Virus record (IMG/VR): IMGVR_UViG_3300031825_000009 | Location: 1-61,795 of that record | DNA length: 61,795 nt | Strand: one strand, 5' to 3' | Source of the DNA: a virus | Lineage: Duplodnaviria > Caudoviricetes | In this document: positions 1 to 61,795 of the stretch, piece after piece | How the letters are laid out: every line of letters starts with the position of its first letter | Position numbering within the stretch: position 1 is the stretch's first letter | Made by a program: the position numbers and the translations under genes | The notes under the pieces: generated by a model | What the model saw: the letters and a program-made list of their open reading frames with translations, nothing else | Databases searched by the model: none | Told to the model about the DNA's origin: nothing

Positions 1-2330
1 GTGATCTCGGCCTCAGTGTTCGCGGTGTGGATCGGGACCGTGAAGGTTCCGCTGCGCAGCCTCGATCTGGTCTGGGCCAGCGGGTCCCAACGATCCTCTG
101 CGACGCACTTGAAGTACCTCGGAGCCCGCTTCCCGCAGCGCACGGCGACGGTGAAGTCGGAACTCTCGGCGTACTCGAAGCTGATCCGAAGGAGCTGCGT
201 CTTGCCGGCCGTGACGGCTGTCGAGCCTTGGCCGGCATCCCGCTGCTTCCTGGGCCAGATCGTCGAGAGCCGGTAGGTCGAGGGGATGCGCTCTCCGATC
301 CAGAGCGGGGTGCTGTTCCAGTTGCCTTTGAACTGGATGGTGTAGCCGTTGACCGCGATCGGCTTGATCACGTCGCCGGCCTGGGTGACGCCGACGTAGT
401 CCGTGATCGGGGCGCCGTTCCGCATCCGACCGGCGAGGTAGGGCAGGCGGACGTTCGTGCGGACCAGCTTGGTGCCTGCTCCGAGGACGGTTCGCGGGAG
501 GTCGGACGACTTCACGCGGCGGTCCAGGTGCAGCGCCCCGGCGACGCCTGCGGTCCACTCGTCGCGAAAGGCCGGTTCGAGCGGGAGGGTCTCCAGGTAC
601 AGGCCGTCTCCGGCCCTGTTCACCGTGAGGTAGAGGTCATCGTCGATCGCCACAATCGAGAGAATGTTGGCGTCGGACCCGAAGTCCCACTCGGACCAAG
701 CTGACTGGATGCGCTGGCGCTCCGCCGTCAGGTGCTTGTAGACGTAGAGCTTCGAGGGAGCCCGCGACGAGAGGGCGAACAGGAGGCCGAAGTTCGGGAC
801 CGCGATCAGCCGCCGAAGGGGGCTCGGAATGTAGCGGGGGACGTGCTCGGTGATCGGGTCGCCGAAGGCCGTGTTGGTGTCCTTGTCGACCTGATATTCG
901 AGAATGTTCGTCCACCGCCCCGCCGAGGTCGGCAGGTACATGACGCTCCCCGATACGGCCGGCCGTACCGACGTCTGGATGGTGTAGCCGCTGATCGGCT
1001 TGATGCTCACCGTCTTGGCCGTCAGGAGGTCCCCGCCGGAAAGGCGGAGCTGGTTCTGGGCCGAGGTGAGGATCAGGTCGCCGTTGAGGGGCACGACGTG
1101 CTCAAGGAGCGTGACTTGCGTGTGCGTCGCGGTCACGTCGATCGGGTCCTCGTCGACCAGGGTGACGACGGTGGTCCTCCAGAAGTCGAAGAACTCGCCG
1201 GCCCGGCTCATGACGACACCCTCGTCGGATGCCAGCCCGAGCCGGTTCGCCTCGAAGAACACGTCGCTGATCCGCCGGCCGATGAAGCTCGGGGGCGGGT
1301 TGAGGTCCTCGTCCCCGACCTTGCGGGAAACCCACGATGCGGCCTTGAACAGGAAGGTGCCGTCGGCCTGCCGGACGAGCACATGGGGCATCGTGGCCGG
1401 GTCGATGGTGTTCTTGAGCCCGCCCTTGCGGGTCTCGTTCCAGACGCCATTGCCCTGGATGCCGTCGCCATCGAACCGGACGTAGTAGTTGTCGAAGCCG
1501 TTGTCCGTGTCGCCGGCCACCTCGATCGTGAAGCCGTTCGGCCCCTGCACCGGGAGGTCGGAGAACTTCTGCACGACGTCCTTGCAGCCCACCATTGCGG
1601 TGCCGTTGTAGCCGTCGTCCACGCGGAGCTTGAAGTCCCCGCTGTCCACCCGCCGGAGCCAGATCGTCTCGCCACCGACCAGCCCGCAGCGCCAGCGGCC
1701 GCCGTTGTACCCGGCCTTGCGGAGCTGCTCGTAGAGCTGTCGGGCGATGTAGGCCGTGTCGATTTTGCGGGCGTCGGCCGCCTTGTCCCCGTCCGGCGTT
1801 TCGAAGGACGCAACCTTGTTGCCGTTCACGTACACCCGGTAGGTGCGGCCGTAGTTGCCGGCCTTCACCGAGATGAGGGCCTCAGCCGGGCGAGCCGCCG
1901 TCACCGTCGGGTGCATCGCCGCCTTGACCTGCGTGTTGAGGACGAAGGTGTAGTCGGCCACCGTCACGGCGCGGAGCTTATCGATCGGCGACGCAGCCCC
2001 CAGGCGGAGGTAGCGGGCCGCCGCGGCGTTCTCGAACTTCACCACCTTCTTCGTCCCGTCGAGGCTGTAGACCCGGAGGTCTGCATTCGCGCCGAACACC
2101 ACGACATATCGCTCGCTGGTGTCCCGGTTGATCTCGTGGACGAAGGCGTTCTGCCCGAGGGCGGCGCCGAGCCGCGCGACGTGGATCGTCGGCGGGCGCT
2201 TGCGGAGCCCGTCCGAGGAGGTGGAGTACCAGTTGACCTGGGCGTCGGCCTGCGTCGGCAGGCGAAGCTCCTGGGGCTGCTGGCTGATCCCGTTGACGAA
2301 GTGCGGGATGGTCCCGCTGACCATCGGCAT
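1..2330 (-). CDS. Tail tubular protein B (T7 gp12-like), truncated by window edge
   Basis: ATG at 2330 overlapping gp11 stop; N-terminus MPMVSGTIPHFVNGISQQPQELRLPTQADAQVNWYSTSSDGLRKRPP carries the gp12 G-SQQP...GL-KRPP signature. Confidence 0.88.
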   Translation of the reverse strand, partial: MPMVSGTIPHFVNGISQQPQELRLPTQADAQVNWYSTSSDGLRKRPPTIHVARLGAALGQNAFVHEINRDTSERYVVVFGANADLRVYSLDGTKKVVKFENAAAARYLRLGAASPIDKLRAVTVADYTFVLNTQVKAAMHPTVTAARPAEALISVKAGNYGRTYRVYVNGNKVASFETPDGDKAADARKIDTAYIARQLYEQLRKAGYNGGRWRCGLVGGETIWLRRVDSGDFKLRVDDGYNGTAMVGCKDVVQKFSDLPVQGPNGFTIEVAGDTDNGFDNYYVRFDGDGIQGNGVWNETRKGGLKNTIDPATMPHVLVRQADGTFLFKAASWVSRKVGDEDLNPPPSFIGRRISDVFFEANRLGLASDEGVVMSRAGEFFDFWRTTVVTLVDEDPIDVTATHTQVTLLEHVVPLNGDLILTSAQNQLRLSGGDLLTAKTVSIKPISGYTIQTSVRPAVSGSVMYLPTSAGRWTNILEYQVDKDTNTAFGDPITEHVPRYIPSPLRRLIAVPNFGLLFALSSRAPSKLYVYKHLTAERQRIQSAWSEWDFGSDANILSIVAIDDDLYLTVNRAGDGLYLETLPLEPAFRDEWTAGVAGALHLDRRVKSSDLPRTVLGAGTKLVRTNVRLPYLAGRMRNGAPITDYVGVTQAGDVIKPIAVNGYTIQFKGNWNSTPLWIGERIPSTYRLSTIWPRKQRDAGQGSTAVTAGKTQLLRISFEYAESSDFTVAVRCGKRAPRYFKCVAEDRWDPLAQTRSRLRSGTFTVPIHTANTEAEI

Positions 2331-3388
2331 CAGACGACCAGCCGGCCCCACGGGCGGACCACGACGCCACTGTAGCCGTCGAGGAGGGACACGCCGCTCT
2401 GGGCGATGCGCTCCAGGTCGTAGCGCTTCAGGCGATCTCGGGCCTCTCTGAGCCGCTTCTCGGCGACCGCAAGGGATGCCTGGGAGCCCCCGGTGGAGGC
2501 GGCCAGCGCCAGCGAGGCGGAGGCTACGGCAGCATCCTGGGCGGCCCTCGGCAGCTCGCCCCAGACGAGGCTCCAGACGGCCTTCACCGTGATGGCCTTC
2601 TCGAACACAAAGGAGCCGGTGGTCGTGTTGATCAGCCGGCGCTCGGTGCCCACGAGCCGCACGGCCACGGGTGCCAGGAGCGGATCGGTGCAGTCGACAT
2701 GGAGGACGCCGCTCGGGAGGACGATGTGGCCGGCCTCGTTGGGCGTGAGCACGAGGCCCTTGGTGGTGTTGAAGAACCACCCCTCGGCGAGGATGCTCTC
2801 GACCTCCGGGACGAGGAGGCGCTGGCTGCGCCGCGGGAGCGGGCCTAGGCGGTCCTCGAATGCCTTCTCGATCTCCTCGCGCTCCAGCCGCAGGCGGGCG
2901 TAGCGGAGGCGCCGGTCAGCCGCTTCGAGGAGCTTCTCCTCGGCCGCCGACGACAGGATGATGTCCAAGATGGCCTGGGCGACCGCCACGTCCTGCACGA
3001 TGCGGGGCATCTCGTCCCACGCCAGCAGCCACGTCACCTGGACGGTGATCGGGCTGGTGAACGCCAGCGAATGCGTGTCCGATCGGAAGAGGGTGCGGAC
3101 GCCCGCGTACCTGCGCTCGGAGACCGTCAGATCCGGCGGGTTAGTGACCGCGACCTGGATGGCCTTGTTCGGCACCAGGATGCGGCCGTTGGGCTGCGGG
3201 GCCAGGGTAAGCCCGCTGGTGGTGTTGAAGTACCAGCCCTCGGCCATGAGGCTTTCGGCGCTGGTCGTCAGGAGGAGTTGAGCCCGCTCAGCCAGGGGAC
3301 CACCCTGGGCGACGGACGCTACCGCCTCTTCCTGGAGGCCGGCCAGCACAAGGTTGACGGCCTCAAGCATCGTGAGTTGTTCGGCCAT
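2330..3388 (-). CDS. Tail tubular protein A (T7 gp11-like), internally duplicated
   Basis: LEAVNLVL N-terminus, two GW(Y/F)FN motifs, position between capsid and gp12. Confidence 0.85.
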   Translation of the reverse strand: MAEQLTMLEAVNLVLAGLQEEAVASVAQGGPLAERAQLLLTTSAESLMAEGWYFNTTSGLTLAPQPNGRILVPNKAIQVAVTNPPDLTVSERRYAGVRTLFRSDTHSLAFTSPITVQVTWLLAWDEMPRIVQDVAVAQAILDIILSSAAEEKLLEAADRRLRYARLRLEREEIEKAFEDRLGPLPRRSQRLLVPEVESILAEGWFFNTTKGLVLTPNEAGHIVLPSGVLHVDCTDPLLAPVAVRLVGTERRLINTTTGSFVFEKAITVKAVWSLVWGELPRAAQDAAVASASLALAASTGGSQASLAVAEKRLREARDRLKRYDLERIAQSGVSLLDGYSGVVVRPWGRLVV

Positions 3389-3400
3389 TGGCCTCCGAAG

Positions 3401-3434
3401 AAAAAACAGCCGGAGCCCCCGAAGGAGCCCCGGC
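3401..3434 (-). terminator. T-phi-like intrinsic terminator after major capsid gene
   Basis: GCCGGGGCTCC-TTCG-GGGGCTCCGGC hairpin followed by TGTTTTTT. Confidence 0.85.
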
Positions 3435-3477
3435 CGAAGTTGGTGGAGACGTAGAAGAGAGTTAGGCCGCCCCTAGA

Positions 3478-4413
3478 TCAGGGGGCCGTGGCCGCGCGAA
3501 GCTCGACGGCCGCCTTCGGCTGAAGGATGCCGTGGCCCATCGCGTACTTGGCCACCATCAGGGTGCCCTGGTGGCGGACGCTGTACTCGCTCTCCATCGC
3601 GAGGTCGAGGAGCTTCACGGTGCCCACCGCGGTCTTGTTCATGACGAGGCCGACGGTGTTCGTGAAGTCGCCCTGGTAGGCGGTCGGGCCGGCGTTGACG
3701 TTGGTCGACGGCAGGTTGTTCGTCTTGACGACGGTCAGGCCCGCGACGGCCTCGAACTTGCCGGTCGAGTACGCACCCGAGCCGCCCCAATCCTTGTTCA
3801 GGATCTTGGTGTTCTGGGCGGCGAGGTAATACTGCGCCGGGCGGAGGAACACGTAGCGCTCGCCGTCCGGGACGTTCTTCTCGTCGAGCGTCTGCTGCGC
3901 CGAGAACATGCCCGCGGCCAGCTTGTCGCTGTCCGTGTCGAAGTCCGCGTTGTAGAGGATCGAGCCGCCGGCATCGCCGGCGATGGTCGCCGAAGCGCGG
4001 GCGGCGAGAACGCCGACCTGGGCCACGTTCTTGTCGAACGCCTGCGCGAGGGCGTCGCCGAGCTGGCGGGAATACTCGCCGCGAACGTCGTAGTGGTTCA
4101 TCGCCTCGTCGATGTTCGGGATAGCGACGTTCGCGATCAGGAGGTCATCGATCGTGATCACCCGCTCGGAGTGGGCGATCGAGGCGCCGGCGATCTCGGC
4201 GCCCGGCGTGTGGTAGGACGCGGTCGTCTTGCCGGTGGCCGGGAACTGCGCCGACTTTCCGTTCTCGATCATGCGGACGGTATGCTTGTCGAGGAAGACA
4301 GTCGCGGCATTGAACGACACGATGACCTCTCCGCCGAACTGCTTGAGGAAGAGGGCCTTCTTGTCGACGCCGCCGTTGTCGGCGCCGAGACGGGAGACAG
4401 TGAGGTTGCTCAC
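3478..4413 (-). CDS. Major capsid protein (T7 gp10-like)
   Basis: ALFLKQFGGEV, GKSAQFP, ITIDDLL, HYDVRGEYSRQLGDALA, AMGHGILQP motifs; GTG start at 4413. Confidence 0.95.
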   Translation of the reverse strand: MSNLTVSRLGADNGGVDKKALFLKQFGGEVIVSFNAATVFLDKHTVRMIENGKSAQFPATGKTTASYHTPGAEIAGASIAHSERVITIDDLLIANVAIPNIDEAMNHYDVRGEYSRQLGDALAQAFDKNVAQVGVLAARASATIAGDAGGSILYNADFDTDSDKLAAGMFSAQQTLDEKNVPDGERYVFLRPAQYYLAAQNTKILNKDWGGSGAYSTGKFEAVAGLTVVKTNNLPSTNVNAGPTAYQGDFTNTVGLVMNKTAVGTVKLLDLAMESEYSVRHQGTLMVAKYAMGHGILQPKAAVELRAATAP

Positions 4414-4589
4414 GTAGTGTGGTTTCCAGTGTGCGGGGTTGAGGGGGAACGTGTCCGCCTCGGTCCGTCCGCTGGAACGCAAGGATTGTCCTTCGCTTCG
4501 CCCCCTCGGGGACTTGGCGTCGGGTCGCTCGGTTCTGTCGGTAGGTCCGGGGAACCGTAGTCGCCGATCAGAAGATCAGCGCGACTTGC

Positions 4590-4835
4590 TCAGACGGTTC
4601 CGGGGATGCTCACTGGAATGAGGGCCGGGGCGTACCTTTCGGCAGAGGCCCCGGCCATGTCGTGTATGGGCGTAGCTACCCCTCTCGGGATAAACGGTCG
4701 CCAAGGAGAAGTGGGCGCCGCGAGTGTGCCGAACGGCAGGGAAACCCCGCCGTCCGCGTCATCCTCGTCCGACAGGGGGATGGGTTCGCCTCCCCACATG
4801 CCGTCCCAAGGATCGTCGTTCGGGTCCTCGATCAC
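4590..4835 (-). CDS. Hypothetical protein (uncertain)
   Basis: GTGA overlap with holin stop; 3' part overlaps hairpin-rich capsid leader. Confidence 0.3.
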   Translation of the reverse strand: MIEDPNDDPWDGMWGGEPIPLSDEDDADGGVSLPFGTLAAPTSPWRPFIPRGVATPIHDMAGASAERYAPALIPVSIPGTV

Positions 4836-5035
4836 GCCGGCTTGGCGGGACCCTTGTCGTCCGGCCAGAAGACCTGGATGGCGCCGGCTACGGCGACCGC
4901 GAGGGCCACGAGCGCCTCCATCTGGTCCGGACCGATGGCAACGCCGAAGACGGCGGCCACGGCCACGAGGCCCTGCCACGTCGACCGCTCCTTGGCGCGG
5001 GAGGCGACGAAGCGGGCGAGCTTCTTGAAGTCCAC
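4832..5035 (-). CDS. Holin-like membrane protein
   Basis: AAGGAG SD then GTG; KERSTWQGL motif and two hydrophobic segments; follows the lysin. Confidence 0.7.
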   Translation of the reverse strand: MDFKKLARFVASRAKERSTWQGLVAVAAVFGVAIGPDQMEALVALAVAVAGAIQVFWPDDKGPAKPA

Positions 5036-5043
5036 GGTTCTCC

Positions 5044-5580
5044 TTACTTCTCGTTGGTCGAAATGGCCCCGGACGCGGCGAGGATCACCGGCCGAACATT
5101 CGCCGGCTGGGCGATGCGCCACTTCGGGCGGCGAACGGCGATGCACCGGCTCTTGGCGATGCGCGTGATGCACACCCTGTCGCTCTGGTTGCCCCCGAGG
5201 ACATGGTAGTAGCCGGCGCTGTCCTCGCCGACGTAGAGGCCGACGTGTCCACCGCCGTCCCGGACGAAGACCAAAATGTCGCCGAGGGAGGCGCGGTCGG
5301 CGGGCTGGCCGAACGTCGACCAGTTGCGAGCCCAGAGCGGGTCCTTGACCGGCTCCCAGGTGGCCCGCTTCGCGATGACTGCCGCGAACAGGCCACACCA
5401 CGGGATGCTGTCCGCGGAGTAGACGGACGAGAGGCCGACCTCCTTCGCCCAGGCCATGATGGTCGGGCTGTTGCCCGAGCCGGGAACCTCGACGGTCCCG
5501 TAGAGGGCGAGCGCCTCAAGAAGGATGCGCGGGCCGGGCTCCTTCGAGAGCCAAGCGTAGGCGGACGGGAGGGCCGCCAT
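5044..5580 (-). CDS. Endolysin, TIGR02594/NlpC-P60-like peptidoglycan hydrolase
   Basis: IPWCGLF (Cys), GHVGLY (His), VLGGNQSD motifs. Confidence 0.85.
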   Translation of the reverse strand: MAALPSAYAWLSKEPGPRILLEALALYGTVEVPGSGNSPTIMAWAKEVGLSSVYSADSIPWCGLFAAVIAKRATWEPVKDPLWARNWSTFGQPADRASLGDILVFVRDGGGHVGLYVGEDSAGYYHVLGGNQSDRVCITRIAKSRCIAVRRPKWRIAQPANVRPVILAASGAISTNEK

Positions 5581-6347
5581 CAGATGCGCGACCGCGAGAG
5601 CTTGTCGACCACGTCCTGCCGGAACGCCGGGTCGGTCTTGTACTTCGGGTTCGCGATGTCGGCGAGCCACTCGGCTTGCGAGCGGTAGACACCGCCGCCA
5701 CCGGCCCCGACGCGCGGGGTGTCGAGGTAGGCCGGCTCCTTGCCGTTGGCCGCCTCGTAGGCGACCTTGAGGGCACGGACCTGAGCCTGAAGCTCGGCCA
5801 TCGAGCCGGTCGCAGACGCCTTGTTGAAGGCCGCGATCTGCTCCTTCGAGTAGCCGGTGGCCGCCCAGGCGAGCATGGCCTTGGCCTGCTCCTCGCCCCC
5901 GACCTCGGCGTAGAGGTCAGCGACGATGCGCTCGCCCTCGGCCCGCTTCGAGCCGATGTAGTCGTCGACCAGGGCCTTCGGGATGCCGGCCGCTTCGAGC
6001 TTGGCATAGCTCGCCTCGGACAGGGCGCCAGCGGTCTGGACCTCAGTGGCGAGGGCGTCGTAGTCGATCCCCTTGGCCGCAAGATCGGCCTCGACCTTCT
6101 GGTCTCCGGGGACCTTCTCGGGCGGAGTGTCCGTGGCAGCCGGCGGCGTATCCTCGGCCGCGGGCGGCGGAGCCTCTTCCCGGCCGGCCGTGCCCTGCTT
6201 GCGCTCCAGCTCGGAGTACGCCTTGGCGAGGTCCTCGGGGCTCTTGAACTTCTCCGGGAGCCACGCCGGGCGGTCTGTGGCCGGCGGCGGCGGGGCGTCG
6301 GGGCCGGTCGGCTCCGGCACGAACTCGACGCGGGTGACCTCACCCAT
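5580..6347 (-). CDS. Capsid scaffolding protein (T7 gp9-like)
   Basis: RPAWLPEKFKSPEDLAKAYSELE and C-terminal PKYKTDPAFRQDVVDKL motifs. Confidence 0.9.
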   Translation of the reverse strand: MGEVTRVEFVPEPTGPDAPPPPATDRPAWLPEKFKSPEDLAKAYSELERKQGTAGREEAPPPAAEDTPPAATDTPPEKVPGDQKVEADLAAKGIDYDALATEVQTAGALSEASYAKLEAAGIPKALVDDYIGSKRAEGERIVADLYAEVGGEEQAKAMLAWAATGYSKEQIAAFNKASATGSMAELQAQVRALKVAYEAANGKEPAYLDTPRVGAGGGGVYRSQAEWLADIANPKYKTDPAFRQDVVDKLSRSRI

Positions 6348-6504
6348 AGGTGACCACCGCGATGCCGTTGGAGTGGACCTTGCGGGTGGCCTTGCGGCCG
6401 TCCTCGGTGGTGATCTCGGTCACGGCCAGGGCCGGTCCGGCCACCGGGGCCGTCGGGGTCTCGGCAGACGCCTCGGGGGCGTCCGCGGCAGGCTTACGCG
6501 CTAT
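6340..6504 (-). CDS. Small hypothetical protein (54 aa) with putative ATA start; absent from ORF track
   Basis: GGAG-N7-ATA GCG CGT AAG; fills the portal-scaffold gap and overlaps both neighbours. Confidence 0.55.
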   Translation of the reverse strand: MARKPAADAPEASAETPTAPVAGPALAVTEITTEDGRKATRKVHSNGIAVVTYG

Positions 6505-8041
6505 TGCTCGTCTCCATTTGCTTCTGGGCCATTCCGCCCATTTGGTTGATGGCGTTCGGCCCGAGCTTCTCGGCGAGCTGCATGAGCATGGCCTGCTGCT
6601 GCTGGGCCTGGACTTCCTCCTTGGACAGGAGGAGGCCGTCGATCTCGATCCCGAGGGCGACCGCCCGCCGGGTCAGGTAGTCCTGCCAGTCGATGTACTG
6701 CGCGAGCTGCGGCGCGATCTGGACGGTGGCTGCGAGCGCGTCGAGGCGGTCGAGGTCCTGCCCGCGGCCGATCGCTTCGAGGCCCGTCACGACCGCCGGC
6801 TTGATCTCCGGCGGCAGCGGCGGAAGCTCGCCCTGCTTCTGGAGCTGGAACATGCGGCGGTTGATGAACGGGAGCTGGAGCTCGACGGACATGAGGGAGT
6901 AGATTCCTCCCATCGCGTCGTCCAGCTCGCGGGCCATGAAGCGGATCTCCTCCGCCGTCACCCGCTCGCCATTCCGCTGGATCGCGGTGTTGAGGAGGAA
7001 CGCGAAGGAGAGGCGCTGCTCCAGGGCCGCGACGCGCTCCAGGGTGACCCTGAAGTCCGCGTACTTCTCGACCTGGAACGCCTTGACGGCGTCGTGCTCG
7101 GCGACGACGAAGCCGCCGTTGACGCAGCCTGTGAGGTCGTCCGGTCGGACCGTGGCGCCGGGCTTGATCAGGTTGATGATGCGGGCCGCGATCTGGGCGG
7201 CATCATCGAGCGCCTTGGACTGCGTCTCCAGGGTCGCGAGATCGCCGATGTACTCCTCGACGAAGCCGCGGCCGTAGTCCTCGCCGTCGACCTTCATCCA
7301 GCGAACGGCGATCCACGGGGTCTTGTCGGTCGGGAAGGTGCCGATGGAGCCGGGGACGACGATGCCCTCGATCTCCTGGTGCGTCTTGTACCGCTTCTTC
7401 GGCCCTTCGAGCTGGACGTAGGTGTAGACGTCCACCGTGTCGACCTCGGGGGTCTTGGCGTCAGCGGGCTTCACAACGTCCACGGCGGCCCGAACCTTCT
7501 CGGGGAGCGTCTCTCGGGCGACCGCCTCCTTCACGACGATCTCCAGGACCGTGCCGTCCGGGGACCGCTTCACGACGTACTTGTCGAGGCGGAACACGCG
7601 GAGGCCGCCGGAGGGCGGAAGGTAGAGAAGGACGTTGCCGGAGACGGCCAGGAGGCGGAAGGCTTCGTAGAAGGAGACCCGCAGGGCCTCGGCGTCCATC
7701 GTCTGGATGACCTTGCGGACGATCTTGGCGAGCCCGCGATCGACCTCGGCCTTCATGCCCTGCTGCTTCGTCAGCTCCTCAAGGGTCATCTCGTCGATGG
7801 CCAGCTTGAAGAAGGGGACGTTGGGCGGGAACTGGCTGATCAGGAGCTTCGCGGCGATGTTGTTTAGGCCGCGAGCCCCGATGCTCTGGTACGGGCTCGG
7901 CAGGGCGGCCCCAGGCTGGAGGCCCTCCGGAGGGAACAGGGCCGGGATAGTGAGCGTTGCGCACTTCCGGGCCATGTCCAGGTAGGGCTGTCGTGTCGCC
8001 TGGAGCCGGGCATACCGAGCGGAGGCGATGCCCTCGCTCAA
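6494..8041 (-). CDS. Head-tail connector / portal (T7 gp8-like)
   Basis: PYQSIGARGLNN, GEDYGRGFVEEYIGDL, ERVTAEEIR, VTGLEAIGRGQD. Confidence 0.95.
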   Translation of the reverse strand: MSEGIASARYARLQATRQPYLDMARKCATLTIPALFPPEGLQPGAALPSPYQSIGARGLNNIAAKLLISQFPPNVPFFKLAIDEMTLEELTKQQGMKAEVDRGLAKIVRKVIQTMDAEALRVSFYEAFRLLAVSGNVLLYLPPSGGLRVFRLDKYVVKRSPDGTVLEIVVKEAVARETLPEKVRAAVDVVKPADAKTPEVDTVDVYTYVQLEGPKKRYKTHQEIEGIVVPGSIGTFPTDKTPWIAVRWMKVDGEDYGRGFVEEYIGDLATLETQSKALDDAAQIAARIINLIKPGATVRPDDLTGCVNGGFVVAEHDAVKAFQVEKYADFRVTLERVAALEQRLSFAFLLNTAIQRNGERVTAEEIRFMARELDDAMGGIYSLMSVELQLPFINRRMFQLQKQGELPPLPPEIKPAVVTGLEAIGRGQDLDRLDALAATVQIAPQLAQYIDWQDYLTRRAVALGIEIDGLLLSKEEVQAQQQQAMLMQLAEKLGPNAINQMGGMAQKQMETSNSA

Positions 8042-8253
8042 GTCGGGATATTGAGCCCTGTACGACCCATGCCGCTGCCGGCGGCTAGGTCGATCTTGAG
8101 GGCGTTACGCCCGGACCGCTTGGTCGAGGTCACGCGCTTGGCGGCGGCGCTGTCGCCGGTGCCGAAGTTCGGCGGGGTGGCCGGATCGCTCGGCGGAGCC
8201 GGCGCTGGGGCCGGGGCTTCTGCCTGCTTGATGCTCGGCTTCGTGGGGCACAC
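8038..8253 (-). CDS. Small virion-associated protein (gp6.7/7.3-like)
   Basis: AGGAG SD, MC start, C-terminal GRNALKIDL...TGLNIP directly before portal. Confidence 0.65.
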   Translation of the reverse strand: MCPTKPSIKQAEAPAPAPAPPSDPATPPNFGTGDSAAAKRVTSTKRSGRNALKIDLAAGSGMGRTGLNIPT

Positions 8254-8462
8254 TAGGTGGATGGCTCCTGTTGCTTGCGGTAGATCTCCAGGAGCCGAGC
8301 CGCGAGGCCCCGCTCTCCGACCATGATCCAGATCTTCCGGTCCGGCATCTCCGGGTCCGGGAGCTTCTCCGGGTAGTTCTGTGAGAGCCAGTCGGCCAGC
8401 TCTGGAGTGATCTTCGGGAGGTCGGGCTGGCGGAGGGTGGCCCCTATTCCGCTGACTTTCAC
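8253..8462 (-). CDS. Hypothetical phage protein
   Basis: GTGA-coupled ORF LPKITPELADWLSQNYPEKLP...IWIMVGERGL upstream of the structural module. Confidence 0.6.
   Translation of the reverse strand: MKVSGIGATLRQPDLPKITPELADWLSQNYPEKLPDPEMPDRKIWIMVGERGLAARLLEIYRKQQEPST
8428..8451 (-). promoter_or_regulatory. Putative phage RNAP promoter (late)
   Basis: CGGAATAGGGGCCACCCTCCGCCA, 22/24 identical to 21774-21797; lies upstream of the structural genes. Confidence 0.7.
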
Positions 8463-8794
8463 CGATGGTCTCCGCTGCCGCCAAGGACACCGCGGCGGGC
8501 GCGGTCTCGGGTCTTCTCGGTGTTCATCTGGGCGACCGTGCTGAGCTTGTAGCCCAGCAAGCGGGCGGTGTTGGCGACGTACCAAAGGACGTCCCCAAGC
8601 TCCTCGGCGGTGACCATGCGGTCCCACTCGGTGAACCGGCCGCCCCGGTCCCGGTAGACCTTCTTGACCTTCTCGGCGACCTCTCCCGCCTCTCCGCAGA
8701 GGCCGAAGACGCTCGCCGGGAGCATGTGCTCCGGGACGGTGACGACGTCGTGCTCGGCCGCGGCGTCCTGGAAGGCGTCGAAGTCGTTGGTCAC
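8459..8794 (-). CDS. MazG-like NTP pyrophosphohydrolase
   Basis: GLCGEAGEVAEKVKK...EELGDVLWYVA. Confidence 0.9.
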   Translation of the reverse strand: MTNDFDAFQDAAAEHDVVTVPEHMLPASVFGLCGEAGEVAEKVKKVYRDRGGRFTEWDRMVTAEELGDVLWYVANTARLLGYKLSTVAQMNTEKTRDRARRGVLGGSGDHR

Positions 8795-9018
8795 GACGCC
8801 TCCAGGGCGGAGATGTAGACGTCGAGCGCGTGCCGGGCCTTCTTCAGGTCCTCGACACCGCCCTTGTCCTGCCAGCGGGTGACGTACTTGACGACGGCAC
8901 CCTCGACGAAGCCGAGCTTGTTGGCGATGCAGTAGACGATCGGCTGGATCGCCAGCTTGGTGTAGTGGTCCCCGCCGACCTGTTCGGCCAGCGGGGAGGT
9001 CTTCGAAGCGTGCGTCAT
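8791..9018 (-). CDS. DUF3310-family protein (T7 gp1.7-related)
   Basis: QVGGDHY...GAVVKYVTRWQDKGGVEDLKKARH. Confidence 0.8.
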   Translation of the reverse strand: MTHASKTSPLAEQVGGDHYTKLAIQPIVYCIANKLGFVEGAVVKYVTRWQDKGGVEDLKKARHALDVYISALEAS

Positions 9019-9803
9019 CAACCTCCAGGAGGGATCCAAAGTATCGGTTCGTTCTTCCGGTAGTCGTACTCGCCGTGCCGGAGGATGCGGGCGACGCGGG
9101 CCTGTACGAGCGCCTCCTCGGGACCGAGCTTGGCCTTTCGGAAGGCTTCCAGGACGGCGGCCCACGCCTCCTCGACGGTCCCCCACGGCGGGCTGACGCC
9201 GAACAAGATCGCTTCCGCCTTGACCGGGCCGACGCCGGGGCACCCTGCGTAGCCGTCGGTGGCGTCCCCGGTGAGGGTCTGCGTGAGGTGCCAGAAGTCC
9301 GCATCCCGGAGGGACACCTCGACGACCCCGAGGTCCGCTTTCTTCCAGTTGAAGTGCAGGCCGGGGATAGTCGCGAGGTCCTTGTCGAGGCTCACGACGA
9401 TCTTCTCGGCTCCGGGATAGAGCCGCGGGTTCGTGGCGAGGATGCCGAGGACGTCGTCAGCCTCGATGCCCGGCTTGGACCGGGCGCCCGGCTTGGCGAG
9501 GAGGTACGCCTCCAGCTCCTTGCGGATCATCGGCGGCCGGGTCTTGGCCCGGTGGGCCTTGTAGGTCGGCAGGATCGTCTTGCGGAAGTTCCGGCGGGCC
9601 GGGTCGCTCATGCAGTAGACGATCTCGTCCACCGACAGCTTGTCCCGGATGCCGGCCTCCCACTGCTCGATCAGGCCCTTGGCCTCCTCCTCGTCGGCGG
9701 TCACGGACCAGACGCCCTCGTCCCACTCGATCGCCTTCTCGACCTGGGCGGCGTACTGGTAGGCGACGATGTCCCCGTCGATCAGGGCGACGCGGTGCGT
9801 CAC
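9018..9803 (-). CDS. 5'-3' exonuclease (T7 gp6-like)
   Basis: LIDGDIVAY, PTYKAHR, EADDVLGI, SLDKDL, GDATDGYAGCPGVG. Confidence 0.92.
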   Translation of the reverse strand: MTHRVALIDGDIVAYQYAAQVEKAIEWDEGVWSVTADEEEAKGLIEQWEAGIRDKLSVDEIVYCMSDPARRNFRKTILPTYKAHRAKTRPPMIRKELEAYLLAKPGARSKPGIEADDVLGILATNPRLYPGAEKIVVSLDKDLATIPGLHFNWKKADLGVVEVSLRDADFWHLTQTLTGDATDGYAGCPGVGPVKAEAILFGVSPPWGTVEEAWAAVLEAFRKAKLGPEEALVQARVARILRHGEYDYRKNEPILWIPPGG

Positions 9804-9994
9804 GCTTCCCGGAAACCCCGGCTGATGTCCCGGCAGGGCAGGTAGAAGCCGCTCGCCGGATCGGGGCAGTAGCGGACCGCTGACGGCCTCTCCGGCGGCA
9901 CCTTGTGAACCTCCTGCATCGCGGCTACCGGGAGCCACGCGAGCGCCATAGCGCCCGCATAGCCCAGCAGGAGGCCCGCCAGCCGTCCAATCAC
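9800..9994 (-). CDS. Small hypothetical membrane/secreted protein
   Basis: GTGA-coupled ORF with hydrophobic N-terminus. Confidence 0.5.
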   Translation of the reverse strand: MIGRLAGLLLGYAGAMALAWLPVAAMQEVHKVPPERPSAVRYCPDPASGFYLPCRDISRGFREA

Positions 9995-10064
9995 GACTGC
10001 TGCGCCAAGCTCACGGCTACGGCGAAGAGGACGAGGGCGATCAAGGCGCGGGTGGCGAGGTCCA

Positions 10065-10280
10065 TCAGCGGCGAGCCCAGATGGCGGCGTACTGCTCGGC
10101 CAGCTCGATGCGGACCTCGATCAGGTCCTCGAAGGTGTCCTGGGCCACGACGACGGCGTCGACCGCAACGGCGGCGATGAACTGGGCCAGCGCTGCGGCA
10201 GCGAGAAAGAGGGCGGCGGCCGGGATGCTGGCCACGAGGGCCAGCCGGCGGAGGTAGAGGTTCTCGATCTTGGTGATCAT
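10065..10280 (-). CDS. Hypothetical membrane protein
   Basis: AAGGAG SD then ATG; hydrophobic segment. Confidence 0.6.
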   Translation of the reverse strand: MITKIENLYLRRLALVASIPAAALFLAAAALAQFIAAVAVDAVVVAQDTFEDLIEVRIELAEQYAAIWARR

Positions 10281-10588
10281 GAGGCTCCTTTGAGCAAGTT
10301 GGGGGCGTAGAAGCGGGCCATCGCAGCCAGCTCCGACCGTGATGCGGACGACTTCAGGCGGTTCGCCCGCCACGAGACGACGACCACGTTGCCCTTGATG
10401 TACCCGTGCTCCGGGATGATCTTGTCGAGGGACGGGGTGGCGTTCGTGCGGGGGCCGCCGGAGCGGTTGAGGGTGATCCCGAGGATCGGGCAGCGGTCCG
10501 GGATGACGATGTCGTCCAGGTCGATGCCGAAGGGGAGCCCGTCCCGCTTGGCCCGGTAGCGGGCGGAGCTGAGGAGGCGGCGCTCTAT
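10277..10588 (-). CDS. HNH-like endonuclease (T7 gp7.7-like); start uncertain, possibly ATA
   Basis: CPILG...PSLDKIIPEHGYIKGNVVVVSWRANRLK motif. Confidence 0.7.
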   Translation of the reverse strand: MERRLLSSARYRAKRDGLPFGIDLDDIVIPDRCPILGITLNRSGGPRTNATPSLDKIIPEHGYIKGNVVVVSWRANRLKSSASRSELAAMARFYAPNLLKGAS

Positions 10589-10595
10589 CGCGCGG

Positions 10596-12560
10596 TCAGT
10601 GGGTGTCTTTCCAGGACTGGCCGATGACGGACTGGCCGTCGAGGGGACACCCGAAGTCGAAGTGCGTGCCAGCGTCAATGATCGCTTGTTCTGCGGTCTT
10701 TCCGACGAAATCGGCCCACTTCTCTGCTACGTCGATCTGCCACTCGTCATGGACGTTCGCGGCAAACTCATAGTCCACGCCGGGGACGAGCCCGGCTTCT
10801 TGTAGGCGCTTGTCCAGGAAGACGAGGGCCTGCTTCATGAGGATCGCCCCGGCGCTCTGGAGGAGCGTGTTGAGGGCGGCGTGAGCGGACCGGACGTGCA
10901 GCTTGCGCCCGTCCAGCCCGATGAGAAAGCCGCGGGTTTCCACCCGCTTTGCGATCCGCTGCACGAGGGTCCCGAGGGCCGGGAGGCTCCGCAGGAAGGT
11001 CTTGCGGGACCGCTCACCAGCGGCGGCAGCGACCTTGTCGACGCGGCTCCCGTCACGGCGCTTGGTCCAGTGATCCGGGTTCGTCGGGTCGCCCCGCTTC
11101 CCCATGATCCAGCCGAGCTTCTCGTTCCCGGCCCCGTAGATGAAGGCATAGAACCAGGTCTTGGCGATGTCCCGGCCCTTGGTCGGGGTGCCGTCGACTA
11201 GGTACTCCGCCTTCGGGTCCAGCCCGAGCGCCCGGCAGTTGACCGAGTGCATGTCCGTCCCGAGGTCCTTGTTCCCCTCCAGGACGGTCTTGATGTAGGC
11301 GCCACCGTCGATCGGAGCGAGGTAGCCGGCGAGGCAGCGCAGTTCCAGGGCGTCGGCATCGCAGCCCACGAGGCGTCCGAGAGAGTGCTCGAAGAGGTCC
11401 CGGCACTCGTGCCCATAGGGAGAGCCGCTCGACGGCACTTGGCCCATGTTGGGCTCCATGTGCGTCATGCGGCCGGTTACGGCGCCGTTGGTGACGATCG
11501 ACCCGTGGAGGCGCCCGTTGCGCTCCATCTTGAGCCACGCCATGCGGCCCTCGGCGAGCATCCCGATGCGCTTCTGGATCATCAGGTACTCGGAAAGCGG
11601 CTTGGCCTCCGGGTAGGGGAGCGTCGAGAGGACGGTGTCGTCGACCGTCGGCTTGCCGTCCTTACCGAACTCGGCGGGCTCCCATCCCCGCAGCTTGATG
11701 AGCCGGTCGGCGATGTGGTCGCGCGAGGACGGGTTGAAGTCGATCAGCTCGATCTTCTGGTAGACGGCCTCTTCGTGGTAGGTGGTCGGAGAGTGGACAC
11801 CCTTCCGCATGACGCGGGTCTTCTTGACGGTGACCACCTCTCGGCCACGGAACCAAGGTGGGAAGATCGTGCGGAGGTCCCGCTCCAGGTCGCAGCGCTT
11901 CTGGACCAGATGGCCGTAGAGCTTGCGGGCCTTCTCGACGTTGAACCGGAACCCCCAGGCTTCCTGCCGCAGGACGATCCGGGCGACGTCGTGCTCCAGC
12001 TCGATGCACTGTTCGGAGAACGGGATCGGGTCCTTGTCGCCCACGCCGGCAAGGCGGAGCAGGGCCTTCTTCCAGAGCCGCACGGTGACCCGCACGTCCT
12101 GGTCCATGTAGTCCTGCATCTCCTGGGACCAGCGATCCCAGGGGCCTTCGAACTCGCCCTTGTAGAGCCCGAGCCGGTGGCCGAACGCTTCGAGGCTGTA
12201 CTTGCCGATCAGCCTGGACGGGAACTGTCCATTCTCACGGCGGCGGAAGTCGGTGTCCTTGATGTCCGCCCATAGGACCCGAGCCATGAGCATCGTGTCG
12301 CGGGCCTGAGCGGACGTCCGCCACTCCGGGTAGACCTTCTGGATCGCTCGAAGGTCGAAGCCGACGATGTTGTGCCCGACGATCAGGTCGGCGTCGGCGA
12401 GGAGCCGTAGGCCGTGCTCGATCGGAAAGTAGTTCGGGCTGTCGTCCGTGCAGGAGATCAGCTCGTCCGTGTCGAGGTCGATCAGGGCGAGGCAGTGGAC
12501 GCGGGTGAGGTCTTCGAGGAAGCCGTCGGTCTCGACGTCGAAAGCGAAGCGGCGGCCTAT
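10596..12560 (-). CDS. DNA polymerase family A (T7 gp5-like); putative ATA start at 12560
   Basis: Exo I FDVETDG and Exo II GHNIVGFD lie upstream of the first ATG in the same open frame; DADALELR, AKTWFYAFIYG, NVHDEWQ motifs. Confidence 0.93.
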   Translation of the reverse strand: MGRRFAFDVETDGFLEDLTRVHCLALIDLDTDELISCTDDSPNYFPIEHGLRLLADADLIVGHNIVGFDLRAIQKVYPEWRTSAQARDTMLMARVLWADIKDTDFRRRENGQFPSRLIGKYSLEAFGHRLGLYKGEFEGPWDRWSQEMQDYMDQDVRVTVRLWKKALLRLAGVGDKDPIPFSEQCIELEHDVARIVLRQEAWGFRFNVEKARKLYGHLVQKRCDLERDLRTIFPPWFRGREVVTVKKTRVMRKGVHSPTTYHEEAVYQKIELIDFNPSSRDHIADRLIKLRGWEPAEFGKDGKPTVDDTVLSTLPYPEAKPLSEYLMIQKRIGMLAEGRMAWLKMERNGRLHGSIVTNGAVTGRMTHMEPNMGQVPSSGSPYGHECRDLFEHSLGRLVGCDADALELRCLAGYLAPIDGGAYIKTVLEGNKDLGTDMHSVNCRALGLDPKAEYLVDGTPTKGRDIAKTWFYAFIYGAGNEKLGWIMGKRGDPTNPDHWTKRRDGSRVDKVAAAAGERSRKTFLRSLPALGTLVQRIAKRVETRGFLIGLDGRKLHVRSAHAALNTLLQSAGAILMKQALVFLDKRLQEAGLVPGVDYEFAANVHDEWQIDVAEKWADFVGKTAEQAIIDAGTHFDFGCPLDGQSVIGQSWKDTH

Positions 12561-12784
12561 CGGGGTACCACCTTGAACGTCTTGCGGGCGGCCGCCGCCT
12601 TCCGGTTCATGCTCTTCCGAGCAAGCTGGAGTGCGACCGCGTTGTGGTAGGTCTTGGCCCGGCCGAAGGTCTCCCGCGCGGCGGCGACGAGGTCGCTCTC
12701 CAGGACGGTGGCCTTGACGAGGTCAGAAGGAGCCGGTCTCGGCGCCGGCTGCGGGATCACCATAAGTGCCGAACCCGTGGTCAT
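12557..12784 (-). CDS. Hypothetical protein
   Basis: GGAGG SD then ATG; fills the helicase-polymerase gap. Confidence 0.6.
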   Translation of the reverse strand: MTTGSALMVIPQPAPRPAPSDLVKATVLESDLVAAARETFGRAKTYHNAVALQLARKSMNRKAAAARKTFKVVPR

Positions 12785-14393
12785 CGGATGCCTCCTTTGT
12801 GGGGTCGCCCTCCAGCTCCACCAGCCGCCCTCGGCCGGGGTCGTACCCGAAGAACACGCACTGGCCGGTCGATTGGCCGGTGTAGCGGTCCTTGAGGACG
12901 CGGAAGGTGGTCGTGGAGCGGGCGACGAGGTCCTCGGCCTGCTGATTTCTCTCCAGGCCGAACATGAAGTGGCACCAGAAGCCGATGGCCCTGGAGCCCT
13001 TGAAGTGCCGGATCATCACCCGGCCGCCCTCCTCGTGGGGCTTGCCCTCGGGGGTGGCGAGGTGGCTGACGAGGTGGATGACGACGTCCAGTTCCTTCAC
13101 CAGGGCGCCCATCTCGGACATGATCCGCTCAAGCGCCGTGCGTTCGTCGTCCTCCGCCGCGGCAAGCGCGGTGAGGTGGTCGACGTAGAACAGGCGGACA
13201 CCGGCCGAGTGGGCCAGGAAGCGGATGATGGTCTGGATGACCGACCAGTCCGTCGCCCCGAAGCTGTCGTAGAGGTAGAGCTTGCCGCTCCCCTCCAGGC
13301 TGTCGAGCGCTTCGATCAGCTCGGGGCCGGTCCAGCTCCCGTCCGGGACGTGGAACCGCTTGCCGGCCAGCTTCCCGGCGATCCGCTTGATCGTCTCGAC
13401 GGGCTGCTGTTCCAGGGCGAAGACCGCCACCGGCTCCTTCAGGTGCGTGATGTCGAACTGGATCTGCTCGGTGAGGAAGTCCGTCTTGCCGACGCCGGTG
13501 CCGGCGCCGAAGGCGTAAATCTCGCCGGTCCTGCGGCCGTAGGTCAGCTTGGTGAGCTGAGGGGTCCACCAGGGGAGGCCCATGACCGGGTCTTCGAGGA
13601 CCCTGTCGCGGACGTCCGAGATCGTCACGACCCCGTCCGGGCGGAACTCTCGGGCGCCCCAGATGGCGGAGATGATCTCGCCCTCCCGGCCGGCCTTGAG
13701 CATCTCGCTCGCGTCCTTCAGGGGGAGCTTGGCGATCTTGCAGCGCCCCGGCGGGAAGAGCTGAGCGCAGTCCTGGGCGGCGGACCGGCCGACGTCGTCC
13801 TCGTCGAACATGAGGACAACCGTGTCGAACCGGAGAAGCCACTGGAGCGCCTTGGATAGGGACTTGCGGGCGCCCTGAGCGCCGTTCGGGACCGACACCA
13901 CGGGCCACTTGTTGCCCTGGGCCTGGGAGACCGACAGCGCGTCGATCTCACCCTCGGTGATGACGATCATCTTGCCGGCGTCGCGCCAAAGGTGCTGGCC
14001 GTAGAGGCCCGCCGCCTTGGTGTCGCCGAGGAACCGGAAGTCCTTGTTCTTGAACCGGACCTTCTGGGCGACGATGCGCCCGGTATCGGGGTCCCGGTAG
14101 TTGGCGACCTGGACAGTCTGGCCGCCGAGGTTGCTGACCGTGTAGCCCCACTTGCGGCAGGTCTCGTCGGTCAGCCTGCGGGCCGAGAGGGGCTGGGCCT
14201 CTCCCGGCTCGATCAGGTCAGATGACAGGCGATGCGTCTCCTTTCGGTCTGGTCGATCCTGCCCGTCGCCGGGCTCGTAGTGGCCGCACCCGAAGCAGTA
14301 GGCGTGGCCGTCGGAGTACCGGGCGAGGTTGTCGCGGGAGCCGCACGCTGGGCACGGCTCCTTGTGGAGGAAGGAGCTGTCGTCCTGGATCGT
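12723..14393 (-). CDS. Primase/helicase (T7 gp4-like); no canonical start for the Zn-finger N-terminus
   Basis: CPACGSRD...CFGC zinc finger, TOPRIM ITEGEIDALS, Walker A GAGTGVGKT and VDHL in one uninterrupted frame from 14408. Confidence 0.93.
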   Translation of the reverse strand, partial: TIQDDSSFLHKEPCPACGSRDNLARYSDGHAYCFGCGHYEPGDGQDRPDRKETHRLSSDLIEPGEAQPLSARRLTDETCRKWGYTVSNLGGQTVQVANYRDPDTGRIVAQKVRFKNKDFRFLGDTKAAGLYGQHLWRDAGKMIVITEGEIDALSVSQAQGNKWPVVSVPNGAQGARKSLSKALQWLLRFDTVVLMFDEDDVGRSAAQDCAQLFPPGRCKIAKLPLKDASEMLKAGREGEIISAIWGAREFRPDGVVTISDVRDRVLEDPVMGLPWWTPQLTKLTYGRRTGEIYAFGAGTGVGKTDFLTEQIQFDITHLKEPVAVFALEQQPVETIKRIAGKLAGKRFHVPDGSWTGPELIEALDSLEGSGKLYLYDSFGATDWSVIQTIIRFLAHSAGVRLFYVDHLTALAAAEDDERTALERIMSEMGALVKELDVVIHLVSHLATPEGKPHEEGGRVMIRHFKGSRAIGFWCHFMFGLERNQQAEDLVARSTTTFRVLKDRYTGQSTGQCVFFGYDPGRGRLVELEGDPTKEASDDHGFGTYGDPAAGAETGSF

Positions 14394-14400
14394 GTGGGGC

Positions 14401-14811
14401 TCACTCGATCATGGGGAGGCTGCCGAAGTCGTAGCTGCGCCCCGTCGGCGTCGGCTCGATGCGGACAACCCGGAGGGCCGTCGCGGGATCGCGCACCATC
14501 AGCACGAATGGCTGGGAGGCGGCCGCGGCATCGGGATCGCAGACGATCCGGCACGACTGGCGGGCCATCAGGTCCGCGTCCGGGCCGCCCGTGGTCGAGA
14601 TCCAGGTCCAGCGCCCTGGCAGGGTCACGGCAGGGGTGATCAGCTCGGCCTCGCCCGTTTCCGGGTCGGGCTCGCCGCGGACTTCCTCGGCGAGGTAGAC
14701 CGTCACGCCGGCGATCACGTGGCCGGTCAGGCGGCCCTCGACGACGCGGTCGGCGAGATCGGCCAGCAGCGCGGCCTCGTCGGGGTGGCAGAGGAGGTGA
14801 TCGGCGCTCAC
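14401..14811 (-). CDS. Hypothetical protein
   Basis: GTGA-coupled to the upstream gene. Confidence 0.55.
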   Translation of the reverse strand: MSADHLLCHPDEAALLADLADRVVEGRLTGHVIAGVTVYLAEEVRGEPDPETGEAELITPAVTLPGRWTWISTTGGPDADLMARQSCRIVCDPDAAAASQPFVLMVRDPATALRVVRIEPTPTGRSYDFGSLPMIE

Positions 14812-16076
14812 GCGGCGTTCACCCATGCCTGGAGGTCGGCGTCGGCTAGCTGCGCCGGGCGATAGCTCAATCGCTCCAGCCAGCCGTCGAGTTGTAGCCC
14901 GAAATACTGCTGACCGATGTAGAGAGTGGCGGGTGACGCGACAGGGGTCGTGAGCGTCCCGTTTGTTGCCGGCGAGCCGCCGTTGCGGCTGATCTTGAGC
15001 CCGGCTGGCCCGTAGGAGCAGGCGATCACCTCGCGCTGCCCTGCCACCGCCACGCCAGCCTCGATGCGCCCCACCTCGGCGCCCGCCGACGTCAAAATCC
15101 ATGCGAGGTTGTTAGCGCCGGTGGTGGCGCGGAGGAACAACTGCGCCGTGCCGGCCGCATTCGAGATCGAGAACACGTCCCGACCCGCGGCCGTCAGCGC
15201 GGGGATCTTGTAGACGGCCCGGATCGTCCCGGCGGACTGACTGCCCCACGGCTCGAACGGCAGCAACACCCCGTCCGCGTAGCGCACCGCCGTAGAAGCG
15301 CCGGTCGGCATGTAGCTCGTTGGCGTGCCGCGCAGTTCAACCTGCACACCCCACACGTCGGCACACGAGACGCCGTTCCCGGTATAGCTGTTGTTTCCGG
15401 AGGGGTCCCAAAGGCCGATGTAGACGTTTCCGGTCGTGTTCGTCTTCGTGATCGTCGCCCGGACGCGGTAGACGCCCGGACCCCAGGGCTTGACGGACGC
15501 CGTAACTCCGGCCGACGAGACGACTGCGCCCGTCGCCGGGTTGAATACGCCAGAACCTTCGCCGTGGGCGGTCAGGAACACATGCCGAGCCGGCCCGATG
15601 CCGGTCGCTCGGACGAACGCCGTGATCGTCAGGACGTCGCCGATGACCAGCGTGCCGATATTCTGGAAGACGTAGTGCTGGCCGGCGGCGGTGCCCTCGG
15701 TGATCCGCCCGAACGCCTGGACGCCGTCGGGTGCCGTAGCACCAGCGACGACAGTCGCCCCGCCCTTGCCCCATGCGGCATTGGCGAGGTCGCCCGAGCG
15801 CAGCACTCTGTTCTCGGACTGCGGCTCGAGTTGAAGGCCAAGCGCCGCACCGGCATCGTCGTGGTCGCGGGAGATGGCGTTGTTGCCCGCCGCCTGAAGC
15901 ACGCCGAAAGCGTCCTTGAAGCCGCGTGCGGACGGTCGCGAGACGCTGAGAGCGACGTCCGGCCGGGTGTTCCGGCCCGCCACCCACATGCGCCACTTCA
16001 GGAAGTCGATGTCGAGCGTTCGGCCGTCCTGCGGCGCCCACCGGCCGGCCCGCCTGGGGCCGATCATGGGGAGCAT
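14808..16076 (-). CDS. Beta-rich fibre/spike-like protein with LamG/ConA-like C-terminus
   Basis: GLQLEPQSENRV, WGVQVE...PTSYMPT...R-AD and LDGWLERLSYRPAQLADADLQA motifs typical of phage fibre/head-spike proteins. Confidence 0.6.
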   Translation of the reverse strand: MLPMIGPRRAGRWAPQDGRTLDIDFLKWRMWVAGRNTRPDVALSVSRPSARGFKDAFGVLQAAGNNAISRDHDDAGAALGLQLEPQSENRVLRSGDLANAAWGKGGATVVAGATAPDGVQAFGRITEGTAAGQHYVFQNIGTLVIGDVLTITAFVRATGIGPARHVFLTAHGEGSGVFNPATGAVVSSAGVTASVKPWGPGVYRVRATITKTNTTGNVYIGLWDPSGNNSYTGNGVSCADVWGVQVELRGTPTSYMPTGASTAVRYADGVLLPFEPWGSQSAGTIRAVYKIPALTAAGRDVFSISNAAGTAQLFLRATTGANNLAWILTSAGAEVGRIEAGVAVAGQREVIACSYGPAGLKISRNGGSPATNGTLTTPVASPATLYIGQQYFGLQLDGWLERLSYRPAQLADADLQAWVNAA

Positions 16077-16081
16077 CCGGG

Positions 16082-16390
16082 TCAGAACGCCGTGATGTTG
16101 AGCGAGGCGGCCGTGACGCCAGCGGCGCCGATCGCCGCGATCTTCTCCCCGCCGGCAACCGCGAAGTACGCCTCCTGCCCACCGATCAGGAGGGTCGAGG
16201 ACGTGGTCGCGGTCGGGTTCGCGCCGGCCACAACGTGGACGTTGTCGGTGGCGACGAGGCGGACGAGGCGGGCGCCAGCCTGGAGGGCGGCGCTCTGGGC
16301 GCTGGTGCCGGTCACGGCGAGGGTCTGGCTGGTGCTCCCCGGAAGGACCGGGGCCTGCATAAGGTTCTGGTGAATGTCACGGCCGAGCAT
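16082..16390 (-). CDS. Small beta-sandwich phage protein (possible spike-base/decoration protein)
   Basis: AAAGGA SD then ATG; VRLVATDNVHV...NPTAT...GEKIAAI pattern. Confidence 0.55.
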   Translation of the reverse strand: MLGRDIHQNLMQAPVLPGSTSQTLAVTGTSAQSAALQAGARLVRLVATDNVHVVAGANPTATTSSTLLIGGQEAYFAVAGGEKIAAIGAAGVTAASLNITAF

Positions 16391-16476
16391 GCGGCGCTGG
16401 TGTCCTTTCTGAGAGGGAGTGGAAGGAGGGAGGCCGGCCCCGCGGAGGGAGCCGCTAGGACCGGCCAGTGTAGGTG

Positions 16477-17874
16477 TTAGGACGCCTCGGCGCGGCGGGC
16501 GTCGAAGGCTTCGAAGACGTGGAAAGTCCGGCCAGGGAACTTCTTGGCGAGACGGTAGGCTTCCCGCGCGGCGTCGTACCGGTTCTGGTGAACCTTCGGG
16601 GCGGGCGCCGGGGCGAGCTTGCCGCCGACCTCCTCGATCACGATGCAGCCGTCGAACCGGGCGGCGGCCTCGACCACCGGCTCCAGCTTGGGCAGCTTCA
16701 CGAGGCGGCCACCAGCGTACTCGTCGATCCACCAGCCGCGGCCGCTGGGAACATTCCCGTGGCAGGTGTGGCCACGGTCCCACCCATCGATCTCCACGCC
16801 GGGGAAGGCGACGAAGCCGGCGGACAGGCACCGGAAGACCCCCTCGTGGCCGTCGCTGCGGGAGCCCGGCCAGACGATCAGGACACGGTCGCCATTCTTG
16901 AGGTCCTTCGGGTCGGCCTGGGCCAGCTCGAAGTCCTCCGGGGAGTAGCCGCCGTCCATCTGCGAATTGTGGTCCTTGATCCAGCGGACGTAGAGGAACT
17001 TGTTCAGCCTGTTGGGCACCTTCTCGATGACCGCCAGGGCGCCCTTGCTGGCGGACATACCACGGTTGTTGACGAGGCGGACGACGTCGCCCTTCTCGAA
17101 CGTCGGCTTGGCGGGCTCGGTCGGGAGCTTCTTCAGGCCATACCGCGGGACGTACCAGCAGTGGCCGTCCTTGAAGCGCTTGCCGCTCTTCGTTCCGCCG
17201 AGGCCGTCGTGGCCGCCGACGTGCTGGTCACACTCCACGAGCGGGTTGGACGAGCTGCGGGCGAAGTCGACGACCGTTCCCGTGACTCCGAGGGCCGCCC
17301 GGTTCGTCCCGATGCGGCCGACGATCTGGACCCGATCCCCCACCTTGAAGCCGCCCGAGGCGGGCGCCGTCTTCTGGGCCTCCTTCACCTCCTCCGGGAG
17401 GCGCTCGACGAGGGTCTGGGAGGGATCGCGGTTGATGCGCTGGCCGTCCAGGCTGTACCAGCGGCGGCTCATCGACGTGCGGTCGGCACTGGTCCCGAGG
17501 GAGACGACCCGAGCGCCGACCGGGTAGCCGCCGCTGTCGTGGGGCTCGAACTCCCTCACCTCGACGATCGTGCCGTCGGCCTGCTTGAAGCGGCGCCCGA
17601 CGTCGTCCTTGGTGATCTCCAGGGGCGCCGTGGCGACGTGCTTGAGCTGGGCCTGCGGGACATTCCAGCAGGTGCCGTCGGCGAACTCCTTGCCCGCCCG
17701 GCCGCAACCGTTGTGTCCATCGAAGCCGGGACCGAAGTCGACGAGGAAGGTGCTCCAGCGGCCGCTCGGGGTGTCCTTCACGACGCCATCGCGGTCGATG
17801 TTCCGCCCGTCGTAGTTACCCACGCCGCGGACCTTGTCGCCGACCTTGAACACGTTCGAATGCTCGTTCGTCAT
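16477..17874 (-). CDS. Multi-repeat protein with SH3/KOW-like modules
   Basis: Repeated FKVGDxV starts and GH(N/D)G...CW(N/Y)VP motifs. Confidence 0.7.
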   Translation of the reverse strand: MTNEHSNVFKVGDKVRGVGNYDGRNIDRDGVVKDTPSGRWSTFLVDFGPGFDGHNGCGRAGKEFADGTCWNVPQAQLKHVATAPLEITKDDVGRRFKQADGTIVEVREFEPHDSGGYPVGARVVSLGTSADRTSMSRRWYSLDGQRINRDPSQTLVERLPEEVKEAQKTAPASGGFKVGDRVQIVGRIGTNRAALGVTGTVVDFARSSSNPLVECDQHVGGHDGLGGTKSGKRFKDGHCWYVPRYGLKKLPTEPAKPTFEKGDVVRLVNNRGMSASKGALAVIEKVPNRLNKFLYVRWIKDHNSQMDGGYSPEDFELAQADPKDLKNGDRVLIVWPGSRSDGHEGVFRCLSAGFVAFPGVEIDGWDRGHTCHGNVPSGRGWWIDEYAGGRLVKLPKLEPVVEAAARFDGCIVIEEVGGKLAPAPAPKVHQNRYDAAREAYRLAKKFPGRTFHVFEAFDARRAEAS

Positions 17875-17930
17875 GCTGAGCTTGCTCTCGTTCTGCTTGC
17901 GTTCGTTCTGGGGAGGTTCTTGGTCGACCG

Positions 17931-18503
17931 TCAGCGGGTCTCGGGGGAGACCGGGGCGACGAGGTCGAAGTCGGACTTCTTGTGGGTGTGGCTCATGGCG
18001 CCGGGGGTGTGCCGGGCGGTGCCGTCGGCATTCCAGACGAAGCCGTCGCCGACCTTCTGGATGAAGCCGGGGTAGTGGAACGTCTTCATCGGGCCGTAGA
18101 CCTCGCCGTTCCTGGCGCGGTACTTCTTGCCCACCCTGACGACGATCGGGGCCGCCGGGGCGGGCTGCTTCTCGCGCTCGATCTTGTCGCCGATCTGGCG
18201 GGTCTTGAGGTCCTGCCCGTAGCTCACCGGCTTCTGGCCGACGAGGTAGTAGCGGGCGTAGCGCTGGCCGTTGACGTCCATCTTCGGGACCGAGACGATG
18301 TCGTAGCCGGCCGCCTTCAGGTCGCAGATGCGCCGGCTCAGGGAGCGGCAGCGGTAGAGCGCCTGGGCTTCGATGGCCGAGATGTGGCCCGGCCCGCCGG
18401 CCGCCGGCATCAGGTGCCGAAGGATCAGCTCGTTCATGGACTTGGCGTTGACGCGCTGGAACGGGCTGGCCTTGACGGCCCTGGTCTTCGGCTTCGTGGT
18501 CAT
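17931..18503 (-). CDS. Winged HTH DNA-binding protein
   Basis: ISAIEAQALYRCRSLSRRICDLKAAGYDI...YARYYL. Confidence 0.7.
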   Translation of the reverse strand: MTTKPKTRAVKASPFQRVNAKSMNELILRHLMPAAGGPGHISAIEAQALYRCRSLSRRICDLKAAGYDIVSVPKMDVNGQRYARYYLVGQKPVSYGQDLKTRQIGDKIEREKQPAPAAPIVVRVGKKYRARNGEVYGPMKTFHYPGFIQKVGDGFVWNADGTARHTPGAMSHTHKKSDFDLVAPVSPETR

Positions 18504-18594
18504 GGGTGTTCGTTCCCTGTTGAGGGTGCCTAGAGAGGCTCGATGGGTGGGGGTGAAGGGGCGGCCCCAGGAAGGTCCCAGGGCCGCCGTGAGG

Positions 18595-19047
18595 TCAGTG
18601 CTTGGTGGCCGCCTCGATCGCCTTCCAGCGGGCTTCGCTGTAGGGCTCGGCGAACCACTCGGGAGGGATGCGGGCGTCCGCGAAGCGGAACCCGTAGCGC
18701 CGGCACCAGTCGGCGTAGGTCGTCTTCGACGCCTTCGTCAGACGAGACGAGGAGCGGCTGAAGACGAACCGCAGGTCCAGGTCAGGGTGCTGCTCCTGGA
18801 GAAGCTTGTGCTTCTGGCGATCCTCGGTGAGGAAGCGCCCCTTGGTTTCGACGATGATGCCGTTGGGAAGGATGAAGTCCGGCCGATACGTCGAGGGCTT
18901 GCTCGGCTTGACGTAGGCGAGGCGGACTTCCTCGTACTTCACCTGGAGGCCCGCCGCGGCGATCTGGGCCGCGACGGTGTCCTCCAAGCCGGAGCGATAG
19001 CCGGCGGCTAGGCCCCGTGCGTCGGGCTTAGAAGTTGCCCGAGCCGT
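18595..19047 (-). CDS. Endonuclease I (T7 gp3-like); putative ACG start
   Basis: YRSGLED, YRPDFILPNGIIVETKG, KTTYADWC; the first TTG falls inside the conserved RSGLE motif. Confidence 0.9.
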   Translation of the reverse strand, partial: TARATSKPDARGLAAGYRSGLEDTVAAQIAAAGLQVKYEEVRLAYVKPSKPSTYRPDFILPNGIIVETKGRFLTEDRQKHKLLQEQHPDLDLRFVFSRSSSRLTKASKTTYADWCRRYGFRFADARIPPEWFAEPYSEARWKAIEAATKH

Positions 19048-19768
19048 CGTCTTCGTCCTTGGGCGAGGTGCTGCCGTCGTCGGCCTGGGCGCCCTCGGCG
19101 GCCGGAGCCTCCGGGTTGCCGTCCTCGTCGTAGCTCTCGAAGCCGTCGTCGTAGGTCTCGAAGCCCTCGGTCGGGTTGACCTCGACGCCGGTGCCCTGGA
19201 CCAGCTTGATGATCTGGGCAGCGACCAGCTTGACGCTGACGCCGACCTTCTTCTGGCCGGACCAGTAGTCGGCCTCGGCCGTGAAGTTGACGGCCATCGT
19301 CGATCCGGACCACGGGACCGCCTTGGTCGGCTTGCCCTTGCCGTCGACCACGACCGGCCGCTGGTTCACGACGTTCTCGACGCCGGTCTTCTTGTCCTTC
19401 CAGCGGCGGACAGCGTTCATCTTGAACTCGCACGAGATCTCGCCGGTGGGCTCGGCCTCGTCGTCGAGCACCTCGCGGAACGGCGAGCGGGCCATCTCGG
19501 CCTCCTTCAGGGCCACGAGGAGCTTCTTCTTCTCCTTCGGGTCCTTCTCGGCGGCCGCGGCGGCCTTCATCTCGGCCATCTTGTCGGTCGCCATCTTCTC
19601 GACCTTCTCGCGGATCGGGGAGATGACCTCGGCCGGCCAGATCAGCGTGACCTTGTAGACCCCGTCCTTGTTGAACTTGGTGTCCGGGACGTCGAGGCGC
19701 GGGTAGAGGGCGCGGCCCGGCGGGGTCGTGAACTTCACGCGGTTCCGGGGCTTGTAGGCTTCGGCTAT
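19028..19768 (-). CDS. ssDNA-binding protein (T7 gp2.5-like); putative ATA start
   Basis: TTPPGRALYPRL..PDTKFNKDGVYKV, acidic tail ending in F; AAAGGA-N9-ATA. Confidence 0.88.
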   Translation of the reverse strand: MAEAYKPRNRVKFTTPPGRALYPRLDVPDTKFNKDGVYKVTLIWPAEVISPIREKVEKMATDKMAEMKAAAAAEKDPKEKKKLLVALKEAEMARSPFREVLDDEAEPTGEISCEFKMNAVRRWKDKKTGVENVVNQRPVVVDGKGKPTKAVPWSGSTMAVNFTAEADYWSGQKKVGVSVKLVAAQIIKLVQGTGVEVNPTEGFETYDDGFESYDEDGNPEAPAAEGAQADDGSTSPKDEDDGSGNF

Positions 19769-19972
19769 GTGCTTGGTTCCTTTCAGGGGGTTCTCAAGCG
19801 CGACCAACGACCCCGGTGGGGACGACTAGAAAGTGCGGGTCGCTCTTGATGGTTTCAGCGTCCTCGGGACGGGCCGGCCGTTCGTGGTGAGTGTCCTCGA
19901 ACATGCGCAGCAGGGCCGCACGGGACGCTTTCGTGCGGCTTGTCTCGGGTCCAGTCAGAAAGACGGCCCAGG

Positions 19973-20134
19973 TCAGAGGCGCTCGCTCGCCGTGGCCTCG
20001 TAAGCCTGGATGATCCGCTCGACGTCGAGGCCCTCGGCGAGGCACTCGGCGATCAGGTCGACCGGGACATGGGCGCGGTCGCCGTACTTGCGGAGGAGCT
20101 TGCGGAGGCGGCGCTCGTTGACAGAGACCCGCAT
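19973..20134 (-). CDS. Small hypothetical protein (53 aa)
   Basis: TGATG-coupled ORF MRVSVNERRLRK...VPVDLIAECLAEGLDVERI. Confidence 0.6.
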   Translation of the reverse strand: MRVSVNERRLRKLLRKYGDRAHVPVDLIAECLAEGLDVERIIQAYEATASERL

Positions 20135-20415
20135 CACCGGCGACCCCGCACGTCGCGGACGATCTCCTCGCGGACGTACTCCAGAGCGGCAGCGATCTCC
20201 GGCTGGTCCTTGGAGGCGTCGAGGAGGTTCTTGGCGGCGGTCATGACGTCGAATGCGGACGCCTTGCTGGCCGCGCAGATGGCGATGAAGAGGAGCGCCG
20301 CGGCGTGGGCCTGAAGTTCCGCCTGGAAGTTCTGGAGACGGGACACGGCGGCCATCAAGGCGGCGCCGACCGCCTTCGGGCTGGCGTGGTTGAGCTTGTC
20401 GGGGTCGAGGATCAC
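20134..20415 (-). CDS. Hypothetical protein
   Basis: GAGGAG SD and GTGA coupling. Confidence 0.65.
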   Translation of the reverse strand: MILDPDKLNHASPKAVGAALMAAVSRLQNFQAELQAHAAALLFIAICAASKASAFDVMTAAKNLLDASKDQPEIAAALEYVREEIVRDVRGRR

Positions 20416-21338
20416 GGCAGCACCGGCTCCTCGATCACATGACCCTTGAGGAGCGTCAGCTTGCCCTCGGTGTAGAGCTTGGCGACTTCCTTCAGGCCGT
20501 CCTCGGTGACGTAGATGTCCACCGTGCCGAAATACTCGTTCACCCGCTCGGTGAAGAGCTTCTCCCGGAACTGGTGGTAGACCCGGTACGGGGAGGCGCT
20601 GTTGAGCCGGTAGAAGTACCCGAGGTTCTTCAGGTCCCGCTTGATCAGGTTCGAGTTGAGGCCGGGAAGGTAGCGGCCGAGGTGGCCGATGCGCTTCTTG
20701 GTCTTCCCGACGACCTGGGACACCCGCCCCAGCTCGTCCTCGGCCTGCCGCTTCGCCGCCCGCGCCGCCTCGGCCTCCGCCTTGGTCCGCGCGTGGGCCT
20801 CCAGCTCTTCGGCCAGCTTGAGCGACATGGCCGCGTTCTGCCGCAGCGCCGAGGCGAAGTCAGGCGGCAACGGGATCGGCTCGCCTTCCGGGAGCATGTA
20901 GCCGCCGGTCTTGCGGATGGACGGCAGGACCTCCCGCGTCACCCACTCCTGGAACGGCTTCGCGGCCGGCTTGTTGGATCGCATGATGAGCTTGTAGAGG
21001 CCGCTCTCGGAGACGGTCCGGTAGATGGTGTAGGGCTTGTGGGTGCCAGGGGAGGTTTCGATCGAAACGAAACCCAGCTCGTCTGCGGAAAGTGCGCGTG
21101 TGGCGTCGGTCACGTTCGCCTTTCCGGCGTGCGTCACGCGATAGCCGAGCGTCTTGCAGACGTCAGCGACCACGAACCACGGAGCCCCGTCGATCGTCAC
21201 CACGCGAACGGTGTGCGTCTTGGAGACGCCGTCGATGAGGGCCTGGAAGTCGAACCGCCGGACGGGCGACGCTTCGCTGGTCCCGGCGCTGAACTTGGAG
21301 ACCTTCGGGGCCTCCTTGGTGGCGGTGTGGGCGATCAC
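20412..21338 (-). CDS. BRO-N domain (antirepressor-like) protein
   Basis: PWFVVADVCKTLG, SESGLYKLIMRSNKPAAKPFQEWVTREVLPSIRKTGGY. Confidence 0.85.
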   Translation of the reverse strand: MIAHTATKEAPKVSKFSAGTSEASPVRRFDFQALIDGVSKTHTVRVVTIDGAPWFVVADVCKTLGYRVTHAGKANVTDATRALSADELGFVSIETSPGTHKPYTIYRTVSESGLYKLIMRSNKPAAKPFQEWVTREVLPSIRKTGGYMLPEGEPIPLPPDFASALRQNAAMSLKLAEELEAHARTKAEAEAARAAKRQAEDELGRVSQVVGKTKKRIGHLGRYLPGLNSNLIKRDLKNLGYFYRLNSASPYRVYHQFREKLFTERVNEYFGTVDIYVTEDGLKEVAKLYTEGKLTLLKGHVIEEPVLP

Positions 21339-21733
21339 TGCTTGCTCTCCTTGCGCTTGGTGATGGTGTCCGCCGCCCGCTTCTTGGCCGCCCGCAGGGC
21401 TCCGGCCTCGATGTCGTGGCGGCTGGGGGCCGTGGCCGCGTAGCCCCGGCGTCGGGCGTCGCGGGACTTTGCCGCGGACCGGCCGCGCGTCTTGGGGGCG
21501 GCCTGCTTGCGCCGGGCGTCCAGCTCTTCGCGGACCTTGAACGGCAGGCGGCGGCTGTTCTTCGGGAGGACCTCGGTGTCCATCATGGCGAGGACCGCGG
21601 CCTTCCGAAGCTCGGACTTCTCGGCGCCCGTCATGCGGCTGCGGTCGAACGTCAGGCCGGCGACGCCGACCTCGTCGTGCGCCGCTCCGAGGCGGATCGT
21701 CAGGGCGTAGGAATGCTTGTGCTTGCTCGGCAC
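21335..21733 (-). CDS. Basic hypothetical protein
   Basis: GGAG SD then GTG; first gene after the putative phage promoter. Confidence 0.6.
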   Translation of the reverse strand: MPSKHKHSYALTIRLGAAHDEVGVAGLTFDRSRMTGAEKSELRKAAVLAMMDTEVLPKNSRRLPFKVREELDARRKQAAPKTRGRSAAKSRDARRRGYAATAPSRHDIEAGALRAAKKRAADTITKRKESKQ

Positions 21734-21773
21734 TCGCGAACTCCAGATTGGTGTGTGAGGGGGCGCGAAGCGT

Positions 21774-21797
21774 TGGCGGAGGGTGGCCCCCATTGCG
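21774..21797 (-). promoter_or_regulatory. Putative phage RNAP promoter (middle genes)
   Basis: CGCAATGGGGGCCACCCTCCGCCA, near-identical to 8428-8451, just downstream of the RNAP gene. Confidence 0.7.
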
Positions 21798-21821
21798 GGG
21801 GCCGGCTCCTCGGCGCCTTGG

Positions 21822-24320
21822 CTACGCGAAGAAGAACGGGGACGAGAGGACCTCGGACAGGTCCAGCGTTCCCTGAGGTGGCAGCTCCGGGACCTCCTTG
21901 CGAAGGTCCTCGGGGAGCTGGCCGAGGAGGCGCTCGCGGAACTCGGCGAGCGGGTCGTGGTCGGTGTACATGCCGACGAAGGCGGCCCGAAGCTCGCGGG
22001 CGAGCGTGTCCGTGTCGGCGGCATGGGTGCCGTAGCTGTCGTGGACCATCGCGAACGACGCGATGCCGGCGGCTTTGGCCCGGAGGACCGTGAGCGTCAG
22101 CGCTGCCGCGTCCAGCGAGTGGACGAAGTTCGGAGCGATGGCGCTCGCCTGCCTGAGCTTGGCGATCTCCCCGGTGTCCTCCCGCACGAGCGGGCGGACG
22201 ATCTGCCCGTGAATGCGGGTCTTGACGCGCCGGTCGTGGTGGGCGGCGTAGCGCTGGTAGACCAGGAACCCGGACGGGGCGGCCCAGGTCAGCGGAATGT
22301 CCGCCTTTCCGGCCACTCGGGCGGCCGCCTGGAGCCACGACATGCCGACCCTCGCGGCCACCACGACTTGGCCGATCGAGGCCCAGACGAGCGACCCGAG
22401 CCAGCCGACGGCGGCGCTCCACTCCTCCTCGGGGACGTCGAGCGAGGCGCCGGCTGCGATCTTCTCGCGGACCGCGTCCCGCACGTAGTCGCGGCAGGAG
22501 GTGATGGTGCCGCCGTAGGGGAGGACCATGACCGACCGCTTGGTGATCTTGCGGTCGATCCCGAAGTCGAGGAAGGCGTGCGCCCAGGATCGCGTCGTCT
22601 CCTCCTCCACGCATTCATGGAGGGGGCGTGTGGCCACGTCCAGCAGGCGCTCCTCAACTACCTTGGCGACCTCCCCGTACACGTCCTGGGGCCGATCGCT
22701 CGGCACGAGGTTGACGGCTCGGCCGCCGACCGGGTCCCGGAGCATGGCCGAGTAGTGCTGGAGGCCGTTGCAGGAGCCGTCGAGGGCGATCGGCAGGGAC
22801 GAGCGAAACGCCAGCCCCTCGCGGAGGTAGCCGGACCACTCGTGGCAGGCCGCCAGGAACGACCAGGGGCTATCCGCGCCGGTCCACCAGCGGTTCGCGA
22901 GCGGGTCTGCGGCGACCGCCTGGATGGCCTCCCGGTGCCCGTCCACCCACGCTCGGCGGGCGTCGAAGGGGACCTTGTCCTCGCCCCAGGTGTTCGCCGT
23001 GTGGACCGCGAGCCAGTTGGCGGCGGCCTCCGTGCCCAGGGGCTTGCCCTCGGCGAACGTCAGGAGGCCCTTGGCGAGGTCGTCGCCCTGGGGCTGAAGC
23101 CACCGCGGCAGGGCATAGAGCCGCCCGCGGAAGTCCAGGTTGTGCGGGAAGTACATGGCCTCCCGCTCGGCGTAGTCCTCGGCGATCCGCAGGCACTCGG
23201 CGACGCTGCGCCGTTGGGTGACCAGCTCGGACCTGAGCCGGTAGACGTCGTGCGCCTCCCGTCGCCAGACCCGCCGGGCCTCCTCGTTGGTCTCGATGTC
23301 CTCCGGCTTGGCCGGGACCGGCGGATCGTCCCGCGGCGGCAGGATCGGAATGTCGAGCCCGCCGTCCCAGATGGCCTTGGCGACCTCCAGGACAGGGCGG
23401 TTCACCCGCCAAGGGGTCTCCTGGACGGCGTTGAGGGCGCCGGTGACGCGGCTCAGGTCCGCCTCGGCGGTCAGAAGCCGGCCATGCTCGGCCCGGTTCG
23501 AGAACTTCACGAGGCCGGCCCGCTGGAGCCTCTCGGTCCAGTAGCCGCCGCTCCGGAGCCCGGTCCAGGGCTTCGGCGGGATGACACACGGCCGGGCGGC
23601 GGGGGCGAGCCCCTCGACACGGCGGTTGTAGTCCGTCACCCAGGAGGCAGCCGCCGGCTCCAGGGCGAGCATGGTGGTCGTCTTGGGCACGCCGCGGACC
23701 ATCTTCCGCGCGGTGTCGAGTCGCACCATGCCGGTGGCGTCGATCAGCAACTCGACCAGCTTCGCCCCGACGATGACGCGCTCGCCGGCCGTCCACCGGG
23801 TGGGCTCGATCCCCTCCCGGAACATGGCGACCGAGATGGCCCGGCGCTTGTGGATCTCGTTCGAGGTCGTCTCGCGGAAGCGCCGCTCCCACCAGCGCCA
23901 GAGCGACGGGTGGGCCGCCTCGAAGCGGGCGACGGACGCCTCGACCTCCAGAGCCGTGCAGATCGCGTTGGCGACCGGAGCGAGTGGCTGCGGGCCGGAT
24001 GCGAGGCCGTCGAGGACGTGGCGGGCGGTGAGGTAGGCGATCTCGTCGGGGTCCATGTCCCCGACCAGGAGGACCGCCGTGTGGCGCGGCCCTGGGCGGC
24101 CGCTGCGGGCGTCCTCGAAGAACGATCGGATGGCCTCGGAGAGCGGTCCGACGACCGTCGTCAAGAGGCGCCTGTAGCCGGCGGCCTGGGTGGGGTGACC
24201 GCGTTCCTCGGCCCGCTTCAGGCGGTAGCGGAACACGTCGATCCCCTCGTCGTACATGCGGTCCTCGATCTCCTCTTGGACCGGCCAGAGCGGGTGGTCG
24301 GTAGGCGAACAGAACGTGAT
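21822..24320 (-). CDS. Single-subunit T7-like RNA polymerase; start either ATC 24320 or GTG 24383
   Basis: DGSCNGLQH, RKITKRSVMVLPYG, PNFVHSLDA, VHDSYGTH and C-terminal FFFA. Confidence 0.95.
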   Translation of the reverse strand: MTFCSPTDHPLWPVQEEIEDRMYDEGIDVFRYRLKRAEERGHPTQAAGYRRLLTTVVGPLSEAIRSFFEDARSGRPGPRHTAVLLVGDMDPDEIAYLTARHVLDGLASGPQPLAPVANAICTALEVEASVARFEAAHPSLWRWWERRFRETTSNEIHKRRAISVAMFREGIEPTRWTAGERVIVGAKLVELLIDATGMVRLDTARKMVRGVPKTTTMLALEPAAASWVTDYNRRVEGLAPAARPCVIPPKPWTGLRSGGYWTERLQRAGLVKFSNRAEHGRLLTAEADLSRVTGALNAVQETPWRVNRPVLEVAKAIWDGGLDIPILPPRDDPPVPAKPEDIETNEEARRVWRREAHDVYRLRSELVTQRRSVAECLRIAEDYAEREAMYFPHNLDFRGRLYALPRWLQPQGDDLAKGLLTFAEGKPLGTEAAANWLAVHTANTWGEDKVPFDARRAWVDGHREAIQAVAADPLANRWWTGADSPWSFLAACHEWSGYLREGLAFRSSLPIALDGSCNGLQHYSAMLRDPVGGRAVNLVPSDRPQDVYGEVAKVVEERLLDVATRPLHECVEEETTRSWAHAFLDFGIDRKITKRSVMVLPYGGTITSCRDYVRDAVREKIAAGASLDVPEEEWSAAVGWLGSLVWASIGQVVVAARVGMSWLQAAARVAGKADIPLTWAAPSGFLVYQRYAAHHDRRVKTRIHGQIVRPLVREDTGEIAKLRQASAIAPNFVHSLDAAALTLTVLRAKAAGIASFAMVHDSYGTHAADTDTLARELRAAFVGMYTDHDPLAEFRERLLGQLPEDLRKEVPELPPQGTLDLSEVLSSPFFFA

Positions 24321-24437
24321 CGCGGGGCTTTCCTTTCTCGCAATTTCAAGACCGCTAGGCCACGCCTTACGCCACGGTGGCACCGCCTAGCGGCCTCAAT
24401 GCCACCAAATCCGCTCCATTTCTGGAGCCATCAGTGC

Positions 24438-24466
24438 AAAGCGAAAGAGCCGCCCAGAGGCGGCCC
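24438..24466 (-). terminator. Intrinsic terminator between tRNA-Cys and the phage RNAP gene
   Basis: GGGCCGCC-TCTG-GGCGGCTC hairpin followed by TTTCGCTTT. Confidence 0.7.
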
Positions 24467-24503
24467 TTAAACCATTGATCGCTGATCATTTCCAGATTTG
24501 GAG

Positions 24504-24577
24504 TGGAGGTGACGGCCGGATTTGAACCGGCGTACACGGATTTGCAGTCCGCTGCGTAACCACTCCGCCACGTCACC
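24504..24577 (-). tRNA. tRNA-Cys (GCA), probable integration site of the T7-like phage
   Basis: GGTGACG...CTGCAAA anticodon loop...GGTTCAAATCC...CGTCACCTCCA; 74 nt with encoded CCA. Confidence 0.97.
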
Positions 24578-24589
24578 ATCCGGGGCGGA

Positions 24590-24618
24590 TGTCTAAAGCA
24601 GCTCAAAAGGATAGGCAA
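24590..24618 (-). promoter_or_regulatory. Sigma70 promoter of tRNA-Cys
   Basis: TTGCCT-N17-TAGACA, 12 nt upstream of the tRNA. Confidence 0.65.
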
Positions 24619-24682
24619 GCGCCGTCTCGGCCGGGTGCGGGGCGTTTAGAAGCGCTCGCCGTGGCGCATTTGGAAATGTCGT

Positions 24683-25903
24683 TCACCGCCCGTTCGCTAG
24701 CCGGTGGGCATGCCTCTTGCGTGTCGCACCGAGTGCGCGTGCCAGGGTCCGCTTCGCATAGCGCTCATAGGCGGCCTGGCTCTTGTGGGCGGAGAGCGCC
24801 CTCCCCTGCCCGTCCGTCAGTCCGGCCTCCTCGAGCTCGGTCATGCCGCCGTGCCGGCAGGCGTCGAGGGTGAAGGTCGCGGGCAGCCCGAGCTCGGCCC
24901 GGAGGCGGCGGACGATCCGCGCCATCTGGAAGATCGTGAAGGCGACCGCCGGCTCCTTCGGCCGGAGGATCATCGGGACGCCGCGGCGCGGAAGGGCCGC
25001 GAGGACGGCCTCGGCCTCCTCATAGAACAGCACGCGCCCGCCATCCTCGCCCGTCTCCTCGAGGGGGTGCAGGACGGCCTCGCCGGTCTTGTGGTGCTCG
25101 ATGCGGATGGCAGTCGGCGTCTCCCGGCTCCGATAGTCGGACCAGCGCACATAGCCGGCCAGCACGTTCTCCGGGCGCTGCAGCCACTCGAAGCAGATCA
25201 CGGCCGCCGCGGCCGCCTCGGGCTCGCCGGCCTCGATCGCGCCCCAGGCGAAGGTGTAGACCTCGTCTCGCGTCGCTGCGGGCTTCGCCGCCCTGGTGCG
25301 CCGATCGACGGTGACGCCGACCCACGGGTTGGGCACGGCCCGGTCGAACTGATCAGGGTAGAGGCGGCGCACGACTTCCCAGGCGCGCTTCGAGATCGTG
25401 ACCGCCTTCTCGCCCTGCCGATGACGCCGACCGCGCCCGCCGGCGACGATGGCGGCATAGAGCTTGTCGGCCGACCGCGGCGTGATGCTGCGGACCGGCC
25501 GGTCGCCGACCGTGTCGCCGGCCTTGGTGGGAAGCTCGGTCACGAGCCGCATGATGGTCTCATAGTCGGCGCGGGACCGCGGCGACACCCGCTCGAGATA
25601 GGCCTTCGAGCGCTTGTACTCGCGGAAGAGCCAATCGACGGTGCCGAACCGCGCGGGGCCGACCCGGGTATCCCCGCCGCCGTCGCGCCTCGCCTTCCAG
25701 GCGTCGAACAGCTCGTTGAGGATGAGCGCCTTGCCGCCCTTGCCGTCGCGGCCGCACGCCGCCTCATAGTCCGTGCCGAGCGGCTCGTTCGGAAGCGTGC
25801 AGCCGAGCTTGCGGTGATAGGTCGGAACCGTCCAGTAGAGCCCGACCCTGCCGCCGGCCAGCGGCCGCGTCGAGACGAAGCGCGGCAGCGGCAGCGCGAC
25901 CAT
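24683..25903 (-). CDS. int: Tyrosine recombinase (integrase)
   Basis: QRPENV (R), HHKTG (K), CRHGGMTE, SAHKS...YERY catalytic motifs; located at the prophage edge. Confidence 0.85.
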   Translation of the reverse strand: MVALPLPRFVSTRPLAGGRVGLYWTVPTYHRKLGCTLPNEPLGTDYEAACGRDGKGGKALILNELFDAWKARRDGGGDTRVGPARFGTVDWLFREYKRSKAYLERVSPRSRADYETIMRLVTELPTKAGDTVGDRPVRSITPRSADKLYAAIVAGGRGRRHRQGEKAVTISKRAWEVVRRLYPDQFDRAVPNPWVGVTVDRRTRAAKPAATRDEVYTFAWGAIEAGEPEAAAAAVICFEWLQRPENVLAGYVRWSDYRSRETPTAIRIEHHKTGEAVLHPLEETGEDGGRVLFYEEAEAVLAALPRRGVPMILRPKEPAVAFTIFQMARIVRRLRAELGLPATFTLDACRHGGMTELEEAGLTDGQGRALSAHKSQAAYERYAKRTLARALGATRKRHAHRLANGR

Positions 25904-26142
25904 CAGAGATCGTCCGCGAGGTCGCGGACGGCGCCGTGATCCTCCGGCAGAATCGCCCGGTCCAGATCGTCCCGCAGCCACAGCTTGCGACGCCCCTCGT
26001 TGACACAGGGGCGCGGATACTCGCGCCCGACGCGCTTCATGAAAGCCTCGACCGTCGGCTCGCCGCAATAGCCCGCGGCGAGATCGGCCGGCATGCGGCG
26101 CGGCCAGGAACCCGGGGGGATGGCGGCTTCGCGAGCCATCAC
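25903..26142 (-). CDS. Excisionase-like protein
   Basis: WPRRMPADLAAGYCG...YPRP...LWLRDDLD; directly upstream of the integrase. Confidence 0.7.
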   Translation of the reverse strand: MMAREAAIPPGSWPRRMPADLAAGYCGEPTVEAFMKRVGREYPRPCVNEGRRKLWLRDDLDRAILPEDHGAVRDLADDL

Positions 26143-26420
26143 GTGATCCTCTGCAGGGTGGCGATCGCCGCCTCGGCGGCGGCGGGGAGATCGGACGGGG
26201 CGGCGCGGCCGAGGCGCCCGATCGCCTCATCGCGAACGAGGCGGATGCGGGCAACGGCGCCGCGCGCGTCCGCCGGGCAATGGCCGGGCCGCGGCGCGGC
26301 GGCCTCGGCCCAGGCCGCCGCCAGCGCATCGACCCGCGCGAGCTCGGCGGAGAGCCGGCGCTCGATCCCGGCCGGCAAGGCGGCCGGCCGGGTCGACGGT
26401 CTGGCGGCGGCGCGCGCCAT
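26139..26420 (-). CDS. Hypothetical protein
   Basis: Coupled ORF in the early left operon. Confidence 0.5.
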   Translation of the reverse strand: MARAAARPSTRPAALPAGIERRLSAELARVDALAAAWAEAAAPRPGHCPADARGAVARIRLVRDEAIGRLGRAAPSDLPAAAEAAIATLQRIT

Positions 26421-26423
26421 CGG

Positions 26424-27434
26424 TCAGGACTCCGGCGCGCCTTCGAAGACGGGCAGGCCGGTGCGGTTCGCGACCAACAGGAGGTCGTTGCGCACCCGCT
26501 CGGTGACGAAGAACTCCGGCCGCCAGATCTGGATGGTCCACCGGACCCGGCTGCCGGAGACGCGGTAGCGCAGGCGGGCCGGGATGCGCGCGAGATCGCC
26601 CATGAAGAACGGGGCGATCTGCAGCATGAACAGGCCGGGCACCTTGAGCGGCTTGCCGCTCGCGTCCTTGTGGCTCTCTTCCCACTGCAGCTGCCCCTCG
26701 CCGGTCTGCAGCGTGACGGCGGACTTCACGACCGAGTCGACGTTGACCTGCAGGCCGCGGGCGAGCTGGATGAGGTCGGCCGGCGTCGCGAGGGTGGTGC
26801 CGAACTGACGCTCGAGCTCGACCCGCTCGAAGTCCGTCGGGCTCGACAGTTCGGCGATGCGATCCTCGAGGAAGGCGGCGAACTCGCCCTGCTCCATCGG
26901 CTCGCCGTTCATCTTGATCCAGGCCTTCCACTCCTCGGAGAGCGGGAACGGGTAGACGATGCGGTGCCTCAGGTTCTCGGCCGCGCCCACCTCGACGGCG
27001 CCACCCTCGGGCGCCGCACCGTTGAGGCGGTGATAGTCGACGACGGTGGTGAGGCTCGGCTTCGTCCAGTCGGAATCGGCGAAGACGGCGGTGTGCTCGG
27101 TCATGTGCCGGGCGGTGAGATCGATGAAGGACCGCAGCGTCTGCGCCTTGGCGGTGCCCGCCTTGGCGCGCGGCTTAGTGCGCCACGCGCCGAGGAGTTG
27201 GCTGAGGTCGCGCACCTCCGGCTTGTCGCCGCGCACGACGGCGACCGGGATCACGGCCGGCAGGCCGAGCCCGGCGTCGCCGGGCGGGGGCTCGACGGTG
27301 GTGATCGAAATGCCGGACGCCTCGGCGCCGAGCTTGGCGAGCGCCTCGACGGCGGTCTCGCCGATGTTGAGGACGTCGGACGGCCAGGGCGCGAGTGGCT
27401 CGATGCGGTCGGGGGGCGTGGGGTCGGTGGTCAC
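26424..27434 (-). CDS. DUF2303 / YfdQ-family prophage protein
   Basis: VVDYH, LSEEWKAW, QGEFAAFLEDRI, ARLRYR. Confidence 0.8.
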   Translation of the reverse strand: MTTDPTPPDRIEPLAPWPSDVLNIGETAVEALAKLGAEASGISITTVEPPPGDAGLGLPAVIPVAVVRGDKPEVRDLSQLLGAWRTKPRAKAGTAKAQTLRSFIDLTARHMTEHTAVFADSDWTKPSLTTVVDYHRLNGAAPEGGAVEVGAAENLRHRIVYPFPLSEEWKAWIKMNGEPMEQGEFAAFLEDRIAELSSPTDFERVELERQFGTTLATPADLIQLARGLQVNVDSVVKSAVTLQTGEGQLQWEESHKDASGKPLKVPGLFMLQIAPFFMGDLARIPARLRYRVSGSRVRWTIQIWRPEFFVTERVRNDLLLVANRTGLPVFEGAPES

Positions 27435-27477
27435 GGGTGGTCTCCTCTCGGTCGGGGCTCGGGAAAGGGGCGCGCGG

Positions 27478-27822
27478 TCAGGCGCTCTCGGTCTCGGCGC
27501 GGACGGCGCGGGGGGCGAACATGTCGGTCTGCTGCGGGTGCTCGGTCGACAGCGAGCCGTCGTCGAGAACCCAATAGAAATTCGACCCGCGGACCGGCTT
27601 CGGGCGCTTCGAATCGATGGCGGCCGAGATGGTGGCGGTCGCGTCCGAGACCTCGATGTCGAGGGTCAGGGTCACCTTGCCCTTCACCTTGGACTTCGGC
27701 CGGTCGCCGGCCAGATCCTTCAGGGCGGCGAGGGTGCCGGTGATCTCGCTCGAGAGGGCGGCGGCGACGTCGCCGCCCTCGAGCATGCCGATGATCATGG
27801 TGGCGTCGCGGATCTTCTTCAT
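27478..27822 (-). CDS. Phage protein usually paired with DUF2303 (YfdP-like)
   Basis: KGKVTLTLDI...FYWVLDDGSLSTEHPQQTDMF. Confidence 0.7.
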   Translation of the reverse strand: MKKIRDATMIIGMLEGGDVAAALSSEITGTLAALKDLAGDRPKSKVKGKVTLTLDIEVSDATATISAAIDSKRPKPVRGSNFYWVLDDGSLSTEHPQQTDMFAPRAVRAETESA

Positions 27823-27874
27823 GGGGGGCTCCCGTTGGTCGCGGCAGTGGGCAGTCGGCGGTGGGCAGTCGGGG

Positions 27875-28456
27875 TCAGAGGGCGGCGAGCGGCGCTGCCG
27901 CCGCCGGGCTTCGGACGGCGGCGGCCATGGCGGCGGCGTCGAGGGCCGGCCACCACGGGGCGAGGGTCGCCGCGAGCGTGCGGGCGGCGGCGTGGGGATC
28001 GTCGAGGGCGGCCTCGAAGGCGATGCGGATGAGCGGCGTGCCGCTCGCCTTCACCGCCCGGCGCATCGCCTCCTGCGCGCGGTGCGCGGCGACGACGGCG
28101 GCCGAGGGCGGCGCGGCGCCGGCGGCGGCGAGCTCCGGCCGGGCGGTGAGGAGGGCGCCCATGCGCCGGCGGGCGTGGGCGACGAGGCCGCGCTCGACGA
28201 CCACGGCGAGGCGCGGCCACGCGAGGGCCGCGACGACCGGAACCGCCATGGGCTCGCGGACGACGACGGCGACGCCGCGCGCGCCGCCGGCGCCGGTGAG
28301 CGCGGCGGCCTCGACGACCGGGACGCCGCCGGCGGCGAGCATGGTCGCGACGAGGCCGGCGCCGCCGTGTGGCGGGGCGGCGAGGATGAGGAGGGGGCGG
28401 GCGCCGGAGGCGCGGCAATGGGCAGTGGGCAGTCGGCAGTCGGGGGCGCGGGTCAT
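27875..28456 (-). CDS. Hypothetical protein, degenerate sulfotransferase-like
   Basis: LLILAAPPHGGAGLVATMLAAGG and IAFEAALDDP resemble sulfotransferase motifs but lack the RSGT loop. Confidence 0.4.
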   Translation of the reverse strand: MTRAPDCRLPTAHCRASGARPLLILAAPPHGGAGLVATMLAAGGVPVVEAAALTGAGGARGVAVVVREPMAVPVVAALAWPRLAVVVERGLVAHARRRMGALLTARPELAAAGAAPPSAAVVAAHRAQEAMRRAVKASGTPLIRIAFEAALDDPHAAARTLAATLAPWWPALDAAAMAAAVRSPAAAAPLAAL

Positions 28457-28974
28457 TCGCAGCCCCTGCCGATGTCGCCCTTGTCGTCGGGCGCGACGAA
28501 CTGCTGCCAGGGGCGGAAGCCCTGCGGGCACCAGAAGCCCCATTCGCGGACGCGCGGGCCGGTGAGGAAGAGGGTGAGCGCGGGCCGGGCCACCACCTCG
28601 AGGCGGTGGGCGAAGCGCGGGCCGCGCCAGACGACGTCGCCGGCGGCGACGACGCGGGTCCGGTGCAGGGCCGGGTCGCGCGGGTCGTCGCCGGGGCGCA
28701 CCCAGATGCTTCGCGGCGCGTAGGTCTCGCGCATCATGCCGGCGAGGCAGATCGACAGGGACGGCCACGGGTGGTCGTGCAGGGCGCGGTCGTCGTCGTC
28801 GCGGCGGAAGTCGTGCAGGTAGACGTTGCCGACCGCGTTGCGGCGGAGGCCGTGCCAGCGCAGCAGATAGGGGTTCTCAGTGCCGCCGACGACGAAGTCG
28901 GGCGCGCGGGCGGCCATCGCCCGTTCGGCGCGGGCGCGCAGGCGGCGGAGGACGGGGGCGGGAACGCGGATCAT
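28453..28974 (-). CDS. Cupin-like phage protein
   Basis: YLHDF...LHDHPW...AHRL...TLFLTGPRVREWGF. Confidence 0.75.
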   Translation of the reverse strand: MIRVPAPVLRRLRARAERAMAARAPDFVVGGTENPYLLRWHGLRRNAVGNVYLHDFRRDDDDRALHDHPWPSLSICLAGMMRETYAPRSIWVRPGDDPRDPALHRTRVVAAGDVVWRGPRFAHRLEVVARPALTLFLTGPRVREWGFWCPQGFRPWQQFVAPDDKGDIGRGCE

Positions 28975-29186
28975 GGGGCCTCCGGCGGGCAGTCGGCAGC
29001 GGGCAGTCGGCAGTCGGGAAAGAGGAGCGGGAGGCGGTCGGCGCGCTTCGCGGACTCGGCCGTGCAGTCGCGGACGCCGCGCGCGATCACCGCCACGCTG
29101 AGGCCGACGCCGCCGAAGAGCACCGCGCTCGCGGCGACGACGGCGACGAACAGCGCGGCGGCGATGGCCACATCGCGCGGCATCAT
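28971..29186 (-). CDS. Small membrane protein
   Basis: Coupled hydrophobic ORF. Confidence 0.45.
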   Translation of the reverse strand: MMPRDVAIAAALFVAVVAASAVLFGGVGLSVAVIARGVRDCTAESAKRADRLPLLFPDCRLPAADCPPEAP

Positions 29187-29383
29187 GGCAGCACCCCAAC
29201 GGCGGCGAGGACGGCCGCGACGATCGCGAGGGTGAGGGCCGCGGAGACGAGGCCGGCCGCGAGATCCTGCGCGAGGCCGGCGGCGGCGCGGAGAAAGGCC
29301 CCGCGGGGCGGACGCCCCGCGGGGAAGTGCACCGCGGCGGGCATCGGCGCCACGGTGAGGGAGCGGGGGGACGGGGCGGCCAT
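29183..29383 (-). CDS. Small membrane protein
   Basis: Coupled ORF with hydrophobic C-terminus. Confidence 0.45.
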   Translation of the reverse strand: MAAPSPRSLTVAPMPAAVHFPAGRPPRGAFLRAAAGLAQDLAAGLVSAALTLAIVAAVLAAVGVLP

Positions 29384-29388
29384 GGTCG

Positions 29389-29670
29389 TCAGGCCGCGAC
29401 GGCGCGGGCCGCCTCGCGGCGGGCGAGCTTTTCGCCGGCGCGCTTGGCCGCCTCGGGAGCGAGCTCGATGATCTCGGCGGCCGAGAAGCCGTCGCGGGCG
29501 AGGTCGTCGGCAGTGACGGCGGCGCCGAGATCGGCCTCCGCCATGCGCTCGACCATCAAGGCGAGGAGCGCGCCCGGCCCGGCGATGCGGGCGGTGGCGA
29601 CGCGCTGGTGCAGCGGCGCCGGGGCGTAGGGCCGGAAGCCGAGAGGCGGCTGAGTAGTGTGGAGGCGCAT
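29389..29670 (-). CDS. First gene of the PL operon, hypothetical
   Basis: GGAG SD then ATG downstream of PL. Confidence 0.6.
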   Translation of the reverse strand: MRLHTTQPPLGFRPYAPAPLHQRVATARIAGPGALLALMVERMAEADLGAAVTADDLARDGFSAAEIIELAPEAAKRAGEKLARREAARAVAA

Positions 29671-29700
29671 GACCCATCTCCGAAGTGGCGATGGGTAGGC

Positions 29701-29743
29701 ACGATAGGACTTTCCCTATCGCAGTCAATAGGCAAAAACCTAT
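29701..29743 (-). promoter_or_regulatory. PL promoter with operators OL1/OL2
   Basis: ATAGG-N6-CCTAT palindromes at 29704-29719 and 29728-29743; TTGACT-N16-TATCGT. Confidence 0.8.
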
Positions 29744-29814
29744 CGCATGCCCACCAGCGATAGGGCCCGATCCGGGGCGACGCTGTACTTCGCGCACCAC
29801 GTGCGAATCGGGTA

Positions 29815-30168
29815 GTGTGTTCCTCGGTGATTGCAGCCGGGGGAGGCCCGCGCGTGGCCGAGAGCACTATCGACCGAATCCGCTTGATCAGCGTCGAAAG
29901 CGGTCAAGGCAGGGCAAATGAGGCCGCATGGATCGTTAAGATGGGATACTTCGTCTCAGGCAGCGAGCCAATGGCGCTTGTTACGTGGCATTTGGCCAAG
30001 AAAGATTTCGACGAGGGGGATGTTGTGCGAGTGGCACGACATTATTTTCATAAACTAGCTGGGCATCTTTCTGAGGAAACTCGACCTTGGGAGATTCCAT
30101 CGAGCGAGCTTGAAACTCTGAAGAAGGGAGCCAAGCTCCAGCCTCCCAACAAACCTGCTACGTCATAG
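29815..30168 (+). CDS. Hypothetical moron protein (start uncertain)
   Basis: Lower-GC ORF in the OL-cI accessory slot. Confidence 0.5.
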   Translation: MCSSVIAAGGGPRVAESTIDRIRLISVESGQGRANEAAWIVKMGYFVSGSEPMALVTWHLAKKDFDEGDVVRVARHYFHKLAGHLSEETRPWEIPSSELETLKKGAKLQPPNKPATS

Positions 30169-30194
30169 GCTCAAGCTTCAATGAGAAGCCAGGT

Positions 30195-30377
30195 TCATTG
30201 TCCGGGCTTTTCCGTCTTCGGCTTACCAGCCTTGTGCTTGTCGGTTGGCGGTGCCGCCTTGGCGATGCGCCGGAGAACAGCGTTGAAGCACGCTTCGTCG
30301 TTGCTAAAGTCGAGGTCCCGCGCGGCGGCTTGAAATTTCGCAGACTGCGATTCTCCGGACTTCTTGGCTTGGCTCAT
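30195..30377 (-). CDS. Small hypothetical protein
   Basis: SQSAKFQAAARDL...DEACFNAVLRRIAK. Confidence 0.5.
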   Translation of the reverse strand: MSQAKKSGESQSAKFQAAARDLDFSNDEACFNAVLRRIAKAAPPTDKHKAGKPKTEKPGQ

Positions 30378-30428
30378 GCCCGAACCTCAATATCGCATGT
30401 TCGTTGATGATACCGGCAATGTGCATAC

Positions 30429-30619
30429 ACAGCCCCGACTTCAATCCGATAGAGCTGGCCTTCTCGAAGATGAAGGCCATCCTCAGGAAGGCGGCCGCCC
30501 GCACCCTCCCGGACCTCTGGGATGCGATCCGAGGCGCCATCGACGCCGTCACTCCGGGCGATGCACGCAGCTTCTTCACCGCCTGCGGCTATGAACCCGA
30601 ATGATCCGAATCTGCTCTA
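30429..30619 (+). mobile_element. Partial IS630 copy (3' 191 bp with right end)
   Basis: Near-identical to 31902-32092. Confidence 0.9.
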
Positions 30620-30658
30620 GCACTGATCTGCGTTTGTGACATACTTCCCGCGGCGATT

Positions 30659-31039
30659 GTGCCGCAAGGGGAGGGCGTTATGCCGGCTTCGCTCATAATA
30701 GAGACTGGACGATACACTTACGCAAATTACCTGCCATATGCTGGCAAAAAGAGTGCTCAAATTAAACTGGATAAATTCAAGGGCAAGTTTACTGAAATAA
30801 CGGATATCGTTGCTGGCATAGAAGGAATGCGTATCGCCAGTGTCGGCTACAATGCGGAGGAAGAAAAAGGAAGAAATAATCCATTAGTCCCTAACGAAAA
30901 CGATGTGATGTCCTCGGACACGGAGTTTAGTGTCAGGGGGCACGTGCTCGATGACAAACTATCGTGCGTAGTCGAAATTGTGGTAACGAGAGGGTACTTA
31001 CAGAACATAACTTTCACCTACATCATAATTGGACACTAG
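30659..31039 (+). CDS. AT-rich hypothetical cargo protein
   Basis: ORF between the two IS630 sequences; SD-supported ATG a few codons in. Confidence 0.6.
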   Translation: MPQGEGVMPASLIIETGRYTYANYLPYAGKKSAQIKLDKFKGKFTEITDIVAGIEGMRIASVGYNAEEEKGRNNPLVPNENDVMSSDTEFSVRGHVLDDKLSCVVEIVVTRGYLQNITFTYIIIGH

Positions 31040-32092
31040 AGCACATTCATCCGGGATTGAATCGGCTGGGGATTCCCTTGGCGAGTGATTTCTGATTCAC
31101 CGTGTGGACTGGCGAAGGAGGCCGGCTCGCATGGCGAACGCTCTTTCACTCGATCTTCGGCAGAGGGTTGTTGCAGCGGTCGAGGCCGGCGCGTCACGGC
31201 GGCAGGCGGCGGAGCGGTTCGGCGTCGGCGTCTCCTCTGCCATCCGCTGGGTTGCCCAGTCACAGGCGACGGGAGACCTCGAGCCGCGGCGGCGGGGCGG
31301 ATGTCGCCCGAGCCGCATCGACGGGCACGCCGATCTCATCAAGGACTGGATCGGCAGAGAGTTGGATCTGACGCTGGCGGAGATCGCCGAGAGGCTCGGC
31401 GAAGCCGTCGGCTACCGGCCGCCGCCGAGCGTGATGCACGACTTCTTCAAGCGCCGCGGCGTGACGCGCAAAAAAAGACGGCCCACGCCGCCGAGCAGGA
31501 CCGGCCGGACGTAGCGCACCGGCGACACACCTGGTTCGACGGCCAGCCGGACCTCGATCCCGAGCGCCTCGTCTCCATCGACGAAAGCGGCACCTCCACC
31601 AAGATGGCCCGCCTCTATGGCCGCGCGTCCCGGGGCGAGCGATGCCGGGCGCCGGTTCCGCACGGGCACTGGAAGACGACGACGTTCGTCGGGGGCCTCA
31701 CCCTTGCGGGCATCGTCGCGCCGATGACCATCGACGGCGCGATGACCGGCGCCGCCTTCCTCGCCTATGTCGAGCAGGTTCTGGTCCCGACCCTCAGGCC
31801 GGGCGACGTCGTCGTCCTTGACAATCTGCCGGCCCACAAGCCGGGCGCCATTCGCGAGGTCATTGAGGCCGCAGGAGCCGTCATGCACTTCCTGCCGCCA
31901 TACAGCCGCGACTTCAATCCGATAGAGCTGGCCTTCTCGAAGATGAAGGCCATCCTCAGGAAGGCGGCCGCCCGCACCCTCCCGGACCTCTGGGACGCGA
32001 TCCGAGGCGCCATCGACGCCGTCACTCCGGGCGATGCACGCAGCTTCTTCACCGCCTGCGGCCATGAACCCGAATGATCCGAATCTGCTCTA
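31037..32092 (+). mobile_element. IS630-family insertion sequence (orfA 31131-31514, orfB to 32077, A7G frameshift site at 31470-31477)
   Basis: TAGAGCA(C/G)ATTC terminal IRs with TA target; SIDESG, VLDNL, DFNPIE DDE motifs. Confidence 0.93.
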
Positions 32093-32162
32093 GGTCCCTG
32101 AATCGGAAGTTAGCTCACTCCGCATGGTTCCAAAGTATATAGTCACCACATTCAGAGGCTGG

Positions 32163-32516
32163 TCAGTCGAAGTACGATCCGTCGTTCACGGTCGCGAGGG
32201 AATCGCCGGACTGAAGTCCTTCGATCGTGATCATGCCGCGGCCGCCATCGTGGACCTGGCAGAATGCAGCGAGGGCGATCATGACCTTGTCGTCGTGCGG
32301 CACATGAGGCCAGACGCGGTCGTCAACAATCAGGTTTTGACCCCGCCCGCGATCGACGATGCCCGCCGTCTTCGCCGTCGAGAGAATACGATCACCTTGC
32401 TCTCTGGAGAGTTTGCCGCAGATGTCGCGCCCACGTGCCCCGTCATCGTCGCCGACGTAGATGAATAACAAGGCGATCATGGCAACGAGGAAAATGGTGC
32501 CCAGAAGTGCTCGCAA
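32163..32516 (-). CDS. Membrane-anchored/secreted protein downstream of cI
   Basis: N-terminal TM segment, AAGAGGGGAG SD, co-oriented with cI. Confidence 0.6.
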   Translation of the reverse strand: MRALLGTIFLVAMIALLFIYVGDDDGARGRDICGKLSREQGDRILSTAKTAGIVDRGRGQNLIVDDRVWPHVPHDDKVMIALAAFCQVHDGGRGMITIEGLQSGDSLATVNDGSYFD

Positions 32517-32543
32517 TTGAGCTCCCCTCTTCTTAGATCGGCA

Positions 32544-33305
32544 TCAGTCCGTCGTAAATCGTCCGATGACGCGTCCAACGATGGAGATTTCTTCGAGCAC
32601 GCGCTCGCGCGGTGTATGCCGCGGGTTGTCTGACTGCACCAGAACCCGTATCGGCTCTTCGCCGATGACCGAAACAACCTCGAGCCGCTTGACTTCGACC
32701 CCGCCGAACGCGTCGGCCAACGCATAGACGCCTGGGGGCGATGGCCGTCGGTGGGTGATGTCGACGAAGACGACGTCACCGTTGCGGATCGTGGGCATCA
32801 TCGAGTCGCCGGCGACGGGGAAGCACGCGACACTGCTCGCCTTCGCGTTCAGCTGAGACCGCAACAGCCATGGCGGCAGCCGCCACCAGTCCCGCAACTC
32901 CTCGGCGGCATAGGTGTGGCCGTTGGAACCCGCCTCCTGAGTGACGATCGACAATGTGCCCGGCCCGAGCCCGCCGGTGACGAGAACCTCAGGGATGGCG
33001 TCGTCGGGAATGCCGCGCCGACCGGTCTCGCTGCCGATGGTCGGAGGATGCTCGGGCGCGCGCTCCTGGAATGAGCGCACGGGCGCACCGAGAGAGACCT
33101 CGTCGACGCCGAGAATGTCCGCGAGCCGCTGCCGGTCGGTCTCCTTCAGATGCCGCGGGACGCCCCTGTTCAGGAACTGTTGGATGAAGGCCGGGTTGCG
33201 GCCGATCTCCCGCGACAGCGTCGACATGTCGATCTCGCGATCCTCGATGAGGGTCGCGAGGAACACGCGAGCGGGCGAGCGGTCGAACAGTTTGGTCGGA
33301 GCCAT
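32544..33305 (-). CDS. cI: CI-like repressor (HTH + S24 peptidase)
   Basis: LSREIGRNPAFIQQFL HTH; GDSMMPTIRNGD and VKRL catalytic Ser/Lys. Confidence 0.9.
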   Translation of the reverse strand: MAPTKLFDRSPARVFLATLIEDREIDMSTLSREIGRNPAFIQQFLNRGVPRHLKETDRQRLADILGVDEVSLGAPVRSFQERAPEHPPTIGSETGRRGIPDDAIPEVLVTGGLGPGTLSIVTQEAGSNGHTYAAEELRDWWRLPPWLLRSQLNAKASSVACFPVAGDSMMPTIRNGDVVFVDITHRRPSPPGVYALADAFGGVEVKRLEVVSVIGEEPIRVLVQSDNPRHTPRERVLEEISIVGRVIGRFTTD

Positions 33306-33379
33306 AGGAGAAATCCTATTGATCAACCCGCTTGCACGCGAATAGGATTATGCCTATCTTCGGATAGGAAGTTGCCTAC
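33304..33379. promoter_or_regulatory. OR operators (three) and PR promoter
   Basis: ATAGG-N6-CCTA(T/C) at 33304-33319, 33342-33357 and 33364-33379; TTGCAC-N17-TATCTT. Confidence 0.85.
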
Positions 33380-33389
33380 GGGACGCGCG

Positions 33390-33614
33390 ATGAGCTTCGT
33401 TGACACATTCAGAACGGCGGTTGAGGCGTTCCTCGTCGAGACCGGGATGTCCGCGACCGCGCTCGGCGTGGCCGCCGTCAAGGATCCCAACTTCGTCGGA
33501 GATCTGCGCAGCGGGCGCGACCCGCGCGGGTCGACGATCGACGCTGTGATGACGTTCATGACCAGCGAGCGCGCTCGCAGGGCATCCTCCCCCGCCGCCG
33601 AGGCCGCCGAATGA
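33390..33614 (+). CDS. Cro-like protein
   Basis: VEAFLVETGMSATALGVAAVKDPNFVGDLRSGR; divergent from cI. Confidence 0.8.
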   Translation: MSFVDTFRTAVEAFLVETGMSATALGVAAVKDPNFVGDLRSGRDPRGSTIDAVMTFMTSERARRASSPAAEAAE

Positions 33615-33671
33615 GCCGGCTGGACGCCCTCGCCCGCACGCTCGGCCGGCGGGCCGCCCGGCGGGCGCGGC

Positions 33672-33944
33672 TCATGGCGGCGGACCGACCGCGGACGCTT
33701 CCATGGCGGCCGCGGCCGTCTCGAAGGCGAGCTGCAGCGCCTCGGCGAGGGGCGGCGCATCGGCTGCTGCGGCGGCTGCGGCGTCTCCTGCCGTGCGCAG
33801 CCCGTCGGCGGTGGCGAACATGACGGCCGGGACCGCCTCGCCGGTGACGACGCCGGCCGCGACGAGGGCATCGAGCAGGGCGCGCGCGGCGAGCGCCTGG
33901 ACCGTTTCGAGCGCGGCGATGCGCGCGGCCATCCCGATCGACAT
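33672..33944 (-). CDS. Antisense hypothetical protein
   Basis: GGAGGG SD then ATG; helical ORF. Confidence 0.5.
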   Translation of the reverse strand: MSIGMAARIAALETVQALAARALLDALVAAGVVTGEAVPAVMFATADGLRTAGDAAAAAAADAPPLAEALQLAFETAAAAMEASAVGPPP

Positions 33945-34063
33945 CGTGGGTTCCCTCCCGCCGCGCCGGGAGCGCGGGCCGCCGTGACCTGACGATCCGG
34001 CCACCCGCCGACTGAAGCACCGCCGAACCGGTTTCGCAGCGAAAAAACGCGAGGGCGATTTTC

Positions 34064-34540
34064 GTGGACAGCAGAGCTTTGCCCGCCGGCCTGATTCCGG
34101 CGCTGAAGGAGGCGACCCGCGCCGCGGTGCTCGCCGCCGGCGGCGTCAAGCGCGTGTGCGAGATCACCCGGCTCTCGGCGCCCTACCTCTCGAAGTGCCA
34201 GGGCGACGCCTATCCGGACCTGCTGCCGCCGTGGGCGATGGCACTCGTCGAATTCCACGCCCAGGCCCCCGTCTTCGCCAACGCCTTCGCCTCGCTCACG
34301 TCGCACCGGGTGATGCCGATCGCCGAAGGCGGCGGCGACGACAGCGGCGGGCACATCGCCGACCTCGCCGCGGTGGCGATGGCGGCCGCGGCGGTGACCG
34401 CCACGATGGCCGAAAACGCCGCCGACGGCGTGGTGACCGCGCGCGAGGCGAAGGGCGAGATGCGCCAGATCGGCGCGCTCGAGCGGGTGATGGACCGGCG
34501 CAAGCGCCGGCTCGCCGTGGTGGTGGGAGGCGGGGCATGA
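34064..34540 (+). CDS. CII-like regulatory protein
   Basis: LKEATRAAVLAAGG...LSKC; ADGVVTAREA C-terminus; downstream of cro. Confidence 0.65.
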   Translation: MDSRALPAGLIPALKEATRAAVLAAGGVKRVCEITRLSAPYLSKCQGDAYPDLLPPWAMALVEFHAQAPVFANAFASLTSHRVMPIAEGGGDDSGGHIADLAAVAMAAAAVTATMAENAADGVVTAREAKGEMRQIGALERVMDRRKRRLAVVVGGGA

Positions 34541-35643
34541 GCGGCACCCCCTGCTGGCGCAGGGTTCGGCGCTCAACCATTCCTGCGCCGACAGCCACGT
34601 GGCGGGGCGATATCGTCTACAATCTCTCCAATTCTATCGTCACTCTCCCGGTCAATGTAGTACGCATAAACCATATTCTTTTCATTATTCATGAACTGAT
34701 GAATATCCGGTTTATTCGAGCATTCGAAATGAACTATTTTACTTCTAAGCTCGGTCGCGGGAGAGAATCTAATATCAACCTTCTCGTTTTCATAACTCCA
34801 TATAGAACCAACGACGCGGTTACTCGCGAATCGAACAACTCCGGTCACTCTGCTGAGATTGAAATATATTGTACCCCCATATATCTCAGTCTCTCTGGAA
34901 TTCATATCTGCGTCTATAATATTAAGTTCTTCGGCATTTATTTCTACCACATTTCCAGAAAATCTCACGTTTCTAATACTCCCGAAGAGTCGAATTTTGC
35001 AGTAATATTTGCAGTATATCTCCGCCCAGGAGAGGTCGGCATTTCTTGCGTCAATGCCATTTCCGGAGAGCACGTCAATCTTCGCGCCTCGGAGATTGGC
35101 ACTTTGAATATTCACCGAATCCATTCCTGCATTCGTGAGCTTGGCTCCCCTGAGGTCTGCCCCCTTCAGTTGAGCATTCGTCAGGTCCGCTCCATTGAGG
35201 TTAAGCCCGACCAGATAGGCGCCGGCCGCTCCCTCGGTGGGCGGGCTCAAGTCGATGCCGCTCAAAGACTGTGCGGCGCCACCGAAGAGACCGAGCCACG
35301 GTGGGCTCGCCAGATACTCCATCGCCTCGACCTTTCCGGAGTTGCCGGGCGCCGGGGTCGTGAGGAGTTGCCATGCGCGGGCGCGCCGCTCGGCCGGGCG
35401 CTCGCTGAGATCGATGACGAAAGCGGCGACCGCGATGACGACGGCGAACACCTCCGCGAGCCGGAAGGCGCGAACGACGCTGCTGCCCTCGGCGCGATCG
35501 AACCATGTCCGGCGCGGAGAAGTCTCCTTCGGAGATCCACGGCTTTCGCCGGGTTCCGGCAGTGCGGTCATGACGTCCCCCCCTTCGCGACCACCGTCAC
35601 GCTACTCGCGAGCCGGCCCTCAGCAAAGCGGGAAGCACCGTGA
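34537..35643 (+). CDS. Sense-strand ORF fully overlaying an antisense moron (putative translational bridge)
   Basis: GGGAGG-N6-ATG overlapping the cII-like stop; TGATG overlap with the methyltransferase start. Confidence 0.4.
   Translation: MSGTPCWRRVRRSTIPAPTATWRGDIVYNLSNSIVTLPVNVVRINHILFIIHELMNIRFIRAFEMNYFTSKLGRGRESNINLLVFITPYRTNDAVTRESNNSGHSAEIEIYCTPIYLSLSGIHICVYNIKFFGIYFYHISRKSHVSNTPEESNFAVIFAVYLRPGEVGISCVNAISGEHVNLRASEIGTLNIHRIHSCIRELGSPEVCPLQLSIRQVRSIEVKPDQIGAGRSLGGRAQVDAAQRLCGATEETEPRWARQILHRLDLSGVAGRRGREELPCAGAPLGRALAEIDDESGDRDDDGEHLREPEGANDAAALGAIEPCPARRSLLRRSTAFAGFRQCGHDVPPFATTVTLLASRPSAKREAP
34573..35571 (-). CDS. Pentapeptide-repeat membrane protein (moron)
   Basis: TM segment, RAWQLL, A(D/N)L pentapeptide repeats, AT-rich 3' half. 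Confidence 0.8.
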   Translation of the reverse strand: MTALPEPGESRGSPKETSPRRTWFDRAEGSSVVRAFRLAEVFAVVIAVAAFVIDLSERPAERRARAWQLLTTPAPGNSGKVEAMEYLASPPWLGLFGGAAQSLSGIDLSPPTEGAAGAYLVGLNLNGADLTNAQLKGADLRGAKLTNAGMDSVNIQSANLRGAKIDVLSGNGIDARNADLSWAEIYCKYYCKIRLFGSIRNVRFSGNVVEINAEELNIIDADMNSRETEIYGGTIYFNLSRVTGVVRFASNRVVGSIWSYENEKVDIRFSPATELRSKIVHFECSNKPDIHQFMNNEKNMVYAYYIDRESDDRIGEIVDDIAPPRGCRRRNG

Positions 35644-37613
35644 TGCGCGCCGCGACGGACCTTTTCGGGGCGATCGCCGGGCCGCGGCCAGCGCCGGGCG
35701 ACGAGCTCATCGTCGACTCGTTCGCCGGCGGCGGCGGGGCCTCGACCGGGATCGAGATGGCGCTCGGCCGCTCGCCCGACGTCGCCATCAACCACGATTC
35801 CTGGGCGCTCCGGGTCCACGCTGCGAACCACCCGGCAACCTGGCACCTCTCGAAGAACGTCTGGCAGGTCGACCCGCTCGAGGCCGTGCGCGGCCATGCC
35901 GTCGGCCTCGCCTGGTTCTCGCCGGACTGCAAGCACTTCTCGAAGGCGAAGGGCGGCAAGCCGGTGCGCAAGAGCGTGCGCGATCTCGCCTGGGTGGTGG
36001 TGCTGTGGGCGAAGCGGGTCCGGCCGCGCGTCATCATCCTGGAAAACGTCGAGGAATTCCGCGACTGGGGGCCGATCACCGCCGAGGGGCGGCCCTGCCC
36101 GGAGCGCAAGGGCGAGACCTTCGCGCGGTGGGTGGGGGAATTGAAGCGGCTCGGCTACCGGGTCGAGCACCGCGAGTTGCGCGCCTGCGACTACGGCGCG
36201 CCGACGACGCGCAAGCGGCTGTTCCTGATCGCCCGGCGCGACGGGCGGCCGATCGTCTGGCCGGCGGCGACGCACGGGCGGCCCGACGACCCGGAGGTGC
36301 TGGCCGGCCGCAAGCGGCCGTGGCGGACCGCGGCGGAAATCATCGACTGGTCGCTGCCGTGCCCCTCGATCTTCGCCTCGAGCGCGGAGATCAGGGCGGC
36401 GCTCGGGGTCACCGCCAAGCGGCCGCTCGCCGAGGCGACCATGGCGCGAATTGCGAAAGGCGTGTGGCGCTACGTGGTGACGGCGAAGCGGCCGTTCATC
36501 GTGCCGGTGACGCACGCCGGCGACCTGCGCGTGCACTCGGCCGACGAGCCGCTGCGGACGATCACCACGGCCATGCGCGGTGAGCTGGCGGTGGTGGCGC
36601 CGGCGCTCGCCGCGCCGTTCGCGAGCTACGGCCAGCAGGGCGGCGCCTCGCGGCCGCTCGACGCGCCGCACTCGACGATCACGGCGAGCCGGAAGGATAC
36701 GAACGGGCTCGTCGTGCCCACTCTCGTCCCGGTCGATCTCGTCGCCGGGGCGATGGTGCAGACGGGCTATGGCGAGCGCAAAGGGCAGGCCCCGCGGGCG
36801 CTCGACGTCGAGGCGCCGATCGGCACGCAGGTCGCCGGGGCGACGAAGCACGCCGTGGTCGCGGCGCACCTCTCGATCATGCGCAACTCGGACAAGCCAT
36901 TCACGGCGGCCGACGAGCCGATGCACACGATCACGGCCGAAGGGGCACGCCCGGCCCTCGTCTCGGCCTTCCTCGCGCAGCATAACACCGGCGTCGTCGG
37001 GCACGAGGCCGGCAAGCCGCTCTCGACGATCACCTCGGGCGGGATGCACGGCGTCTCGCAGCAGGCGATCGTGGCGGCGCACCTGCAGCGGCAGTTCTCG
37101 CGCTCGGTCGGGGCGGAGGCCGGCGAGCCGCTGCGCACCGATTCCGAGCGCGGCAAGGATGCCGTGGTCGCGGCGCACCTCCTCAACCTGCACGGCGGCG
37201 ACCGGCGCGACCGCGCCGCCGACGAGCCGGTGCCGACCATCGCCGCCGGCGGCAACCACGTCGCGGAAGTCCGCGCCTTCCTGATGCGCTACTACGGCGA
37301 GGGCGGGCAGTGGTCGGCCTGCGACGAGCCGGTGCCGACGGACACGGTGAAGCCGCGCTTCGGGCTCGTGACCGTTTCCGGCGTCGAGTACCAGATCGTC
37401 GACATCGGCATGCGGATGCTGACGCCGCGCGAGCGCTTCGACGCGCAGGGTTTTCCGCCCGGCTACATCATCGACACGACGCTCGACGGCAAGCCGATCA
37501 CCGCGGAGATCCAGGGCCGGCTCGTCGGCAACTCGGTCTGCCCGCCGATGGCCGCCGCCCTCGTCGCCGCCAACTGCGCCGACCTCGCGGTCGCGCAGGA
37601 GGCGGCGGAGTGA
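35643..37613 (+). CDS. DNA (cytosine-5) methyltransferase
   Basis: FAGGGG, SPDCKHFS, ENVEEF, RKRLF, GNSVCP. Confidence 0.93.
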   Translation: MRAATDLFGAIAGPRPAPGDELIVDSFAGGGGASTGIEMALGRSPDVAINHDSWALRVHAANHPATWHLSKNVWQVDPLEAVRGHAVGLAWFSPDCKHFSKAKGGKPVRKSVRDLAWVVVLWAKRVRPRVIILENVEEFRDWGPITAEGRPCPERKGETFARWVGELKRLGYRVEHRELRACDYGAPTTRKRLFLIARRDGRPIVWPAATHGRPDDPEVLAGRKRPWRTAAEIIDWSLPCPSIFASSAEIRAALGVTAKRPLAEATMARIAKGVWRYVVTAKRPFIVPVTHAGDLRVHSADEPLRTITTAMRGELAVVAPALAAPFASYGQQGGASRPLDAPHSTITASRKDTNGLVVPTLVPVDLVAGAMVQTGYGERKGQAPRALDVEAPIGTQVAGATKHAVVAAHLSIMRNSDKPFTAADEPMHTITAEGARPALVSAFLAQHNTGVVGHEAGKPLSTITSGGMHGVSQQAIVAAHLQRQFSRSVGAEAGEPLRTDSERGKDAVVAAHLLNLHGGDRRDRAADEPVPTIAAGGNHVAEVRAFLMRYYGEGGQWSACDEPVPTDTVKPRFGLVTVSGVEYQIVDIGMRMLTPRERFDAQGFPPGYIIDTTLDGKPITAEIQGRLVGNSVCPPMAAALVAANCADLAVAQEAAE

Positions 37614-39580
37614 CGGCGACATTGGCTTCCAGCTCAGAAGGCGCTGAATTGCGCACCCACTCTTCAGGGCCGTCAGGAGACAATAGGGCTCCCGAATACT
37701 CAACCTCGATCGATCTCAGCGTCTATTTTTCTTACAAGCGAGTAAACCCTTCTTTCTTCGGAGGACGCCGCACTTTTAATTTTGACTATCGCCTCGTGCA
37801 ATTCGCTCAAGCTCTTCTCACATTTCGCGATAAATCGACCCGCACTATTGCTTCCGGACGGAAGATTCCAATATTCACTACTTATCCCCTCCAATACGAC
37901 CCCGTAGGCGCGGGTTACAACCCTCTCAAGATTGTCCGCAGCATCCATGATTCCGCTGGAGGCCGCATCAATCCTTGCACTATCAACCAATTCGAGGATC
38001 GAATTGGACGCCTCGTACGCATTCACTATCGTTATTTCATCTTTTGTGATGAATTCATCACGGGACGTATCTTCTCCATTAGGCTGATAAGCCATTCTTG
38101 TTCTGTTTATAGTAAAATTCATTATTCTTATGAATTTATCAATATCCTTGTTCTTTCTTTTTATCTCTACCCTGTACTTCAAAATAGATGCTCTTGTCTT
38201 CTTCAAATCCGTGCGTCGATTAATGTTAAACTGGTGCCAGACCGGTCGGGTGGCAACATACGCCGCGATCAACGTGAGCGCACCGCCGAGCGCCGTCGCT
38301 GCGACACCAAGCCATTCACGCGCGCATTGGATAGTGTTCTCGGAATCCGCTTTTCCGCACAGCGCAGGAATTCCGACATTGTCTTCAAAATAGAACCTAC
38401 AAATCAGCATTCCGAGAATGGTGCTAAATACGCCGCACGCTACGATCGGAATAATCCCGCCCGGATTTTCCTTCTTGCTCAATACTATCACTCCCATTCT
38501 TCTATTTCGCTGCCTAAAGAATGTAGATTTCTGTCAAACATCCGGCGTCTAGGTGGTGCGATGCCCCGCATCGCTCGGGGGAGCGTCGTCGATGAGGCGC
38601 GACAAGCAGGTATTGCGAGTGGACAGTCGTGCCGCGTCGTAGGGGCAAAGGAGCGCCAGGTTGATTTCATCGGGCCGCGGCCTGCGAACGAGGTGCGCTG
38701 CGATGCGAAAGGCGGCTGCATCTATGGCCAAGCGAAAGACGCCCGAGCGTTTACCGCCCGGGCGTCCATGTCAGGCGGCGACCGCCTCGACGATGAGGCG
38801 CACGCCGAGGGCGCGTGCGGCCTTGTCGAGCCGATCGAGCTTCGTGTTGTGCGACGGATCGAGGATCCGCCGCACCTCGCCTTCATCGAGGCCGAGCCGT
38901 GCCGCGAGCGCGACCTTGCTCACGCGGCTCGCCCGCCATGCGGACCAGACGGCCAGCTTGGCGGCGAAGGGGGCCGGCAGCGGAACGGCCACCTCCCCCT
39001 CGATGGGCGCGCTCGGGACCGGGATGTCCATCCCGTCCTTCATGCGCCCGCCGATCGCCACGACGAGGGCATCCTCGGCCTGATCCAGCGCCTCGGCTTC
39101 GGTCCGGCCGGCGGTGATCACCTCCGGCAGATCACGGCACGAGACGAGGATTTCGTCACCTTCGCCCGACCGTTCCAAGCGGACCGGCCATGCGAAGGAC
39201 CGCGGGTGCTCAGACATCAATTCCGATCTCCTTTCATCGGCGGCGTCCGTGAGGGGGCTCGCGCCCCCTCACAACTCCGCCGGATCAATTCCGACCTGTT
39301 CGCAGATCCGGCGAATGTGCATCGGGCTCAAGTCGCCGTCCTGCACCGTCGTTACCCGGCCTCCGAACCTGACCCGGTAGTGGCTGCCTTTGCCCAAGGT
39401 CTTGTCGACCTCGATTTCCAGCCCCCGCTTCCGGGCCAACCGGCGGAGCTTCCGGATCAGCTGATCTCTCAGCATGGGGTCGCTCCCGTTCAGTTTGTAG
39501 GGTCAATATCGGACAAAAATGTCCGCCCGTCAAGCGTGATCGGCGCTTTTTGTCCGATTTTTTCGGAGCGCACGGCATGA
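37610..39580 (+). CDS. 656-codon sense-strand ORF overlaying three antisense genes (putative translational bridge)
   Basis: AGGAGG-N7-GTG overlapping the methyltransferase stop; ATGA overlap with the primase start. Confidence 0.4.
   Translation: MTATLASSSEGAELRTHSSGPSGDNRAPEYSTSIDLSVYFSYKRVNPSFFGGRRTFNFDYRLVQFAQALLTFRDKSTRTIASGRKIPIFTTYPLQYDPVGAGYNPLKIVRSIHDSAGGRINPCTINQFEDRIGRLVRIHYRYFIFCDEFITGRIFSIRLISHSCSVYSKIHYSYEFINILVLSFYLYPVLQNRCSCLLQIRASINVKLVPDRSGGNIRRDQRERTAERRRCDTKPFTRALDSVLGIRFSAQRRNSDIVFKIEPTNQHSENGAKYAARYDRNNPARIFLLAQYYHSHSSISLPKECRFLSNIRRLGGAMPRIARGSVVDEARQAGIASGQSCRVVGAKERQVDFIGPRPANEVRCDAKGGCIYGQAKDARAFTARASMSGGDRLDDEAHAEGACGLVEPIELRVVRRIEDPPHLAFIEAEPCRERDLAHAARPPCGPDGQLGGEGGRQRNGHLPLDGRARDRDVHPVLHAPADRHDEGILGLIQRLGFGPAGGDHLRQITARDEDFVTFARPFQADRPCEGPRVLRHQFRSPFIGGVREGARAPSQLRRINSDLFADPANVHRAQVAVLHRRYPASEPDPVVAAFAQGLVDLDFQPPLPGQPAELPDQLISQHGVAPVQFVGSISDKNVRPSSVIGAFCPIFSERTA
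37700..38497 (-). CDS. AT-rich membrane protein (moron)
   Basis: Two TM segments flanking CAREWLG, followed by a helical domain; lower GC. Confidence 0.7.
   Translation of the reverse strand: MGVIVLSKKENPGGIIPIVACGVFSTILGMLICRFYFEDNVGIPALCGKADSENTIQCAREWLGVAATALGGALTLIAAYVATRPVWHQFNINRRTDLKKTRASILKYRVEIKRKNKDIDKFIRIMNFTINRTRMAYQPNGEDTSRDEFITKDEITIVNAYEASNSILELVDSARIDAASSGIMDAADNLERVVTRAYGVVLEGISSEYWNLPSGSNSAGRFIAKCEKSLSELHEAIVKIKSAASSEERRVYSLVRKIDAEIDRG
38771..39220 (-). CDS. hicB: HicB antitoxin
   Basis: VSCRDLPEVITAGRTEAEALDQAEDAL plus C-terminal HTH. Confidence 0.9.
   Translation of the reverse strand: MMSEHPRSFAWPVRLERSGEGDEILVSCRDLPEVITAGRTEAEALDQAEDALVVAIGGRMKDGMDIPVPSAPIEGEVAVPLPAPFAAKLAVWSAWRASRVSKVALAARLGLDEGEVRRILDPSHNTKLDRLDKAARALGVRLIVEAVAA
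39269..39475 (-). CDS. hicA: HicA toxin
   Basis: GKGSH motif, 68 aa, upstream of hicB. Confidence 0.85.
   Translation of the reverse strand: MLRDQLIRKLRRLARKRGLEIEVDKTLGKGSHYRVRFGGRVTTVQDGDLSPMHIRRICEQVGIDPAEL
39508..39558 (-). promoter_or_regulatory. hicAB promoter/operator
   Basis: TTGACG-N17-GATATT containing the CGGACA-N4-TGTCCG palindrome; 12-bp IR at 39508-39519/39547-39558. Confidence 0.65.
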
Positions 39581-40647
39581 CCTCGCGCGATGACGGCGAC
39601 GTCATCCGCGGGCGGCTCGTCGACGAGCTCGAGCGGCTGCTCGACGCCTATTGCCCTGGGTGGCTCGAGGTGCGCGGCGAAGGCTATCTCGCGCCGAAGA
39701 GCCGGGGCGACCTCGGCTCCTGGCGGGTGACGCTCGACGGGCAGCGGCGCGGGCTCTGGTATCGCCACAGCCAAGGCCTCGGCGGCGACGTGCTGGCGCT
39801 TCTCGCCTATTGCCTGTCCGGCAGCGTCAAGGTGGACGCGCGCACCTTCGAGGAGGCGCGGCGCTTCCTCGGCATCGAGGGGCGGCCGGACCCGGCCGAG
39901 GCCGAGAGGCGCCGGCGCGAGGCGGAGGCGCGGCGCGCCGCGCACGCCCGCGACGCCGCCGAGGCGCGGCTGCGCGAGACGATGAAGGCGCGCGACATCT
40001 GGCGCGCCGCCCGGCCGGCGGCGGGGACGCCGGTCGCCCGGTGGCTCGCCGCGCGCGGGCTCGACCTCGCCGCCGTGCCGCCGACGCTGCGGTTTCACCC
40101 GCGCCTGCCCTACTGGTGGTCGCCGCCGCGCGCCAAAGGCGAGGCGCCGCCGCGGCCCGTCGTCATCCACGACGGCCCGGCGATGGTCGGCCTCGTGACG
40201 CACGGGGAGACGGGGCGGCTCGTCGGGGTGCACCTGACGTGGCTCGCCGAGGATGGGCGGGCGAAGGCGGCGATCACCGCGCCGGACGGCAGGCCGCAGC
40301 TCGCCCGCAAGATGCGCGGCGCGCCGCGGGGCGGACACGTGCGCCTGGCGCCGCCGGCGGCGGCGATCGTGGTGGCCGAGGGGGTCGAGACCGCGCTCGC
40401 CGTGATGGCGGCGACGGGGCTGCCGACCTTCGCCGCGCTCTCGCTCGGCAACCTCGCCGCGCCCCTACCGGCCGGCGTCGGCGCCGTAGTGCTGGCGGTC
40501 GATGCCGACGAGGCCGACCCGGCCCGCGCCGAGACGACGAAGCGCGCCGCGGCCGAGGCGCACGCCGCCCGCGGGCTCGCCGTGAGCATCGCCCGGCCGC
40601 CGGCGGGGCACGACTTCAACTCGCTCTATCGAGGCGGGACGCGATGA
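39577..40647 (+). CDS. Toprim-type primase-like protein
   Basis: LRFHPRL, GVHLTWL, VAEGVETAL, DFNS. Confidence 0.8.
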   Translation: MTSRDDGDVIRGRLVDELERLLDAYCPGWLEVRGEGYLAPKSRGDLGSWRVTLDGQRRGLWYRHSQGLGGDVLALLAYCLSGSVKVDARTFEEARRFLGIEGRPDPAEAERRRREAEARRAAHARDAAEARLRETMKARDIWRAARPAAGTPVARWLAARGLDLAAVPPTLRFHPRLPYWWSPPRAKGEAPPRPVVIHDGPAMVGLVTHGETGRLVGVHLTWLAEDGRAKAAITAPDGRPQLARKMRGAPRGGHVRLAPPAAAIVVAEGVETALAVMAATGLPTFAALSLGNLAAPLPAGVGAVVLAVDADEADPARAETTKRAAAEAHAARGLAVSIARPPAGHDFNSLYRGGTR

Positions 40648-42458
40648 CGGACCACGACGACCTCGCCGGACCCGACGCCGTGCGCGACGCCATCGCGGCG
40701 GCCGAGCCCTACGCCGCGCGGCCCGCCCGCCCCGCAGCCCCGGCCGACCTCGGCGGCGCCTTCGCCGACGACGAGGCCGAGGGTAGCGAGGCGCCCTCGG
40801 AAACGCTGGGGGGCGCCGGGGGGCGCGCGGGCGCGATCGACATGGCGGTCGTGGGGGAGTGCGCGGCGCTCGACCACTCCGACACCGACAACGGGCGGCG
40901 GCTCATCGCGCACTTCGGCGCGGATCTGCGCGTCTTCCAGACCTCCGGCGAGCGCAATGCGGGCTTCGTGGTGTGGGCCGGAACGCACTGGAACCTCGAC
41001 ACCGGCAAGGACGCCGCCTTCGCGATGGCACAACGGGTGGGCGGGCTCATCGCGCTCGAGGCCGACCACCTCGCCCAGACGCCGGCCGAGGCGCGGGCGA
41101 TCGACGAGGGCGAGGCGGCCGCCGAGGCGCTCGCCCGGATGGAACCGCGGCGGGCCGAGTGGTCGGATGCCGACAAGGCGACGGCGCGGCGGCTGGAGCG
41201 CGCCATCGACGCCGCCGATGCCGCCCGCGACGCGCTCGACAAGCGGAAGGCGGCGCGGCGGAAATTCGGCGTCTCCTCGAAGAACGCGGCGCGGCTGAAG
41301 GCGATGCTGGAATGCGCCGCGCCGATGCTGCTGACGCCGCCGGAGGCCTTCAACCGCGACCCGCTGGTGGTGGCGACGCGCACGCACACCCTGCGCTTCC
41401 GCCGCACGCCCGACCTCGAATGCCCGGATCCCGACGGGCTGCGCTGGACGGCCGAGTGCATCGCGAGCGACGGGCACCGGCGCGACGACCTCGTGACGCG
41501 CATCGTCGACCTCGCTTTTGACGACGCGGCGGCGTGCCCGCTCTTCGACGCCTTCCTGCTGCGCTTCCTGCCTGTCGATTCGGTCCGCCGCTTCGTGCAG
41601 GTGGTGGCGGGGCTCGGGCTCCTCGGCTCGACGGTGCAGAAGCTCGTCTTCCACTACGGCGAGGGGGCGAACGGCAAGAGCGTGTTCCTGCAGACGATCG
41701 CCAACGTGCTCGGCGCGCTCGCCTCGACGCTCTCGCCCGACGCCATCACCGGATCGAACCAGCGGCAGGGCAACCAGGCGAGCCCGGAGCTCGCCCGGCT
41801 CTTCGGCAAGCGCTTCGTCCGCGTCTCGGAACTGCCGGAGGGCATTCCGCTGCAGGAGGAACTGGTGAAGCGCCTTTCGGGCGGCGAGGACATTCCCGTC
41901 CGAAACCTCTTCCAGGGCATCTTCGACTTCCACCCGGAATTCATCGCCCACATGTCGGGCAACGGCTATCCGCGTATCGAGGGCACGAACAACGGCATCT
42001 GGCGCCGTATGGCGGTGGTGCACTGGCCGGTGACGCTGGCCGAGGACGAACAGAAGCCCTTCGACGAGGTGATCGACGGCTTCCGCCCGGAATATTCCGG
42101 CATCCTCAACTGGCTGGTGCAGGGCGCGCTGATCTACCTCGCCGAGGGGCTCTACGTGCCGCCGGAGGTGAAGGCGGCGACGAAGGAATACCGCGACGAG
42201 ATGGACCCGATCGGGCCGTTCTGCGAGGCGTGCGTCGAGGTCTTTCCCGAAGGCATCGTCCAGGCGCGCGAGATGTATGAAGCCTATGTGTCGTGGGCGA
42301 TGGCGAACGGCGTCAAGCCTATTCACGAGACGCGGTTCGGAAAGACGATGAAGACACGATTCCGGCGCGACGATGAGCGCATCCGCCGCTACCACGACTG
42401 CCGATTGCACGACGTGCCGCTGCGACCGGACACACCCCGCAACCCCCGGGAGGATTGA
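40644..42458 (+). CDS. P4-family primase / D5-like helicase
   Basis: DTDNGRRL, GEGANGKS Walker A, GIWRRM. Confidence 0.88.
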   Translation: MTDHDDLAGPDAVRDAIAAAEPYAARPARPAAPADLGGAFADDEAEGSEAPSETLGGAGGRAGAIDMAVVGECAALDHSDTDNGRRLIAHFGADLRVFQTSGERNAGFVVWAGTHWNLDTGKDAAFAMAQRVGGLIALEADHLAQTPAEARAIDEGEAAAEALARMEPRRAEWSDADKATARRLERAIDAADAARDALDKRKAARRKFGVSSKNAARLKAMLECAAPMLLTPPEAFNRDPLVVATRTHTLRFRRTPDLECPDPDGLRWTAECIASDGHRRDDLVTRIVDLAFDDAAACPLFDAFLLRFLPVDSVRRFVQVVAGLGLLGSTVQKLVFHYGEGANGKSVFLQTIANVLGALASTLSPDAITGSNQRQGNQASPELARLFGKRFVRVSELPEGIPLQEELVKRLSGGEDIPVRNLFQGIFDFHPEFIAHMSGNGYPRIEGTNNGIWRRMAVVHWPVTLAEDEQKPFDEVIDGFRPEYSGILNWLVQGALIYLAEGLYVPPEVKAATKEYRDEMDPIGPFCEACVEVFPEGIVQAREMYEAYVSWAMANGVKPIHETRFGKTMKTRFRRDDERIRRYHDCRLHDVPLRPDTPRNPRED

Positions 42459-42473
42459 CCGGCGACTGCGGCC

Positions 42474-42787
42474 GACCCTCGCGCCCGCTGCGGTTGTCGA
42501 GGGTCGCGAGGGTTCGCGAGGGTTTGAGGCAAACCCTCGCGCGACGAAACAGCGAGCCGGGCCAATGGCTTCAGGACGGCTTGCGAGGGTTGCGAGGGTT
42601 TTCGCGCCCGTACGCATGGCGAATGGGGTCACGGGGCCGAAGGACGATCGAATTCCAAGTCTTCATGTGTATAGACAGTCAAACCCTCGCAACCCTCGCA
42701 GAGGATATGCAGATGATTGATATCGATAGGGAAAATGACCGCGAGGGTTCGTTCGTGGACCCTCGCGGACCCTCGCGACCCTCGCAG
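42474..42787. repeat. Iteron cluster (GCGAGGGT) in both orientations, putative replication origin
   Basis: About a dozen copies immediately after the helicase gene. Confidence 0.75.
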
Positions 42788-43492
42788 GACGCCCGCGGCG
42801 TGCGCCTCGTCGACCCGGACAGCGTCGACCCGGCGATCAAGGCGTGGTGGTTCGGCCGCCTCGCCGAGGCGGCGGGGCGGCGGGCGGCCGAGCGGGCGCG
42901 CGAGGCGGCGGGCGACGGCCGCGGCGCGTGGCATCTGGTGCAGACCGTGCCGCGCGGCGAGGTGCTGGCCGCCGGGGCGCTCGGCGAGGCGGGGTTCGGC
43001 GTGTTCCTGCCGCGCTACCGGGCGAGCGTGCCGGTGGGCCGCTTGGTGCCCGGGCGGACGCGGCGGGTGATCGCCGTCGAGCGGGCGCTGTTCGCGGGCT
43101 ATCTCTTCGTCCGCGTCGAGCCGGGACAGGGCTGCTACGGCGTCGGCAAGGCGCGCGGCGTGGCGCGAATCGTGGCGACGGGGGAGGGGCCGGCTGTCGT
43201 TCCCGACGTGGTGGTCGGGGCGCTCATGGCCGAGGCGGACGCGGCGGGGCTGATGGCGCCGCCGCCGGACGGGCCGAGCGGCGCCGTGCTCTGGGCGGTC
43301 GGCGAGGTGGTCCGGATGATCGGCGGTCCGCTCGCCGGGTTCGAAGGGCCGGTGACGGCTGTTGACGAACGGGGCGCGGTGCGGGTAGATCTTGCGCTGT
43401 TCGGTCGCGCGGTTGCGGTGACCGCGTCTGCTGAAGATGTCGCCAAGGTGACGTCTTCGCCTCGGAAGAGACCGAGGCAGAAGCGACGGTAG
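42707..43492 (+). CDS. NusG/RfaH-like antiterminator (start uncertain)
   Basis: WHLVQT...LFAGYLFV NGN domain; GEVVRMIGGPLAGFEG KOW motif. Confidence 0.82.
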   Translation: MQMIDIDRENDREGSFVDPRGPSRPSQDARGVRLVDPDSVDPAIKAWWFGRLAEAAGRRAAERAREAAGDGRGAWHLVQTVPRGEVLAAGALGEAGFGVFLPRYRASVPVGRLVPGRTRRVIAVERALFAGYLFVRVEPGQGCYGVGKARGVARIVATGEGPAVVPDVVVGALMAEADAAGLMAPPPDGPSGAVLWAVGEVVRMIGGPLAGFEGPVTAVDERGAVRVDLALFGRAVAVTASAEDVAKVTSSPRKRPRQKRR

Positions 43493-43610
43493 GGGCGGCG
43501 ACGGTGACCTCCGGTCCGCCCCAGCAACGCCGGGTGCAATAGACCGGCCTTCCTCCGGGGTGCGATGCACTCGGAGTGCGGCGCTAGAAATCATCATCAT
43601 CGACTGACCG

Positions 43611-43640
43611 AGCCCGGCCGGCCCAGCCCGCCGGGCTTTC
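43611..43640 (+). terminator. Terminator-like hairpin before the late operon
   Basis: AGCCCGGC...GCCGGGCT followed by TTC. Confidence 0.55.
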
Positions 43641-43744
43641 GCGTATCAAAGGACATGGGGCCGCCGCATCGGGGCGGGCGCCCTCGGCCGCCGCGGCGAT
43701 GCGCGACCGCGCGGCGGGCGTCTCGCCCCCGCCCCTACCCTCAC

Positions 43745-43860
43745 GGGTCCTTCCCCCACCCCTGCCCGAATGCGGGCAAACACAGGGCGGGGGTTTTCTG
43801 GTTTTGCAGCCATTTCCGCGGGTTGACGCGGTTGACGAGGTGGACGGATGTCGGTTGACG
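43745..43860 (+). other. Lambda-type cos region (cosQ, cosN, cosB-like repeats)
   Basis: GGGTCCT at 43745, 23-nt spacer, 12-mer, then GGGGTTTTC; three GGTTGACG repeats before/at terS. Confidence 0.6.
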
Positions 43861-44453
43861 CGGCCGGTGCGCCGCTGATGCTCTCGGTCTCCGAGGTCGC
43901 CCGGATGAAGGGCGTCTCGAAGGAGGCCGTGTCGAAGCGGGTGAAGCGCTTCGAGGCGCAGGGCCTCATCGCGACGCGGACCGAGCGCGGCCAGAAGCTG
44001 GTGCCGCTCGCCGAGTACGACCGGCTCATCGATGAGACGACCGACTTCGCCAAGCTGCGGGGCGAGACGGCGCCGGCCGCCGCACGGGCGCCGGCGCGGT
44101 CGACCGACGAGAACCCGGTCTACGTCCAAGAGCAGGCCCGCAAGCTCCGGTACGAAGCGGACCTGAAGCAGATCGCGCTCAAGCGCCAGCTGGGCGAGAT
44201 CGTCGCCATCGCGGACGTCGAGCGGGCGATGGCGCGGTGCGCGGAGGTGATCGTCCGGCGCATCGATCGGCTGCCGGGGCTCGCCGACGAGCTCGCGGGC
44301 GCCGTGGGCAAGGGCGGCGTCGACGCCGCGCGGGCATGGCTGCGGGACACCGCACGGGATCTCCGGCAGGCGCTCGCCGATTCGATGCGCCTCCTCGAGG
44401 GCGAGGAGGCGGCCGCCGGCCAGGGCGATGACAGCGACGAGGAAGACGCATGA
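43848..44453 (+). CDS. Terminase small subunit
   Basis: N-terminal HTH and coiled coil; upstream of terL. Confidence 0.78.
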   Translation: MSVDAAGAPLMLSVSEVARMKGVSKEAVSKRVKRFEAQGLIATRTERGQKLVPLAEYDRLIDETTDFAKLRGETAPAAARAPARSTDENPVYVQEQARKLRYEADLKQIALKRQLGEIVAIADVERAMARCAEVIVRRIDRLPGLADELAGAVGKGGVDAARAWLRDTARDLRQALADSMRLLEGEEAAAGQGDDSDEEDA

Positions 44454-46423
44454 TCCGGCCGACCCGCAGCGCGATCGCGATCGTCGCCGGTGCGCTCGCC
44501 GCTGTGCTTGCGCCGCCGCCGCCGATGCTGCCGTCGGCGTGGGCGCGCGAGCACCTCGTCGTGCCGGATGGCCCGCGTGCCGGCGAGCGCTGGGATCCGA
44601 CGCTCACGCCCTATGTGGTCGAGATCCTCGACAACCTCGCGCCCGAGGCGCCGTGGACCGAGATCGCCGTCCGCAAGAGCGCGCAGACCGGCCTCACAAC
44701 GCTGATGATCGCCTGGCTCGCCAGCGTCATCGACGCGGCGCCCTGCCGGATGATGATCGTCCTGCCGACGATCGACCTCCTGCAGGAGTTCAATCGCGAA
44801 AAGCTCTCGCCGGCCTTCGAGGCGACGAAGCCCGTCGCCGCCAAGCTCTTTCCGCAGTCGCGGACCTCGGCCGGCTCGACGCTGTTCTCGAAGCGCTTCC
44901 CCGGCGGCTCGCTGGTGCTCGCGAACGCCAACTCGGTCAACGACCTCTCGTCGAAGACGATCAAGTACGTCGGATGCGACGAGATCGACCGGTGGCCGGA
45001 GGATCTGGACGGCCAGGGCGACCCGATGGGCATGGTCGAGGCCCGATACATGTCGTTCCGGGCCTCGCGGGACTACAAGAAATTCGCCATCTCGACGCCG
45101 ACGATCGAGGGCGCGAGCCGGATCGACGAGGCGTTCCACGCCGGCGACCAGCGCTATTGGCACATCGACTGCCCGGGCTGCGGCGAGGCGATCCGCATCG
45201 AGTTCAAGCACCTGAAGTTCGCCCGCGAGAAGCCCTACGGGGCGCACTACGTGGCGCCGTGCTGCGGCACGGTGATCGAGGGGCACGAAAAGAACGCTCT
45301 GGTGCGCGCCGGGCGGTTCATCGCGACGGAACCGGGCATCGGCCGGGCGCCGAGCTACCACGTCGACACCCTCGTCTCGCTGCTCGTGCCGTGGGACGAC
45401 GTCGCCGAGGACTGGTGGAAGTCGCAGGGCGACGAGAAGAAGCTGAAGCGCTTCTTCAACCTGTGGCTCGGCCTCCCCTACCGGATGCGCGGCGACGCGC
45501 CCGAGTGGGAGCGCCTGATGGAACGGCGGATCGACTACGCGCCCCGCACGATCCCGGCCGGCGGGCTCATCTTCACCGGCTTCGCCGACGTGCAGGGCAG
45601 CGGAATCTACGTCGAAACGGTCGCGCACGGCCGTGATCAGGTGTCGTGGACGATCGAGGCGTTCTTCATCGAAGGCGAGACGGACGATGCGACCGGCGGC
45701 GCCTTCGCCGAGCTCGCCAAGGTCATCGAGCGGACCTATCCCGACGCCTTCGGCAACCGGTGGACCTTCGACGCCTTCGGCGTGGATGCCGGCTACAACC
45801 AGCACGTCGTCACGACCTTCGTCCGCGGCCGCCCGAACGTCTACGCCTGCAAGGGCCAGCCGGGATGGTTCGCGCCGGCGATCGGCGTCGCGACGCCGGT
45901 CGACATCAACTATCGGGGCAAGCGCACCAAGCACGGCTGCCTGCTCTGGCCGATCGGCAACTGGTCCCTGAAGGGCATCTTCTACTCGCGGCTGAGGAAG
46001 GAAGGCCGCCAAGCGGGCGCGGAGATCGACCCGCCCGGCTATTGCCACTTCGGAACCTTCCTCGACCAGGGCTATTTCCAGCAGATCACCGCCGAATCGC
46101 TCGACACCGTCAAGAAGAACGGCCGCACGACGCGCGAGTGGCGCGAGCACGGGCCGAACCACTGGCTCGACTGCCGCATCGGCAACATGGCGCTCGCCGA
46201 GCTTCCGCACATCGGGCTCTCGCGGATGACGGACGACGATTGGAAAGCGCTCGCCAAGGCGCGCGGCGTGCCGGAGACCGCCTTCGACGACCTCTTCGCG
46301 CCCCGTCCCGTCGCCCCGCGGGCGGACACCGAGGCCGAGCCGGCCGCCGTCAACGCGGCGCCGGTCAAGAAGCCCCTCGCCGCCGCCGTCGCCGCGCTCG
46401 CGGCGCTCAACCGCAACGCCTGA
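44450..46423 (+). CDS. Terminase large subunit (lambda gpA family)
   Basis: KSAQTGLT, DEIDRW, ISTPT, GDQRYW, ADVQ, NHWLDC. Confidence 0.93.
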   Translation: MIRPTRSAIAIVAGALAAVLAPPPPMLPSAWAREHLVVPDGPRAGERWDPTLTPYVVEILDNLAPEAPWTEIAVRKSAQTGLTTLMIAWLASVIDAAPCRMMIVLPTIDLLQEFNREKLSPAFEATKPVAAKLFPQSRTSAGSTLFSKRFPGGSLVLANANSVNDLSSKTIKYVGCDEIDRWPEDLDGQGDPMGMVEARYMSFRASRDYKKFAISTPTIEGASRIDEAFHAGDQRYWHIDCPGCGEAIRIEFKHLKFAREKPYGAHYVAPCCGTVIEGHEKNALVRAGRFIATEPGIGRAPSYHVDTLVSLLVPWDDVAEDWWKSQGDEKKLKRFFNLWLGLPYRMRGDAPEWERLMERRIDYAPRTIPAGGLIFTGFADVQGSGIYVETVAHGRDQVSWTIEAFFIEGETDDATGGAFAELAKVIERTYPDAFGNRWTFDAFGVDAGYNQHVVTTFVRGRPNVYACKGQPGWFAPAIGVATPVDINYRGKRTKHGCLLWPIGNWSLKGIFYSRLRKEGRQAGAEIDPPGYCHFGTFLDQGYFQQITAESLDTVKKNGRTTREWREHGPNHWLDCRIGNMALAELPHIGLSRMTDDDWKALAKARGVPETAFDDLFAPRPVAPRADTEAEPAAVNAAPVKKPLAAAVAALAALNRNA

Positions 46424-46430
46424 GGTTCCG

Positions 46431-46670
46431 ATGACGCTCGAAGAGATCGACGCGGCAATCGCCGCGCTCGAGACGGCGCGCCGCGCCCGCCTGACGGGCA
46501 CCCAGGTGGTGAAGAGCAGCTATCCCGACCTGGGCTCGGTCGAGATGGCGGCGGCGACCGTCGAGGAGATCAACATGGAGATCGCCCGGCTGCGGCTCAT
46601 GCGGTCGCGGATGGCCGGAGGCCCCTCCGGCATCGGTCCCGTCCGCGTCGGCTTCGGAGGCCGGCTGTGA
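46431..46670 (+). CDS. gpW-like head-tail joining protein
   Basis: Small helical ORF between terL and portal. Confidence 0.7.
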   Translation: MTLEEIDAAIAALETARRARLTGTQVVKSSYPDLGSVEMAAATVEEINMEIARLRLMRSRMAGGPSGIGPVRVGFGGRL

Positions 46671-48274
46671 ACGAGCCCCTCCCGCCGGTGACCGAGACCG
46701 CGGCGCCGCGCCCCGAAGCCTCGGCGGCGCGATCGGCGCACGCCGCCGGCGATCTCGGCGCGCAGGCGGTCGCCGGATGGATGCCGGCGCTCAACTCGGC
46801 GGACACGGATTGGCTGCCGGAGCGCGACCTGTCCGTCGCGCGAATCCGCGACCTCGTGCGGAACGAGGGATGGGCGCAGTCGGCGGTCGATCGGCTCGTC
46901 GACATGACGGTCGGCGCGACGTTCCGCCTGTCGGCGAAGCCCGATGCCCGCGGCCTCGGCATCCCGGAAGAGGCGGCGAAGGAGTTCGCGCAGGAGATCG
47001 AGGCGAAGTGGCGGTCGTTCGCCGAGGATCCGACGTTCCGGAACGATGCGCAGCGCCGCCTTCCCTTCGTCGGGCAGATCGGACTGCTCGCGCGCGAGAT
47101 GGTGCAGGCCGGCGAGGGCCTCGCCCAGCTGCGCTGGATCCCCCGCGCGGGCTGGCCGTATGCGACGTGCCTGCAGGTGATCGACGTCGACCGGCTGTCG
47201 AACCCCTACGGCAAGTCGGACGATGAGCAGCTGCGCGGCGGCGTCGAGCTCGACGAGAACGGCGCTCCGATCGCCTACCACCTGCGCGGCAGCCATCCCG
47301 GCGAGCGCTGGACCAGCCCCGCCGCCTACCGTTGGGACCGGATTCCGCGCTGGGATGACGTCTACGGCTGGGAACGGCCGAAGATGCTCCACATCTTCGA
47401 GCCGCACCGGCCGGACCAGACGCGGGGCGTGTCGCGTCTCGTCGCCTCGCTCGTCAAGACGCGGCTGCTGTCGCGTCATTCCGAGGCCGAGGTGAAGGCC
47501 GCGGCGATCAACGGCTCAATCGTCGGGGCGATCTACACGCAACTCGGGCAGGAGTTCGCCGCCGAAGTGCTCGGCGGAGACCACTCCCGCGCCGGCGTCG
47601 ATTGGGTGGGCCTCAACGAGGCGCGGGGCGCCTTCTACGGCGACCGTCGCGTGCTCGACGACGCGCGGTTCCTGACGCTCTTTCCGAGCGACAAGCTCGA
47701 GATGAACGTCAACCCGCGCAACACGGTCGGCTTTCCGGCCTTTCAGACCGCGTTCCTGCAGAACTTCGCGGCCTCGCTCGGCCTGTCCTACGAACAGCTG
47801 TCGATGGACTGGTCGCGGACCAACTATTCGAGCGCTCGGGCGGCGCTCAACGAGGTGTGGCGGGCGATCGGGCGGCTTCGGGCGACGATCACATGGGGTG
47901 CGGCGCAGCCGATCTATACCGCGTGGCTCGAGGACGCCCTCGACACCGGCGACATCGTGGCTCCGCCCGGGGCGCCGGACTTCTACGAAGCACCGGCGGC
48001 CTATGTCCGCTCGGAATGGATCGGCCCGGCCCGCGGCTACGTCGACCCGGTGAAGGAAGCCCAGGCCGCGGCGCTCCGGATCAAGGCCCGCATCTCGACG
48101 CTCGAGCGCGAGATCGCTGAACAGGGCGGAGACATCAACCTGGTGCTGCCGCAGCTCGCCCGCGAGGCGGCCGCCCTCGGCGCGCTCGGGCTCTCGGCGG
48201 CCGAAACCGACCTCGCGGTCGTGGCACCGACAGATGGACCGGCGGCCGATCGGCGGCCGGCCGAGGAAGGGTAG
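46667..48274 (+). CDS. Lambda-family portal protein
   Basis: RDLVRN, GGVELD, QTRGVS, NYSSARA, VDPVKE. Confidence 0.93.
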   Translation: MNEPLPPVTETAAPRPEASAARSAHAAGDLGAQAVAGWMPALNSADTDWLPERDLSVARIRDLVRNEGWAQSAVDRLVDMTVGATFRLSAKPDARGLGIPEEAAKEFAQEIEAKWRSFAEDPTFRNDAQRRLPFVGQIGLLAREMVQAGEGLAQLRWIPRAGWPYATCLQVIDVDRLSNPYGKSDDEQLRGGVELDENGAPIAYHLRGSHPGERWTSPAAYRWDRIPRWDDVYGWERPKMLHIFEPHRPDQTRGVSRLVASLVKTRLLSRHSEAEVKAAAINGSIVGAIYTQLGQEFAAEVLGGDHSRAGVDWVGLNEARGAFYGDRRVLDDARFLTLFPSDKLEMNVNPRNTVGFPAFQTAFLQNFAASLGLSYEQLSMDWSRTNYSSARAALNEVWRAIGRLRATITWGAAQPIYTAWLEDALDTGDIVAPPGAPDFYEAPAAYVRSEWIGPARGYVDPVKEAQAAALRIKARISTLEREIAEQGGDINLVLPQLAREAAALGALGLSAAETDLAVVAPTDGPAADRRPAEEG

Positions 48275-48279
48275 ACAGC

Positions 48280-49767
48280 ATGTCGCGCGACGCATCGGCG
48301 GCCGCCCGGTTCTTCGGGCGGGCGGTCCTGCTCGACCCGCAGCACGGCCGGGACCAGGTCGCGGCGCTCCTCGCCCGCTGCAGCGAGCGCGAGCCGGTGC
48401 TCGGCCGTCTCGGCCGGATGCTCGGTCTCGCGCGTGCCGGCGACGACGGCGAGCGGCCGGACCGCCCCGCTGCCTGGACGCCGCCCTATCTCCGCGCCCG
48501 GTCGACGGTCCGCCCGTCGGGGCTCGTCGTCGCCGAGGGTGTCGCCGTCCTCGACGTGCGCGGGCCGCTGCTCGACCGCGCGCTCGTCTGGTGGGACGGC
48601 GAGGTGTGGTGCGACGGCTACGACCGCGTTTCCGCCGCGCTCGACGAGGCACGGCTCGACCCGGTGATCCGGGCCGTGCTCATCCGATTCGACACGCCCG
48701 GCGGCCTCGTCGACGGACTCGAAGGGTGCGCCCGATCCATCCGCGCCGTCTCGGCGGCGGGGAAGCCGGTTCACGGCTACGTGGGCGCCATGGCGCTCTC
48801 GGCCGGCTATTGGCTCGCCGCGGCCTGCGACCGGATCGTCTCGTCGCCGGAAGGTCTCACCGGCTCGGTCGGCGTCATCATCCTGCACATGGAGATGAGC
48901 GGGTGGCTCGCCGAGACGGGGATCACCGTCACGCCGATCACCTTCGGCGCGAAGAAGGCGGACGGCTCGCCCTATGCGCCGCTCTCCGAGACGGCCCGCA
49001 CCGACATGCAGGGGATGGTCGACGAGCTCGGCCTTCGCTTCGCGGGCCACGTGGCCGGTCGGCGCGGCCTCGCCGTCGCCGACGTGGTCGCGCTTCAGGC
49101 CGGCGTGCTGATGCCGAGCGGCGCCACGCCGGCCGCCCTCATCGACGAAGTCGCCTTCGAGGACGAGGCCTTCGCCTCGCTCCTCTCGACCCTCGGGACG
49201 AGCGGTTCCGAGGACGCATCCCCCCCAGCACAGGAGGCCGATATGGGCCTGAGGGACAAGATCACGGCCATTCTTTCCGGCCGCGGCTCCGCCAACGCGA
49301 AGCTCAAGCGCCTCGGCGCGGCTGTGGCCGAGGACGAAGATGAGAAGACCGCCGCCGGCGCCGAGGACGACGAGGACGAAACGTCGGCCGAGGGCGAGGA
49401 GGACAAGCCGGTGGACGACGAGGAGACCGCCGCCGAGGGCGAGGACGACAAGCCCGAGGACGAATACGAGGACGGGCCGGCGGCCGGCGCCAGCCTGAAG
49501 ACGGCGAAGGCGATCCTCGACCTGCCCTCGGCGAAGGGACGCGAGAAGCTCGCCCGCGAGCTGGCGTTCGCCGGCTTGTCGGTGAAGACGGCCGACCGGC
49601 TGCTCTCGGCGGCGCCGAAGGCCGGCGGCCGCCTGACCGAGGCGATGGCGGGGCGCGACGTGAATCCCGGCAGCGGCGCCGGCGCGGGCGGCAAGGGCGA
49701 CACCGCCGACCGCATGGCGTCGAACTTCGCGGCCGCCGGCGGCTCCACGCGGCTCCGCAAGGCCTGA
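48280..49767 (+). CDS. S49 prohead protease with nested scaffold (internal AGGAGG-ATG at 49243)
   Basis: DTPGG, ALSAGYWLA, GSVGV; acidic C-terminal Nu3-like region. Confidence 0.88.
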   Translation: MSRDASAAARFFGRAVLLDPQHGRDQVAALLARCSEREPVLGRLGRMLGLARAGDDGERPDRPAAWTPPYLRARSTVRPSGLVVAEGVAVLDVRGPLLDRALVWWDGEVWCDGYDRVSAALDEARLDPVIRAVLIRFDTPGGLVDGLEGCARSIRAVSAAGKPVHGYVGAMALSAGYWLAAACDRIVSSPEGLTGSVGVIILHMEMSGWLAETGITVTPITFGAKKADGSPYAPLSETARTDMQGMVDELGLRFAGHVAGRRGLAVADVVALQAGVLMPSGATPAALIDEVAFEDEAFASLLSTLGTSGSEDASPPAQEADMGLRDKITAILSGRGSANAKLKRLGAAVAEDEDEKTAAGAEDDEDETSAEGEEDKPVDDEETAAEGEDDKPEDEYEDGPAAGASLKTAKAILDLPSAKGREKLARELAFAGLSVKTADRLLSAAPKAGGRLTEAMAGRDVNPGSGAGAGGKGDTADRMASNFAAAGGSTRLRKA

Positions 49768-49821
49768 CCCGAACTCCCCCGCAGCCCGGCCGGACCCGGC
49801 CGACGACAGAGGACCACCAAC

Positions 49822-50181
49822 ATGGCGGAGACCTTCACCTATTCCCCCGACGACCTCATCGTCGGGGACATGCCCGTCTTCAGCGAGCCGGAGACGATCG
49901 CCGCGGGCCAAAACCTCGCCCGCGGCTCCGTTCTCGGCCGCGTCACGGCGAGCAAGAAGCTGATCCTGTCGCTTTTGGCCGCGAGCGACGGCTCGCAGAC
50001 GCCGGTCGCGATCCTCGTCGCCGCGACCGATGCGAGCGGCGGCGACGTCTCGGCGCCGGTCTACAAGGCCGGCCACTTCGACGAGACCAAGCTCGTCTAC
50101 GGCGCCGGCCACACGGCCGAGACCGTGAAGCTCGCCTTCGGCGGCAAGGGCATCTTCCTGCGCGAGCCGCTCGCGCTCTGA
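49822..50181 (+). CDS. Head decoration protein (gpD-like)
   Basis: GSVLGRVT, DGSQTPVAIL. Confidence 0.85.
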   Translation: MAETFTYSPDDLIVGDMPVFSEPETIAAGQNLARGSVLGRVTASKKLILSLLAASDGSQTPVAILVAATDASGGDVSAPVYKAGHFDETKLVYGAGHTAETVKLAFGGKGIFLREPLAL

Positions 50182-50241
50182 CGACATCGGCGCCGGCGGT
50201 CGGCGCCGCCTTCCCCGCATCTCATCAAAAGGAGATCCGAC

Positions 50242-51276
50242 ATGCCCGTCGGCGCCTATGACACCCGCACGCTGCTGAAGGTGATCGAGGAGAAGCTCGA
50301 CCGTCCGAAGACGTTCCTGCTCGACACCTTCTTCCCGACGATCCAGACCTTCGACACCGAGTCGATCGACTTCGACATCCTGAAGACGAAGGCGAAGCTC
50401 GCGCCGTTCGTCCATCCGGACGCGACCGCTCGGCCGACGCGCACGGGCGGCTACGAGACGAAGACCTTCAAGCCGGCCTACATCAAGATGCTCGAGGCGG
50501 TGAAGCCCGGCCGGGCGCTGAAGCGGCGCGCCGGCGAGCGCTACATGGGCGAGATGTCGCCCGAGGCGCGCATGGACGCCATCATCACCGACGTCCTCGA
50601 CGCGCAGCGCAAGGCGATCCTGCGGCGCAAGGAGTGGATGGCGGCGCAGGCGGTCCGCTTCGGGCAGGTCGTCGTCGAAGGGCCGGACTATCCGAAGCAG
50701 ATCGTCGACTACGACCGGCACGAGGATCTGACCGTCACGCTGCTGACCACCGCCCGCTGGGGCGAGAGCGGCGTCGACCCGCTCGACGACATCGAGACCT
50801 GGGCGGGCCTCGTGCAGGATCACTGCGGCGTCGCCGGCACGATGATCACGTTCGCGCCGGGGGCGTGGAAGATCGCCCGACAGTCCGAGCGGCTGATGAA
50901 GCTGCTCGACCTCCGCCGGCAGGCCTCGGGCAACGTCGAACTCGGGCCGGTATCGGTCGACAACACGATCACCGGCGCTCGCTACGTCGGCACGATCGGC
51001 GAGCTCGACTTCCACGTCTACCAGCAGAGCTACGACGAGGAGAACGGCACGGCGGCGAAGTTCCTCGACGACTTCAACGTCATCGTCGGGTCGTCGTTCG
51101 TCGAAGGCGTGCAGGCGCACGGCGCCATCGAGGACGTCGAGGTGCTGCGCCCGCTCGAGATCCTCCCCGACGTCTACGACGAGAAGAACCCGTCGCGGCG
51201 CTTCGTGAAGTCCGAGTCGGCGCCGCTCGTCGTGCCGACCCGCGTCAACGCGGCGCTCTGCGCCAAGGTGCGCTGA
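50242..51276 (+). CDS. Major capsid protein (lambda gpE-like)
   Basis: LAPFVHP, FKPAYIK, EWMAAQA, SAPL. Confidence 0.93.
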   Translation: MPVGAYDTRTLLKVIEEKLDRPKTFLLDTFFPTIQTFDTESIDFDILKTKAKLAPFVHPDATARPTRTGGYETKTFKPAYIKMLEAVKPGRALKRRAGERYMGEMSPEARMDAIITDVLDAQRKAILRRKEWMAAQAVRFGQVVVEGPDYPKQIVDYDRHEDLTVTLLTTARWGESGVDPLDDIETWAGLVQDHCGVAGTMITFAPGAWKIARQSERLMKLLDLRRQASGNVELGPVSVDNTITGARYVGTIGELDFHVYQQSYDEENGTAAKFLDDFNVIVGSSFVEGVQAHGAIEDVEVLRPLEILPDVYDEKNPSRRFVKSESAPLVVPTRVNAALCAKVR

Positions 51277-51338
51277 GGCGCGACGCCGGCCGGCGCGCCC
51301 GCGCCGGCCTCCCCCTTCCCGAACGATGAGGACCGGAG

Positions 51339-51551
51339 ATGAGCGCCAAGAAGGCGAAGACGGTCGAGCGGCTGGTGCTGATCGGCACGGTGCGGCTCGG
51401 CGAGCAGACGGCCCGCAAGGGCGACGTGGTGGATCTGTCGGAAGCGGATGCGGCGGCCCTCGACGCCACCGGCATCGTCGGCCCGGTGCCGGCCGCGCCC
51501 GCGCGCGTCGCGATCGAGACCGCCGACGCCGACGAGGGCGGCGCGGCCTGA
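51339..51551 (+). CDS. Small virion-associated protein
   Basis: GGAG SD; follows the capsid gene. Confidence 0.6.
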   Translation: MSAKKAKTVERLVLIGTVRLGEQTARKGDVVDLSEADAAALDATGIVGPVPAAPARVAIETADADEGGAA

Positions 51552-51865
51552 TGGCCGAGCTCGACCCTGCGACCCGGACGGTGGACGTGCAGTTCGCCGT
51601 CTGGGGCCGACCCGGCAGCTACCAGCCGGCGGAGGGGCCGGCCGTCGCCTGCAGCGTGATCGTGACGCGGCCGCAGGAGATCGACGAGCTCGGCCAGTCG
51701 AGGCTCGTGCGCGAGCGCCGGCACGCCAAGGTCAGGGCCGCGGAGGCGACGCCGGCGGAAGGCGGCTGCTTCGTGGTCGGGACCGCCGACTATCGCGTGA
51801 TCGCGGCGCCGCGAAAGGCCGACCCGCTCGGGCTCGTCTGGACGTGCGAGGTCGCGCCGGCATGA
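51551..51865 (+). CDS. Head-tail joining protein (gpFII-like)
   Basis: Beta-rich ORF ending DPLGLVWTCEV. Confidence 0.65.
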   Translation: MAELDPATRTVDVQFAVWGRPGSYQPAEGPAVACSVIVTRPQEIDELGQSRLVRERRHAKVRAAEATPAEGGCFVVGTADYRVIAAPRKADPLGLVWTCEVAPA

Positions 51866-52533
51866 GGTTCGACCTGGCGATCGAGGGGAACCTCCGCGCG
51901 CACCTCGAGGGGCGCGAGGCGGTGCTGCGGGGCGGGCTCTACAAGGCCGCCGGGCTCGCGGCCGGGGTGGTGAAGGACCGCTACCGCGCCGCGATCGTCG
52001 GCGCCGGCCTTGGCGAGCGGCTGGGGCGGACGGTGCGCGGCGTGGTCTATCCGCGCAAGGGCACCCGCACCCTTGAGCCGTCGGCCTTCGTCTACACGAA
52101 GGCGCCGGAGCTCATCCGCGTGTTCGCCCACGGGGCGACGATCCGGCCGGTGAAGGGCGGCGTCTATCTCTGGATCCCGACCGAGAACGTGCCGGGCTTC
52201 GGAAACCGGAAGACGCTCTCGCCCACCGAGGTCGAGGACCGCTTCGGCGACTTCGAATACGTGCCCTCGCTCACCCGGCCGGGTGTCGTGCTCGCGACGG
52301 TCGACGGCATCCGCGCCAAGAACAAGTCCGGCTGGCGCAGAGCCTCGGCGGGCCGGAAGAAGCAGGGCCGAAACGCGGTGCGCATCGTGATGTTCATCCT
52401 CGTCCGGCAGGTGCGCCTCAAGAAGCGGATCGACTTCGACCGCCTCGTCGCCGACGCCACGGCGGCCTGGCCCGACATCGTCGCGCGGTCACTCGCCGAG
52501 GCCTTCCGCAACGAACAGGAGCCGGCGCGATGA
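51862..52533 (+). CDS. Tail completion / neck protein
   Basis: AGLGERL, GATIRP, LVRQVRLKKRID. Confidence 0.65.
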   Translation: MRFDLAIEGNLRAHLEGREAVLRGGLYKAAGLAAGVVKDRYRAAIVGAGLGERLGRTVRGVVYPRKGTRTLEPSAFVYTKAPELIRVFAHGATIRPVKGGVYLWIPTENVPGFGNRKTLSPTEVEDRFGDFEYVPSLTRPGVVLATVDGIRAKNKSGWRRASAGRKKQGRNAVRIVMFILVRQVRLKKRIDFDRLVADATAAWPDIVARSLAEAFRNEQEPAR

Positions 52534-52991
52534 CGCGGACCGAGGCGGCGCTCGTCGCCCTCAAGGCGTCGCTCGCCGCGGCTGCGGCCGCCGCGACGCC
52601 GCCCCTGCCGGCGCCGACGCGCAACCGCGAGATCGCGACGGTGCTCGCCGACCTCGCCGGCGGCGGCGCGCTCCTCAACCTCACCGACGGCGACGGCGAG
52701 GTGACGGACCGCCTCCTCGGCGAGGAGGGCGACGTCTACGAGCTGGCGCACCGCGCCGCCATCGAGCTCATCGTCGAGAACGCGGACCAGGAAGAGCGGG
52801 ACGCGACCTTCGACGCCGGGCTCGAGGTGATCGCCGCCGCCGTCGAGGCGGACGGCACGCTCGGCGGCACCGTCTCGCACGCCGAGATCGAGGCGATCGC
52901 CCGCTCGGGGCTCGTCACCGACGGCGCGCCGCAGATCAAGGCAGCCGTCGTCACCGTGCGGCTGGCGTTCACCAGCCCGCGCCCGTTCTGA
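52530..52991 (+). CDS. Tail terminator-like protein
   Basis: DGTLGG motif; upstream of the tube gene. Confidence 0.65.
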   Translation: MTRTEAALVALKASLAAAAAAATPPLPAPTRNREIATVLADLAGGGALLNLTDGDGEVTDRLLGEEGDVYELAHRAAIELIVENADQEERDATFDAGLEVIAAAVEADGTLGGTVSHAEIEAIARSGLVTDGAPQIKAAVVTVRLAFTSPRPF

Positions 52992-53001
52992 GGGACCACC
53001 C

Positions 53002-53214
53002 ATGGCCAAGACCGCAGCTTCGCCGGCACCCGCCGGCCCGCTCGTGCTCGTGCACGACCACGGCGACGTGCGCCGCGGCACCGTCGCCTCCGCCGGCGAC
53101 GACCTCGCCGCGCGCCTCCTAGCCGAGGGCGTCGCCCGGCCCGCCACCGCAACCGACCTCGCGACCTGGGGCCGCGCGCCCGTCGCCCTGAAGGAGAGCG
53201 TCGATGTCGACTGA
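53002..53214 (+). CDS. Small hypothetical protein
   Basis: SD and coupling; ARPATATDL. Confidence 0.5.
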   Translation: MAKTAASPAPAGPLVLVHDHGDVRRGTVASAGDDLAARLLAEGVARPATATDLATWGRAPVALKESVDVD

Positions 53215-54175
53215 CACCATCTTCACCGGCCGCGAGTCCCGCCTTCTCGTGAAGGACGAGGCGAGCTACGGCGTCGCGCCGTCCGGCAACTGGCTCGCGA
53301 CCTACTTCTATTCGTCGGGCCTCGCGGCGGCGCGGCCCTTCGAAGACGATCCGGTGATCGGGGTCGGCGGGGCGACGGCGCGCGACCCGTTCGACCCGGC
53401 GCCGGGCCTCACCGCGCACGGCGGCGCGCTCGTCGTGCCGCTCGACCTCGCCCACATCGGCTATTGGCTGAAGCTCGCCTTCGGCGCGCCCACGACCACC
53501 GGCACGACGGACAAGACGCACATCTTCACCTCCGGCGCCGCGCAGCTTCCGACCTACGCCGCCGAGATCAAGGCGGCGTCGGGCGAGTTCCGCCAGCACC
53601 TCGGCCTCGCGGCGCGGTCGATCCGCTTCGCCATCGCGAAGGAGGCGGGCTTCCGCCGCGTCGATCTCGACCTCGTCGGCAAGGGCGAGGCGAAGCTCGG
53701 CGCCAGCGGCGGCGGCGCCCCAGCGGTGGCGCTCGACCGGGTGCCGCTGCCGGGCGTCGTCGGCGTGGTTCGGTGGAACGGGACGGTGGTCGGCAAGGCG
53801 CTCGCCGCCGACCTCACCTATGCCACCGGCATGGACGGCGAGCGCTACCTCGACGGGGCGACGAACCCCGACGAAATCTCCGGCATCGTGCCGGCGGCCG
53901 ACCCGAGCCTCACCGGGTCGATCCGGGTCCGGGCGCCGGTCTCGACGCTCGACGACGCGGCGATCGCCGGCACGCCCGACGACCTCGAGATCGAATACGC
54001 CCTCTCGGCGACGCGCTCGCTCCTCATTGCCGCGCCGCGCGTCTTCCTCGAGCGCTCCGGCCGGCCGATCGACGGACCGGGCGGGCTCGAGCAGACGCTC
54101 AACCTGCGCGCCGCGCAGACCGCCGCCGCCGCGATGGCGACGGTGACGCTCAAGAACGCCGTCGGGAGCTACTGA
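53204..54175 (+). CDS. Tail tube protein
   Basis: IGYWLKLAFGAP...HIFTSG; position. Confidence 0.8.
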   Translation: MSTDTIFTGRESRLLVKDEASYGVAPSGNWLATYFYSSGLAAARPFEDDPVIGVGGATARDPFDPAPGLTAHGGALVVPLDLAHIGYWLKLAFGAPTTTGTTDKTHIFTSGAAQLPTYAAEIKAASGEFRQHLGLAARSIRFAIAKEAGFRRVDLDLVGKGEAKLGASGGGAPAVALDRVPLPGVVGVVRWNGTVVGKALAADLTYATGMDGERYLDGATNPDEISGIVPAADPSLTGSIRVRAPVSTLDDAAIAGTPDDLEIEYALSATRSLLIAAPRVFLERSGRPIDGPGGLEQTLNLRAAQTAAAAMATVTLKNAVGSY

Positions 54176-54953
54176 TGCTGACGCTTCGCACCAGCCCGCC
54201 GCCCGCCGCCCTGGTGCGTCTGCCCGGCGGGGCGATGGTCGCCGTGGTGCCGGCGACGACCGCTGAGCACCACGCCTCGGCCGTCGCCGTCGAGCGCACC
54301 CTGGCGGCGCTGCGCAGGGGCGAAGAGGCGGCCGCAACCGCCGGGCTCGACGGTCCGACAGTCCTCGCCGACGACGACCTCGCGAGCGGCCTCGCGCACC
54401 ACCTCCTCGCCGTCGAGATCGGGGTGCGCTGCATCAAAGGATGGACGGGCATCGGCGACGAGGACGGAGTGCCGGTCACTCCCGGCCGCGATGCGATCCT
54501 CGCGCTCTGCCGGGAGCCGGCCATGGCCAGGGCGATCCTCGACGCGGCGCTCGCACCGCTGCACGGCCGGCGCGACGAGGGAAACGCATCCGCCGCCTCG
54601 CCGAGTGGCGCGGGCGAGGCGGCGGAAGCTACTGCCGAAGCTGCCGGGACGCCGGAGAGCCCTGCGCCGTAGGGCGCCGCGGCGCCGACGGGCGGCTCTG
54701 CCCGGAACGCGAGCACGCACCGACGACCCGGGAGGGCGCTCTCGCGCTCGCGCTCGCCGATCGGAGCGGGCTGTGGCTCCGGGCCGGCATGGCGGGCCTC
54801 ATCGTGGGCCTCGACTGGGGCGCCGCCGCGGCCCTCGCCGCGGCAGAGCCCGACACAGACCGGGAGATGATCGGCCACTGCCTCGCCGAGGCGGAGGCGG
54901 GAATGCTGGCGGGCCTGGCGCTCGCGCGAGAAAGGGGACGAACCGATGGCTGA
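54175..54953 (+). CDS. Tail assembly chaperone G (to 54672) and -1 frameshift product GT (to 54953)
   Basis: Slippery GGGAAAC at 54579-54585; overlapping -1 frame open up to the tape measure gene. Confidence 0.75.
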
Positions 54954-57273
54954 GCGCAGTGGCGGGGCGGTGACCATCCGACTCGCGGTCAAGGATGCCG
55001 AGAAGGTGCGCCAGGCGCTCGCCGGGATGGGCCGCGACGGCGCGAGCGCGTTGAAGCAGCTGGGCGACGCCGCGAAGACGCCGAACCGGGGCCTCGTCGC
55101 GCTCTCGGACGTGATGGGCGAGCTGCGCGGCCGCGCCGAGGGCATGGCGACCTCGCTCGGGCCGGCTGGCCTCGCGCTGTCGCGGCTCGGGCCGGGCGGG
55201 CTCGTCGCCGGCGCGGCGATCTTCGGCACGATCGCCGCGCTCAAGGGCGCCACGGCCTCGCTCATCGAGCTCAAAGGCGAGGCGGCGCGGGCCTCGATCG
55301 ATGTCGAGCCGTTCCAGGAGCTCAAATATGCGGCCGAGCAGTCGCGTGTGTCCGTCGACGCACTCAGCGACGGCGTGAAAGAACTGCAACTGCGCGCCGA
55401 CGAGTTCGTGGTGACCGGCCAGGGGGCCGCCGCCGAAGCCTTCAAGCGGCTCGGCTACTCGGCGGCGGACCTGCGGGCGAAGCTGCGCGACCCGGCGGCG
55501 CTGCTGCAGGAGATCATCGAGCGGGCGAAGGGCCTCGACCGGGCCGCGCAGGTGCGCGTGCTCGACGAGATCTTCGGTGGCACCGCGGCGGAGGAATTCC
55601 AAAAGTTCCTCGCCGCGAGCGCCCGGTCGCTCGCCGAGTTGCGCGACGAGGCGCGGGACGTCGGGGCCGTGCTCGATCGCGAGATCGTCGAACAGGCCTC
55701 GGAGATCGACCGAGCGTTTCAGGACGTATCCGATACCGTCGAACGGACGTTCAAACGCGCCGTCGTCGCGGCCACCGCCGAAGTCAAATATCTCGTCGAC
55801 CTGCTCCGGCCGGTCGAAGCGCGCCCCCTCGCCGCGATAGCCGAACAGATCGAGACGATCGAGGCGGCCATCGCCAAGGCGCGGACCTGGCCGGGCTCGG
55901 AGACGCTGGTCGAGAACTACGAGCAGCAGCTCGCCGGCCTGAAGGCCGAGATGGCGCGCCGGTCGTCGGCCGCCGCCACCGAGATCACCGTCACTGCCGG
56001 CTCGCCCGACCGGCTCGCCGGGCTCGACGACGATTTCCAGACGAAGCTCCGGCAGATGATCGCCGACGCGGCGGCGGAGGGCCTCGAGCTCGGCATCTCG
56101 TCGGGCCTCCGATCGACCGAGCAGCAGGCGCGGCTGTGGGCGGAGGCGCTGCAGAAATACGGTTCGCCGGCGGAAGCGCGCAAGCACGTCGCGCCGCCCG
56201 GCACCTCGAAGCACGAAAAGGGCGAGGCGGCCGACATCACCTTCGGCAGCCATGCCGCGCGCGAGTGGGCCGCCGCGAACGCCGGCGCCTACGGCCTCGG
56301 CTTCCCGGTGGCGACCGAGACGCCGCTCGGCGGCCCGGCGGCGGGGCATACGCATGCGCACATCGAGGAGGTGCGCGGCGACGCGAAGGTGCGCGACGAG
56401 GCGGCCGATGCGGCGAAGCGGCAGGGCGAGGCGATCGCCGGCGTGATGGCCGCGCTGCGCTTCGAGCAGGACCAGCTCGGGAGGACGGCCGAACAGCAGG
56501 AGCTCTATTCGCGGCTGAAGGAGGCGGGTGTCGACCTCTCGTCGGAGGCCGGCCAGGCGATCGCCGCCGAGGTGCGCGCTCTCTACGCCAAGAAAACGGC
56601 GCTCGAGGTTGCGACCGAGGCGCAGAAGAAGGCGGCCGAACAGGCAGAGGCCTTCGCCGAGGTCGCGCGCGACATGGGGCGCGACGCGCTCGGCGGCTTC
56701 CTGCACGACCTGAAGGATGGGGCGAGCGGCGCGGAGGCGTTCGCGAACGTGCTCGACCGGCTTTCCGACCGGCTGCTCGACCTCGGCGTCGATGCGCTGT
56801 TCGCGAAAGACGGGCTCGGTCAGCTGTTCGCGACTGGCGGACAGACGTCCTCGGGCGGCGGCCTTTGGTCGTGGCTCGGCGGTGGCCTCGGCTCGCTCGG
56901 GAGCGGCGGCGGGACGGCGACGGGGGCGCCGCTCAACCTTCTGCCGACGGGGCCGGCCTCGGCCTCGGAGACGCTGGCGGGGATGTCCGACATGGCGCCG
57001 CTGACCAGGATGTCGCCATCGCTTTCGACGAACTCGTCGCCGCCGCGGCCGACGATCGAACGGACCCTCGCCGGCGCCGGCGTGAGGGTCGAGGTGATCG
57101 ACCAACGCTCCGGCGGCGCCGACATCGAGCATCGCGTCGAGCGCGACGCCGACGGGCTCGAGGTGGTGCGGGCGATCGTGCGCGACGGGATCCGGGCCTA
57201 CGACCGCGACGTGCTGCCGAAGCGCATCCCGGGCGTCATGGCCGACGCCCGGCGGAACGGGAAATACCGCTGA
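54946..57273 (+). CDS. Tape measure protein with internal M15-type peptidase domain
   Basis: Ala-rich helical sequence; SGLRS...APPGTSKHEKGEAAD. Confidence 0.82.
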   Translation: MAERSGGAVTIRLAVKDAEKVRQALAGMGRDGASALKQLGDAAKTPNRGLVALSDVMGELRGRAEGMATSLGPAGLALSRLGPGGLVAGAAIFGTIAALKGATASLIELKGEAARASIDVEPFQELKYAAEQSRVSVDALSDGVKELQLRADEFVVTGQGAAAEAFKRLGYSAADLRAKLRDPAALLQEIIERAKGLDRAAQVRVLDEIFGGTAAEEFQKFLAASARSLAELRDEARDVGAVLDREIVEQASEIDRAFQDVSDTVERTFKRAVVAATAEVKYLVDLLRPVEARPLAAIAEQIETIEAAIAKARTWPGSETLVENYEQQLAGLKAEMARRSSAAATEITVTAGSPDRLAGLDDDFQTKLRQMIADAAAEGLELGISSGLRSTEQQARLWAEALQKYGSPAEARKHVAPPGTSKHEKGEAADITFGSHAAREWAAANAGAYGLGFPVATETPLGGPAAGHTHAHIEEVRGDAKVRDEAADAAKRQGEAIAGVMAALRFEQDQLGRTAEQQELYSRLKEAGVDLSSEAGQAIAAEVRALYAKKTALEVATEAQKKAAEQAEAFAEVARDMGRDALGGFLHDLKDGASGAEAFANVLDRLSDRLLDLGVDALFAKDGLGQLFATGGQTSSGGGLWSWLGGGLGSLGSGGGTATGAPLNLLPTGPASASETLAGMSDMAPLTRMSPSLSTNSSPPRPTIERTLAGAGVRVEVIDQRSGGADIEHRVERDADGLEVVRAIVRDGIRAYDRDVLPKRIPGVMADARRNGKYR

Positions 57274-57896
57274 TGGCGGTCACCTATCCGCTCGCCTTCC
57301 CGTCGATCGCGCGGTTCTCGTCGGTGCGCTTCGACCTCGTGCGCACCGACATCGTGACGCGCTTCCGCTCGGGCGACCAGCAGGCCGCCGAGGTGGCCGA
57401 TGCGCTGTGGTCGGCCGACTTCACCTCGGCAAAGCTCATGCCCGGCGACCATGAGGAGTGGAGCGCCTGGTGGGCGAGCCTCAGGGGACGGCTCGGCACC
57501 TTCCTCGCCTTCGACCCGAGCCGCCGGCGGCCGCGGATGCACCCGAACGGCATCGCCGGGTGGAACGGGGTCGGGTCCGTCACCGGACGCGGCGCCTTCG
57601 CGATCGCGGTCGAGGGGGTTCCTTCGACGCTGCAACTGCGGCCCGGCGACTATGTGGGGCTGCAGCAGGGGGCGCGGCGCGGCCTGCACCGCATCCTCGC
57701 CCCGGCGTCGGCCTCGGGCGGCGGGACGATCGCCCTCGACGTCGAGCCGGCGGTTCTGACGAGCGCCTTTCCGGTCGGGGCGACGGCCCGCTTCCACGAC
57801 GCGAGCTGCCTCATGCGGCTCGAGCCGGATTCGATCGAGGCGCCGCGGACGAAGAACCCGCCGCCGGTGCGCTTCCGCGGCCTGCAGGTGCTCTGA
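57273..57896 (+). CDS. Distal tail-like protein
   Basis: WWASLRG...FDP; follows the tape measure gene. Confidence 0.7.
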   Translation: MAVTYPLAFPSIARFSSVRFDLVRTDIVTRFRSGDQQAAEVADALWSADFTSAKLMPGDHEEWSAWWASLRGRLGTFLAFDPSRRRPRMHPNGIAGWNGVGSVTGRGAFAIAVEGVPSTLQLRPGDYVGLQQGARRGLHRILAPASASGGGTIALDVEPAVLTSAFPVGATARFHDASCLMRLEPDSIEAPRTKNPPPVRFRGLQVL

Positions 57897-58519
57897 TGTT
57901 TCAGGTCACGCCGGCCGCCCAAGCGCTGCTCGATGCCGGGACATGGGTGCAGCGCGGCTTCGTGATGTTCGACCTGCCGAGCGGCCAGTACGGCTTCTGG
58001 GACGGGGCCGGCACGCACGTGTACGCCGGCATCGACTTCGTCGGCGGCGCCTCGCTGATCGAGGTCGAGGCGATCGAGGGCGGCACCAGCCTCGCCGCCT
58101 CGTCGCTGGTGCTGCGGCTCCGGTCGATCGCTGACAGCGCGCTCACCCCGGACGTGCTCGCGTCGATCGAAGAGCAATCCTACCGGTTCCGGCCAGTCAC
58201 GTGCTGGATCGGGTTCTTCGACCCGACGACGCTCGACCGGGCGTCGATGGAGGTCGTCTATCGCGGCACGATCGACGACCTCGAGCACGAGGAAGAGGCC
58301 GATGGCTCGGCCTCGCTCAAGGCGACGCTGGCCAGCCGGGCCGTCGACTACGTGAAGAGCGGCACCTCGTTGCGAACGACCGAGGATCAGCAGCGGTTCT
58401 CGCCGGGCGACCGCTTCTTCGAGCACGTGGGCGAAATCGGCCACCAGAAGATCTGGTGGGGGCAGGACAACCCGCACGAGAACCGCGGCCGGCGCCGCCG
58501 CAAGTGGAACGACGACTGA
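57896..58519 (+). CDS. Tail tip/baseplate protein
   Basis: GFWDG, DQQRFSPGDRFF. Confidence 0.7.
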   Translation: MFQVTPAAQALLDAGTWVQRGFVMFDLPSGQYGFWDGAGTHVYAGIDFVGGASLIEVEAIEGGTSLAASSLVLRLRSIADSALTPDVLASIEEQSYRFRPVTCWIGFFDPTTLDRASMEVVYRGTIDDLEHEEEADGSASLKATLASRAVDYVKSGTSLRTTEDQQRFSPGDRFFEHVGEIGHQKIWWGQDNPHENRGRRRRKWNDD

Positions 58520-58926
58520 TGGCACGCCTCGCCGATTGGGATGCGCGGCTGTTCGCGGTCGTCGAGGCGCACCAGAACGCCCCGTTCGCCTGGGGGCGCG
58601 CCGACTGCTTCACCTTCGCCATGGCGTGCGTCGCGGCGGTGACGGGCGGGAACCCCTACGCCGACGAGGCGGGCCGGTGGCGCTCGGCCGCCGGCGCCCG
58701 GCGGCGCCTTCGCGCGCGCGGCTTCGCCTCGATCGAGGCGGCGCTCGCCGCCGTCTTCCCCGAGATCGCGCCGGCGCTCGCGCAGCGCGGCGACCTCGCC
58801 ATCGTGCACGGGGCGCACGAGACGGTGACCGTCTCGCTCGGCGCCCGCTTCGTCTCGCTCGCACCGGCCGGCGGCCTCGCCGGGGTGCGGCTCGACCACG
58901 TCAGCAGGGCCTTCCGGGTCGGATAG
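58519..58926 (+). CDS. NlpC/P60-like tail-associated protein
   Basis: FAWGRADCFTF...AQRGD. Confidence 0.7.
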   Translation: MARLADWDARLFAVVEAHQNAPFAWGRADCFTFAMACVAAVTGGNPYADEAGRWRSAAGARRRLRARGFASIEAALAAVFPEIAPALAQRGDLAIVHGAHETVTVSLGARFVSLAPAGGLAGVRLDHVSRAFRVG

Positions 58927-61795
58927 ATGATGCGCAGGATCCTCCTCGGGCTCGCGGCCCTCGTCGCGGCTGCCCTCGCGGCGACGCCGGCCGACGCCGG
59001 GCCGCTGCTCGCCGTCGCCGTGGCGGCCGCCGGAGCGGCGTTCGGGCTCGGCTCGTTCGGCACGGCGCTCATCGGGATCGGCGCGTCGTTCGGGCTGTCG
59101 CTGCTCGCCGGCATGCTGAAGCCCGACCCGCCGCGGCAGAAGGCGGCGCCGGGCGGCGCGAAGCTCGAGGTGCAGGCCTCCGGCGACGTGCCGCGGCAAT
59201 GGATCTTCGGACGCGCGGCGGTCGCGGGGCACCTCGTCTATCACAACGTCCACGGCAAGGACGAGAAGCACCTGCAGCTCGTCTACGTGCTCGCCGATTG
59301 CGAGTGCGACGGCCTCGCGAACGTGTGGGTGGACGGCGAGAAGAAGGGGCTCTTCGCGCGGGCGAGCGAGGGCGGCGCTCATGCCACCTATGGCATCGGC
59401 GGCTTCCGTCCGGATGCCGACGAGCCCGACATCGTGGTGCGGTTCTTCCGCGGCACGATGGACCAGACGGCCGATACCGAGCTTGTCGCGCATGCGCAGG
59501 AGATCGGCGGCGGCGACACGGCGAAGCGCTGGACCGCGCAGCACCGCGGCCGCGGCGTCTGCTACGTGTCGCTCACCCTCACCTATGACCCGGAGGTGTT
59601 CCCGGGCGGTCTGCCCGAGTTCCTGTGGGAGGTGCGCGGCGCGCGGCTCTACGACCCGCGCAAGGACTCGACCAACGGCGGCAGCGGCCCTCACCGTTGG
59701 AACAATGCGGCGACCTGGGAGTGGACCGAGAACCCGCCGGTCTGCGCGTACAACTACTATCGCGGCTGCTACCGCGGCGACGGCGTGCGCATCGGCGGAA
59801 TGGGCGTGCCCAGCCACGACCTGCCGACGGCCTCGTTCATCGGCGCCGCCAACATCTGCGACGAGGACGTGAACGGGCGGCCGCGCTACGTCTGCTCCGT
59901 CATCACCTCAGAGGAGACCGAGCACCGCGACGCGATCCAGGCGTTCCTCGACGCGATGGCAGGGCAGGCCTACGAGCTCGCCGGCACGTTCTGGATCGAG
60001 GCCGGGGCCGCGCAGAGCGTCGTCGCGACGCTCACGGACGGCGACCTCGTCGTCGGGGCGCCGACCACGTTCTCGTCGATGCTGCCGCGCAGCGAGACGG
60101 CCAACTACGTCACGGGCACGTACCTCGAGCCCGCCAAGGCGTGGTCGATGAACGGCTATGAGCCGTTGCAGGTGGACAGCTGGGAGGCGACGGACGGCGG
60201 CGAGCGGATCGAGATGCAGCTCGACCTGCCGTCGATCCCGAACAAGAAGCAGGCCCGGCGGGTGCGGCTCATCCGCGGCGAGGAAATGCGCTGCCAGGGG
60301 CGCAGGACGGTGACCGTCGGGTGGAAGTGGCTGGCGCTCGCGCCGGGTGATTGGGTGTCGTGGCCGAAGCACGGCATCAACACCTGGAAGATCGAGGGCC
60401 GGACGCTCAATCTGGCGGACCTCACGATCTCGCTCCGGCTCCGGGAGATCAGGGCCTCGGTCTACAACGGCGCGGTCGACGACGAGCCGGACGTCGTCGT
60501 CATTCCGCCCTTCGTGCCGACGCTGCCGATGACGGTCACCGGACTCACAGTGCAGGCCGGCCTGGTGGAGCGCACCGAGCCGCGCCAGAAGCTGCCGTGC
60601 CTCATCGTGAGATGGGACGAGATCACCGACCGGCGGGTGACGTCGGTCCCGGTCGAGGTGCGGGTGATCGGCGAGACCGAGGCCGAGCGCTTCGAGCAGA
60701 CGGACCCTAGCAAGGGGCGGCTCAAGATCACCCGCGGCATCCTGGCGGGCCAGGATTACGAGGTGCGCGCCACCATCACGACCCGGCCGGGGCGGCCGAC
60801 GACCTGGACCGGCTGGGTGTCGGTGACGACGGGCGAGGACTTCGTGGTGCCGCGCGCGCGGGACTCCGACATCGCCGACCTCGCCAAGCGACTCTATGAC
60901 GAGGCGATCGACCTCGACCAGCTCGACAAGGAGATCAAGGGGTTCCTGCGCGACATCGCCAATCTCGGCGCGCTCCTGTCCGACGTGCGGCGGGCGCCGG
61001 CGGTGCCGGGCTGGCCGGAAGGGCACGGCACGCGCGACAGCGTCGCGGCGCTGTTCCCCTTCCTCAACCCGCGCGACCTCATCGAGAGCCTCGGCGAGGC
61101 GGCGCTCGTCAACCAGGTGCAGATCTACGAAGAGGGGGTGAAGCGCGAGCAGCGGTTCGCCTCGGCCACGCGGGCGCTCTCGACACAGATCGTCGAGGAG
61201 GGCCGCATCCGGGCGCAGGAGGTGCTGCAGCTCGTCGCGCAGTACGACGGCGCGGCGGCGCAGATCGTGCAGATCTCGACGGCGCTCGCGTCGCTCGACG
61301 AAGCCTATGCGCAGCAGTTCACCGCGCTCACGGCCGAGATCGCCGCCGCGGCCGCGCAGATCATCATCGTCAACACCGCGCGGGTCGATGGCGACGAGGC
61401 GCTCGCGCAGCAGCTGCAGGAGCTTTCGGCCGCGTTCGGCGGCAACCTCGCTCTCATCAACACCGAGCTCACCGCCACCGTGAACGAGCTTCGGGCGACG
61501 GCGGACGCGCTCACGGCGCTCACCGCCGACTTCGGCGACTTCTCGGCGAGCGCCTCGACGCAACTCTCGACGCTCGCCTCGAAGGTCGAGAGCTACGCGG
61601 CGAGCCTCACGACGCTCACGGCGAGCGTCGGACGCAAGGTCTACGTGCAGCAGACGCCGCCGCCCGGTGGCGACTACGCCGTCGGCGACCTGTGGATACG
61701 CTCCGGCGACCTCGCGAAGTTCCGGTGGACCGGAACGCAATGGGTGGCGGCGACGGCCGGGTGGCTCGCGGCCAACGCCTCGTCGGTGCAGATCG
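58927..61795 (+). CDS. Central tail tip / host-specificity protein (gpJ-like), partial
   Basis: In frame wherever spot-checked; VRGARLYDPRKDS, WEWTENP motifs; C-terminal coiled coil. Confidence 0.8.
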   Translation, partial: MMRRILLGLAALVAAALAATPADAGPLLAVAVAAAGAAFGLGSFGTALIGIGASFGLSLLAGMLKPDPPRQKAAPGGAKLEVQASGDVPRQWIFGRAAVAGHLVYHNVHGKDEKHLQLVYVLADCECDGLANVWVDGEKKGLFARASEGGAHATYGIGGFRPDADEPDIVVRFFRGTMDQTADTELVAHAQEIGGGDTAKRWTAQHRGRGVCYVSLTLTYDPEVFPGGLPEFLWEVRGARLYDPRKDSTNGGSGPHRWNNAATWEWTENPPVCAYNYYRGCYRGDGVRIGGMGVPSHDLPTASFIGAANICDEDVNGRPRYVCSVITSEETEHRDAIQAFLDAMAGQAYELAGTFWIEAGAAQSVVATLTDGDLVVGAPTTFSSMLPRSETANYVTGTYLEPAKAWSMNGYEPLQVDSWEATDGGERIEMQLDLPSIPNKKQARRVRLIRGEEMRCQGRRTVTVGWKWLALAPGDWVSWPKHGINTWKIEGRTLNLADLTISLRLREIRASVYNGAVDDEPDVVVIPPFVPTLPMTVTGLTVQAGLVERTEPRQKLPCLIVRWDEITDRRVTSVPVEVRVIGETEAERFEQTDPSKGRLKITRGILAGQDYEVRATITTRPGRPTTWTGWVSVTTGEDFVVPRARDSDIADLAKRLYDEAIDLDQLDKEIKGFLRDIANLGALLSDVRRAPAVPGWPEGHGTRDSVAALFPFLNPRDLIESLGEAALVNQVQIYEEGVKREQRFASATRALSTQIVEEGRIRAQEVLQLVAQYDGAAAQIVQISTALASLDEAYAQQFTALTAEIAAAAAQIIIVNTARVDGDEALAQQLQELSAAFGGNLALINTELTATVNELRATADALTALTADFGDFSASASTQLSTLASKVESYAASLTTLTASVGRKVYVQQTPPPGGDYAVGDLWIRSGDLAKFRWTGTQWVAATAGWLAANASSVQI

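What the first reader, a model, noticed from the sequence alone, without database searches (positions are those of the whole stretch)
6340..24383. T7-like prophage replication genes appear to use non-canonical start codons (possible translational lock)
Seen: the DNA polymerase frame has no ATG/GTG/TTG before its Exo I/II motifs and plausibly begins ATA at 12560, overlapping the upstream TAG (ATAG, analogous to ATGA coupling). The primase frame opens at 14408 with only ACG (14393) or ATC (14390) before the zinc finger. An internal AAAGGAG-N9-CTG (14228) sits where T7 gp4B starts. SSB has AAAGGA-N9-ATA (19768), endonuclease I has AAGGA-N8-ACG (19047), RNAP has AAAGGA-N10-ATC (24320), a 54-aa ORF has GGAG-N7-ATA (6504), and the HNH-like gene may start at ATA (10588). 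Main structural genes use ATG/GTG/TTG, and I saw no internal stops in the affected genes. Known: IF3 discriminates against AUA/AUC/ACG/CUG starts. Inference: toxic replication genes are kept translationally near-silent in the lysogen and released on induction (for example by an IF3 antagonist, by AUA/ACG-to-AUG editing, or simply by massive phage-RNAP transcription). Caveats: RNAP and SSB also have upstream in-frame GTG/TTG; the primase case could be a 1-bp deletion in the C-run after GTGAG.
Basis: partly seen in the sequence, partly recalled or inferred. Interest (0 to 1): 0.88.

Follow-up and report, generated by a model that had tools for sequence, protein, structure and literature searches.

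The report
Weak start codons on phage replication genes
A T7-like prophage starts several DNA-replication genes with rare, weak start codons (ATA, ACG or ATC, CTG) where related phages have ATG, GTG or TTG, which probably keeps these enzymes scarce unless the phage transcribes them heavily.

Summary
On the minus strand, the DNA polymerase (ATA 12560), primase-helicase (ACG 14393 or ATC 14390), its internal short-form start (CTG 14228) and endonuclease I (ACG 19047) carry a near-cognate codon exactly where orthologues carry ATG/GTG/TTG. All four reading frames are intact.

- **Sequence quality:** a second assembler rebuilds the stretch from the likely source run with 0 differences. A ~99% identical relative from another study shows no indel at the primase start.
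- **ATA rarity:** the coding strand holds only 14 ATA triplets in 22 kb, and 4 of them sit at proposed starts.
- **Specificity:** small phage genes, structural genes and the neighbouring prophage use canonical starts.
- **Recurrence:** 8 of 128 related polymerase sequences (window included), 4 of 49 endonucleases (window included) and 2 of 104 exonucleases also lack a canonical start. They use CTG, ATC, ATT or ATA, often overlapping the upstream stop (CTGA, ATAA).
- **Unsettled cases:** RNAP, SSB and the 54-aa ORF have canonical alternatives. The HNH-like gene may be 5'-truncated.

Best reading (about 0.6): programmed weak initiation, helped by Shine-Dalgarno sites and stop-start coupling, keeps costly or toxic enzymes scarce. 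A dedicated "lock" with a releasing factor or RNA editing has no support. This is a new variant of a known kind, of moderate to high interest.

The parts
24504..24577 (-). tRNA-Cys (GCA), co-directional with and just upstream of the phage RNA polymerase gene; the att-side border of the T7-like element
   Evidence: ARAGORN; sequence
21822..24320 (-). Single-subunit phage RNA polymerase. Candidate starts are ATC 24320 or ACG 24317 (behind AAAGGA), GTG 24383 (upstream, in a stretch that does not look coding) and ATG 24257 (would cut into the N-terminal domain).
   Evidence: Pfam RNA_pol 8e-106; RPOL_N matches from residue 15 of the ATC-start protein. Orthologues start 8-20 codons before the conserved internal Met that corresponds to 24257. 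Third-position G+C is 55% in the first 20 codons after 24386.
19028..19768 (-). gp2.5-like single-stranded DNA-binding protein (SSB). ATA 19768 (AAAGGAA-N9) gives an M-A-E N-terminus like the orthologues; TTG 19807 and GTG 19738 are canonical alternatives.
   Evidence: PHROG 112, Pfam SBB_T7, orthologue N-termini, ATA rarity
18595..19047 (-). Endonuclease I (T7 gp3-like). ACG 19047 lies inside the SSB acidic tail, 20 nt before its stop. The only canonical codon, TTG 18987, is the Leu of the conserved RSGLE motif.
   Evidence: PHROG 945 at 1.7e-47; alignments; the window's own gene call is the 130-aa truncated form P0244
14401..14826 (-). 141-aa ORF upstream of the primase. Its TGA (14403-14401) lies 7 nt before ACG 14393 and overlaps an out-of-frame GTG 14404 (GTGA).
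12723..14393 (-). Primase-helicase (T7 gp4-like) with an intact zinc finger. The start is ACG 14393 or ATC 14390; the first canonical in-frame codon is ATG 13970.
14226..14244 (-). Internal start for a short, helicase-only (gp4B-like) form: AAAGGAG (14244-14238), 9-nt spacer, CTG 14228
   Evidence: 37 of 64 orthologues have ATG/GTG/TTG within one column; SD duplex -8.7 kcal/mol, 3rd percentile of all positions
12557..12784 (-). 75-aa ORF (ATG behind AAAGGAGG) whose TAG overlaps the DNA polymerase ATA. Phage Pasto has a small ORF in the same place.
10596..12560 (-). T7-like family A DNA polymerase. It starts at ATA 12560 in an ATAG overlap behind AAGGTGG-N7.
10277..10588 (-). HNH/endonuclease VII-like gene. 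ATA 10588 lies 7 nt after the polymerase stop with no SD. The gene may be a 5'-truncated copy.
   Evidence: PHROG 3322 matches only from profile position 51 of 162. The relatives in X2 and X3 carry 420 letters in place of 20 at 10600-10621.
6340..6504 (-). 54-aa ORF between portal and scaffold. ATA 6504 lies behind GGAG-N7; GTG 6444 is an alternative.
16477..17934 (-). Gene of unknown function. ATG 17874 is canonical, but coding-like third-position G+C begins about 14 codons earlier, and CTG 17934 overlaps the upstream TGA (CTGA).

Best explanation
The element is a T7-like (Autographiviridae-type) prophage whose DNA-metabolism genes are built to initiate on near-cognate codons:
- AUA for the DNA polymerase, and probably for SSB and two small genes;
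- AUC or ACG for the primase-helicase;
- CUG for its short form;
- ACG for endonuclease I;
- perhaps AUC for the RNA polymerase.

Initiator tRNA still reads these codons, but at roughly a hundredth of the AUG rate. Shine-Dalgarno sites (polymerase, short primase form) and closeness to the upstream stop codon deliver ribosomes to them. That closeness is an ATAG overlap for the polymerase, TGA-N7 for the primase and HNH gene, and a start inside the SSB tail for the endonuclease.

The result is a low protein yield per mRNA. It would be negligible from read-through or leaky transcripts in the lysogen, and enough for catalytic enzymes once the phage RNA polymerase floods the cell with class II mRNA.

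Shown: the codons, their orthology to real starts, their rarity elsewhere, gene integrity, and recurrence in relatives.
Inferred: that they are the codons actually used, the efficiency, and the benefit (dose limitation and a safer lysogen).
For: 1. Position.
- ATA 12560 aligns with the ATG of L036 (M-G-R-R versus I-G-R-R).
- ACG 19047 aligns with the Met of the M-A-R-A homologues P0248 and P0249, and with L012 and L005.
- ATC 14390 aligns with the Met of P0128 and P0130-P0132 and with the TTG of L005.
- CTG 14228 sits at a column where 37 of 64 orthologues have ATG/GTG/TTG, against about 11% expected from the 3.7% in-frame density.

2. Ribosome delivery. SD duplex energies are -8.3 kcal/mol (DNAP ATA) and -8.7 (CTG 14228). 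These are the 4th and 3rd percentiles of all positions and match the best canonical genes. The DNAP has a -4 type overlap (ATAG).

3. ATA statistics. There are 14 ATA triplets on the coding strand and 6 in frame among 7092 codons. Four are at proposed starts and a fifth lies 5 codons after a GTG start.

4. Specificity.
- Early genes and the small genes between exonuclease and portal use ATGA/GTGA or other canonical starts.
- The capsid, portal, scaffold and tail genes are canonical.
- Genes at 24.7-61.8 kb have canonical starts where third-position G+C switches on, and no ATA at starts.

5. Not an error.
- Contigs rebuilt from run X1 cover all the sites with 0 differences and 0 gaps. X1 may be the source sample.
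- X2 and X3 (another study) cover 13084-14420 and 13051-14420 with 6 substitutions and 0 gaps.

6. Maintained genes.
- There are no stops or frameshifts.
- DNAP residues 1-89 are 67.8% identical to P0005, against 64.1% for the rest of the protein.
- The primase N-terminal part is 73% identical to P0124, against 87% for the rest, and all four zinc-finger cysteines are present.
- Listed X2/X3 differences are at third codon positions in 9 of 9 (portal) and 6 of 8 (DNAP) cases (my arithmetic).

7. Recurrence.
- DNAP: no canonical start in 8 of 128 distinct sequences (window included), plus L119, which the survey scored 'far'. By inspection these are CTGA overlaps in L011, L005/L006/L041 and L119; SD-ATC in L044 and L127; an ATAA overlap in L134.
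- Endonuclease: 4 of 49 (window included): CTGA in L013 and L025, ATT in L052.
- Exonuclease: CTGA in L032 and L119.
- Primase: ATT in L023.
- Capsid 0 of 44, portal 0 of 56, SSB 0 of 40.
- In loci with G+C of at least 0.58, ATG starts 15 of 40 DNAPs and 6 of 36 exonucleases, but 30 of 31 capsids.
- Temperate phage Pasto has TTG, GTG, TTG and GTG on its primase, small ORF, DNAP and exonuclease.

8. A relative with 83-90% protein identity (13,413-nt contig) has its endonuclease called only from after the RSGLE motif (P0245) and its DNAP called from the internal Met (P0032). This is as expected if canonical starts are missing there too.

9. Published rates in E. coli: AUA/AUC/AUU/CUG run at 0.1-3% of AUG and other codons at 0.01-1%. 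AUC and ACG gave Met-initiated protein from a T7-promoter vector (10.1101/063800, passages).
Against: - No expression, ribosome-profiling or N-terminal peptide data exist. No run on record as RNA was listed.
- ACG is among the poorer initiators in E. coli.
- SSB is needed in bulk in T7 (recalled), which sits badly with an AUA start. SSB also has TTG 19807 and GTG 19738.
- RNAP, HNH and the 54-aa ORF also have canonical alternatives.
- The closest primase (P0124, 83% identity) has a normal Met, so the primase state is not old.
- For the primase, an out-of-frame GTG 14404 in a classic GTGA overlap, followed by CCCC, offers a different route.
- I could not read the codons at these sites in the ~99% identical relatives, because one search lists only 40 of 496 differences.
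- Those relatives carry 664 and 420 letters in place of 6 and 20 at the two ends of the polymerase gene, so these junctions are in flux.
- P0032 also ends early, so that relative's contig may be decaying or poorly assembled.
- The T7-like element runs off the window's left edge, so its completeness and inducibility are unknown.
- The start-codon survey assigns the nearest in-frame canonical codon automatically and is not curated.
Confidence: 0.6

Rival explanations
1. Start-codon loss in a grounded prophage. The lysogen lineage survived because mutations knocked down the replication genes. The genes are now silent relics with no release mechanism.
For: - Each near-cognate codon is one substitution from ATG.
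- The closest primase homologue still has Met.
- The HNH-like gene looks 5'-truncated.
- Indels flank the DNAP in close relatives.
- A related contig has a broken DNAP (P0032).
- The element is cut by the window edge, so intactness is unproven.
Against: - Four or more start-position hits with no nonsense or frameshift in about 1,360 codons (654 + 556 + 150 from the proposed starts) is very unlikely under neutral decay. By my own rough estimate, start loss is only a few percent of knock-out routes per gene.
- The N-terminal domains are as conserved as the rest of each protein.
- Listed differences from the ~99% relative fall mainly on third codon positions.
- ATA is concentrated at starts, although internal Met codons are about 3 times more numerous as targets.
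- Strong SD sites persist at ATA 12560 and CTG 14228.
- The same device is seen in independent phages, including L119 with two CTGA starts.
Confidence: 0.2
2. Primase only. Translation starts at GTG 14404, which overlaps the upstream TGA (GTGA). It reaches the primase frame by a -1 slip of tRNA-Pro on C-CCC-A, or the gene is simply frameshifted by loss of one C.
For: - GTGA is the commonest coupling motif (PMC12548453, passages).
- A -1 slip from CCC (14398-14396) to CCC (14399-14397) re-pairs perfectly (my reading).
- With one more C the product would begin M-S-P-H-T-I-Q-D. That matches the length and several residues of P0124's M-P-P-D-R-I-T-Q-D.
Against: - There is no heptameric slippery site or obvious stimulator.
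- The C4 run is shared, without gaps, by the X2 and X3 relatives, and the primase stretch differs at only 6 of 1337 positions. That argues against a dead gene.
- The same trick cannot work for the DNAP, where a slip from the GTG 12571 frame re-pairs on ACC, or for the endonuclease, which has no ATG/GTG/TTG in any frame.
- ATC 14390 aligns with the Met of most homologues.
Confidence: 0.12
3. A dedicated translational lock. A phage early product (an IF3 antagonist or similar) or RNA editing converts these codons into efficient starts on induction.
For: - The codons are confined to the T7-like element and absent from the neighbouring prophage.
- Several early ORFs have no known family.
- IF3 excess selectively inhibits non-canonical starts and SD-less reinitiation (PMC2268962, passages).
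Against: - No candidate factor was identified.
- The codon types are heterogeneous (ATA, ACG, ATC, CTG), so no single editing chemistry fits.
- High transcription alone suffices in E. coli reporters.
Confidence: 0.05
4. Sequencing or assembly error at the start codons.
For: Two of the sites lie next to CCCC runs.
Against: - Contigs rebuilt from X1 are identical over every site.
- Contigs from X2 and X3, in another study, show no gap at the primase start.
- Errors would not fall only on start codons.
Confidence: 0.02

Closest known systems
E. coli infC (IF3) and pcnB (poly(A) polymerase I), both with AUU starts
   Same: A near-cognate initiation codon is kept by selection to hold down the level of a protein that is harmful or self-limiting in excess. 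IF3 discriminates against such codons (PMC2268962, passages).
   Different: Those are single host genes, and infC has a defined autoregulatory loop. Here, four or more genes of one phage module carry ATA, ACG/ATC or CTG. No feedback factor is known and the driver would be phage transcription.
Translational coupling by termination-reinitiation at NTGA (-4) overlaps (PMC12548453 and PMC10666635, passages)
   Same: The DNAP start overlaps the upstream stop by the same geometry. Many other genes of this phage use ATGA or GTGA. Relatives use CTGA.
   Different: In ATAG and ATAA overlaps the stop is TAG or TAA, and the start must then be ATA. In the passages I read, these papers treat -4 overlaps as NTGA and mention only ATT as a non-canonical partner.
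T7 gene 4, which gives 4A and 4B from two in-frame starts (recalled)
   Same: An internal SD plus start lies about 60 codons into the primase-helicase frame, at a column where 37 of 64 orthologues have ATG/GTG/TTG.
   Different: The window has CTG at the internal start and ACG or ATC at the long-form start, so both forms would be made at a low rate.
Rhizobium phage Pasto (MT708545), a temperate Autographiviridae phage
   Same: It is the best DNAP match among cultured phages (51% identity). The order is the same: primase, small overlapping ORF, DNAP, nuclease gene, exonuclease. Its starts are weak: TTG, GTG, TTG, GTG.
   Different: Pasto stays within the canonical trio. The window goes one step weaker, to near-cognates.

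Membership tests
T7-like (Autographiviridae-type) phage replication module | Single-subunit phage RNA polymerase | tested here: met
   Pfam RNA_pol 8.3e-106 and RPOL_N 5.5e-13
T7-like (Autographiviridae-type) phage replication module | gp2.5-like SSB, endonuclease I, fused primase-helicase, family A DNA polymerase and exonuclease in T7 order | tested here: met
   PHROG 112 and 945; precomputed PF13155/PF03796, PF00476 and PF05367 on the window's own proteins; synteny with phage Pasto; tblastn hits to Autographiviridae
T7-like (Autographiviridae-type) phage replication module | Integrated, temperate form (integrase, att sites) | tested here: inconclusive
   tRNA-Cys abuts the RNAP end. No integrase was seen in the part of the element inside the window, and the element runs off the left edge.
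Near-cognate start-codon attenuation (infC/pcnB type) | A near-cognate codon at the true initiation site of an intact, maintained gene | tested here: met
   Orthology of ATA 12560, ACG 19047, ATC 14390/ACG 14393 and CTG 14228 to real starts; intact, conserved N-terminal domains
Near-cognate start-codon attenuation (infC/pcnB type) | Initiation actually occurs at that codon, at a reduced rate | not testable with these tools
   Needs ribosome profiling, N-terminal proteomics or reporters
Termination-reinitiation coupling | Start within a few nucleotides of, or overlapping, the upstream stop | tested here: met
   DNAP has an ATAG overlap; primase and HNH have TGA-N7; the endonuclease start lies 20 nt before the SSB stop
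Termination-reinitiation coupling | Downstream translation depends on upstream translation | not testable with these tools
   Needs an upstream-stop or upstream-start mutant reporter
Programmed ribosomal frameshifting (dnaX/prfB type) | A slippery site that lets tRNAs re-pair in the new frame, placed so that a canonical start feeds the gene | tested here: not met
   DNAP: a slip from the GTG 12571 frame would re-pair CCC on ACC. Endonuclease: no canonical codon in any frame. Primase: only a P-site C-CCC-A slip is possible.

The most novel reading that the evidence does not exclude
A lineage of temperate T7-like phages uses AUA and other near-cognate codons as programmed initiation codons across its whole replication module, including ATAG/ATAA stop-start overlaps. 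This sets a translational threshold. Stray transcripts in the lysogen, for example read-through from the adjacent tRNA gene into the RNA polymerase, give essentially no protein. Only the phage polymerase's own transcriptional burst crosses the threshold. This would be a lysogeny-safety device for a phage type once thought strictly lytic, possibly sharpened by an early phage factor that relaxes start-codon proofreading.
Probability: 0.3. Interest if true: 0.78.

Novelty: new variant of a known kind. Interest (0 to 1): 0.6.

Why it matters
- **Annotation.** Gene callers truncate or miss these genes. The window's own DNAP, primase and endonuclease are on record as 565-, 415- and 130-aa fragments that lack the exonuclease motifs, the zinc finger and part of the catalytic motif. 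Annotations of temperate T7-like elements are therefore systematically wrong at their key enzymes.
- **Biology.** A multi-gene set of near-cognate starts would show how a phage with a runaway, self-amplifying transcription system can live as a prophage.
- **Test system.** It would offer a natural system for measuring AUA/ACG/CUG initiation and reinitiation at ATAG/CTGA overlaps outside E. coli reporters.
- **Expression trend.** In G+C-rich relatives, ATG starts 30 of 31 capsid genes but only 15 of 40 polymerases and 6 of 36 exonucleases. This makes start-codon strength a readable mark of intended expression level in these phages.

Tried and rejected
Closer relatives.
- Scans of genome contigs, viral contigs and metagenome contigs with the DNAP gave nothing above 55% identity.
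- A viral-contig scan with the primase P0124 did not return its own 13,413-nt contig.
- A degenerate pattern for the DNAP N-terminus found 0 stretches.

Reading the start codons in the ~99% identical relatives. Read laying lists only 40 of 496 substitutions and 12 of 20 indels, and none of the listed ones lies at a start site. This does not show identity at those sites. No listed run is on record as RNA, so nothing can be said about expression.

Absence of internal canonical codons downstream of the weak starts. There are 89 such codons in the DNAP (P about 0.03) and 141 in the primase (P about 0.005). Gaps of 70-148 codons occur elsewhere in the same genes, so I give this little weight.

SD strength as a general criterion. 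Many canonical genes here have weak SD sites, so a weak SD at ACG 14393, ACG 19047 or ATA 10588 decides nothing.

Frameshift explanations for the DNAP and endonuclease: rejected (see the membership test).

Host-wide relaxed initiation: rejected for this window, because the neighbouring genes are canonical.

Terminator between tRNA-Cys and RNAP.

Literature. Searches (terms given in those calls) returned no paper on near-cognate starts in T7-like prophages. The LUZ100 paper has 0 occurrences of 'start codon'. Supplementary files were not consulted; those of the Hecht et al. preprint hold the per-codon values.

Full report
**What the window is.** The window is a 61,795-base virus record with about 68% G+C. 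From about 24,400 down to base 1 on the minus strand lies a T7-like element.
- It begins with a single-subunit RNA polymerase (Pfam RNA_pol 8e-106), placed directly downstream of and co-directional with tRNA-Cys.
- Next come early ORFs, including an Ant-like gene.
- Then follow a gp2.5-like SSB and endonuclease I, a winged-helix protein, two large ORFs, the primase-helicase, a 75-aa ORF, a family A DNA polymerase (DNAP), an HNH/endonuclease VII-like gene, small ORFs and the exonuclease.
- Last come the portal, scaffold, capsid and tail genes.
- The DNAP's best cultured relative is the temperate Rhizobium phage Pasto (51% identity), which has the same local gene order.
- The element runs off the left edge of the window. 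Genes to the right of the tRNA belong to something else.

**The observation.**
- The DNAP frame opens at 12722 and has no ATG/GTG/TTG until codon 144, well past the first exonuclease motif.
- The primase-helicase frame opens at 14408 and has none until codon 147, past the zinc finger.
- The window's own proteins are on record as the truncated forms: 565, 415 and 130 aa for DNAP, primase and endonuclease.

**Where the genes should start.** I collected 192 related loci from bacterial genomes, IMG/VR and metagenomes, plus homologous proteins. I then compared their N-termini with the window's.
- *DNAP.* Orthologues start 3-7 codons before the F-D-x-E-T motif. The window's ATA-GGC-CGC-CGC aligns codon for codon with the ATG-GGC-CGA-CGT of L036. 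ATA overlaps the TAG of the upstream 75-aa ORF (ATAG), the same geometry as ATGA. It lies 7 nt behind AAGGTGG. The duplex energy is -8.3 kcal/mol, the 4th percentile of all positions.
- *Endonuclease I.* Many homologues begin inside the acidic tail of SSB with M-A-R-(A/R/T). P0249 reads M-A-R-A...D-A-R-G-V-A-H-G-Y-R-S-G-L-E-D, and the window reads T(ACG)-A-R-A...D-A-R-G-L-A-A-G-Y-R-S-G-L-E-D. No ATG/GTG/TTG exists in any frame between about 19100 and 18990. The only canonical in-frame codon, TTG 18987, is the Leu of the conserved RSGLE motif.
- *Primase.* 110 of 113 distinct sequences have a canonical start. ATC 14390 aligns with the Met of P0128, P0130, P0131 and P0132 and with the TTG of L005, and ACG 14393 aligns with others. 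The closest homologue, P0124 (83% identity), starts five codons further up.
- *Internal primase start.* 37 of 64 orthologues have ATG (18), GTG (17) or TTG (2) within one column of the window's CTG 14228. About 11% would be expected from the in-frame density of such codons. AAAGGAG lies 9 nt upstream (-8.7 kcal/mol, 3rd percentile). This is the position of the short, helicase-only form known from T7 gene 4 (recalled).

**Is it more than chance?**
- ATA is almost absent from this phage. There are 14 triplets on the coding strand between 2330 and 24400, and 6 are in frame among 7092 codons.
- Four of the 14 are the proposed starts of SSB (19768), DNAP (12560), the HNH-like gene (10588) and the 54-aa ORF (6504). 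A fifth (8447) lies five codons after a GTG start.
- Allowing a generous junction zone and the right frame, I expect about 0.3. By my own rough Poisson estimate P is about 2e-4.
- This raises my belief in the SSB and small-ORF cases, which orthology alone leaves open. From ATA 19768 SSB reads M-A-E-A-Y-K, like the M-A-E, M-A-D and M-A-K N-termini of orthologues. But TTG 19807 and GTG 19738 remain possible, and the Pfam SSB profile begins only at about residue 16.

**Specificity.**
- The early ORFs, the small genes between exonuclease and portal, the 141-aa ORF and the structural genes all have canonical starts, most in ATGA or GTGA overlaps.
- Genes in the rest of the window have a canonical codon within a few codons of where third-position G+C switches on, and none has ATA at the start.
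- So the feature belongs to the main enzymes of the T7-like element and not to the host's translation in general.

**Is the sequence right?**
- Contigs built by another assembler from run X1 (possibly the source sample) cover all the sites with 0 differences and 0 gaps.
- Runs X2 and X3, from a different study, hold a relative about 98.5-99.5% identical. Their contigs cover the primase start (to 14420) with 6 substitutions and no gap, so the C4 run is not an assembly slip.
- Of the listed differences, 9 of 9 in the portal and 6 of 8 in the DNAP fall on third codon positions (my arithmetic). That is the signature of purifying selection.
- I could not see the relatives' letters at the start codons, because only 40 of 496 differences are listed.
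- Those relatives also replace 6 letters at 12561-12566 with 664 letters (X2). They replace 20 letters at 10601-10620 with 420 letters (X2 and X3). These are exactly the two ends of the DNAP gene. ATA 12560 itself lies in the aligned part.

**Are the N-terminal parts still under selection?**
- DNAP residues 1-89, upstream of the first ATG, are 67.8% identical to P0005, against 64.1% for the rest of the protein.
- The primase N-terminal 141 residues are 73% identical to P0124, against 87% for the rest. Other homologues show similar ratios.
- The exonuclease motif and the four zinc-finger cysteines are intact.

**Recurrence elsewhere.** An automatic survey took the nearest in-frame canonical codon to the extrapolated start, counting distinct sequences and including the window.

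| Gene | n | ATG | GTG | TTG | none | far | contig edge |
|---|---|---|---|---|---|---|---|
| DNAP | 128 | 84 | 21 | 14 | 8 | 1 | 0 |
| Primase | 113 | 66 | 28 | 16 | 3 | 0 | 0 |
| Endonuclease | 49 | 16 | 11 | 9 | 4 | 7 | 2 |
| Exonuclease | 104 | 54 | 28 | 20 | 1 | 1 | 0 |
| SSB | 40 | 32 | 5 | 2 | 0 | 1 | 0 |
| Portal | 56 | 37 | 8 | 11 | 0 | 0 | 0 |
| Capsid | 44 | 43 | 1 (the window) | 0 | 0 | 0 | 0 |

Inspection of the 'none' and 'far' cases shows real alternatives:
- CTG overlapping the upstream TGA (CTGA): the DNAPs of L011, L005/L006/L041 and L119, the endonucleases of L013 and L025, and the exonucleases of L032 and L119.
- ATC behind a strong SD: the DNAPs of L044 and L127.
- ATT behind AAAGGAGG (the primase of L023), or at the position of another phage's TTG (the endonuclease of L052).
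- ATA overlapping TAA (ATAA): the DNAP of L134.

In loci with G+C of at least 0.58, ATG starts 15 of 40 DNAPs, 6 of 36 exonucleases, 15 of 36 primases and 5 of 26 endonucleases. It starts 30 of 31 capsids and 15 of 16 tail-tube genes. Pasto uses TTG, GTG, TTG and GTG on its primase, small ORF, DNAP and exonuclease. The window is therefore the extreme of a general habit: weak starts on class II enzymes.

In the nearest relative I could detect (83-90% protein identity, 13,413-nt contig), the endonuclease is called only from after RSGLE, and the DNAP only from the internal Met. The primase is full length. This suggests that the endonuclease and DNAP states are older than the primase state. I could not fetch that DNA, and the DNAP there also ends early.

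**How it most likely works.**
- Initiator tRNA can read near-cognates. In E. coli reporters AUA, AUC, AUU and CUG gave about 0.1-3% of AUG and other codons 0.01-1%. AUC and ACG constructs in a T7-promoter vector still gave purifiable, Met-initiated protein (10.1101/063800, passages).
- IF3 selects against such codons and against SD-less reinitiation (PMC2268962, passages).
- Closely spaced or overlapping stop and start codons hand ribosomes on (PMC12548453 and PMC10666635, passages).
- Here the polymerase and the short primase form have strong SD sites. The polymerase has a -4 overlap. The primase and HNH codons lie 7 nt past a TGA, and the endonuclease start lies inside the end of a gene that should be heavily translated.
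- I infer a low, fixed yield per transcript. That suits catalytic, potentially toxic enzymes.
- It would also suit a prophage whose RNA polymerase gene sits right behind a tRNA gene. Stray transcripts give almost nothing, while phage-polymerase transcription compensates.
The other two (an IF3 antagonist, RNA editing) have no support, and the mixture of codon types argues against editing.

**Rivals.**
- *Neutral or host-selected decay* explains single substitutions from ATG. It does not explain four or more hits on starts with no hit in about 1,360 codons (654 + 556 + 150 from the proposed starts), the conserved N-terminal domains, the retained SD sites or the recurrence in other phages.
- *The primase alone* could also start at the out-of-frame GTG 14404 (a GTGA overlap) and slip -1 on C-CCC-A. 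The hypothetical product would match P0124's N-terminus in length. I give this about 0.12.
- *The HNH-like gene* matches its PHROG only from profile position 51 of 162, at a place where relatives have 400 more letters. It may be a truncated copy and not an ATA-initiated gene.
- *The RNAP* may use GTG 24383. However, the 21 codons after it have 57% third-position G+C by my own count from the sequence (55% for the first 20-codon block against more than 85% beyond it). The Pfam N-terminal domain starts 7 residues before ATG 24257, and orthologues start 8-20 codons before that Met. The true start is therefore near 24320.

**Verdict.** Near-cognate attenuation and stop-start coupling are known principles. 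Their combined, multi-gene use in a temperate T7-like phage, and ATA in ATAG/ATAA overlaps, appear not to be described in the papers my three searches could reach.

Noticed in passing
window 12560-12567 and 10600-10621: In the ~99% identical relatives, 6 letters are replaced by 664 (run X2) and 20 letters by 420 (runs X2 and X3). These are exactly the 5' and 3' ends of the DNA polymerase gene. They may be extra (possibly mobile nuclease) genes there, or deletions here. The replacing letters could not be read.
   Followed up: partly
window 17874-17934: The 465-aa gene of unknown function has ATG 17874. Coding-like third-position G+C starts about 14 codons earlier, and CTG 17934 overlaps the upstream TGA (CTGA). 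This is possibly one more near-cognate start.
   Followed up: partly
window 14808-16076: A 422-aa ORF inside the replication module matches a PHROG annotated as tail protein (phrog_5939, 7.5e-38). That is an odd place for a tail gene.
   Followed up: no
window 20412-21338: An anti-repressor (Ant)-like gene lies among the early genes of a T7-like element (phrog_130, 2.3e-42).
   Followed up: no
window 14420: Contigs of both X2 and X3 stop at 14420, 8 nt upstream of the ATG 14412 near the primase start. This suggests strain variation in the upstream 141-aa ORF region.
   Followed up: no
L119 (metagenome contig, 16.9 kb): This second T7-like phage has two CTGA-type starts, on its DNA polymerase and its exonuclease. 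Its primase is canonical, and an in-frame ATG lies 23 codons upstream of the endonuclease's expected start.
   Followed up: partly
L045 (IMG/VR provirus): The DNAP has an ATG homologous to its relatives' start but out of frame, in a C-rich stretch. An in-frame ATC lies 7 nt behind AGAGG.
   Followed up: partly
window 24700-61795: A second, unrelated phage-like region lies on the other side of tRNA-Cys. It has ordinary canonical starts. The virus record thus seems to join parts of two elements.
   Followed up: no
window 4413-4482: The capsid gene appears to start at GTG 4413 (or TTG 4482), whereas 43 of the other 43 capsid sequences start with ATG.
   Followed up: no

What the first reader, a model, noticed from the sequence alone, without database searches (positions are those of the whole stretch)
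34525..35645. Second bridge ORF over an antisense pentapeptide-repeat moron
Seen: GGGAGG-N6-ATG at 34537 overlaps the cII-like stop; the frame stays open for 368 codons in register with the AT-rich antisense gene 34573-35571 and ends in TGATG with the methyltransferase ATG. The translation has no recognisable domain. An independent repeat of the 37610-39580 architecture argues against chance.
Basis: partly seen in the sequence, partly recalled or inferred. Interest (0 to 1): 0.7.

Follow-up and report, generated by a model that had tools for sequence, protein, structure and literature searches.

The report
Stop-free bridge ORF over antisense moron
A temperate phage carries a backwards-facing cargo gene inside its early operon, and that gene avoids every codon that would read as a stop on the operon strand, probably so that ribosomes can keep translating across the insert to the next gene.

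Summary
ATG 34537 follows GGGAGG-N6 and overlaps the stop of a CII-like gene as ATGA. It opens a 368-codon frame that ends in TGATG on the start of a C5-methylase gene.

The frame is codon-aligned with a real antisense gene, 34573-35571. That gene encodes a membrane-anchored pentapeptide-repeat protein (PF00805). It uses 0 TTA/CTA/TCA codons against 6.3 expected (permutation p=5e-4). In 303 real genes, 1 of 165 comparable windows had none.

The second bridge, 37610-39580, shows the same pattern: 0 against 8.1 expected. Its three antisense genes all lie in the same phase.

I found eight more bridges next to related methylases in unrelated phages and prophages. Their cargo genes differ, and 3 of the 8 are relatives of other cargos in the set. 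All have start/stop junctions tight on the flanking genes.

23 AT-rich island ORFs without a bridge show no such depletion (163 observed, 201 expected, none with zero).

The sense products match no family, and the ESM Atlas model has pLDDT 0.26.

Best reading: the frame is kept open by selection so that ribosomes cross the insert, either to suppress polarity or to keep translational coupling. Translation itself is untested.

Four literature searches found no description. This scan has noted the same design on 11 other genomes.

The parts
34064..34540 (+). CII-like early gene (158 aa). Its TGA (34538-34540) overlaps the bridge ATG.
   Evidence: phrog_101 'CII-like transcriptional activator', E 6.5e-8. 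ORF list. 50% identical homolog in L003.
34525..34530 (+). Shine-Dalgarno-like GGGAGG, 6 nt upstream of the bridge ATG, inside the end of the CII-like gene.
   Evidence: Sequence. GGAGG- or GAGG-like motifs lie 5-10 nt upstream of 9 of the 10 bridge starts. The L085 start is unresolved.
34537..35643 (+). Bridge ORF: 368 codons, ATG to TGA, with no internal stop. It has no family match and no confident fold.
   Evidence: No Pfam or PHROG hit. The ESM Atlas holds this exact sequence; its model has pTM 0.13 and pLDDT 0.26.
34573..35571 (-). Antisense cargo gene (moron), 332 aa. It has an N-terminal membrane helix, a conserved RAWQLLTT/GNSGK motif, pentapeptide repeats and an AT-rich C-terminal part. 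It contains no TTA, CTA or TCA codon.
   Evidence: PF00805, E 2.2e-11. 282 homologs at E<=1e-3; P0003 is 30% identical across most of its length (BLASTP alignment residues 1-301 of 332; one search lists 91% coverage). Codon counts and permutation tests.
35640..37613 (+). C5 cytosine DNA methyltransferase, starting at GTG 35640 or ATG 35643. It is joined to the bridge stop as GTGA or TGATG.
   Evidence: PF00145, E 1e-22. Hundreds of relatives in each of three collections (576, 573 and 579 confirmed; scans capped).
37610..39580 (+). Second bridge ORF: 656 codons. Its GTG overlaps the methylase stop as GTGA. Its TGA overlaps ATG 39577 of the next + gene as ATGA.
   Evidence: 0 internal stops against 13 and 27 in the other + frames. 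No Pfam or PHROG hit.
37700..38497 (-). Second AT-rich antisense cargo gene (265 aa, membrane helices, no family match), in phase 0 with the second bridge.
   Evidence: 0 TTA/CTA/TCA against 8.12 expected; 1 of 50,000 shuffles reached zero and none of 40,000. No Pfam, PHROG or PADLOC hit.
38771..39475 (-). HicB-like (38771-39220) and HicA-like (39269-39475) antisense genes, both in phase 0 with the second bridge.
   Evidence: PF15919 E 5.7e-5 and PF07927 E 0.0022, both below Pfam's own cut-offs. Phases.
39577..40647 (+). Next early-operon gene downstream of the second bridge, with ATG 39577 inside an ATGA junction.

Best explanation
The 34537-35643 frame is a 'bridge' (escort) ORF. What matters is that it gets translated, not the protein it makes.

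Proposed mechanism:
1. A cargo gene points against the phage's early rightward operon. It sits between the CII-like gene and the methylase gene.
2. The genes of this operon are chained by overlapping stop and start codons.
3. Selection has removed from the cargo gene every codon (TTA, CTA, TCA) that reads as a stop on the operon strand. Each removal is a synonymous change for the cargo protein.
4. Ribosomes finishing the CII-like gene can then restart at the ATGA junction, helped by GGGAGG. They translate 368 codons of antisense sequence and terminate on the methylase start (TGATG).
5. This keeps the pyrimidine-rich sense RNA covered, so transcription is not cut short by Rho-type polarity. It also hands ribosomes to the downstream gene.

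Shown: the anatomy, the frame-specific absence of stops, the depletion statistics, the recurrence in other phages, and the controls.

Inferred: that the operon is transcribed across the insert, that the frame is translated, and that the benefit is polarity suppression or coupling.
For: 1. Frame-specific stop avoidance. The bridge frame has 0 internal stops; the other + frames have 11 and 18. The antisense gene has 0 TTA/CTA/TCA against 6.27 expected, p=5e-4. ATA, AGA, GTA and GGA are used freely.

2. Empirical null. In 303 real genes of at least 300 codons and GC<0.58, windows with expectation 5.5-12 had zero in 2 of 287 (230 codons), 1 of 283 (265 codons) and 1 of 165 (332 codons). No whole gene had zero, 0 of 303.

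3. Second case in the same window. g2 has 0 against 8.12 expected. All three antisense genes lie in phase 0.

4. Eight more cases beside related methylases: L001, L029, L038, L056, L080, L085, L119 and L140.
- The cargo genes differ: 2-TM proteins, DUF4145/phrog_1305 and pentapeptide-like proteins (3 of the 8 are relatives of other cargos in the set).
- Each has 0 observed against 4.1-11.3 expected.
- Over the ten cargo genes tested the expectations sum to 74.9 and the observed count is 0.

5. Junctions. Nine of ten 5' ends are resolved, and the bridge start overlaps or lies within 4 nt of the upstream stop. L085 is unresolved. All ten 3' ends overlap by up to 8 nt, or lie within 2 nt of, the next start. 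In L119 the next start belongs to a 39-codon ORF that is itself joined by ATGA to the following gene.

6. Controls. 23 AT-rich island ORFs without a bridge, from the same kind of loci, gave 163 observed against 201.2 expected (ratio 0.81). None had zero; the minimum was 2. Fisher's test of embedded against other gives p about 1e-6.

7. The sense products look like by-products.
- No Pfam hit for any of the 5 sense products tested (two window, L038, L080, L056), and no PHROG hit for the 2 window products. The other 5 were not scanned.
- The ESM Atlas model has pLDDT 0.26.
- In the pair L080/L029 the flanking genes are 57% and 71% identical. The sense products share nothing significant (E 0.038), yet both ATGA junctions persist.

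8. The relative L003 has three small + genes chained by 4-nt overlaps in the place where the window has the insert.

9. Precedent. Translation of P4 eta, coupled to the upstream gene, prevents termination (passage in PMC10111431 citing Forti 1999). Pyrimidine-rich nascent RNA is prone to premature termination (abstract start of PMC13323073, search listing).
Against: - There is no expression or ribosome data of any kind for this phage.
- The window's own moron has no close relative, so substitution patterns could not be tested.
- TTA/CTA/TCA are under-used in general. Methylase orthologs show observed/expected of 0.5-0.8. With the harshest scaling (0.5), the chance of zero for this gene alone rises to 0.04.
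- Stop-free antisense 'shadows' of 150-250 codons are common in moderate-GC genes. Two whole genes have one without any operon context: the L028 repressor of 208 codons and L045 2525-3112.
- One backwards-embedded gene, L147 DUF805, is not bridged: 6 observed against 7.6 expected.
- C over G enrichment of the sense RNA is modest (1.1-1.3) and absent in 2 of the first 8 bridges.
- Most downstream genes have their own Shine-Dalgarno motif, so coupling is not strictly needed for initiation.
- The further cases were all found beside one anchor gene. Eight of them were picked up by scans for the signature itself.
Confidence: 0.7

Rival explanations
1. Chance or codon bias. The open sense frame is an ordinary antisense 'shadow' that arises because TTA, CTA and TCA are rare codons. 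The junction overlaps merely reflect the usual stop/start overlaps of the flanking genes.
For: - General depletion of these codons: ratio 0.5-0.8 in 240 methylase orthologs.
- Many register-0 shadows in 3.67 Mb of loci.
- Whole-gene shadows without operon context in L028 and L045.
- Under a 0.5 scaling, the chance of zero for this gene alone is 0.04.
Against: - Zero counts occur in 0 of 23 AT-island ORFs without a bridge. They occur in 8 of the 9-10 backwards-embedded ones in the same island scan.
- The empirical chance of zero is 0.4-0.7% per gene-sized window.
- There are two cases in one window, and three cargo genes share one phase.
- In nine of ten cases the frame begins right at the upstream stop. 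In all ten it ends on the next start.
- Other rare A-ending codons are used freely.
Confidence: 0.07
2. A true overlapping gene. The 368-aa sense product is a functional protein encoded antisense to the pentapeptide gene.
For: - The ORF has a strong Shine-Dalgarno motif, an ATG start and operon context.
- A gene caller predicted it, since the ESM Atlas holds the exact sequence.
- Antisense overlapping genes have been reported in bacteria (titles and abstract starts in search listings).
Against: - No family hit for this product, nor for the 4 other sense products scanned.
- The Atlas model has pTM 0.13 and pLDDT 0.26.
- The ten bridges lie over cargo genes of at least seven different kinds, so ten unrelated functional proteins would be needed.
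- The L080/L029 sense products are not significantly alike (E 0.038), although the junctions are kept.
Confidence: 0.08
3. The frame is translated, but the benefit lies in sense/antisense interplay rather than polarity. Ribosomes on the operon RNA would keep it from pairing with the cargo mRNA, avoiding double-strand cleavage as in noncontiguous operons. Or they would help RNA polymerase push through head-on transcription of the cargo gene.
For: - Noncontiguous operons give overlapping, mutually repressing transcripts. Four were mapped in prophage 80alpha (abstract of PMC11034616).
- The anatomy here is the same: a backwards gene inside an operon.
- C-richness of the sense RNA is only modest.
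Against: - Nothing in the sequence separates this reading from polarity suppression.
- No promoter-like site for the cargo gene was found by the simple scan, so the timing of its transcription is unknown.
- The two readings are not exclusive.
Confidence: 0.15

Closest known systems
Noncontiguous operons (Staphylococcus aureus menE-type; four in prophage 80alpha). PMC11034616, abstract read.
   Same: One or more genes transcribed against the rest of an operon and lying inside it. The operon transcript must cross them in antisense.
   Different: As far as the abstract goes, that work describes overlapping transcripts and mutual repression. It does not mention a stop-free, junction-coupled reading frame across the backwards gene, nor a codon constraint on that gene. 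My word search inside that paper failed on a formal error, so its full text was not checked.
Satellite phage P4 eta/kil nested genes (Forti et al. 1999). Seen only as summarised in a passage of PMC10111431.
   Same: Translation of an ORF that is coupled to the upstream gene prevents transcription termination, so that downstream genes are reached.
   Different: Eta and Kil are proteins with functions of their own, and the region is not the reverse side of a protein-coding cargo gene. Here the frame seems to have no protein role and is made possible by synonymous codon choice in the antisense gene.
[quoted passage not shown] Abstract and author summary read.
   Same: Codon-aligned antisense ORFs are more frequent than expected and show no negative selection on their translation. 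[quoted passage not shown]
   Different: In the abstract and summary there is no link to operon context, to backwards-embedded genes or to start/stop junctions with flanking genes.
Translational coupling through overlapping stop/start codons (ATGA, TGATG, GTGA). Established knowledge, recalled.
   Same: Both ends of the bridge use exactly these junctions. The relative L003 chains its real genes the same way.
   Different: The coupled unit here is a 368-codon frame made of antisense sequence, not a gene for a protein.
Phage morons (prophage cargo genes). The term is recalled; its use appears in listings.
   Same: The cargo gene differs in composition from the phage (GC 0.45 against 0.69 over its 3' 628 bases, 34573-35200). 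Relatives lack it at this site, and it points like the repressor gene.
   Different: Classical morons are described with their own promoter and terminator. Neither was detected by the simple scan here. The bridging frame is not part of the moron concept.

Membership tests
Noncontiguous operon | A gene in opposite orientation lies between co-oriented genes of one operon. | tested here: met
   The - gene 34573-35571 lies between the + genes 34064-34540 and 35640-37613.
Noncontiguous operon | One transcript spans the backwards gene, and the overlapping transcripts repress each other. | not testable with these tools
   No RNA data are available. The absence of terminator-like sites in 34000-36000 is compatible with this feature but is not proof.
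Translationally coupled gene chain | The stop of one ORF overlaps or abuts the start of the next, with a Shine-Dalgarno motif inside the upstream ORF. | tested here: met
   ATGA at 34537-34540 with GGGAGG-N6 upstream. TGATG at 35641-35645.
P4 eta-type translation-dependent read-through | Translation of the ORF suppresses termination upstream of downstream genes. | not testable with these tools
   Inferred only. It needs stop-codon mutants and Rho inhibition.
Antisense overlapping protein-coding gene | The product belongs to a protein family, folds, or is constrained at the amino-acid level. | tested here: not met
   No Pfam or PHROG hit. The Atlas model has pLDDT 0.26. Sense products of homologous pairs are not conserved beyond the mirror image of the cargo protein. 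Constraint in close relatives of this ORF itself could not be tested.
Pentapeptide-repeat proteins (the antisense gene) | Match to PF00805 above Pfam's gathering score. | tested here: met
   43.5 bits against a cut-off of 20.2, E 2.2e-11, residues 117-147. Homologs carry PF00805, PF13576 and PF13599.
Moron (prophage cargo cassette) | Deviant composition, and absence from relatives at the same site. | tested here: met
   GC 0.45 over 34573-35200 against 0.69 for the window. L003 has three small + genes in its place. Contigs of relatives in run X8 diverge at 34536 and 35631, which is a weak hint from low-depth metagenome contigs.
Moron (prophage cargo cassette) | Its own promoter and terminator. 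| tested here: inconclusive
   The consensus scan found 0 promoter-like and 0 terminator-like sites in 34000-36000. The scan is crude and built for sigma-70 promoters.

The most novel reading that the evidence does not exclude
Bridge (escort) ORFs are a general and so far undescribed design rule. Whenever a gene is inserted backwards into a tightly coupled phage or bacterial operon, selection strips it of TTA, CTA and TCA codons. The operon strand can then be translated straight across it. The frame has no protein function of its own, and its only product of value is ribosome traffic. On this view, codon usage of a gene can be dictated by the translatability of its opposite strand. Such frames would also mark operon membership and co-transcription from sequence alone.
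Probability: 0.5. Interest if true: 0.85.

Novelty: new variant of a known kind. Interest (0 to 1): 0.75.

Why it matters
If the reading is right, four things follow.

1. It adds a new kind of selective constraint. Synonymous codon choice in a gene would be set by the need to keep the other strand free of stops.

2. It adds a new class of ORF that is translated for the act of translation alone. Gene callers currently either annotate such ORFs as hypothetical proteins (the ESM Atlas holds this one as a protein) or discard them.

3. It explains how prophages can carry lysogeny-expressed cargo backwards inside essential early operons without polar damage.

4. It gives a sequence-only signature for noncontiguous operons. 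The published atlas says these cannot be predicted computationally (abstract of PMC11034616).

The idea can be tested directly with synonymous stop-creating mutations.

Tried and rejected
Searches for close relatives, needed for the dN/dS test:
- The protein search gave at best 42% identity over 45% of the pentapeptide protein.
- Viral-contig scans with the pentapeptide gene and g2 found nothing. Scans with the cargo genes of L056, L038 and L080 found only themselves.
- The L140 cargo was found in 1 of 401 genomes of its order, and that one was its own genome.
- The phage GenBank collection matched only the methylase part, covering at most 27% of the query.

Expression data: no RNA holder was listed. 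The contigs laid gave only identical short pieces in runs X2 and X8, plus diverged relatives.

Negative scans:
- PADLOC: 0 of 5 cargo proteins matched.
- Rfam: no match in 33000-40000.
- Promoter/terminator scan: nothing in 34000-36000.

Methods that fell short:
- The automatic flank-strand classifier mislabelled several contexts, including the window's own. I replaced it by reading ORF maps.
- The all-loci 'both strands open' scan was too unspecific at GC 0.4-0.58, because shadows are common there. I used it only as a caveat and as the source of L028, L029 and L045.

Ideas rejected:
- General avoidance of rare codons or of TpA is contradicted by the ATA, AGA and GTA usage.
- Avoidance of TAA/TAG/TGA as plain trinucleotides on the + strand is contradicted by 11-18 stops in the other + frames.
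- The window's pentapeptide protein and the L140 cargo show no BLASTP similarity (E 2.8). They are not shown to be one family.

Call errors: searches returned formal errors.

Not attempted: structure prediction and complex prediction. So 'no family match' for the sense product rests on Pfam, PHROGs and the ESM Atlas features only, and 'no close relative' of the moron rests on the word-indexed search and the viral-contig scan.


Full report
**What is there**

The window is a virus record of 61,795 bases with 69% GC. An S24-peptidase repressor-like gene sits at 32544-33326 on the minus strand. To its right the genes run on the plus strand.

The gene 34064-34540 matches phrog_101, 'CII-like transcriptional activator' (E 6.5e-8). 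The gene 35640-37613 is a C5 cytosine methyltransferase (PF00145, E 1e-22).

Between them GC falls to 0.40. There a minus-strand ORF, 34573-35571, encodes a 332-aa protein:
- It has a hydrophobic N-terminal helix and pentapeptide repeats (PF00805, E 2.2e-11).
- It has 282 homologs at E<=1e-3.
- The best homologs share the N-terminal helix, an RAWQLLTT/GNSGK motif and the repeats (42% identity).
- P0003 aligns over most of its length (BLASTP residues 1-301 of 332; one search lists 91% coverage) at 30% identity (E 2e-31).

So the minus-strand gene is real. Its first 124 codons have GC3 0.80 and the remaining 208 have GC3 0.46.

**The observation**

- GGGAGG at 34525-34530, then six bases, then ATG 34537.
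- That ATG overlaps the TGA of the CII-like gene, giving ATGA.
- 368 codons follow without a stop.
- TGA 35641-35643 overlaps the methylase ATG 35643, giving TGATG. Alternatively it overlaps GTG 35640, giving GTGA.

The frame is codon-aligned with the antisense gene (phase 0). Because of this, it is open exactly when that gene lacks TTA, CTA and TCA. The gene has 24 Leu and 26 Ser codons and none of those three.

The other two plus frames carry 11 and 18 stops over the same span. So it is one reading frame that avoids stops, not the DNA that avoids certain trinucleotides.

**Is it more than chance?**

I used three nulls.

1. *Within-gene permutation.* I shuffled third positions among four-fold boxes and among purine-ending two-fold boxes. 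This expects 6.27 antisense stops. Zero arose in about 0.05% of shuffles. The gene uses ATA 7 times, AGA 8 times and GGA 10 times, so it does not shun rare A-ending codons in general.

2. *Calibration on real genes.*
- In 240 methylase orthologs, observed/expected is 0.5-0.8. None of the 49 with GC3 0.4-0.6 has zero.
- I then took 303 ORFs of at least 300 codons, GC<0.58 and purine-rich coding strand, from 104 loci. ORFs overlapped by a longer ORF were dropped, which removes bridged cargo genes by construction. L087 was dropped as a duplicate of L013.
- In that set, windows with a permutation expectation of 5.5-12 had zero in 2 of 287 (230 codons), 1 of 283 (265 codons) and 1 of 165 (332 codons). 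No whole gene had zero, 0 of 303.

3. *Context controls*, described below.

For this ORF alone the probability therefore lies between about 5e-4 and, under the harshest scaling, 0.04.

**The repeat in the window**

The ORF 37610-39580 has 656 codons. It starts with a GTG that overlaps the methylase stop (GTGA) behind GGAGG. It ends in ATGA on ATG 39577 of the next plus gene.

It crosses three minus-strand genes: an AT-rich 265-aa gene with no family match, a HicB-like gene and a HicA-like gene. The two Hic matches are below Pfam's cut-offs. All three lie in phase 0.

The AT-rich gene has 0 TTA/CTA/TCA against 8.12 expected. Zero arose in 1 of 50,000 shuffles and in none of 40,000.

The two other AT-rich islands of the window (29.8-31.2 kb) lie outside the operon. 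Their ORFs have 3 against 3.1 expected and 3 against 3.7 expected.

**Recurrence elsewhere**

The cargo genes themselves have no close relatives. So I fetched 240 loci around relatives of the methylase (42-60% identity): 80 from each of three collections.

I scanned the AT-rich islands of the GC-rich loci (GC>=0.60) among L001-L161. I did not record how many loci passed that filter. I also ran a tblastn of the cargo proteins against all loci.

Together these gave eight further cases:
- L001: a 595-codon bridge over a 2-TM gene and an HTH gene, and possibly a third ORF (8561..8932) lying in another phase.
- L029.
- L038.
- L056: the cargo is DUF4145 and matches phrog_1305 at E 3e-27.
- L080: the cargo matches phrog_33632.
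- L085.
- L119 and L140: membrane proteins with weak pentapeptide-like matches. They are related to each other at E 1e-8.

These are documented.

Each cargo gene has 0 TTA/CTA/TCA against 4.1-11.3 expected. Over the ten cargo genes tested, the two window genes included, the expectations sum to 74.9 and the observed count is 0. The bridge frames have no internal stop. The other plus frames have 3-27.

Junctions:
- At nine of the ten 5' ends, the bridge start overlaps or lies within 4 nt of the upstream gene's stop, behind a GGAGG- or GAGG-like motif. The L085 start is unresolved.
- At all ten 3' ends, the stop overlaps the next start by up to 8 nt or lies 2 nt before it.
- In L119 the next start is that of a 39-codon ORF, which is itself joined by ATGA to the following gene.

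L013 (the same phage as L087) is a probable eleventh case. It carries less information: 0 against 4.06 and 0 against 2.46 expected.

**Controls and counter-examples**

From the island ORFs I set aside the 8 bridged entries and 8 others:
- 2 duplicates of L013.
- The probable L013 bridge.
- A shadow of two plus genes in L090.
- An intergenic repeat region in L086.
- A non-coding-looking frame in L121.
- The host mutS gene in L061.
- An unresolved 105-codon case in L151.

The remaining 23 ORFs have 163 observed against 201.2 expected (ratio 0.81). None has zero and the minimum is 2.

By my reading of ORF maps, these 23 are co-oriented with a neighbour or lie at divergent or convergent borders. 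There are two exceptions:
- L147, a DUF805 gene between two minus genes. It has 6 against 7.6 expected and no bridge. This is a real counter-example if those minus genes are co-transcribed.
- L004 3173-3724, whose context is ambiguous.

Fisher's exact test of zero-count against backwards-embedded context gives 1e-6 to 6e-6. One caveat applies: context was partly judged after the frames had been seen.

Against my reading, codon-aligned stop-free shadows of 150-250 codons are frequent in loci of GC 0.4-0.58. Two whole genes have one without any operon on the other strand: the L028 repressor (208 codons) and L045 2525-3112.

**Is the sense product a protein?**

- I scanned five of the ten sense products against Pfam (the two in the window, L038, L080 and L056) and the two window products against PHROGs. 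None matched. The other five were not scanned.
- The ESM Atlas holds the 368-aa sequence letter for letter, so a gene caller has predicted it. Its model has pTM 0.13 and mean pLDDT 0.26, and no usable feature hit.
- In the syntenic pair L080/L029 the flanking proteins are 57% and 71% identical. The cargo proteins share only a 47-residue patch (38%). The sense products share nothing significant (E 0.038). Both ATGA junctions and the open frame are kept.
- In L038/L085 the cargo N-termini are 46% identical. The sense products are 31% identical over the mirrored stretch, as expected from shared DNA.

What the ten cases have in common is only 'stop-free and coupled'. That points to the act of translation rather than to a product.

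**Mechanism**

L003 is the only locus with a relative of the CII-like gene (50% identity). It has three small plus genes between the CII-like gene and the methylase, each joined to the next by a 4-nt overlap. So this operon is built as an unbroken chain of coupled ORFs. In the window the bridge keeps that chain unbroken across the insert.

Contigs of relatives in one metagenome run diverge from the window at 34536 and at 35631, the borders of the bridge. One continues with a TGATG junction into different GC-rich sequence. These are low-depth contigs, so this is a weak hint.

No terminator-like hairpin was found in 34000-36000.

Over the bridge the sense RNA is the pyrimidine-rich strand. C/G is 1.20 here against 0.93 in the flanks. 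It is 1.1-1.3 in 6 of the first 8 bridges, and the enrichment is absent in L001 and L119.

Two published points make polarity suppression plausible:
- Translation of P4 eta, coupled to its upstream gene, prevents termination (passage of PMC10111431 citing Forti 1999).
- Purine bias of coding strands protects nascent RNA from premature termination (abstract start of PMC13323073 in a search listing).

Both are leads from other systems, not tests on this one.

I therefore hold, with about 0.7 confidence, that ribosomes are relayed across the insert. Whether the benefit is protection from Rho, reinitiation at the methylase start, or relief of sense/antisense interference cannot be told from sequence.

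**Known or new?**

I ran four full-text searches. They combined moron, antisense, translational coupling, prophage, Rho-dependent termination, polarity, noncontiguous operon, stop codons and TTA/CTA/TCA. None found a description of stop-free frames bridging backwards genes in operons.

The nearest published items are:
- Noncontiguous operons (PMC11034616, abstract).
- P4 eta/kil (PMC10111431).
- A preprint reporting stop avoidance in long antiparallel ORFs, with a speculated non-protein role for their translation (10.1101/724807, abstract and summary).

Supplements were not consulted.

This scan's own earlier notes report the same reading on 11 other genomes. The inserts there include HNH genes in tail operons, defence cassettes, satellite repressor switches and a bacterial met operon. 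Those are unchecked AI notes. I used them only as leads to the two papers above.

**Verdict**

The bridge interpretation is the best-supported one, with translation still to be shown.

Noticed in passing
window 34573-35571 (-): The pentapeptide gene is a compositional chimera. Codons 1-124 (helix, conserved motif, first repeats) have GC3 0.80. Codons 125-332 have GC3 0.46. The AT-rich part has only weak feature likeness (0.88, below the 0.9 bar) to pentapeptide clusters that carry automatic 'type III effector' names. It may be a swapped or recently acquired C-terminal module.
   Followed up: partly
window 34540-34575 and 32544-33326: The cargo gene points the same way as the repressor-like gene. 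Its stop lies only 33 nt from the CII-like stop. Any 3' extension of its mRNA would therefore be antisense to the end of the CII-like gene. This recalls lambda OOP RNA opposite cII (recalled, not tested).
   Followed up: no
window 30404-30604 and 31085-32077: A transposase-like ORF of 330 aa, possibly frameshifted against ORF 31104-31514. A second, nearly identical copy of its last ~55 residues lies 1.4 kb upstream. This looks like an insertion-sequence remnant in the AT-rich region between the two arms.
   Followed up: no
window 41739-41823 (-) and 24504-24577 (-): ARAGORN calls a tRNA-Arg(CCG) inside the long plus-strand ORF region 39651-42458, and a tRNA-Cys at 24.5 kb. The first may be a false call or a tRNA embedded antisense in a gene.
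   Followed up: no
L119 5752-6852 (-), L140 1907-3010 (-), window 34573-35571 (-): Three of the ten bridged cargo genes are membrane-anchored proteins with pentapeptide-type repeats. L119 and L140 are related at E 1e-8, with sub-threshold Pfam matches. In L140 the cargo also sits directly after a CII-like gene. This may be a recurrent class of lysogeny cargo of unknown function. No PADLOC match for the 5 cargo proteins tested (the window's two, L038, L080, L056); the L119 and L140 cargos were not scanned.
   Followed up: partly
L119 6903-7022 (+): A 39-codon ORF encoding a hydrophobic peptide is joined by ATGA to the bridge stop and by ATGA to the next gene. The coupled chain continues through a mini-ORF.
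   Followed up: partly
L028 1180-1806 (-), L045 2525-3112 (-): These are whole genes with a stop-free codon-aligned antisense frame but no operon on the other strand. They show that such frames also arise without a bridging role at GC about 0.55.
   Followed up: partly
window 34437-34885 and 35204-35373: Short contigs identical to the cargo gene occur in two soil-metagenome runs of a study other than the probable source (runs X2 and X8). So the phage, or at least this cassette, exists in a second data set.
   Followed up: partly

Follow-up and report, generated by a model that had tools for sequence, protein, structure and literature searches.

Doubly coupled sense reading frames bridge antisense cargo genes in a phage early operon and may serve to keep the transcript translated

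A classical moron is a self-contained unit set between two genes. Phage morons are described, in the part of PMC3594210 drawn on here, as units of deviant composition that carry their own promoter, benefit the lysogen and lie between core genes. In bacterial operons, ATGA and GTGA overlaps pass ribosomes on from gene to gene, and the relevant part of PMC12360218 states that translation shields RNA from Rho by covering intragenic rut sites, and that uncoupling leads to Rho polarity. Processive antitermination (lambda N and Q, P4 Psu and NusG paralogues of the RfaH/LoaP type) takes RNA polymerase past Rho in long or foreign DNA, according to the same part of that source (PMC12360218). Long ORFs opposite annotated genes have also been reported (in sections of PMC3454372, bioRxiv 10.1101/724807 and PMC5810103); when codon-aligned, such shadow ORFs are common in GC-rich DNA because their stops correspond to TTA, CTA and TCA codons of the gene. 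In leader peptides and regulatory uORFs, the act of translation counts and the peptide does not.

The window considered here is the whole 61,795-nt stretch of tailed-phage DNA that was analysed. It contains two reading frames, denoted bridge ORFs A and B, that share something with each of these systems and differ from all of them. Like coupled operon genes, the bridges are joined to their neighbors by overlapping starts and stops, but the link runs antisense through genes, spacers and a putative promoter, and its product is apparently irrelevant. In this prophage, the last gene of the coupled chain also encodes a NusG/RfaH-like protein. Antitermination factors act in trans to modify RNA polymerase or Rho, whereas a bridge is a reading frame in cis that involves no factor. 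Unlike ordinary shadow ORFs, bridges cross several genes and non-coding DNA, persist in AT-rich cargo, are coupled at both ends, depend on context and show no sign of a conserved product. Unlike in morons, the cargo is antisense and nested in an ORF of the operon strand, and the unit is delimited by the start and stop codons of that ORF. Leader peptides and uORFs are short, 5'-proximal and regulatory, while bridges are internal to the operon and constitutive as far as visible. The features around bridge B are as follows.

35640–37613, plus strand: C-5 cytosine DNA methyltransferase (Pfam DNA_methylase, E 1e-22)
37597–37602, plus strand: Shine-Dalgarno (SD)-like AGGAGG within the methyltransferase coding end, 7 nt 5' of the GTG at 37610
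37610–39580, plus strand: bridge ORF B, 656 codons, with a GTGA overlap with the methyltransferase stop and an ATGA overlap with the primase start
37700–38497, minus strand: orphan cargo gene of AT-rich composition, coding for 265 aa with two hydrophobic helices near the N terminus (2-TM)
38771–39220, minus strand: hicB antitoxin, 149 aa (Pfam HicB_lk_antitox, E 5.7e-5)
39269–39475, minus strand: hicA, putative toxin, 68 aa (Pfam HicA_toxin, E 0.0022, 18.5 bits, cut-off 27)
39505–39533, minus strand: promoter-like site TTGACG-17-GATATT, 5' of hicA and within the bridge B frame
39577–40647, plus strand: primase (DUF7146 and Toprim, Pfam E 2e-26 and 9.9e-14), its start overlapped by the bridge B stop

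Bridge B starts with the GTG at 37610–37612, overlapping the methyltransferase TGA (37611–37613), and stops with the TGA at 39578–39580, overlapping the primase ATG (39577–39579). Measured stop to stop, the frame is open from 36986, with a first in-frame GTG at 37310, and in-frame starts earlier than 37610 therefore exist. All three minus-strand genes are codon-aligned to it, and TTA, CTA and TCA are absent from their Leu and Ser codons (0/39 in the AT-rich gene, 0/25 in hicB and 0/10 in hicA). The AT-rich gene has this zero despite using ATA 10 times and GTA, GGA and AGA 7 times each; stops in its other five frames number 5, 17, 23, 22 and 1, where the single stop is that of the gene itself. 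The sequence-only reading had pointed out the AGGAGG-N7-GTG start with its GTGA overlap, the frame open across three antisense genes as far as the primase ATGA, and the codon alignment with its missing codons, all of which were reproduced. It had also suggested a fusion of two cassettes at 38561. Two modules are indeed present, and the in-frame ATG at 38561 exists, with AGGTGG (38551–38556) in front of it at a spacing of just 4 nt, but related DNA puts the joint near 38745–38756.

The slot itself is a site of exchange: homology to the relative L001 ends at 37619 and restarts at 39578, and L001 carries plus-strand genes there with the same overlaps. The methyltransferase has 576 relatives in viral contigs, and its 3' end holds both the SD and the overlapping bridge start; this AGGAGG “socket” is conserved and was also found in loci L057 and L096.

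The cargo is mixed in composition. The two AT-rich cargo genes of the window (GC 0.47 and 0.54, against 0.69 for the window) deviate as morons do, whereas hicBA (GC 0.62–0.71) does not. The orphan gene, at GC 0.47, has a purine at 0.73 of first codon positions, and the local G–C skew falls as far as -0.34 over it. A search of 5.8 billion proteins with its product returned only the protein itself, and PADLOC, Pfam and NCBIfam gave no match. Its Atlas model has a pLDDT of 0.70, and the nearest named clusters, at 0.78–0.82, are the retron Ec48 effector, DUF4760 and AbiC-like proteins; as a lead only, the modelled protein could possibly be a membrane effector of the abortive-infection type. The HicB product has 199 homologues at E ≤ 1e-10, many of them named antitoxin HicB, with PF15919/PF15970, and although its Pfam match (23.7 bits) lies under the cut-off of 27, these relatives indicate the antitoxin domain expected of a HicAB type II toxin–antitoxin. 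The putative HicA product has a sub-threshold Pfam score; its small size and its position 5' of hicB would be consistent with a HicA toxin, and a 100% identical protein adjoins hicB in locus L087. On the minus strand the toxin precedes the antitoxin (hicA 39475–39269, then hicB 39220–38771). Promoter-like sites in the region numbered 2, against 0.8 expected from shuffles, and no terminator-like site was found on the minus strand after hicB or the AT-rich gene.

Bridge B is one link in a longer chain, the remaining members of which are listed here.

34064–34540, plus strand: early-operon gene of no family, 158 aa, its TGA overlapping the bridge A start
34537–35643, plus strand: bridge ORF A, 368 codons, spanning the antisense pentapeptide gene
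34573–35571, minus strand: AT-rich pentapeptide-repeat cargo gene, 332 aa (Pfam Pentapeptide, E 2.2e-11)
40644–42458, plus strand: D5-type helicase, with an ATGA junction with the primase
42455–43492, plus strand: NusG/RfaH-like protein (Pfam NusG and KOW), with a TTGA junction, the last link of the chain

The first gene has a GC3 of 0.94 and gave no match in Pfam or NCBIfam searches; its junction with bridge A reads gggaggcggggcATGA. The ATG of bridge A thus lies over the stop of this gene (ATGA), and its TGA lies over the methyltransferase GTG at 35640 (GTGA). Bridge A has no stop in its own frame, compared to 10 and 17 in the other plus-strand frames, and the ORF that encloses it (34156–35643) had no Pfam match. 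The pentapeptide gene, whose product has 282 homologues at E ≤ 1e-3, is codon-aligned to bridge A and contains TTA, CTA or TCA in 0/50 Leu and Ser codons. At the other end of the chain, the top NCBIfam matches of the NusG-like protein were RfaH, UpxY and LoaP, all under cut-off. Altogether, seven ORFs over 9.4 kb (34064–43492) are joined by NTGA at every junction, and both bridges serve as links. By the geometry of SD, start and stop, A and B would both qualify as translationally coupled operon ORFs.

The sequence-only reading had left it to a wider survey whether other cargo in related prophages keeps a coupled open frame, and such frames were found to recur over unrelated cargo. L002 has a bridge over a 2-TM gene, an HTH_3 antitoxin and ParE; L057 has one over a DUF4145 gene; L029 and L059 have bridges over hicBA; and L082 has one in mirror orientation, from CII over BrnT/BrnA to Prim-Pol. 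Together with the two in the window these make seven curated bridges, all of which have a GGAGG-like SD 6–9 nt 5' of the start and a TGA on the next start. Bridges range from 250 to 850 codons and also occur in phages of 48–49% GC (L097 and L100). Under a null built from synonymous codons and shuffling, the probability of an open frame, given the observed register, was ~1.6e-6 for bridge B and 7e-5 (bridge A), 1.2e-6, 2.4e-4 and 4.8e-4 in four further bridges, small values that are rough because the null pools codons and ignores variation in codon use among genes. Taken gene by gene, AT-rich cargo is stop-free at P of about 1e-4 to 5e-3.

In other AT-rich ORFs, these codons are frequent. Across 43 of them in the fetched loci, TTA, CTA or TCA accounted for 231 of the 1190 codons concerned (q = 0.194), and each of the 43 had at least one. 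Among AT-rich ORFs positioned ≤150 nt past the stop of an opposite-strand gene, 5/9 were free of these codons, compared to 2/41 of the remaining AT-rich ORFs (Fisher p = 0.001).

A survey of hicB, covering 56 non-redundant modules out of 73 loci, gave a similar picture. At a module GC ≥ 0.5, the aligned frame on the opposite strand was open in 22/28 embedded modules, which lie between genes of the opposite strand, compared to 1/6 co-oriented ones (p = 0.008), with flank orientation assigned by a crude GC3-based gene caller; the remaining 6/28 embedded modules were closed, as were 6/6 at GC < 0.5. Ordinary flanking genes of 180–320 codons had an open aligned antisense frame in 17/58 cases (p = 2e-5 against embedded modules). 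Under a second classing, by whether a gene on the opposite strand lay no more than 130 nt from the hicB stop, 20/27 versus 13/23 modules were open, which is not significant (p = 0.24). NTGA overlaps at both ends were present in 15 of the 33 open non-redundant modules at GC ≥ 0.5 (32 viral, 1 genomic), and 6 further modules had both ends within 10 nt. In the chromosomal hicBA of L087, which is 93% identical, a 1-nt spacer deletion has put hicB and hicA out of register, and stops therefore occur in every plus-strand frame.

Bridging is not universal. AT-rich antisense ORFs at convergent junctions in L056, L001, L025 and L002 had 2–4 stops in the bridge frame, and L058 and L027 had no bridge. The cultured phages LESphi3, PY54 and ENT39118 had 5–25 stops per frame over embedded genes. 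Bridges are thus lacking in low-GC phages, at Q-proximal sites and in some other islands.

The proposal of the sequence-only reading, that selection keeps the frame translated, is partly supported: the frame is kept open, recurs, is enriched in embedded modules and is lost in the chromosomal hicBA, and the survey does not contradict the proposal, although bridging is not found everywhere. From these comparisons, it is well supported that the open, doubly coupled sense frame is kept by selection for translation through the cargo. We consider it rather probable that a bridge ORF is a stop-free frame selected for the passage of ribosomes across antisense cargo, with protection from Rho polarity as the likely advantage. 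Ribosomes would load at the SD-preceded start that overlaps the stop of the 5' gene and would cross the oppositely oriented cargo, of toxin–antitoxin or defence type, including its own putative promoter, without a break. Transcription on the early-operon strand would read through the cargo, and the nascent early transcript, always covered by ribosomes, would be spared Rho cutoff; this is the most likely benefit, with Rho as the presumed agent. The bridge stop on the next start would then pass the ribosomes to the replication genes. Candidate Rho-substrate RNA is C-rich and G-poor, and bridge RNA has slightly more C than G in 5/7 cases, with (C-G)/(C+G) = +0.05 to +0.10 against about 0 in the flanks.

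The frame might be open and translated for a benefit other than escape from Rho, which we regard as unlikely on the sequence evidence. Proposed benefits are a termination–reinitiation handover of ribosomes, protection of the mRNA from RNases, and the melting of duplexes with antisense mRNA of the cargo, in which last case expression of the cargo would be shut during lytic growth. A handover would suit the exact NTGA at both ends of the 15 hicB modules and the seven curated bridges, and the coupling of the entire chain, but the gene 3' of each bridge carries its own SD-like motif, and coupling is therefore not obviously required. The promoter-like site of the cargo faces the operon, so that pairing of sense and antisense RNA would be expected. 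The C-over-G excess is weak in some bridges, and in L002 and L082 it is missing (-0.03 and -0.01), which also favors a benefit unrelated to Rho. However, the data do not distinguish these benefits from Rho avoidance, and the genes just 3' of the Q antiterminator in LESphi3 and ENT39118 are unbridged, which a rationale based on transcription termination explains better.

That the bridges are true antisense overlapping genes with functional proteins is improbable. Their coupled, SD-preceded starts would imply that a product is made, and ORFs of this type across hicAB have been called as proteins publicly: the bridge B product had 4 matches in 1.84 billion representatives, all of them called proteins of 184–299 aa across hicAB, and the L029 and L059 products are 29% identical over 128 aa. 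But the 4 matches are all to residues 386–643, the mirror of hicBA, and the N-terminal 385 residues had no relative in the same 1.84 billion. No bridge product tested had a Pfam match. Products over different cargo are unrelated, any similarity being a mirror of homology between cargo genes or of the region around the hicA promoter, and the cargo present dictates the length and sequence of the product entirely. Nor did GC3 reveal a coding signature or codon adaptation where cargo is absent: in the three longer intergenic stretches of the window the bridge frame has a GC3 of 0.54–0.62, not above the other frames, compared to 0.82–0.98 for real genes. Bridge products thus lack a family, or conservation beyond the mirroring of cargo, and the peptide is probably an irrelevant by-product.

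A chance GC-rich shadow ORF, joined to its neighbors by recombination of modules at gene ends without selection, is disfavoured and very improbable: long shadow ORFs are indeed common here, as the sequence-only reading had cautioned (e.g., 48037–51120), 17/58 ordinary genes are open antisense, GC-rich hicBA alone would be open at P = 0.09–0.6 (0.09–0.3 in L029 and L059) and the methyltransferase end provides SD and GTGA whatever comes next, but codon usage and composition do not explain the frequency of open frames, AT-rich cargo is seldom expected to be stop-free, embedded modules differ from co-oriented modules, ordinary genes and AT-rich ORFs elsewhere, and double NTGA junctions and bridges at 48–49% GC recur.

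If bridge ORFs are selected for ribosome passage across the cargo, they may, on what we judge an even balance, represent a general, unrecognised class of phage ORF that has an irrelevant product and the sole job of being translated, and the default way in which temperate phages carry backward toxin–antitoxin and defence cargo when the GC of their hosts is intermediate or high. The bridge start and stop codons would then be the borders of mobile cassettes. A lytic operon could thereby accommodate genes expressed in the lysogen: no transcription from their promoters would leak into the lytic genes, the lytic transcript would remain unbroken, and selection on the frame would shape both the synonymous codons of the cargo, which would lack TTA, CTA and TCA, and the spacing between its genes.

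The 61.8-kb window has a GC content of 69% and, from about 32.5 kb on, reads as a prophage, with the following gene map:

32544-33326, minus strand: S24 repressor
34064-34540, plus strand: 158-aa gene, first of the early operon
34573-35571, minus strand: AT-rich pentapeptide-repeat gene (Pfam E = 2.2e-11)
35640-37613, plus strand: C-5 cytosine methylase
37700-38497, minus strand: AT-rich orphan gene (island of bridge B)
38771-39220, minus strand: hicB (island of bridge B)
39269-39475, minus strand: hicA (island of bridge B)
39577-40647, plus strand: DUF7146/Toprim primase
40644-42458, plus strand: D5-type helicase
42455-43492, plus strand: NusG/RfaH-like protein, 345 aa, NGN and KOW (best NCBIfam models RfaH, UpxY and LoaP, all below cut-off)

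Two stop-free frames on the operon strand, here called bridges, span the minus-strand cargo and couple its neighbors: bridge A (34537-35643) over the pentapeptide-repeat gene and bridge B (37610-39580) between methylase and primase. With both included, seven ORFs form a chain from 34064 to 43492, joined by stop/start overlaps of the sequence ATGA, GTGA, GTGA, ATGA, ATGA and TTGA. The terminase and late genes come after the NusG/RfaH-like gene, with 355 nt separating it from the terminase genes; on its other side are the replication genes. Judging from this position, the phage-borne NusG-family protein may be a late-gene antiterminator. The left edge of the prophage includes a stretch of lower GC with a DDE_3 transposase ORF (31085-32077, Pfam E = 6e-33).

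The geometry that the sequence-only reading had ascribed to bridge B was borne out. AGGAGG (37597-37602) lies 7 nt before the GTG at 37610, which overlaps the methylase TGA, and the frame runs for 656 codons to the TGA at 39578-39580, overlapping the primase ATG; from stop to stop, it is open from 36986 on. The three minus-strand genes are codon-aligned with the bridge, as had been claimed, and all three lack TTA, CTA and TCA. Since cargo and bridge have their triplet boundaries in common, a bridge stop would be one of these three codons in the cargo. Over the AT-rich orphan gene, the bridge frame has no stops, compared to 5, 17, 23 and 22 in other frames. None of its 18 Leu and 21 Ser codons is TTA, CTA or TCA, while A-ending codons are freely used (ATA 10, GTA 7, GGA 7, AGA 7, GAA 11). 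On the operon strand, bridge B contains a single terminator-like hairpin (38042-38065, plus strand), which falls within this gene and is weak, with three G-C pairs out of 10.

The same reading had proposed calculating how probable such an absence would be. As a reference, we used 43 other AT-rich ORFs from 81 fetched phage loci, in which TTA, CTA and TCA made up 231 of the 1190 Leu(6) and Ser(4) codons and were missing from none of the ORFs. Synonymous codons were resampled, for the AT-rich gene from this reference and for hicB and hicA from the window genes, and the intergenic pieces were shuffled as well. The probability of an open frame, given the observed register, was 1.6e-6, a rough figure because pooled codon usage disregards variation between genes.

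Upstream of hicA, there is a palindrome, CGGACAAAAATGTCCG, and a further copy of TTTTTGTCCGA (39510-39525 and 39547-39557), through which the bridge frame passes without a stop. The motif is kept in three other loci (L087, L029 and L059), and it is probably the HicB operator.

We considered the possibility that the bridge itself is the gene and the cargo its shadow. A strand classifier based on codon log-odds proved uninformative for AT-rich ORFs (about 0.01 per codon) and was dropped; strands were called instead from the purine content at codon position 1, family matches and the Atlas model. For the AT-rich orphan gene, the observations favor the minus strand as coding: purine at position 1 is 0.73, versus 0.50 on the plus strand, the minus-strand product has two N-terminal hydrophobic helices, and this protein is present in public gene calls and in the Atlas, where its model has a pLDDT of 0.70. 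The evidence likewise speaks against the bridge product being a real protein. A Pfam search gave no match for any bridge tested, and the products over different cargo are unrelated to one another. In the window's three longer cargo-free stretches, the bridge-frame GC3 is 0.54-0.62, versus 0.82-0.98 in real genes. The 656-aa product of bridge B had four matches in 1.84 billion representatives, all within residues 386-643, which mirror hicBA, and these resemble bridge ORFs of other hicAB loci rather than HicA or HicB. One candidate elsewhere (L014) was rejected because its "bridge" is a real plus-strand gene (DUF1376, E = 3.6e-21) and the minus-strand ORFs are its shadows.

No relative of the orphan protein was found in a search of 5.8 billion proteins or in viral contigs, so that homologue-based tests on this gene were impossible, and PADLOC found no match in the cargo. 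The nearest named Atlas clusters are defence-system membrane effectors (scores 0.78-0.82), which on model similarity gives a lead, and only a lead, to a defence-type membrane effector.

Bridge A repeats the arrangement over different cargo. Its ATG at 34537 is preceded by GGGAGG and forms an ATGA overlap with the stop of the 158-aa gene, and its TGA (35641-35643) lies on the methylase GTG. Over its 368 codons, TTA, CTA and TCA account for none of the 50 Leu and Ser codons of the pentapeptide-repeat gene. Stops in the remaining plus frames number 10 and 17, and the same resampling null gave a probability of about 7e-5 for the open frame.

The geometry also recurs in other loci over unrelated cargo. 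In L002, a 595-codon bridge begins at a GTG overlapping the methylase stop and terminates one base inside the ATG of a D5-type gene; it covers an AT-rich two-transmembrane (2-TM) gene together with genes for an HTH_3 antitoxin and a ParE toxin, each codon-aligned to the bridge. In L057, a 251-codon bridge over a DUF4145 gene has GTGA both on the methylase stop and on the primase start. L082 has the mirror orientation: GGAGG, 8 nt and a TTG overlapping the stop of a CII-like gene, followed by 301 codons over BrnT and BrnA and a final ATGA overlap with a Prim-Pol gene. L152 has an island of the window type, with a 2-TM AT-rich gene and hicB beneath one 542-codon bridge. In L029 and L059, hicBA lies upstream of the methylase and has a stop/start (NTGA) overlap at each end. 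The two modules are strongly diverged, with non-3n indels between them. These loci are only supportive, since with their own codon usage a frame would be open fairly often by chance (P = 0.09-0.3). A GGAGG-like motif was present 6-9 nt upstream of the start in all seven bridges (both window bridges, L002, L057, L082, L029 and L059). A candidate in L009 (14237-14650, over a 102-aa ORF) was too small to count, with six relevant codons, and L049, which duplicates L047, was left out of the methylase set. All 173 gaps between confident same-strand genes were also surveyed, but genuine genes that the caller had overlooked resemble bridges, and the resulting noise kept this survey out of the counts. 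Genome and metagenome contigs scanned with the primase as anchor, and viral contigs scanned with hicB as a single protein, gave no match.

The AT-rich genes of the window (37700-38497), L002 (8681-9244) and L152 (4490-5197) each encode two N-terminal hydrophobic helices and adjoin a toxin-antitoxin pair under one bridge. The three are mutually dissimilar, the window gene showing no similarity to its L002 and L152 analogues. This recurring combination may be a unit of defence effector plus toxin-antitoxin pair.

A comparison with L001, whose primase is 92% identical to that of the window, indicates that the methylase-primase slot is a swap site. DNA homology between the two ends at 37619 and restarts at 39578; between these borders, L001 has genes on the plus strand, among them a second methyltransferase, and GTGA overlaps of the same kind join them at either end. 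As a bridge candidate in L001, the choice between 5921-6463 and 5948-6298 was ambiguous. The C-terminal coding end of the methylase family is a conserved GGAGGCGGCGGA(G/A)TGA, found at 37590-37613 in the window, at 10060-10085 in L057 and at the bridge starts of L096, L113, L142, L147 and L151. Such an end provides any downstream DNA with a Shine-Dalgarno (SD) sequence and an overlapping start, like a ready-made coupling socket.

Stop depletion depended on context. For a positional test, 50 AT-rich ORFs (51 minus one shadow) were grouped by position only, not by outcome. TTA, CTA and TCA were missing from five of the nine ORFs that follow an opposite-strand gene stop at a distance of ≤150 nt, versus two of the 41 others (Fisher p = 0.001), and one of these two shares an island with a counted case. 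The four convergent AT-rich ORFs that contain the codons (in L001, L002, L025 and L056) either count against the pattern or are doubtful as ORFs.

The sequence-only reading had also proposed a survey of homologous cassettes. A HicB alignment led to 66 viral loci, two of them without a hicB ORF, and nine of 12 loci from genome and metagenome contigs were added; 73 loci were collapsed by 15-mer sharing into 56 non-redundant modules. L148, L149 and L089 (no hicB ORF), L164 (partial match) and L088 (GC 0.36, no hicA) were left out of the counts. Most of the modules are flanked by opposite-strand genes.

Open aligned opposite frames across hicB modules, by flanks and module GC
Embedded, GC ≥ 0.5: 22 of 28 open
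Co-oriented, GC ≥ 0.5: 1 of 6 open
Unclear flanks, GC ≥ 0.5: 10 of 16 open
Embedded, GC < 0.5: 0 of 6 open

At a GC of at least 0.5, most embedded modules had an open frame, and below it, none had; the survey did not refute the idea of a frame kept open in homologous cassettes. The difference was significant between embedded and co-oriented modules (Fisher p = 0.008) and between embedded modules and all the rest (p = 0.04), but not when modules were classed by the right-hand neighbor only (p = 0.24). In ordinary flanking genes of 180-320 codons from the same loci, the aligned antisense frame was open in 17 of 58 (p = 2e-5 versus embedded modules). Exact NTGA overlaps at both ends, with neighbors of at least 60 codons, were found in 15 non-redundant modules, and six more had both ends within 10 nt. 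Several modules follow the same methylase end motif or sit between methylase and DUF7146 primase, as in the window. Two phages of 48-49% GC (L097 and L100) are bridged, with a chance of about 1e-4 estimated from small local references.

Bridges are frequent, but not obligatory. They are absent from every low-GC phage in the hicB survey, and from the cultured phages LESphi3, ENT39118 and PY54, whose embedded genes have 5-25 stops per frame; in LESphi3 and ENT39118, these genes lie just downstream of the Q antiterminator. AT-rich antisense ORFs in L056, L058 and L027, which have no known-family match, are also unbridged. Opposite-strand genes flank hicAB in the low-GC loci L109, L118, L120-L125, L128-L131 and L136 (GC 0.36-0.38) and L143 (GC 0.45), with 4-16 stops in every opposite frame across hicAB.

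A copy of the window's hicBA is found in L087, a locus within a 536-kb metagenome contig, with chromosomal-looking neighbors. It is 93% identical to window 38740-39600, and HicA is 100% identical. Because the hicB-hicA spacer has lost 1 nt, hicB and hicA no longer share a register, and every plus frame contains stops across the module. This variant, with the L087 flanks, occurs again in contigs of other metagenomes; contigs of four DNA runs covered hicBA, but not most of the AT-rich orphan gene. L087 fits a loss of constraint outside the operon, although it is a single case. At about 4800-4830 of its reverse complement, about 27 nt resemble the primase 5' end (window 39574-39603), with ATC for ATG. 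This retained remnant suggests that the chromosomal module was derived from the phage context, and not the reverse.

Geometry, stop depletion, recurrence and context dependence are observed directly; the mechanism proposed for them would be as follows. Cargo expressed in the lysogen would be placed backwards so that its promoter does not drive the lytic genes, and the early transcript would then have to traverse it. Ribosomes would be loaded at a start that overlaps the stop of the upstream gene and has an SD in front of it, and would translate up to the start of the next gene, so that the early RNA would never be left untranslated. PMC12360218 describes rut sites as shielded by translation, with uncoupling leading to Rho polarity. 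The sense RNA over the island has more C than G in five of the seven bridges, strongly so over the AT-rich orphan gene. The NusG/RfaH-like gene is the last of the chain, so that its product would give no protection to the earlier genes until it had been made.

Translational coupling, polarity and shadow ORFs are textbook ingredients. What is new is their combination: a long ORF, the product of which is probably irrelevant, kept open across antisense genes and acting as a cassette border. Within the search terms used, no description of such ORFs was found in the literature searched. N, Q, Psu and RfaH-type antitermination serve the same end, an operon kept intact across foreign DNA; the bridge would do so in cis and factor-free. 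If this interpretation is right, phages gain such a factor-free route to keeping an operon whole, which would account both for defence and toxin-antitoxin cargo lying antisense within essential lytic operons and for the odd codon bias of that cargo. A long ORF without a family, NTGA-coupled at both ends and opposite toxin-antitoxin or defence genes, would then be annotated as belonging to the structure of the operon, and not as a miscall or as a protein worth pursuing. The finding would also allow a clean test of the constraint that transcription-translation coupling places on genome architecture.
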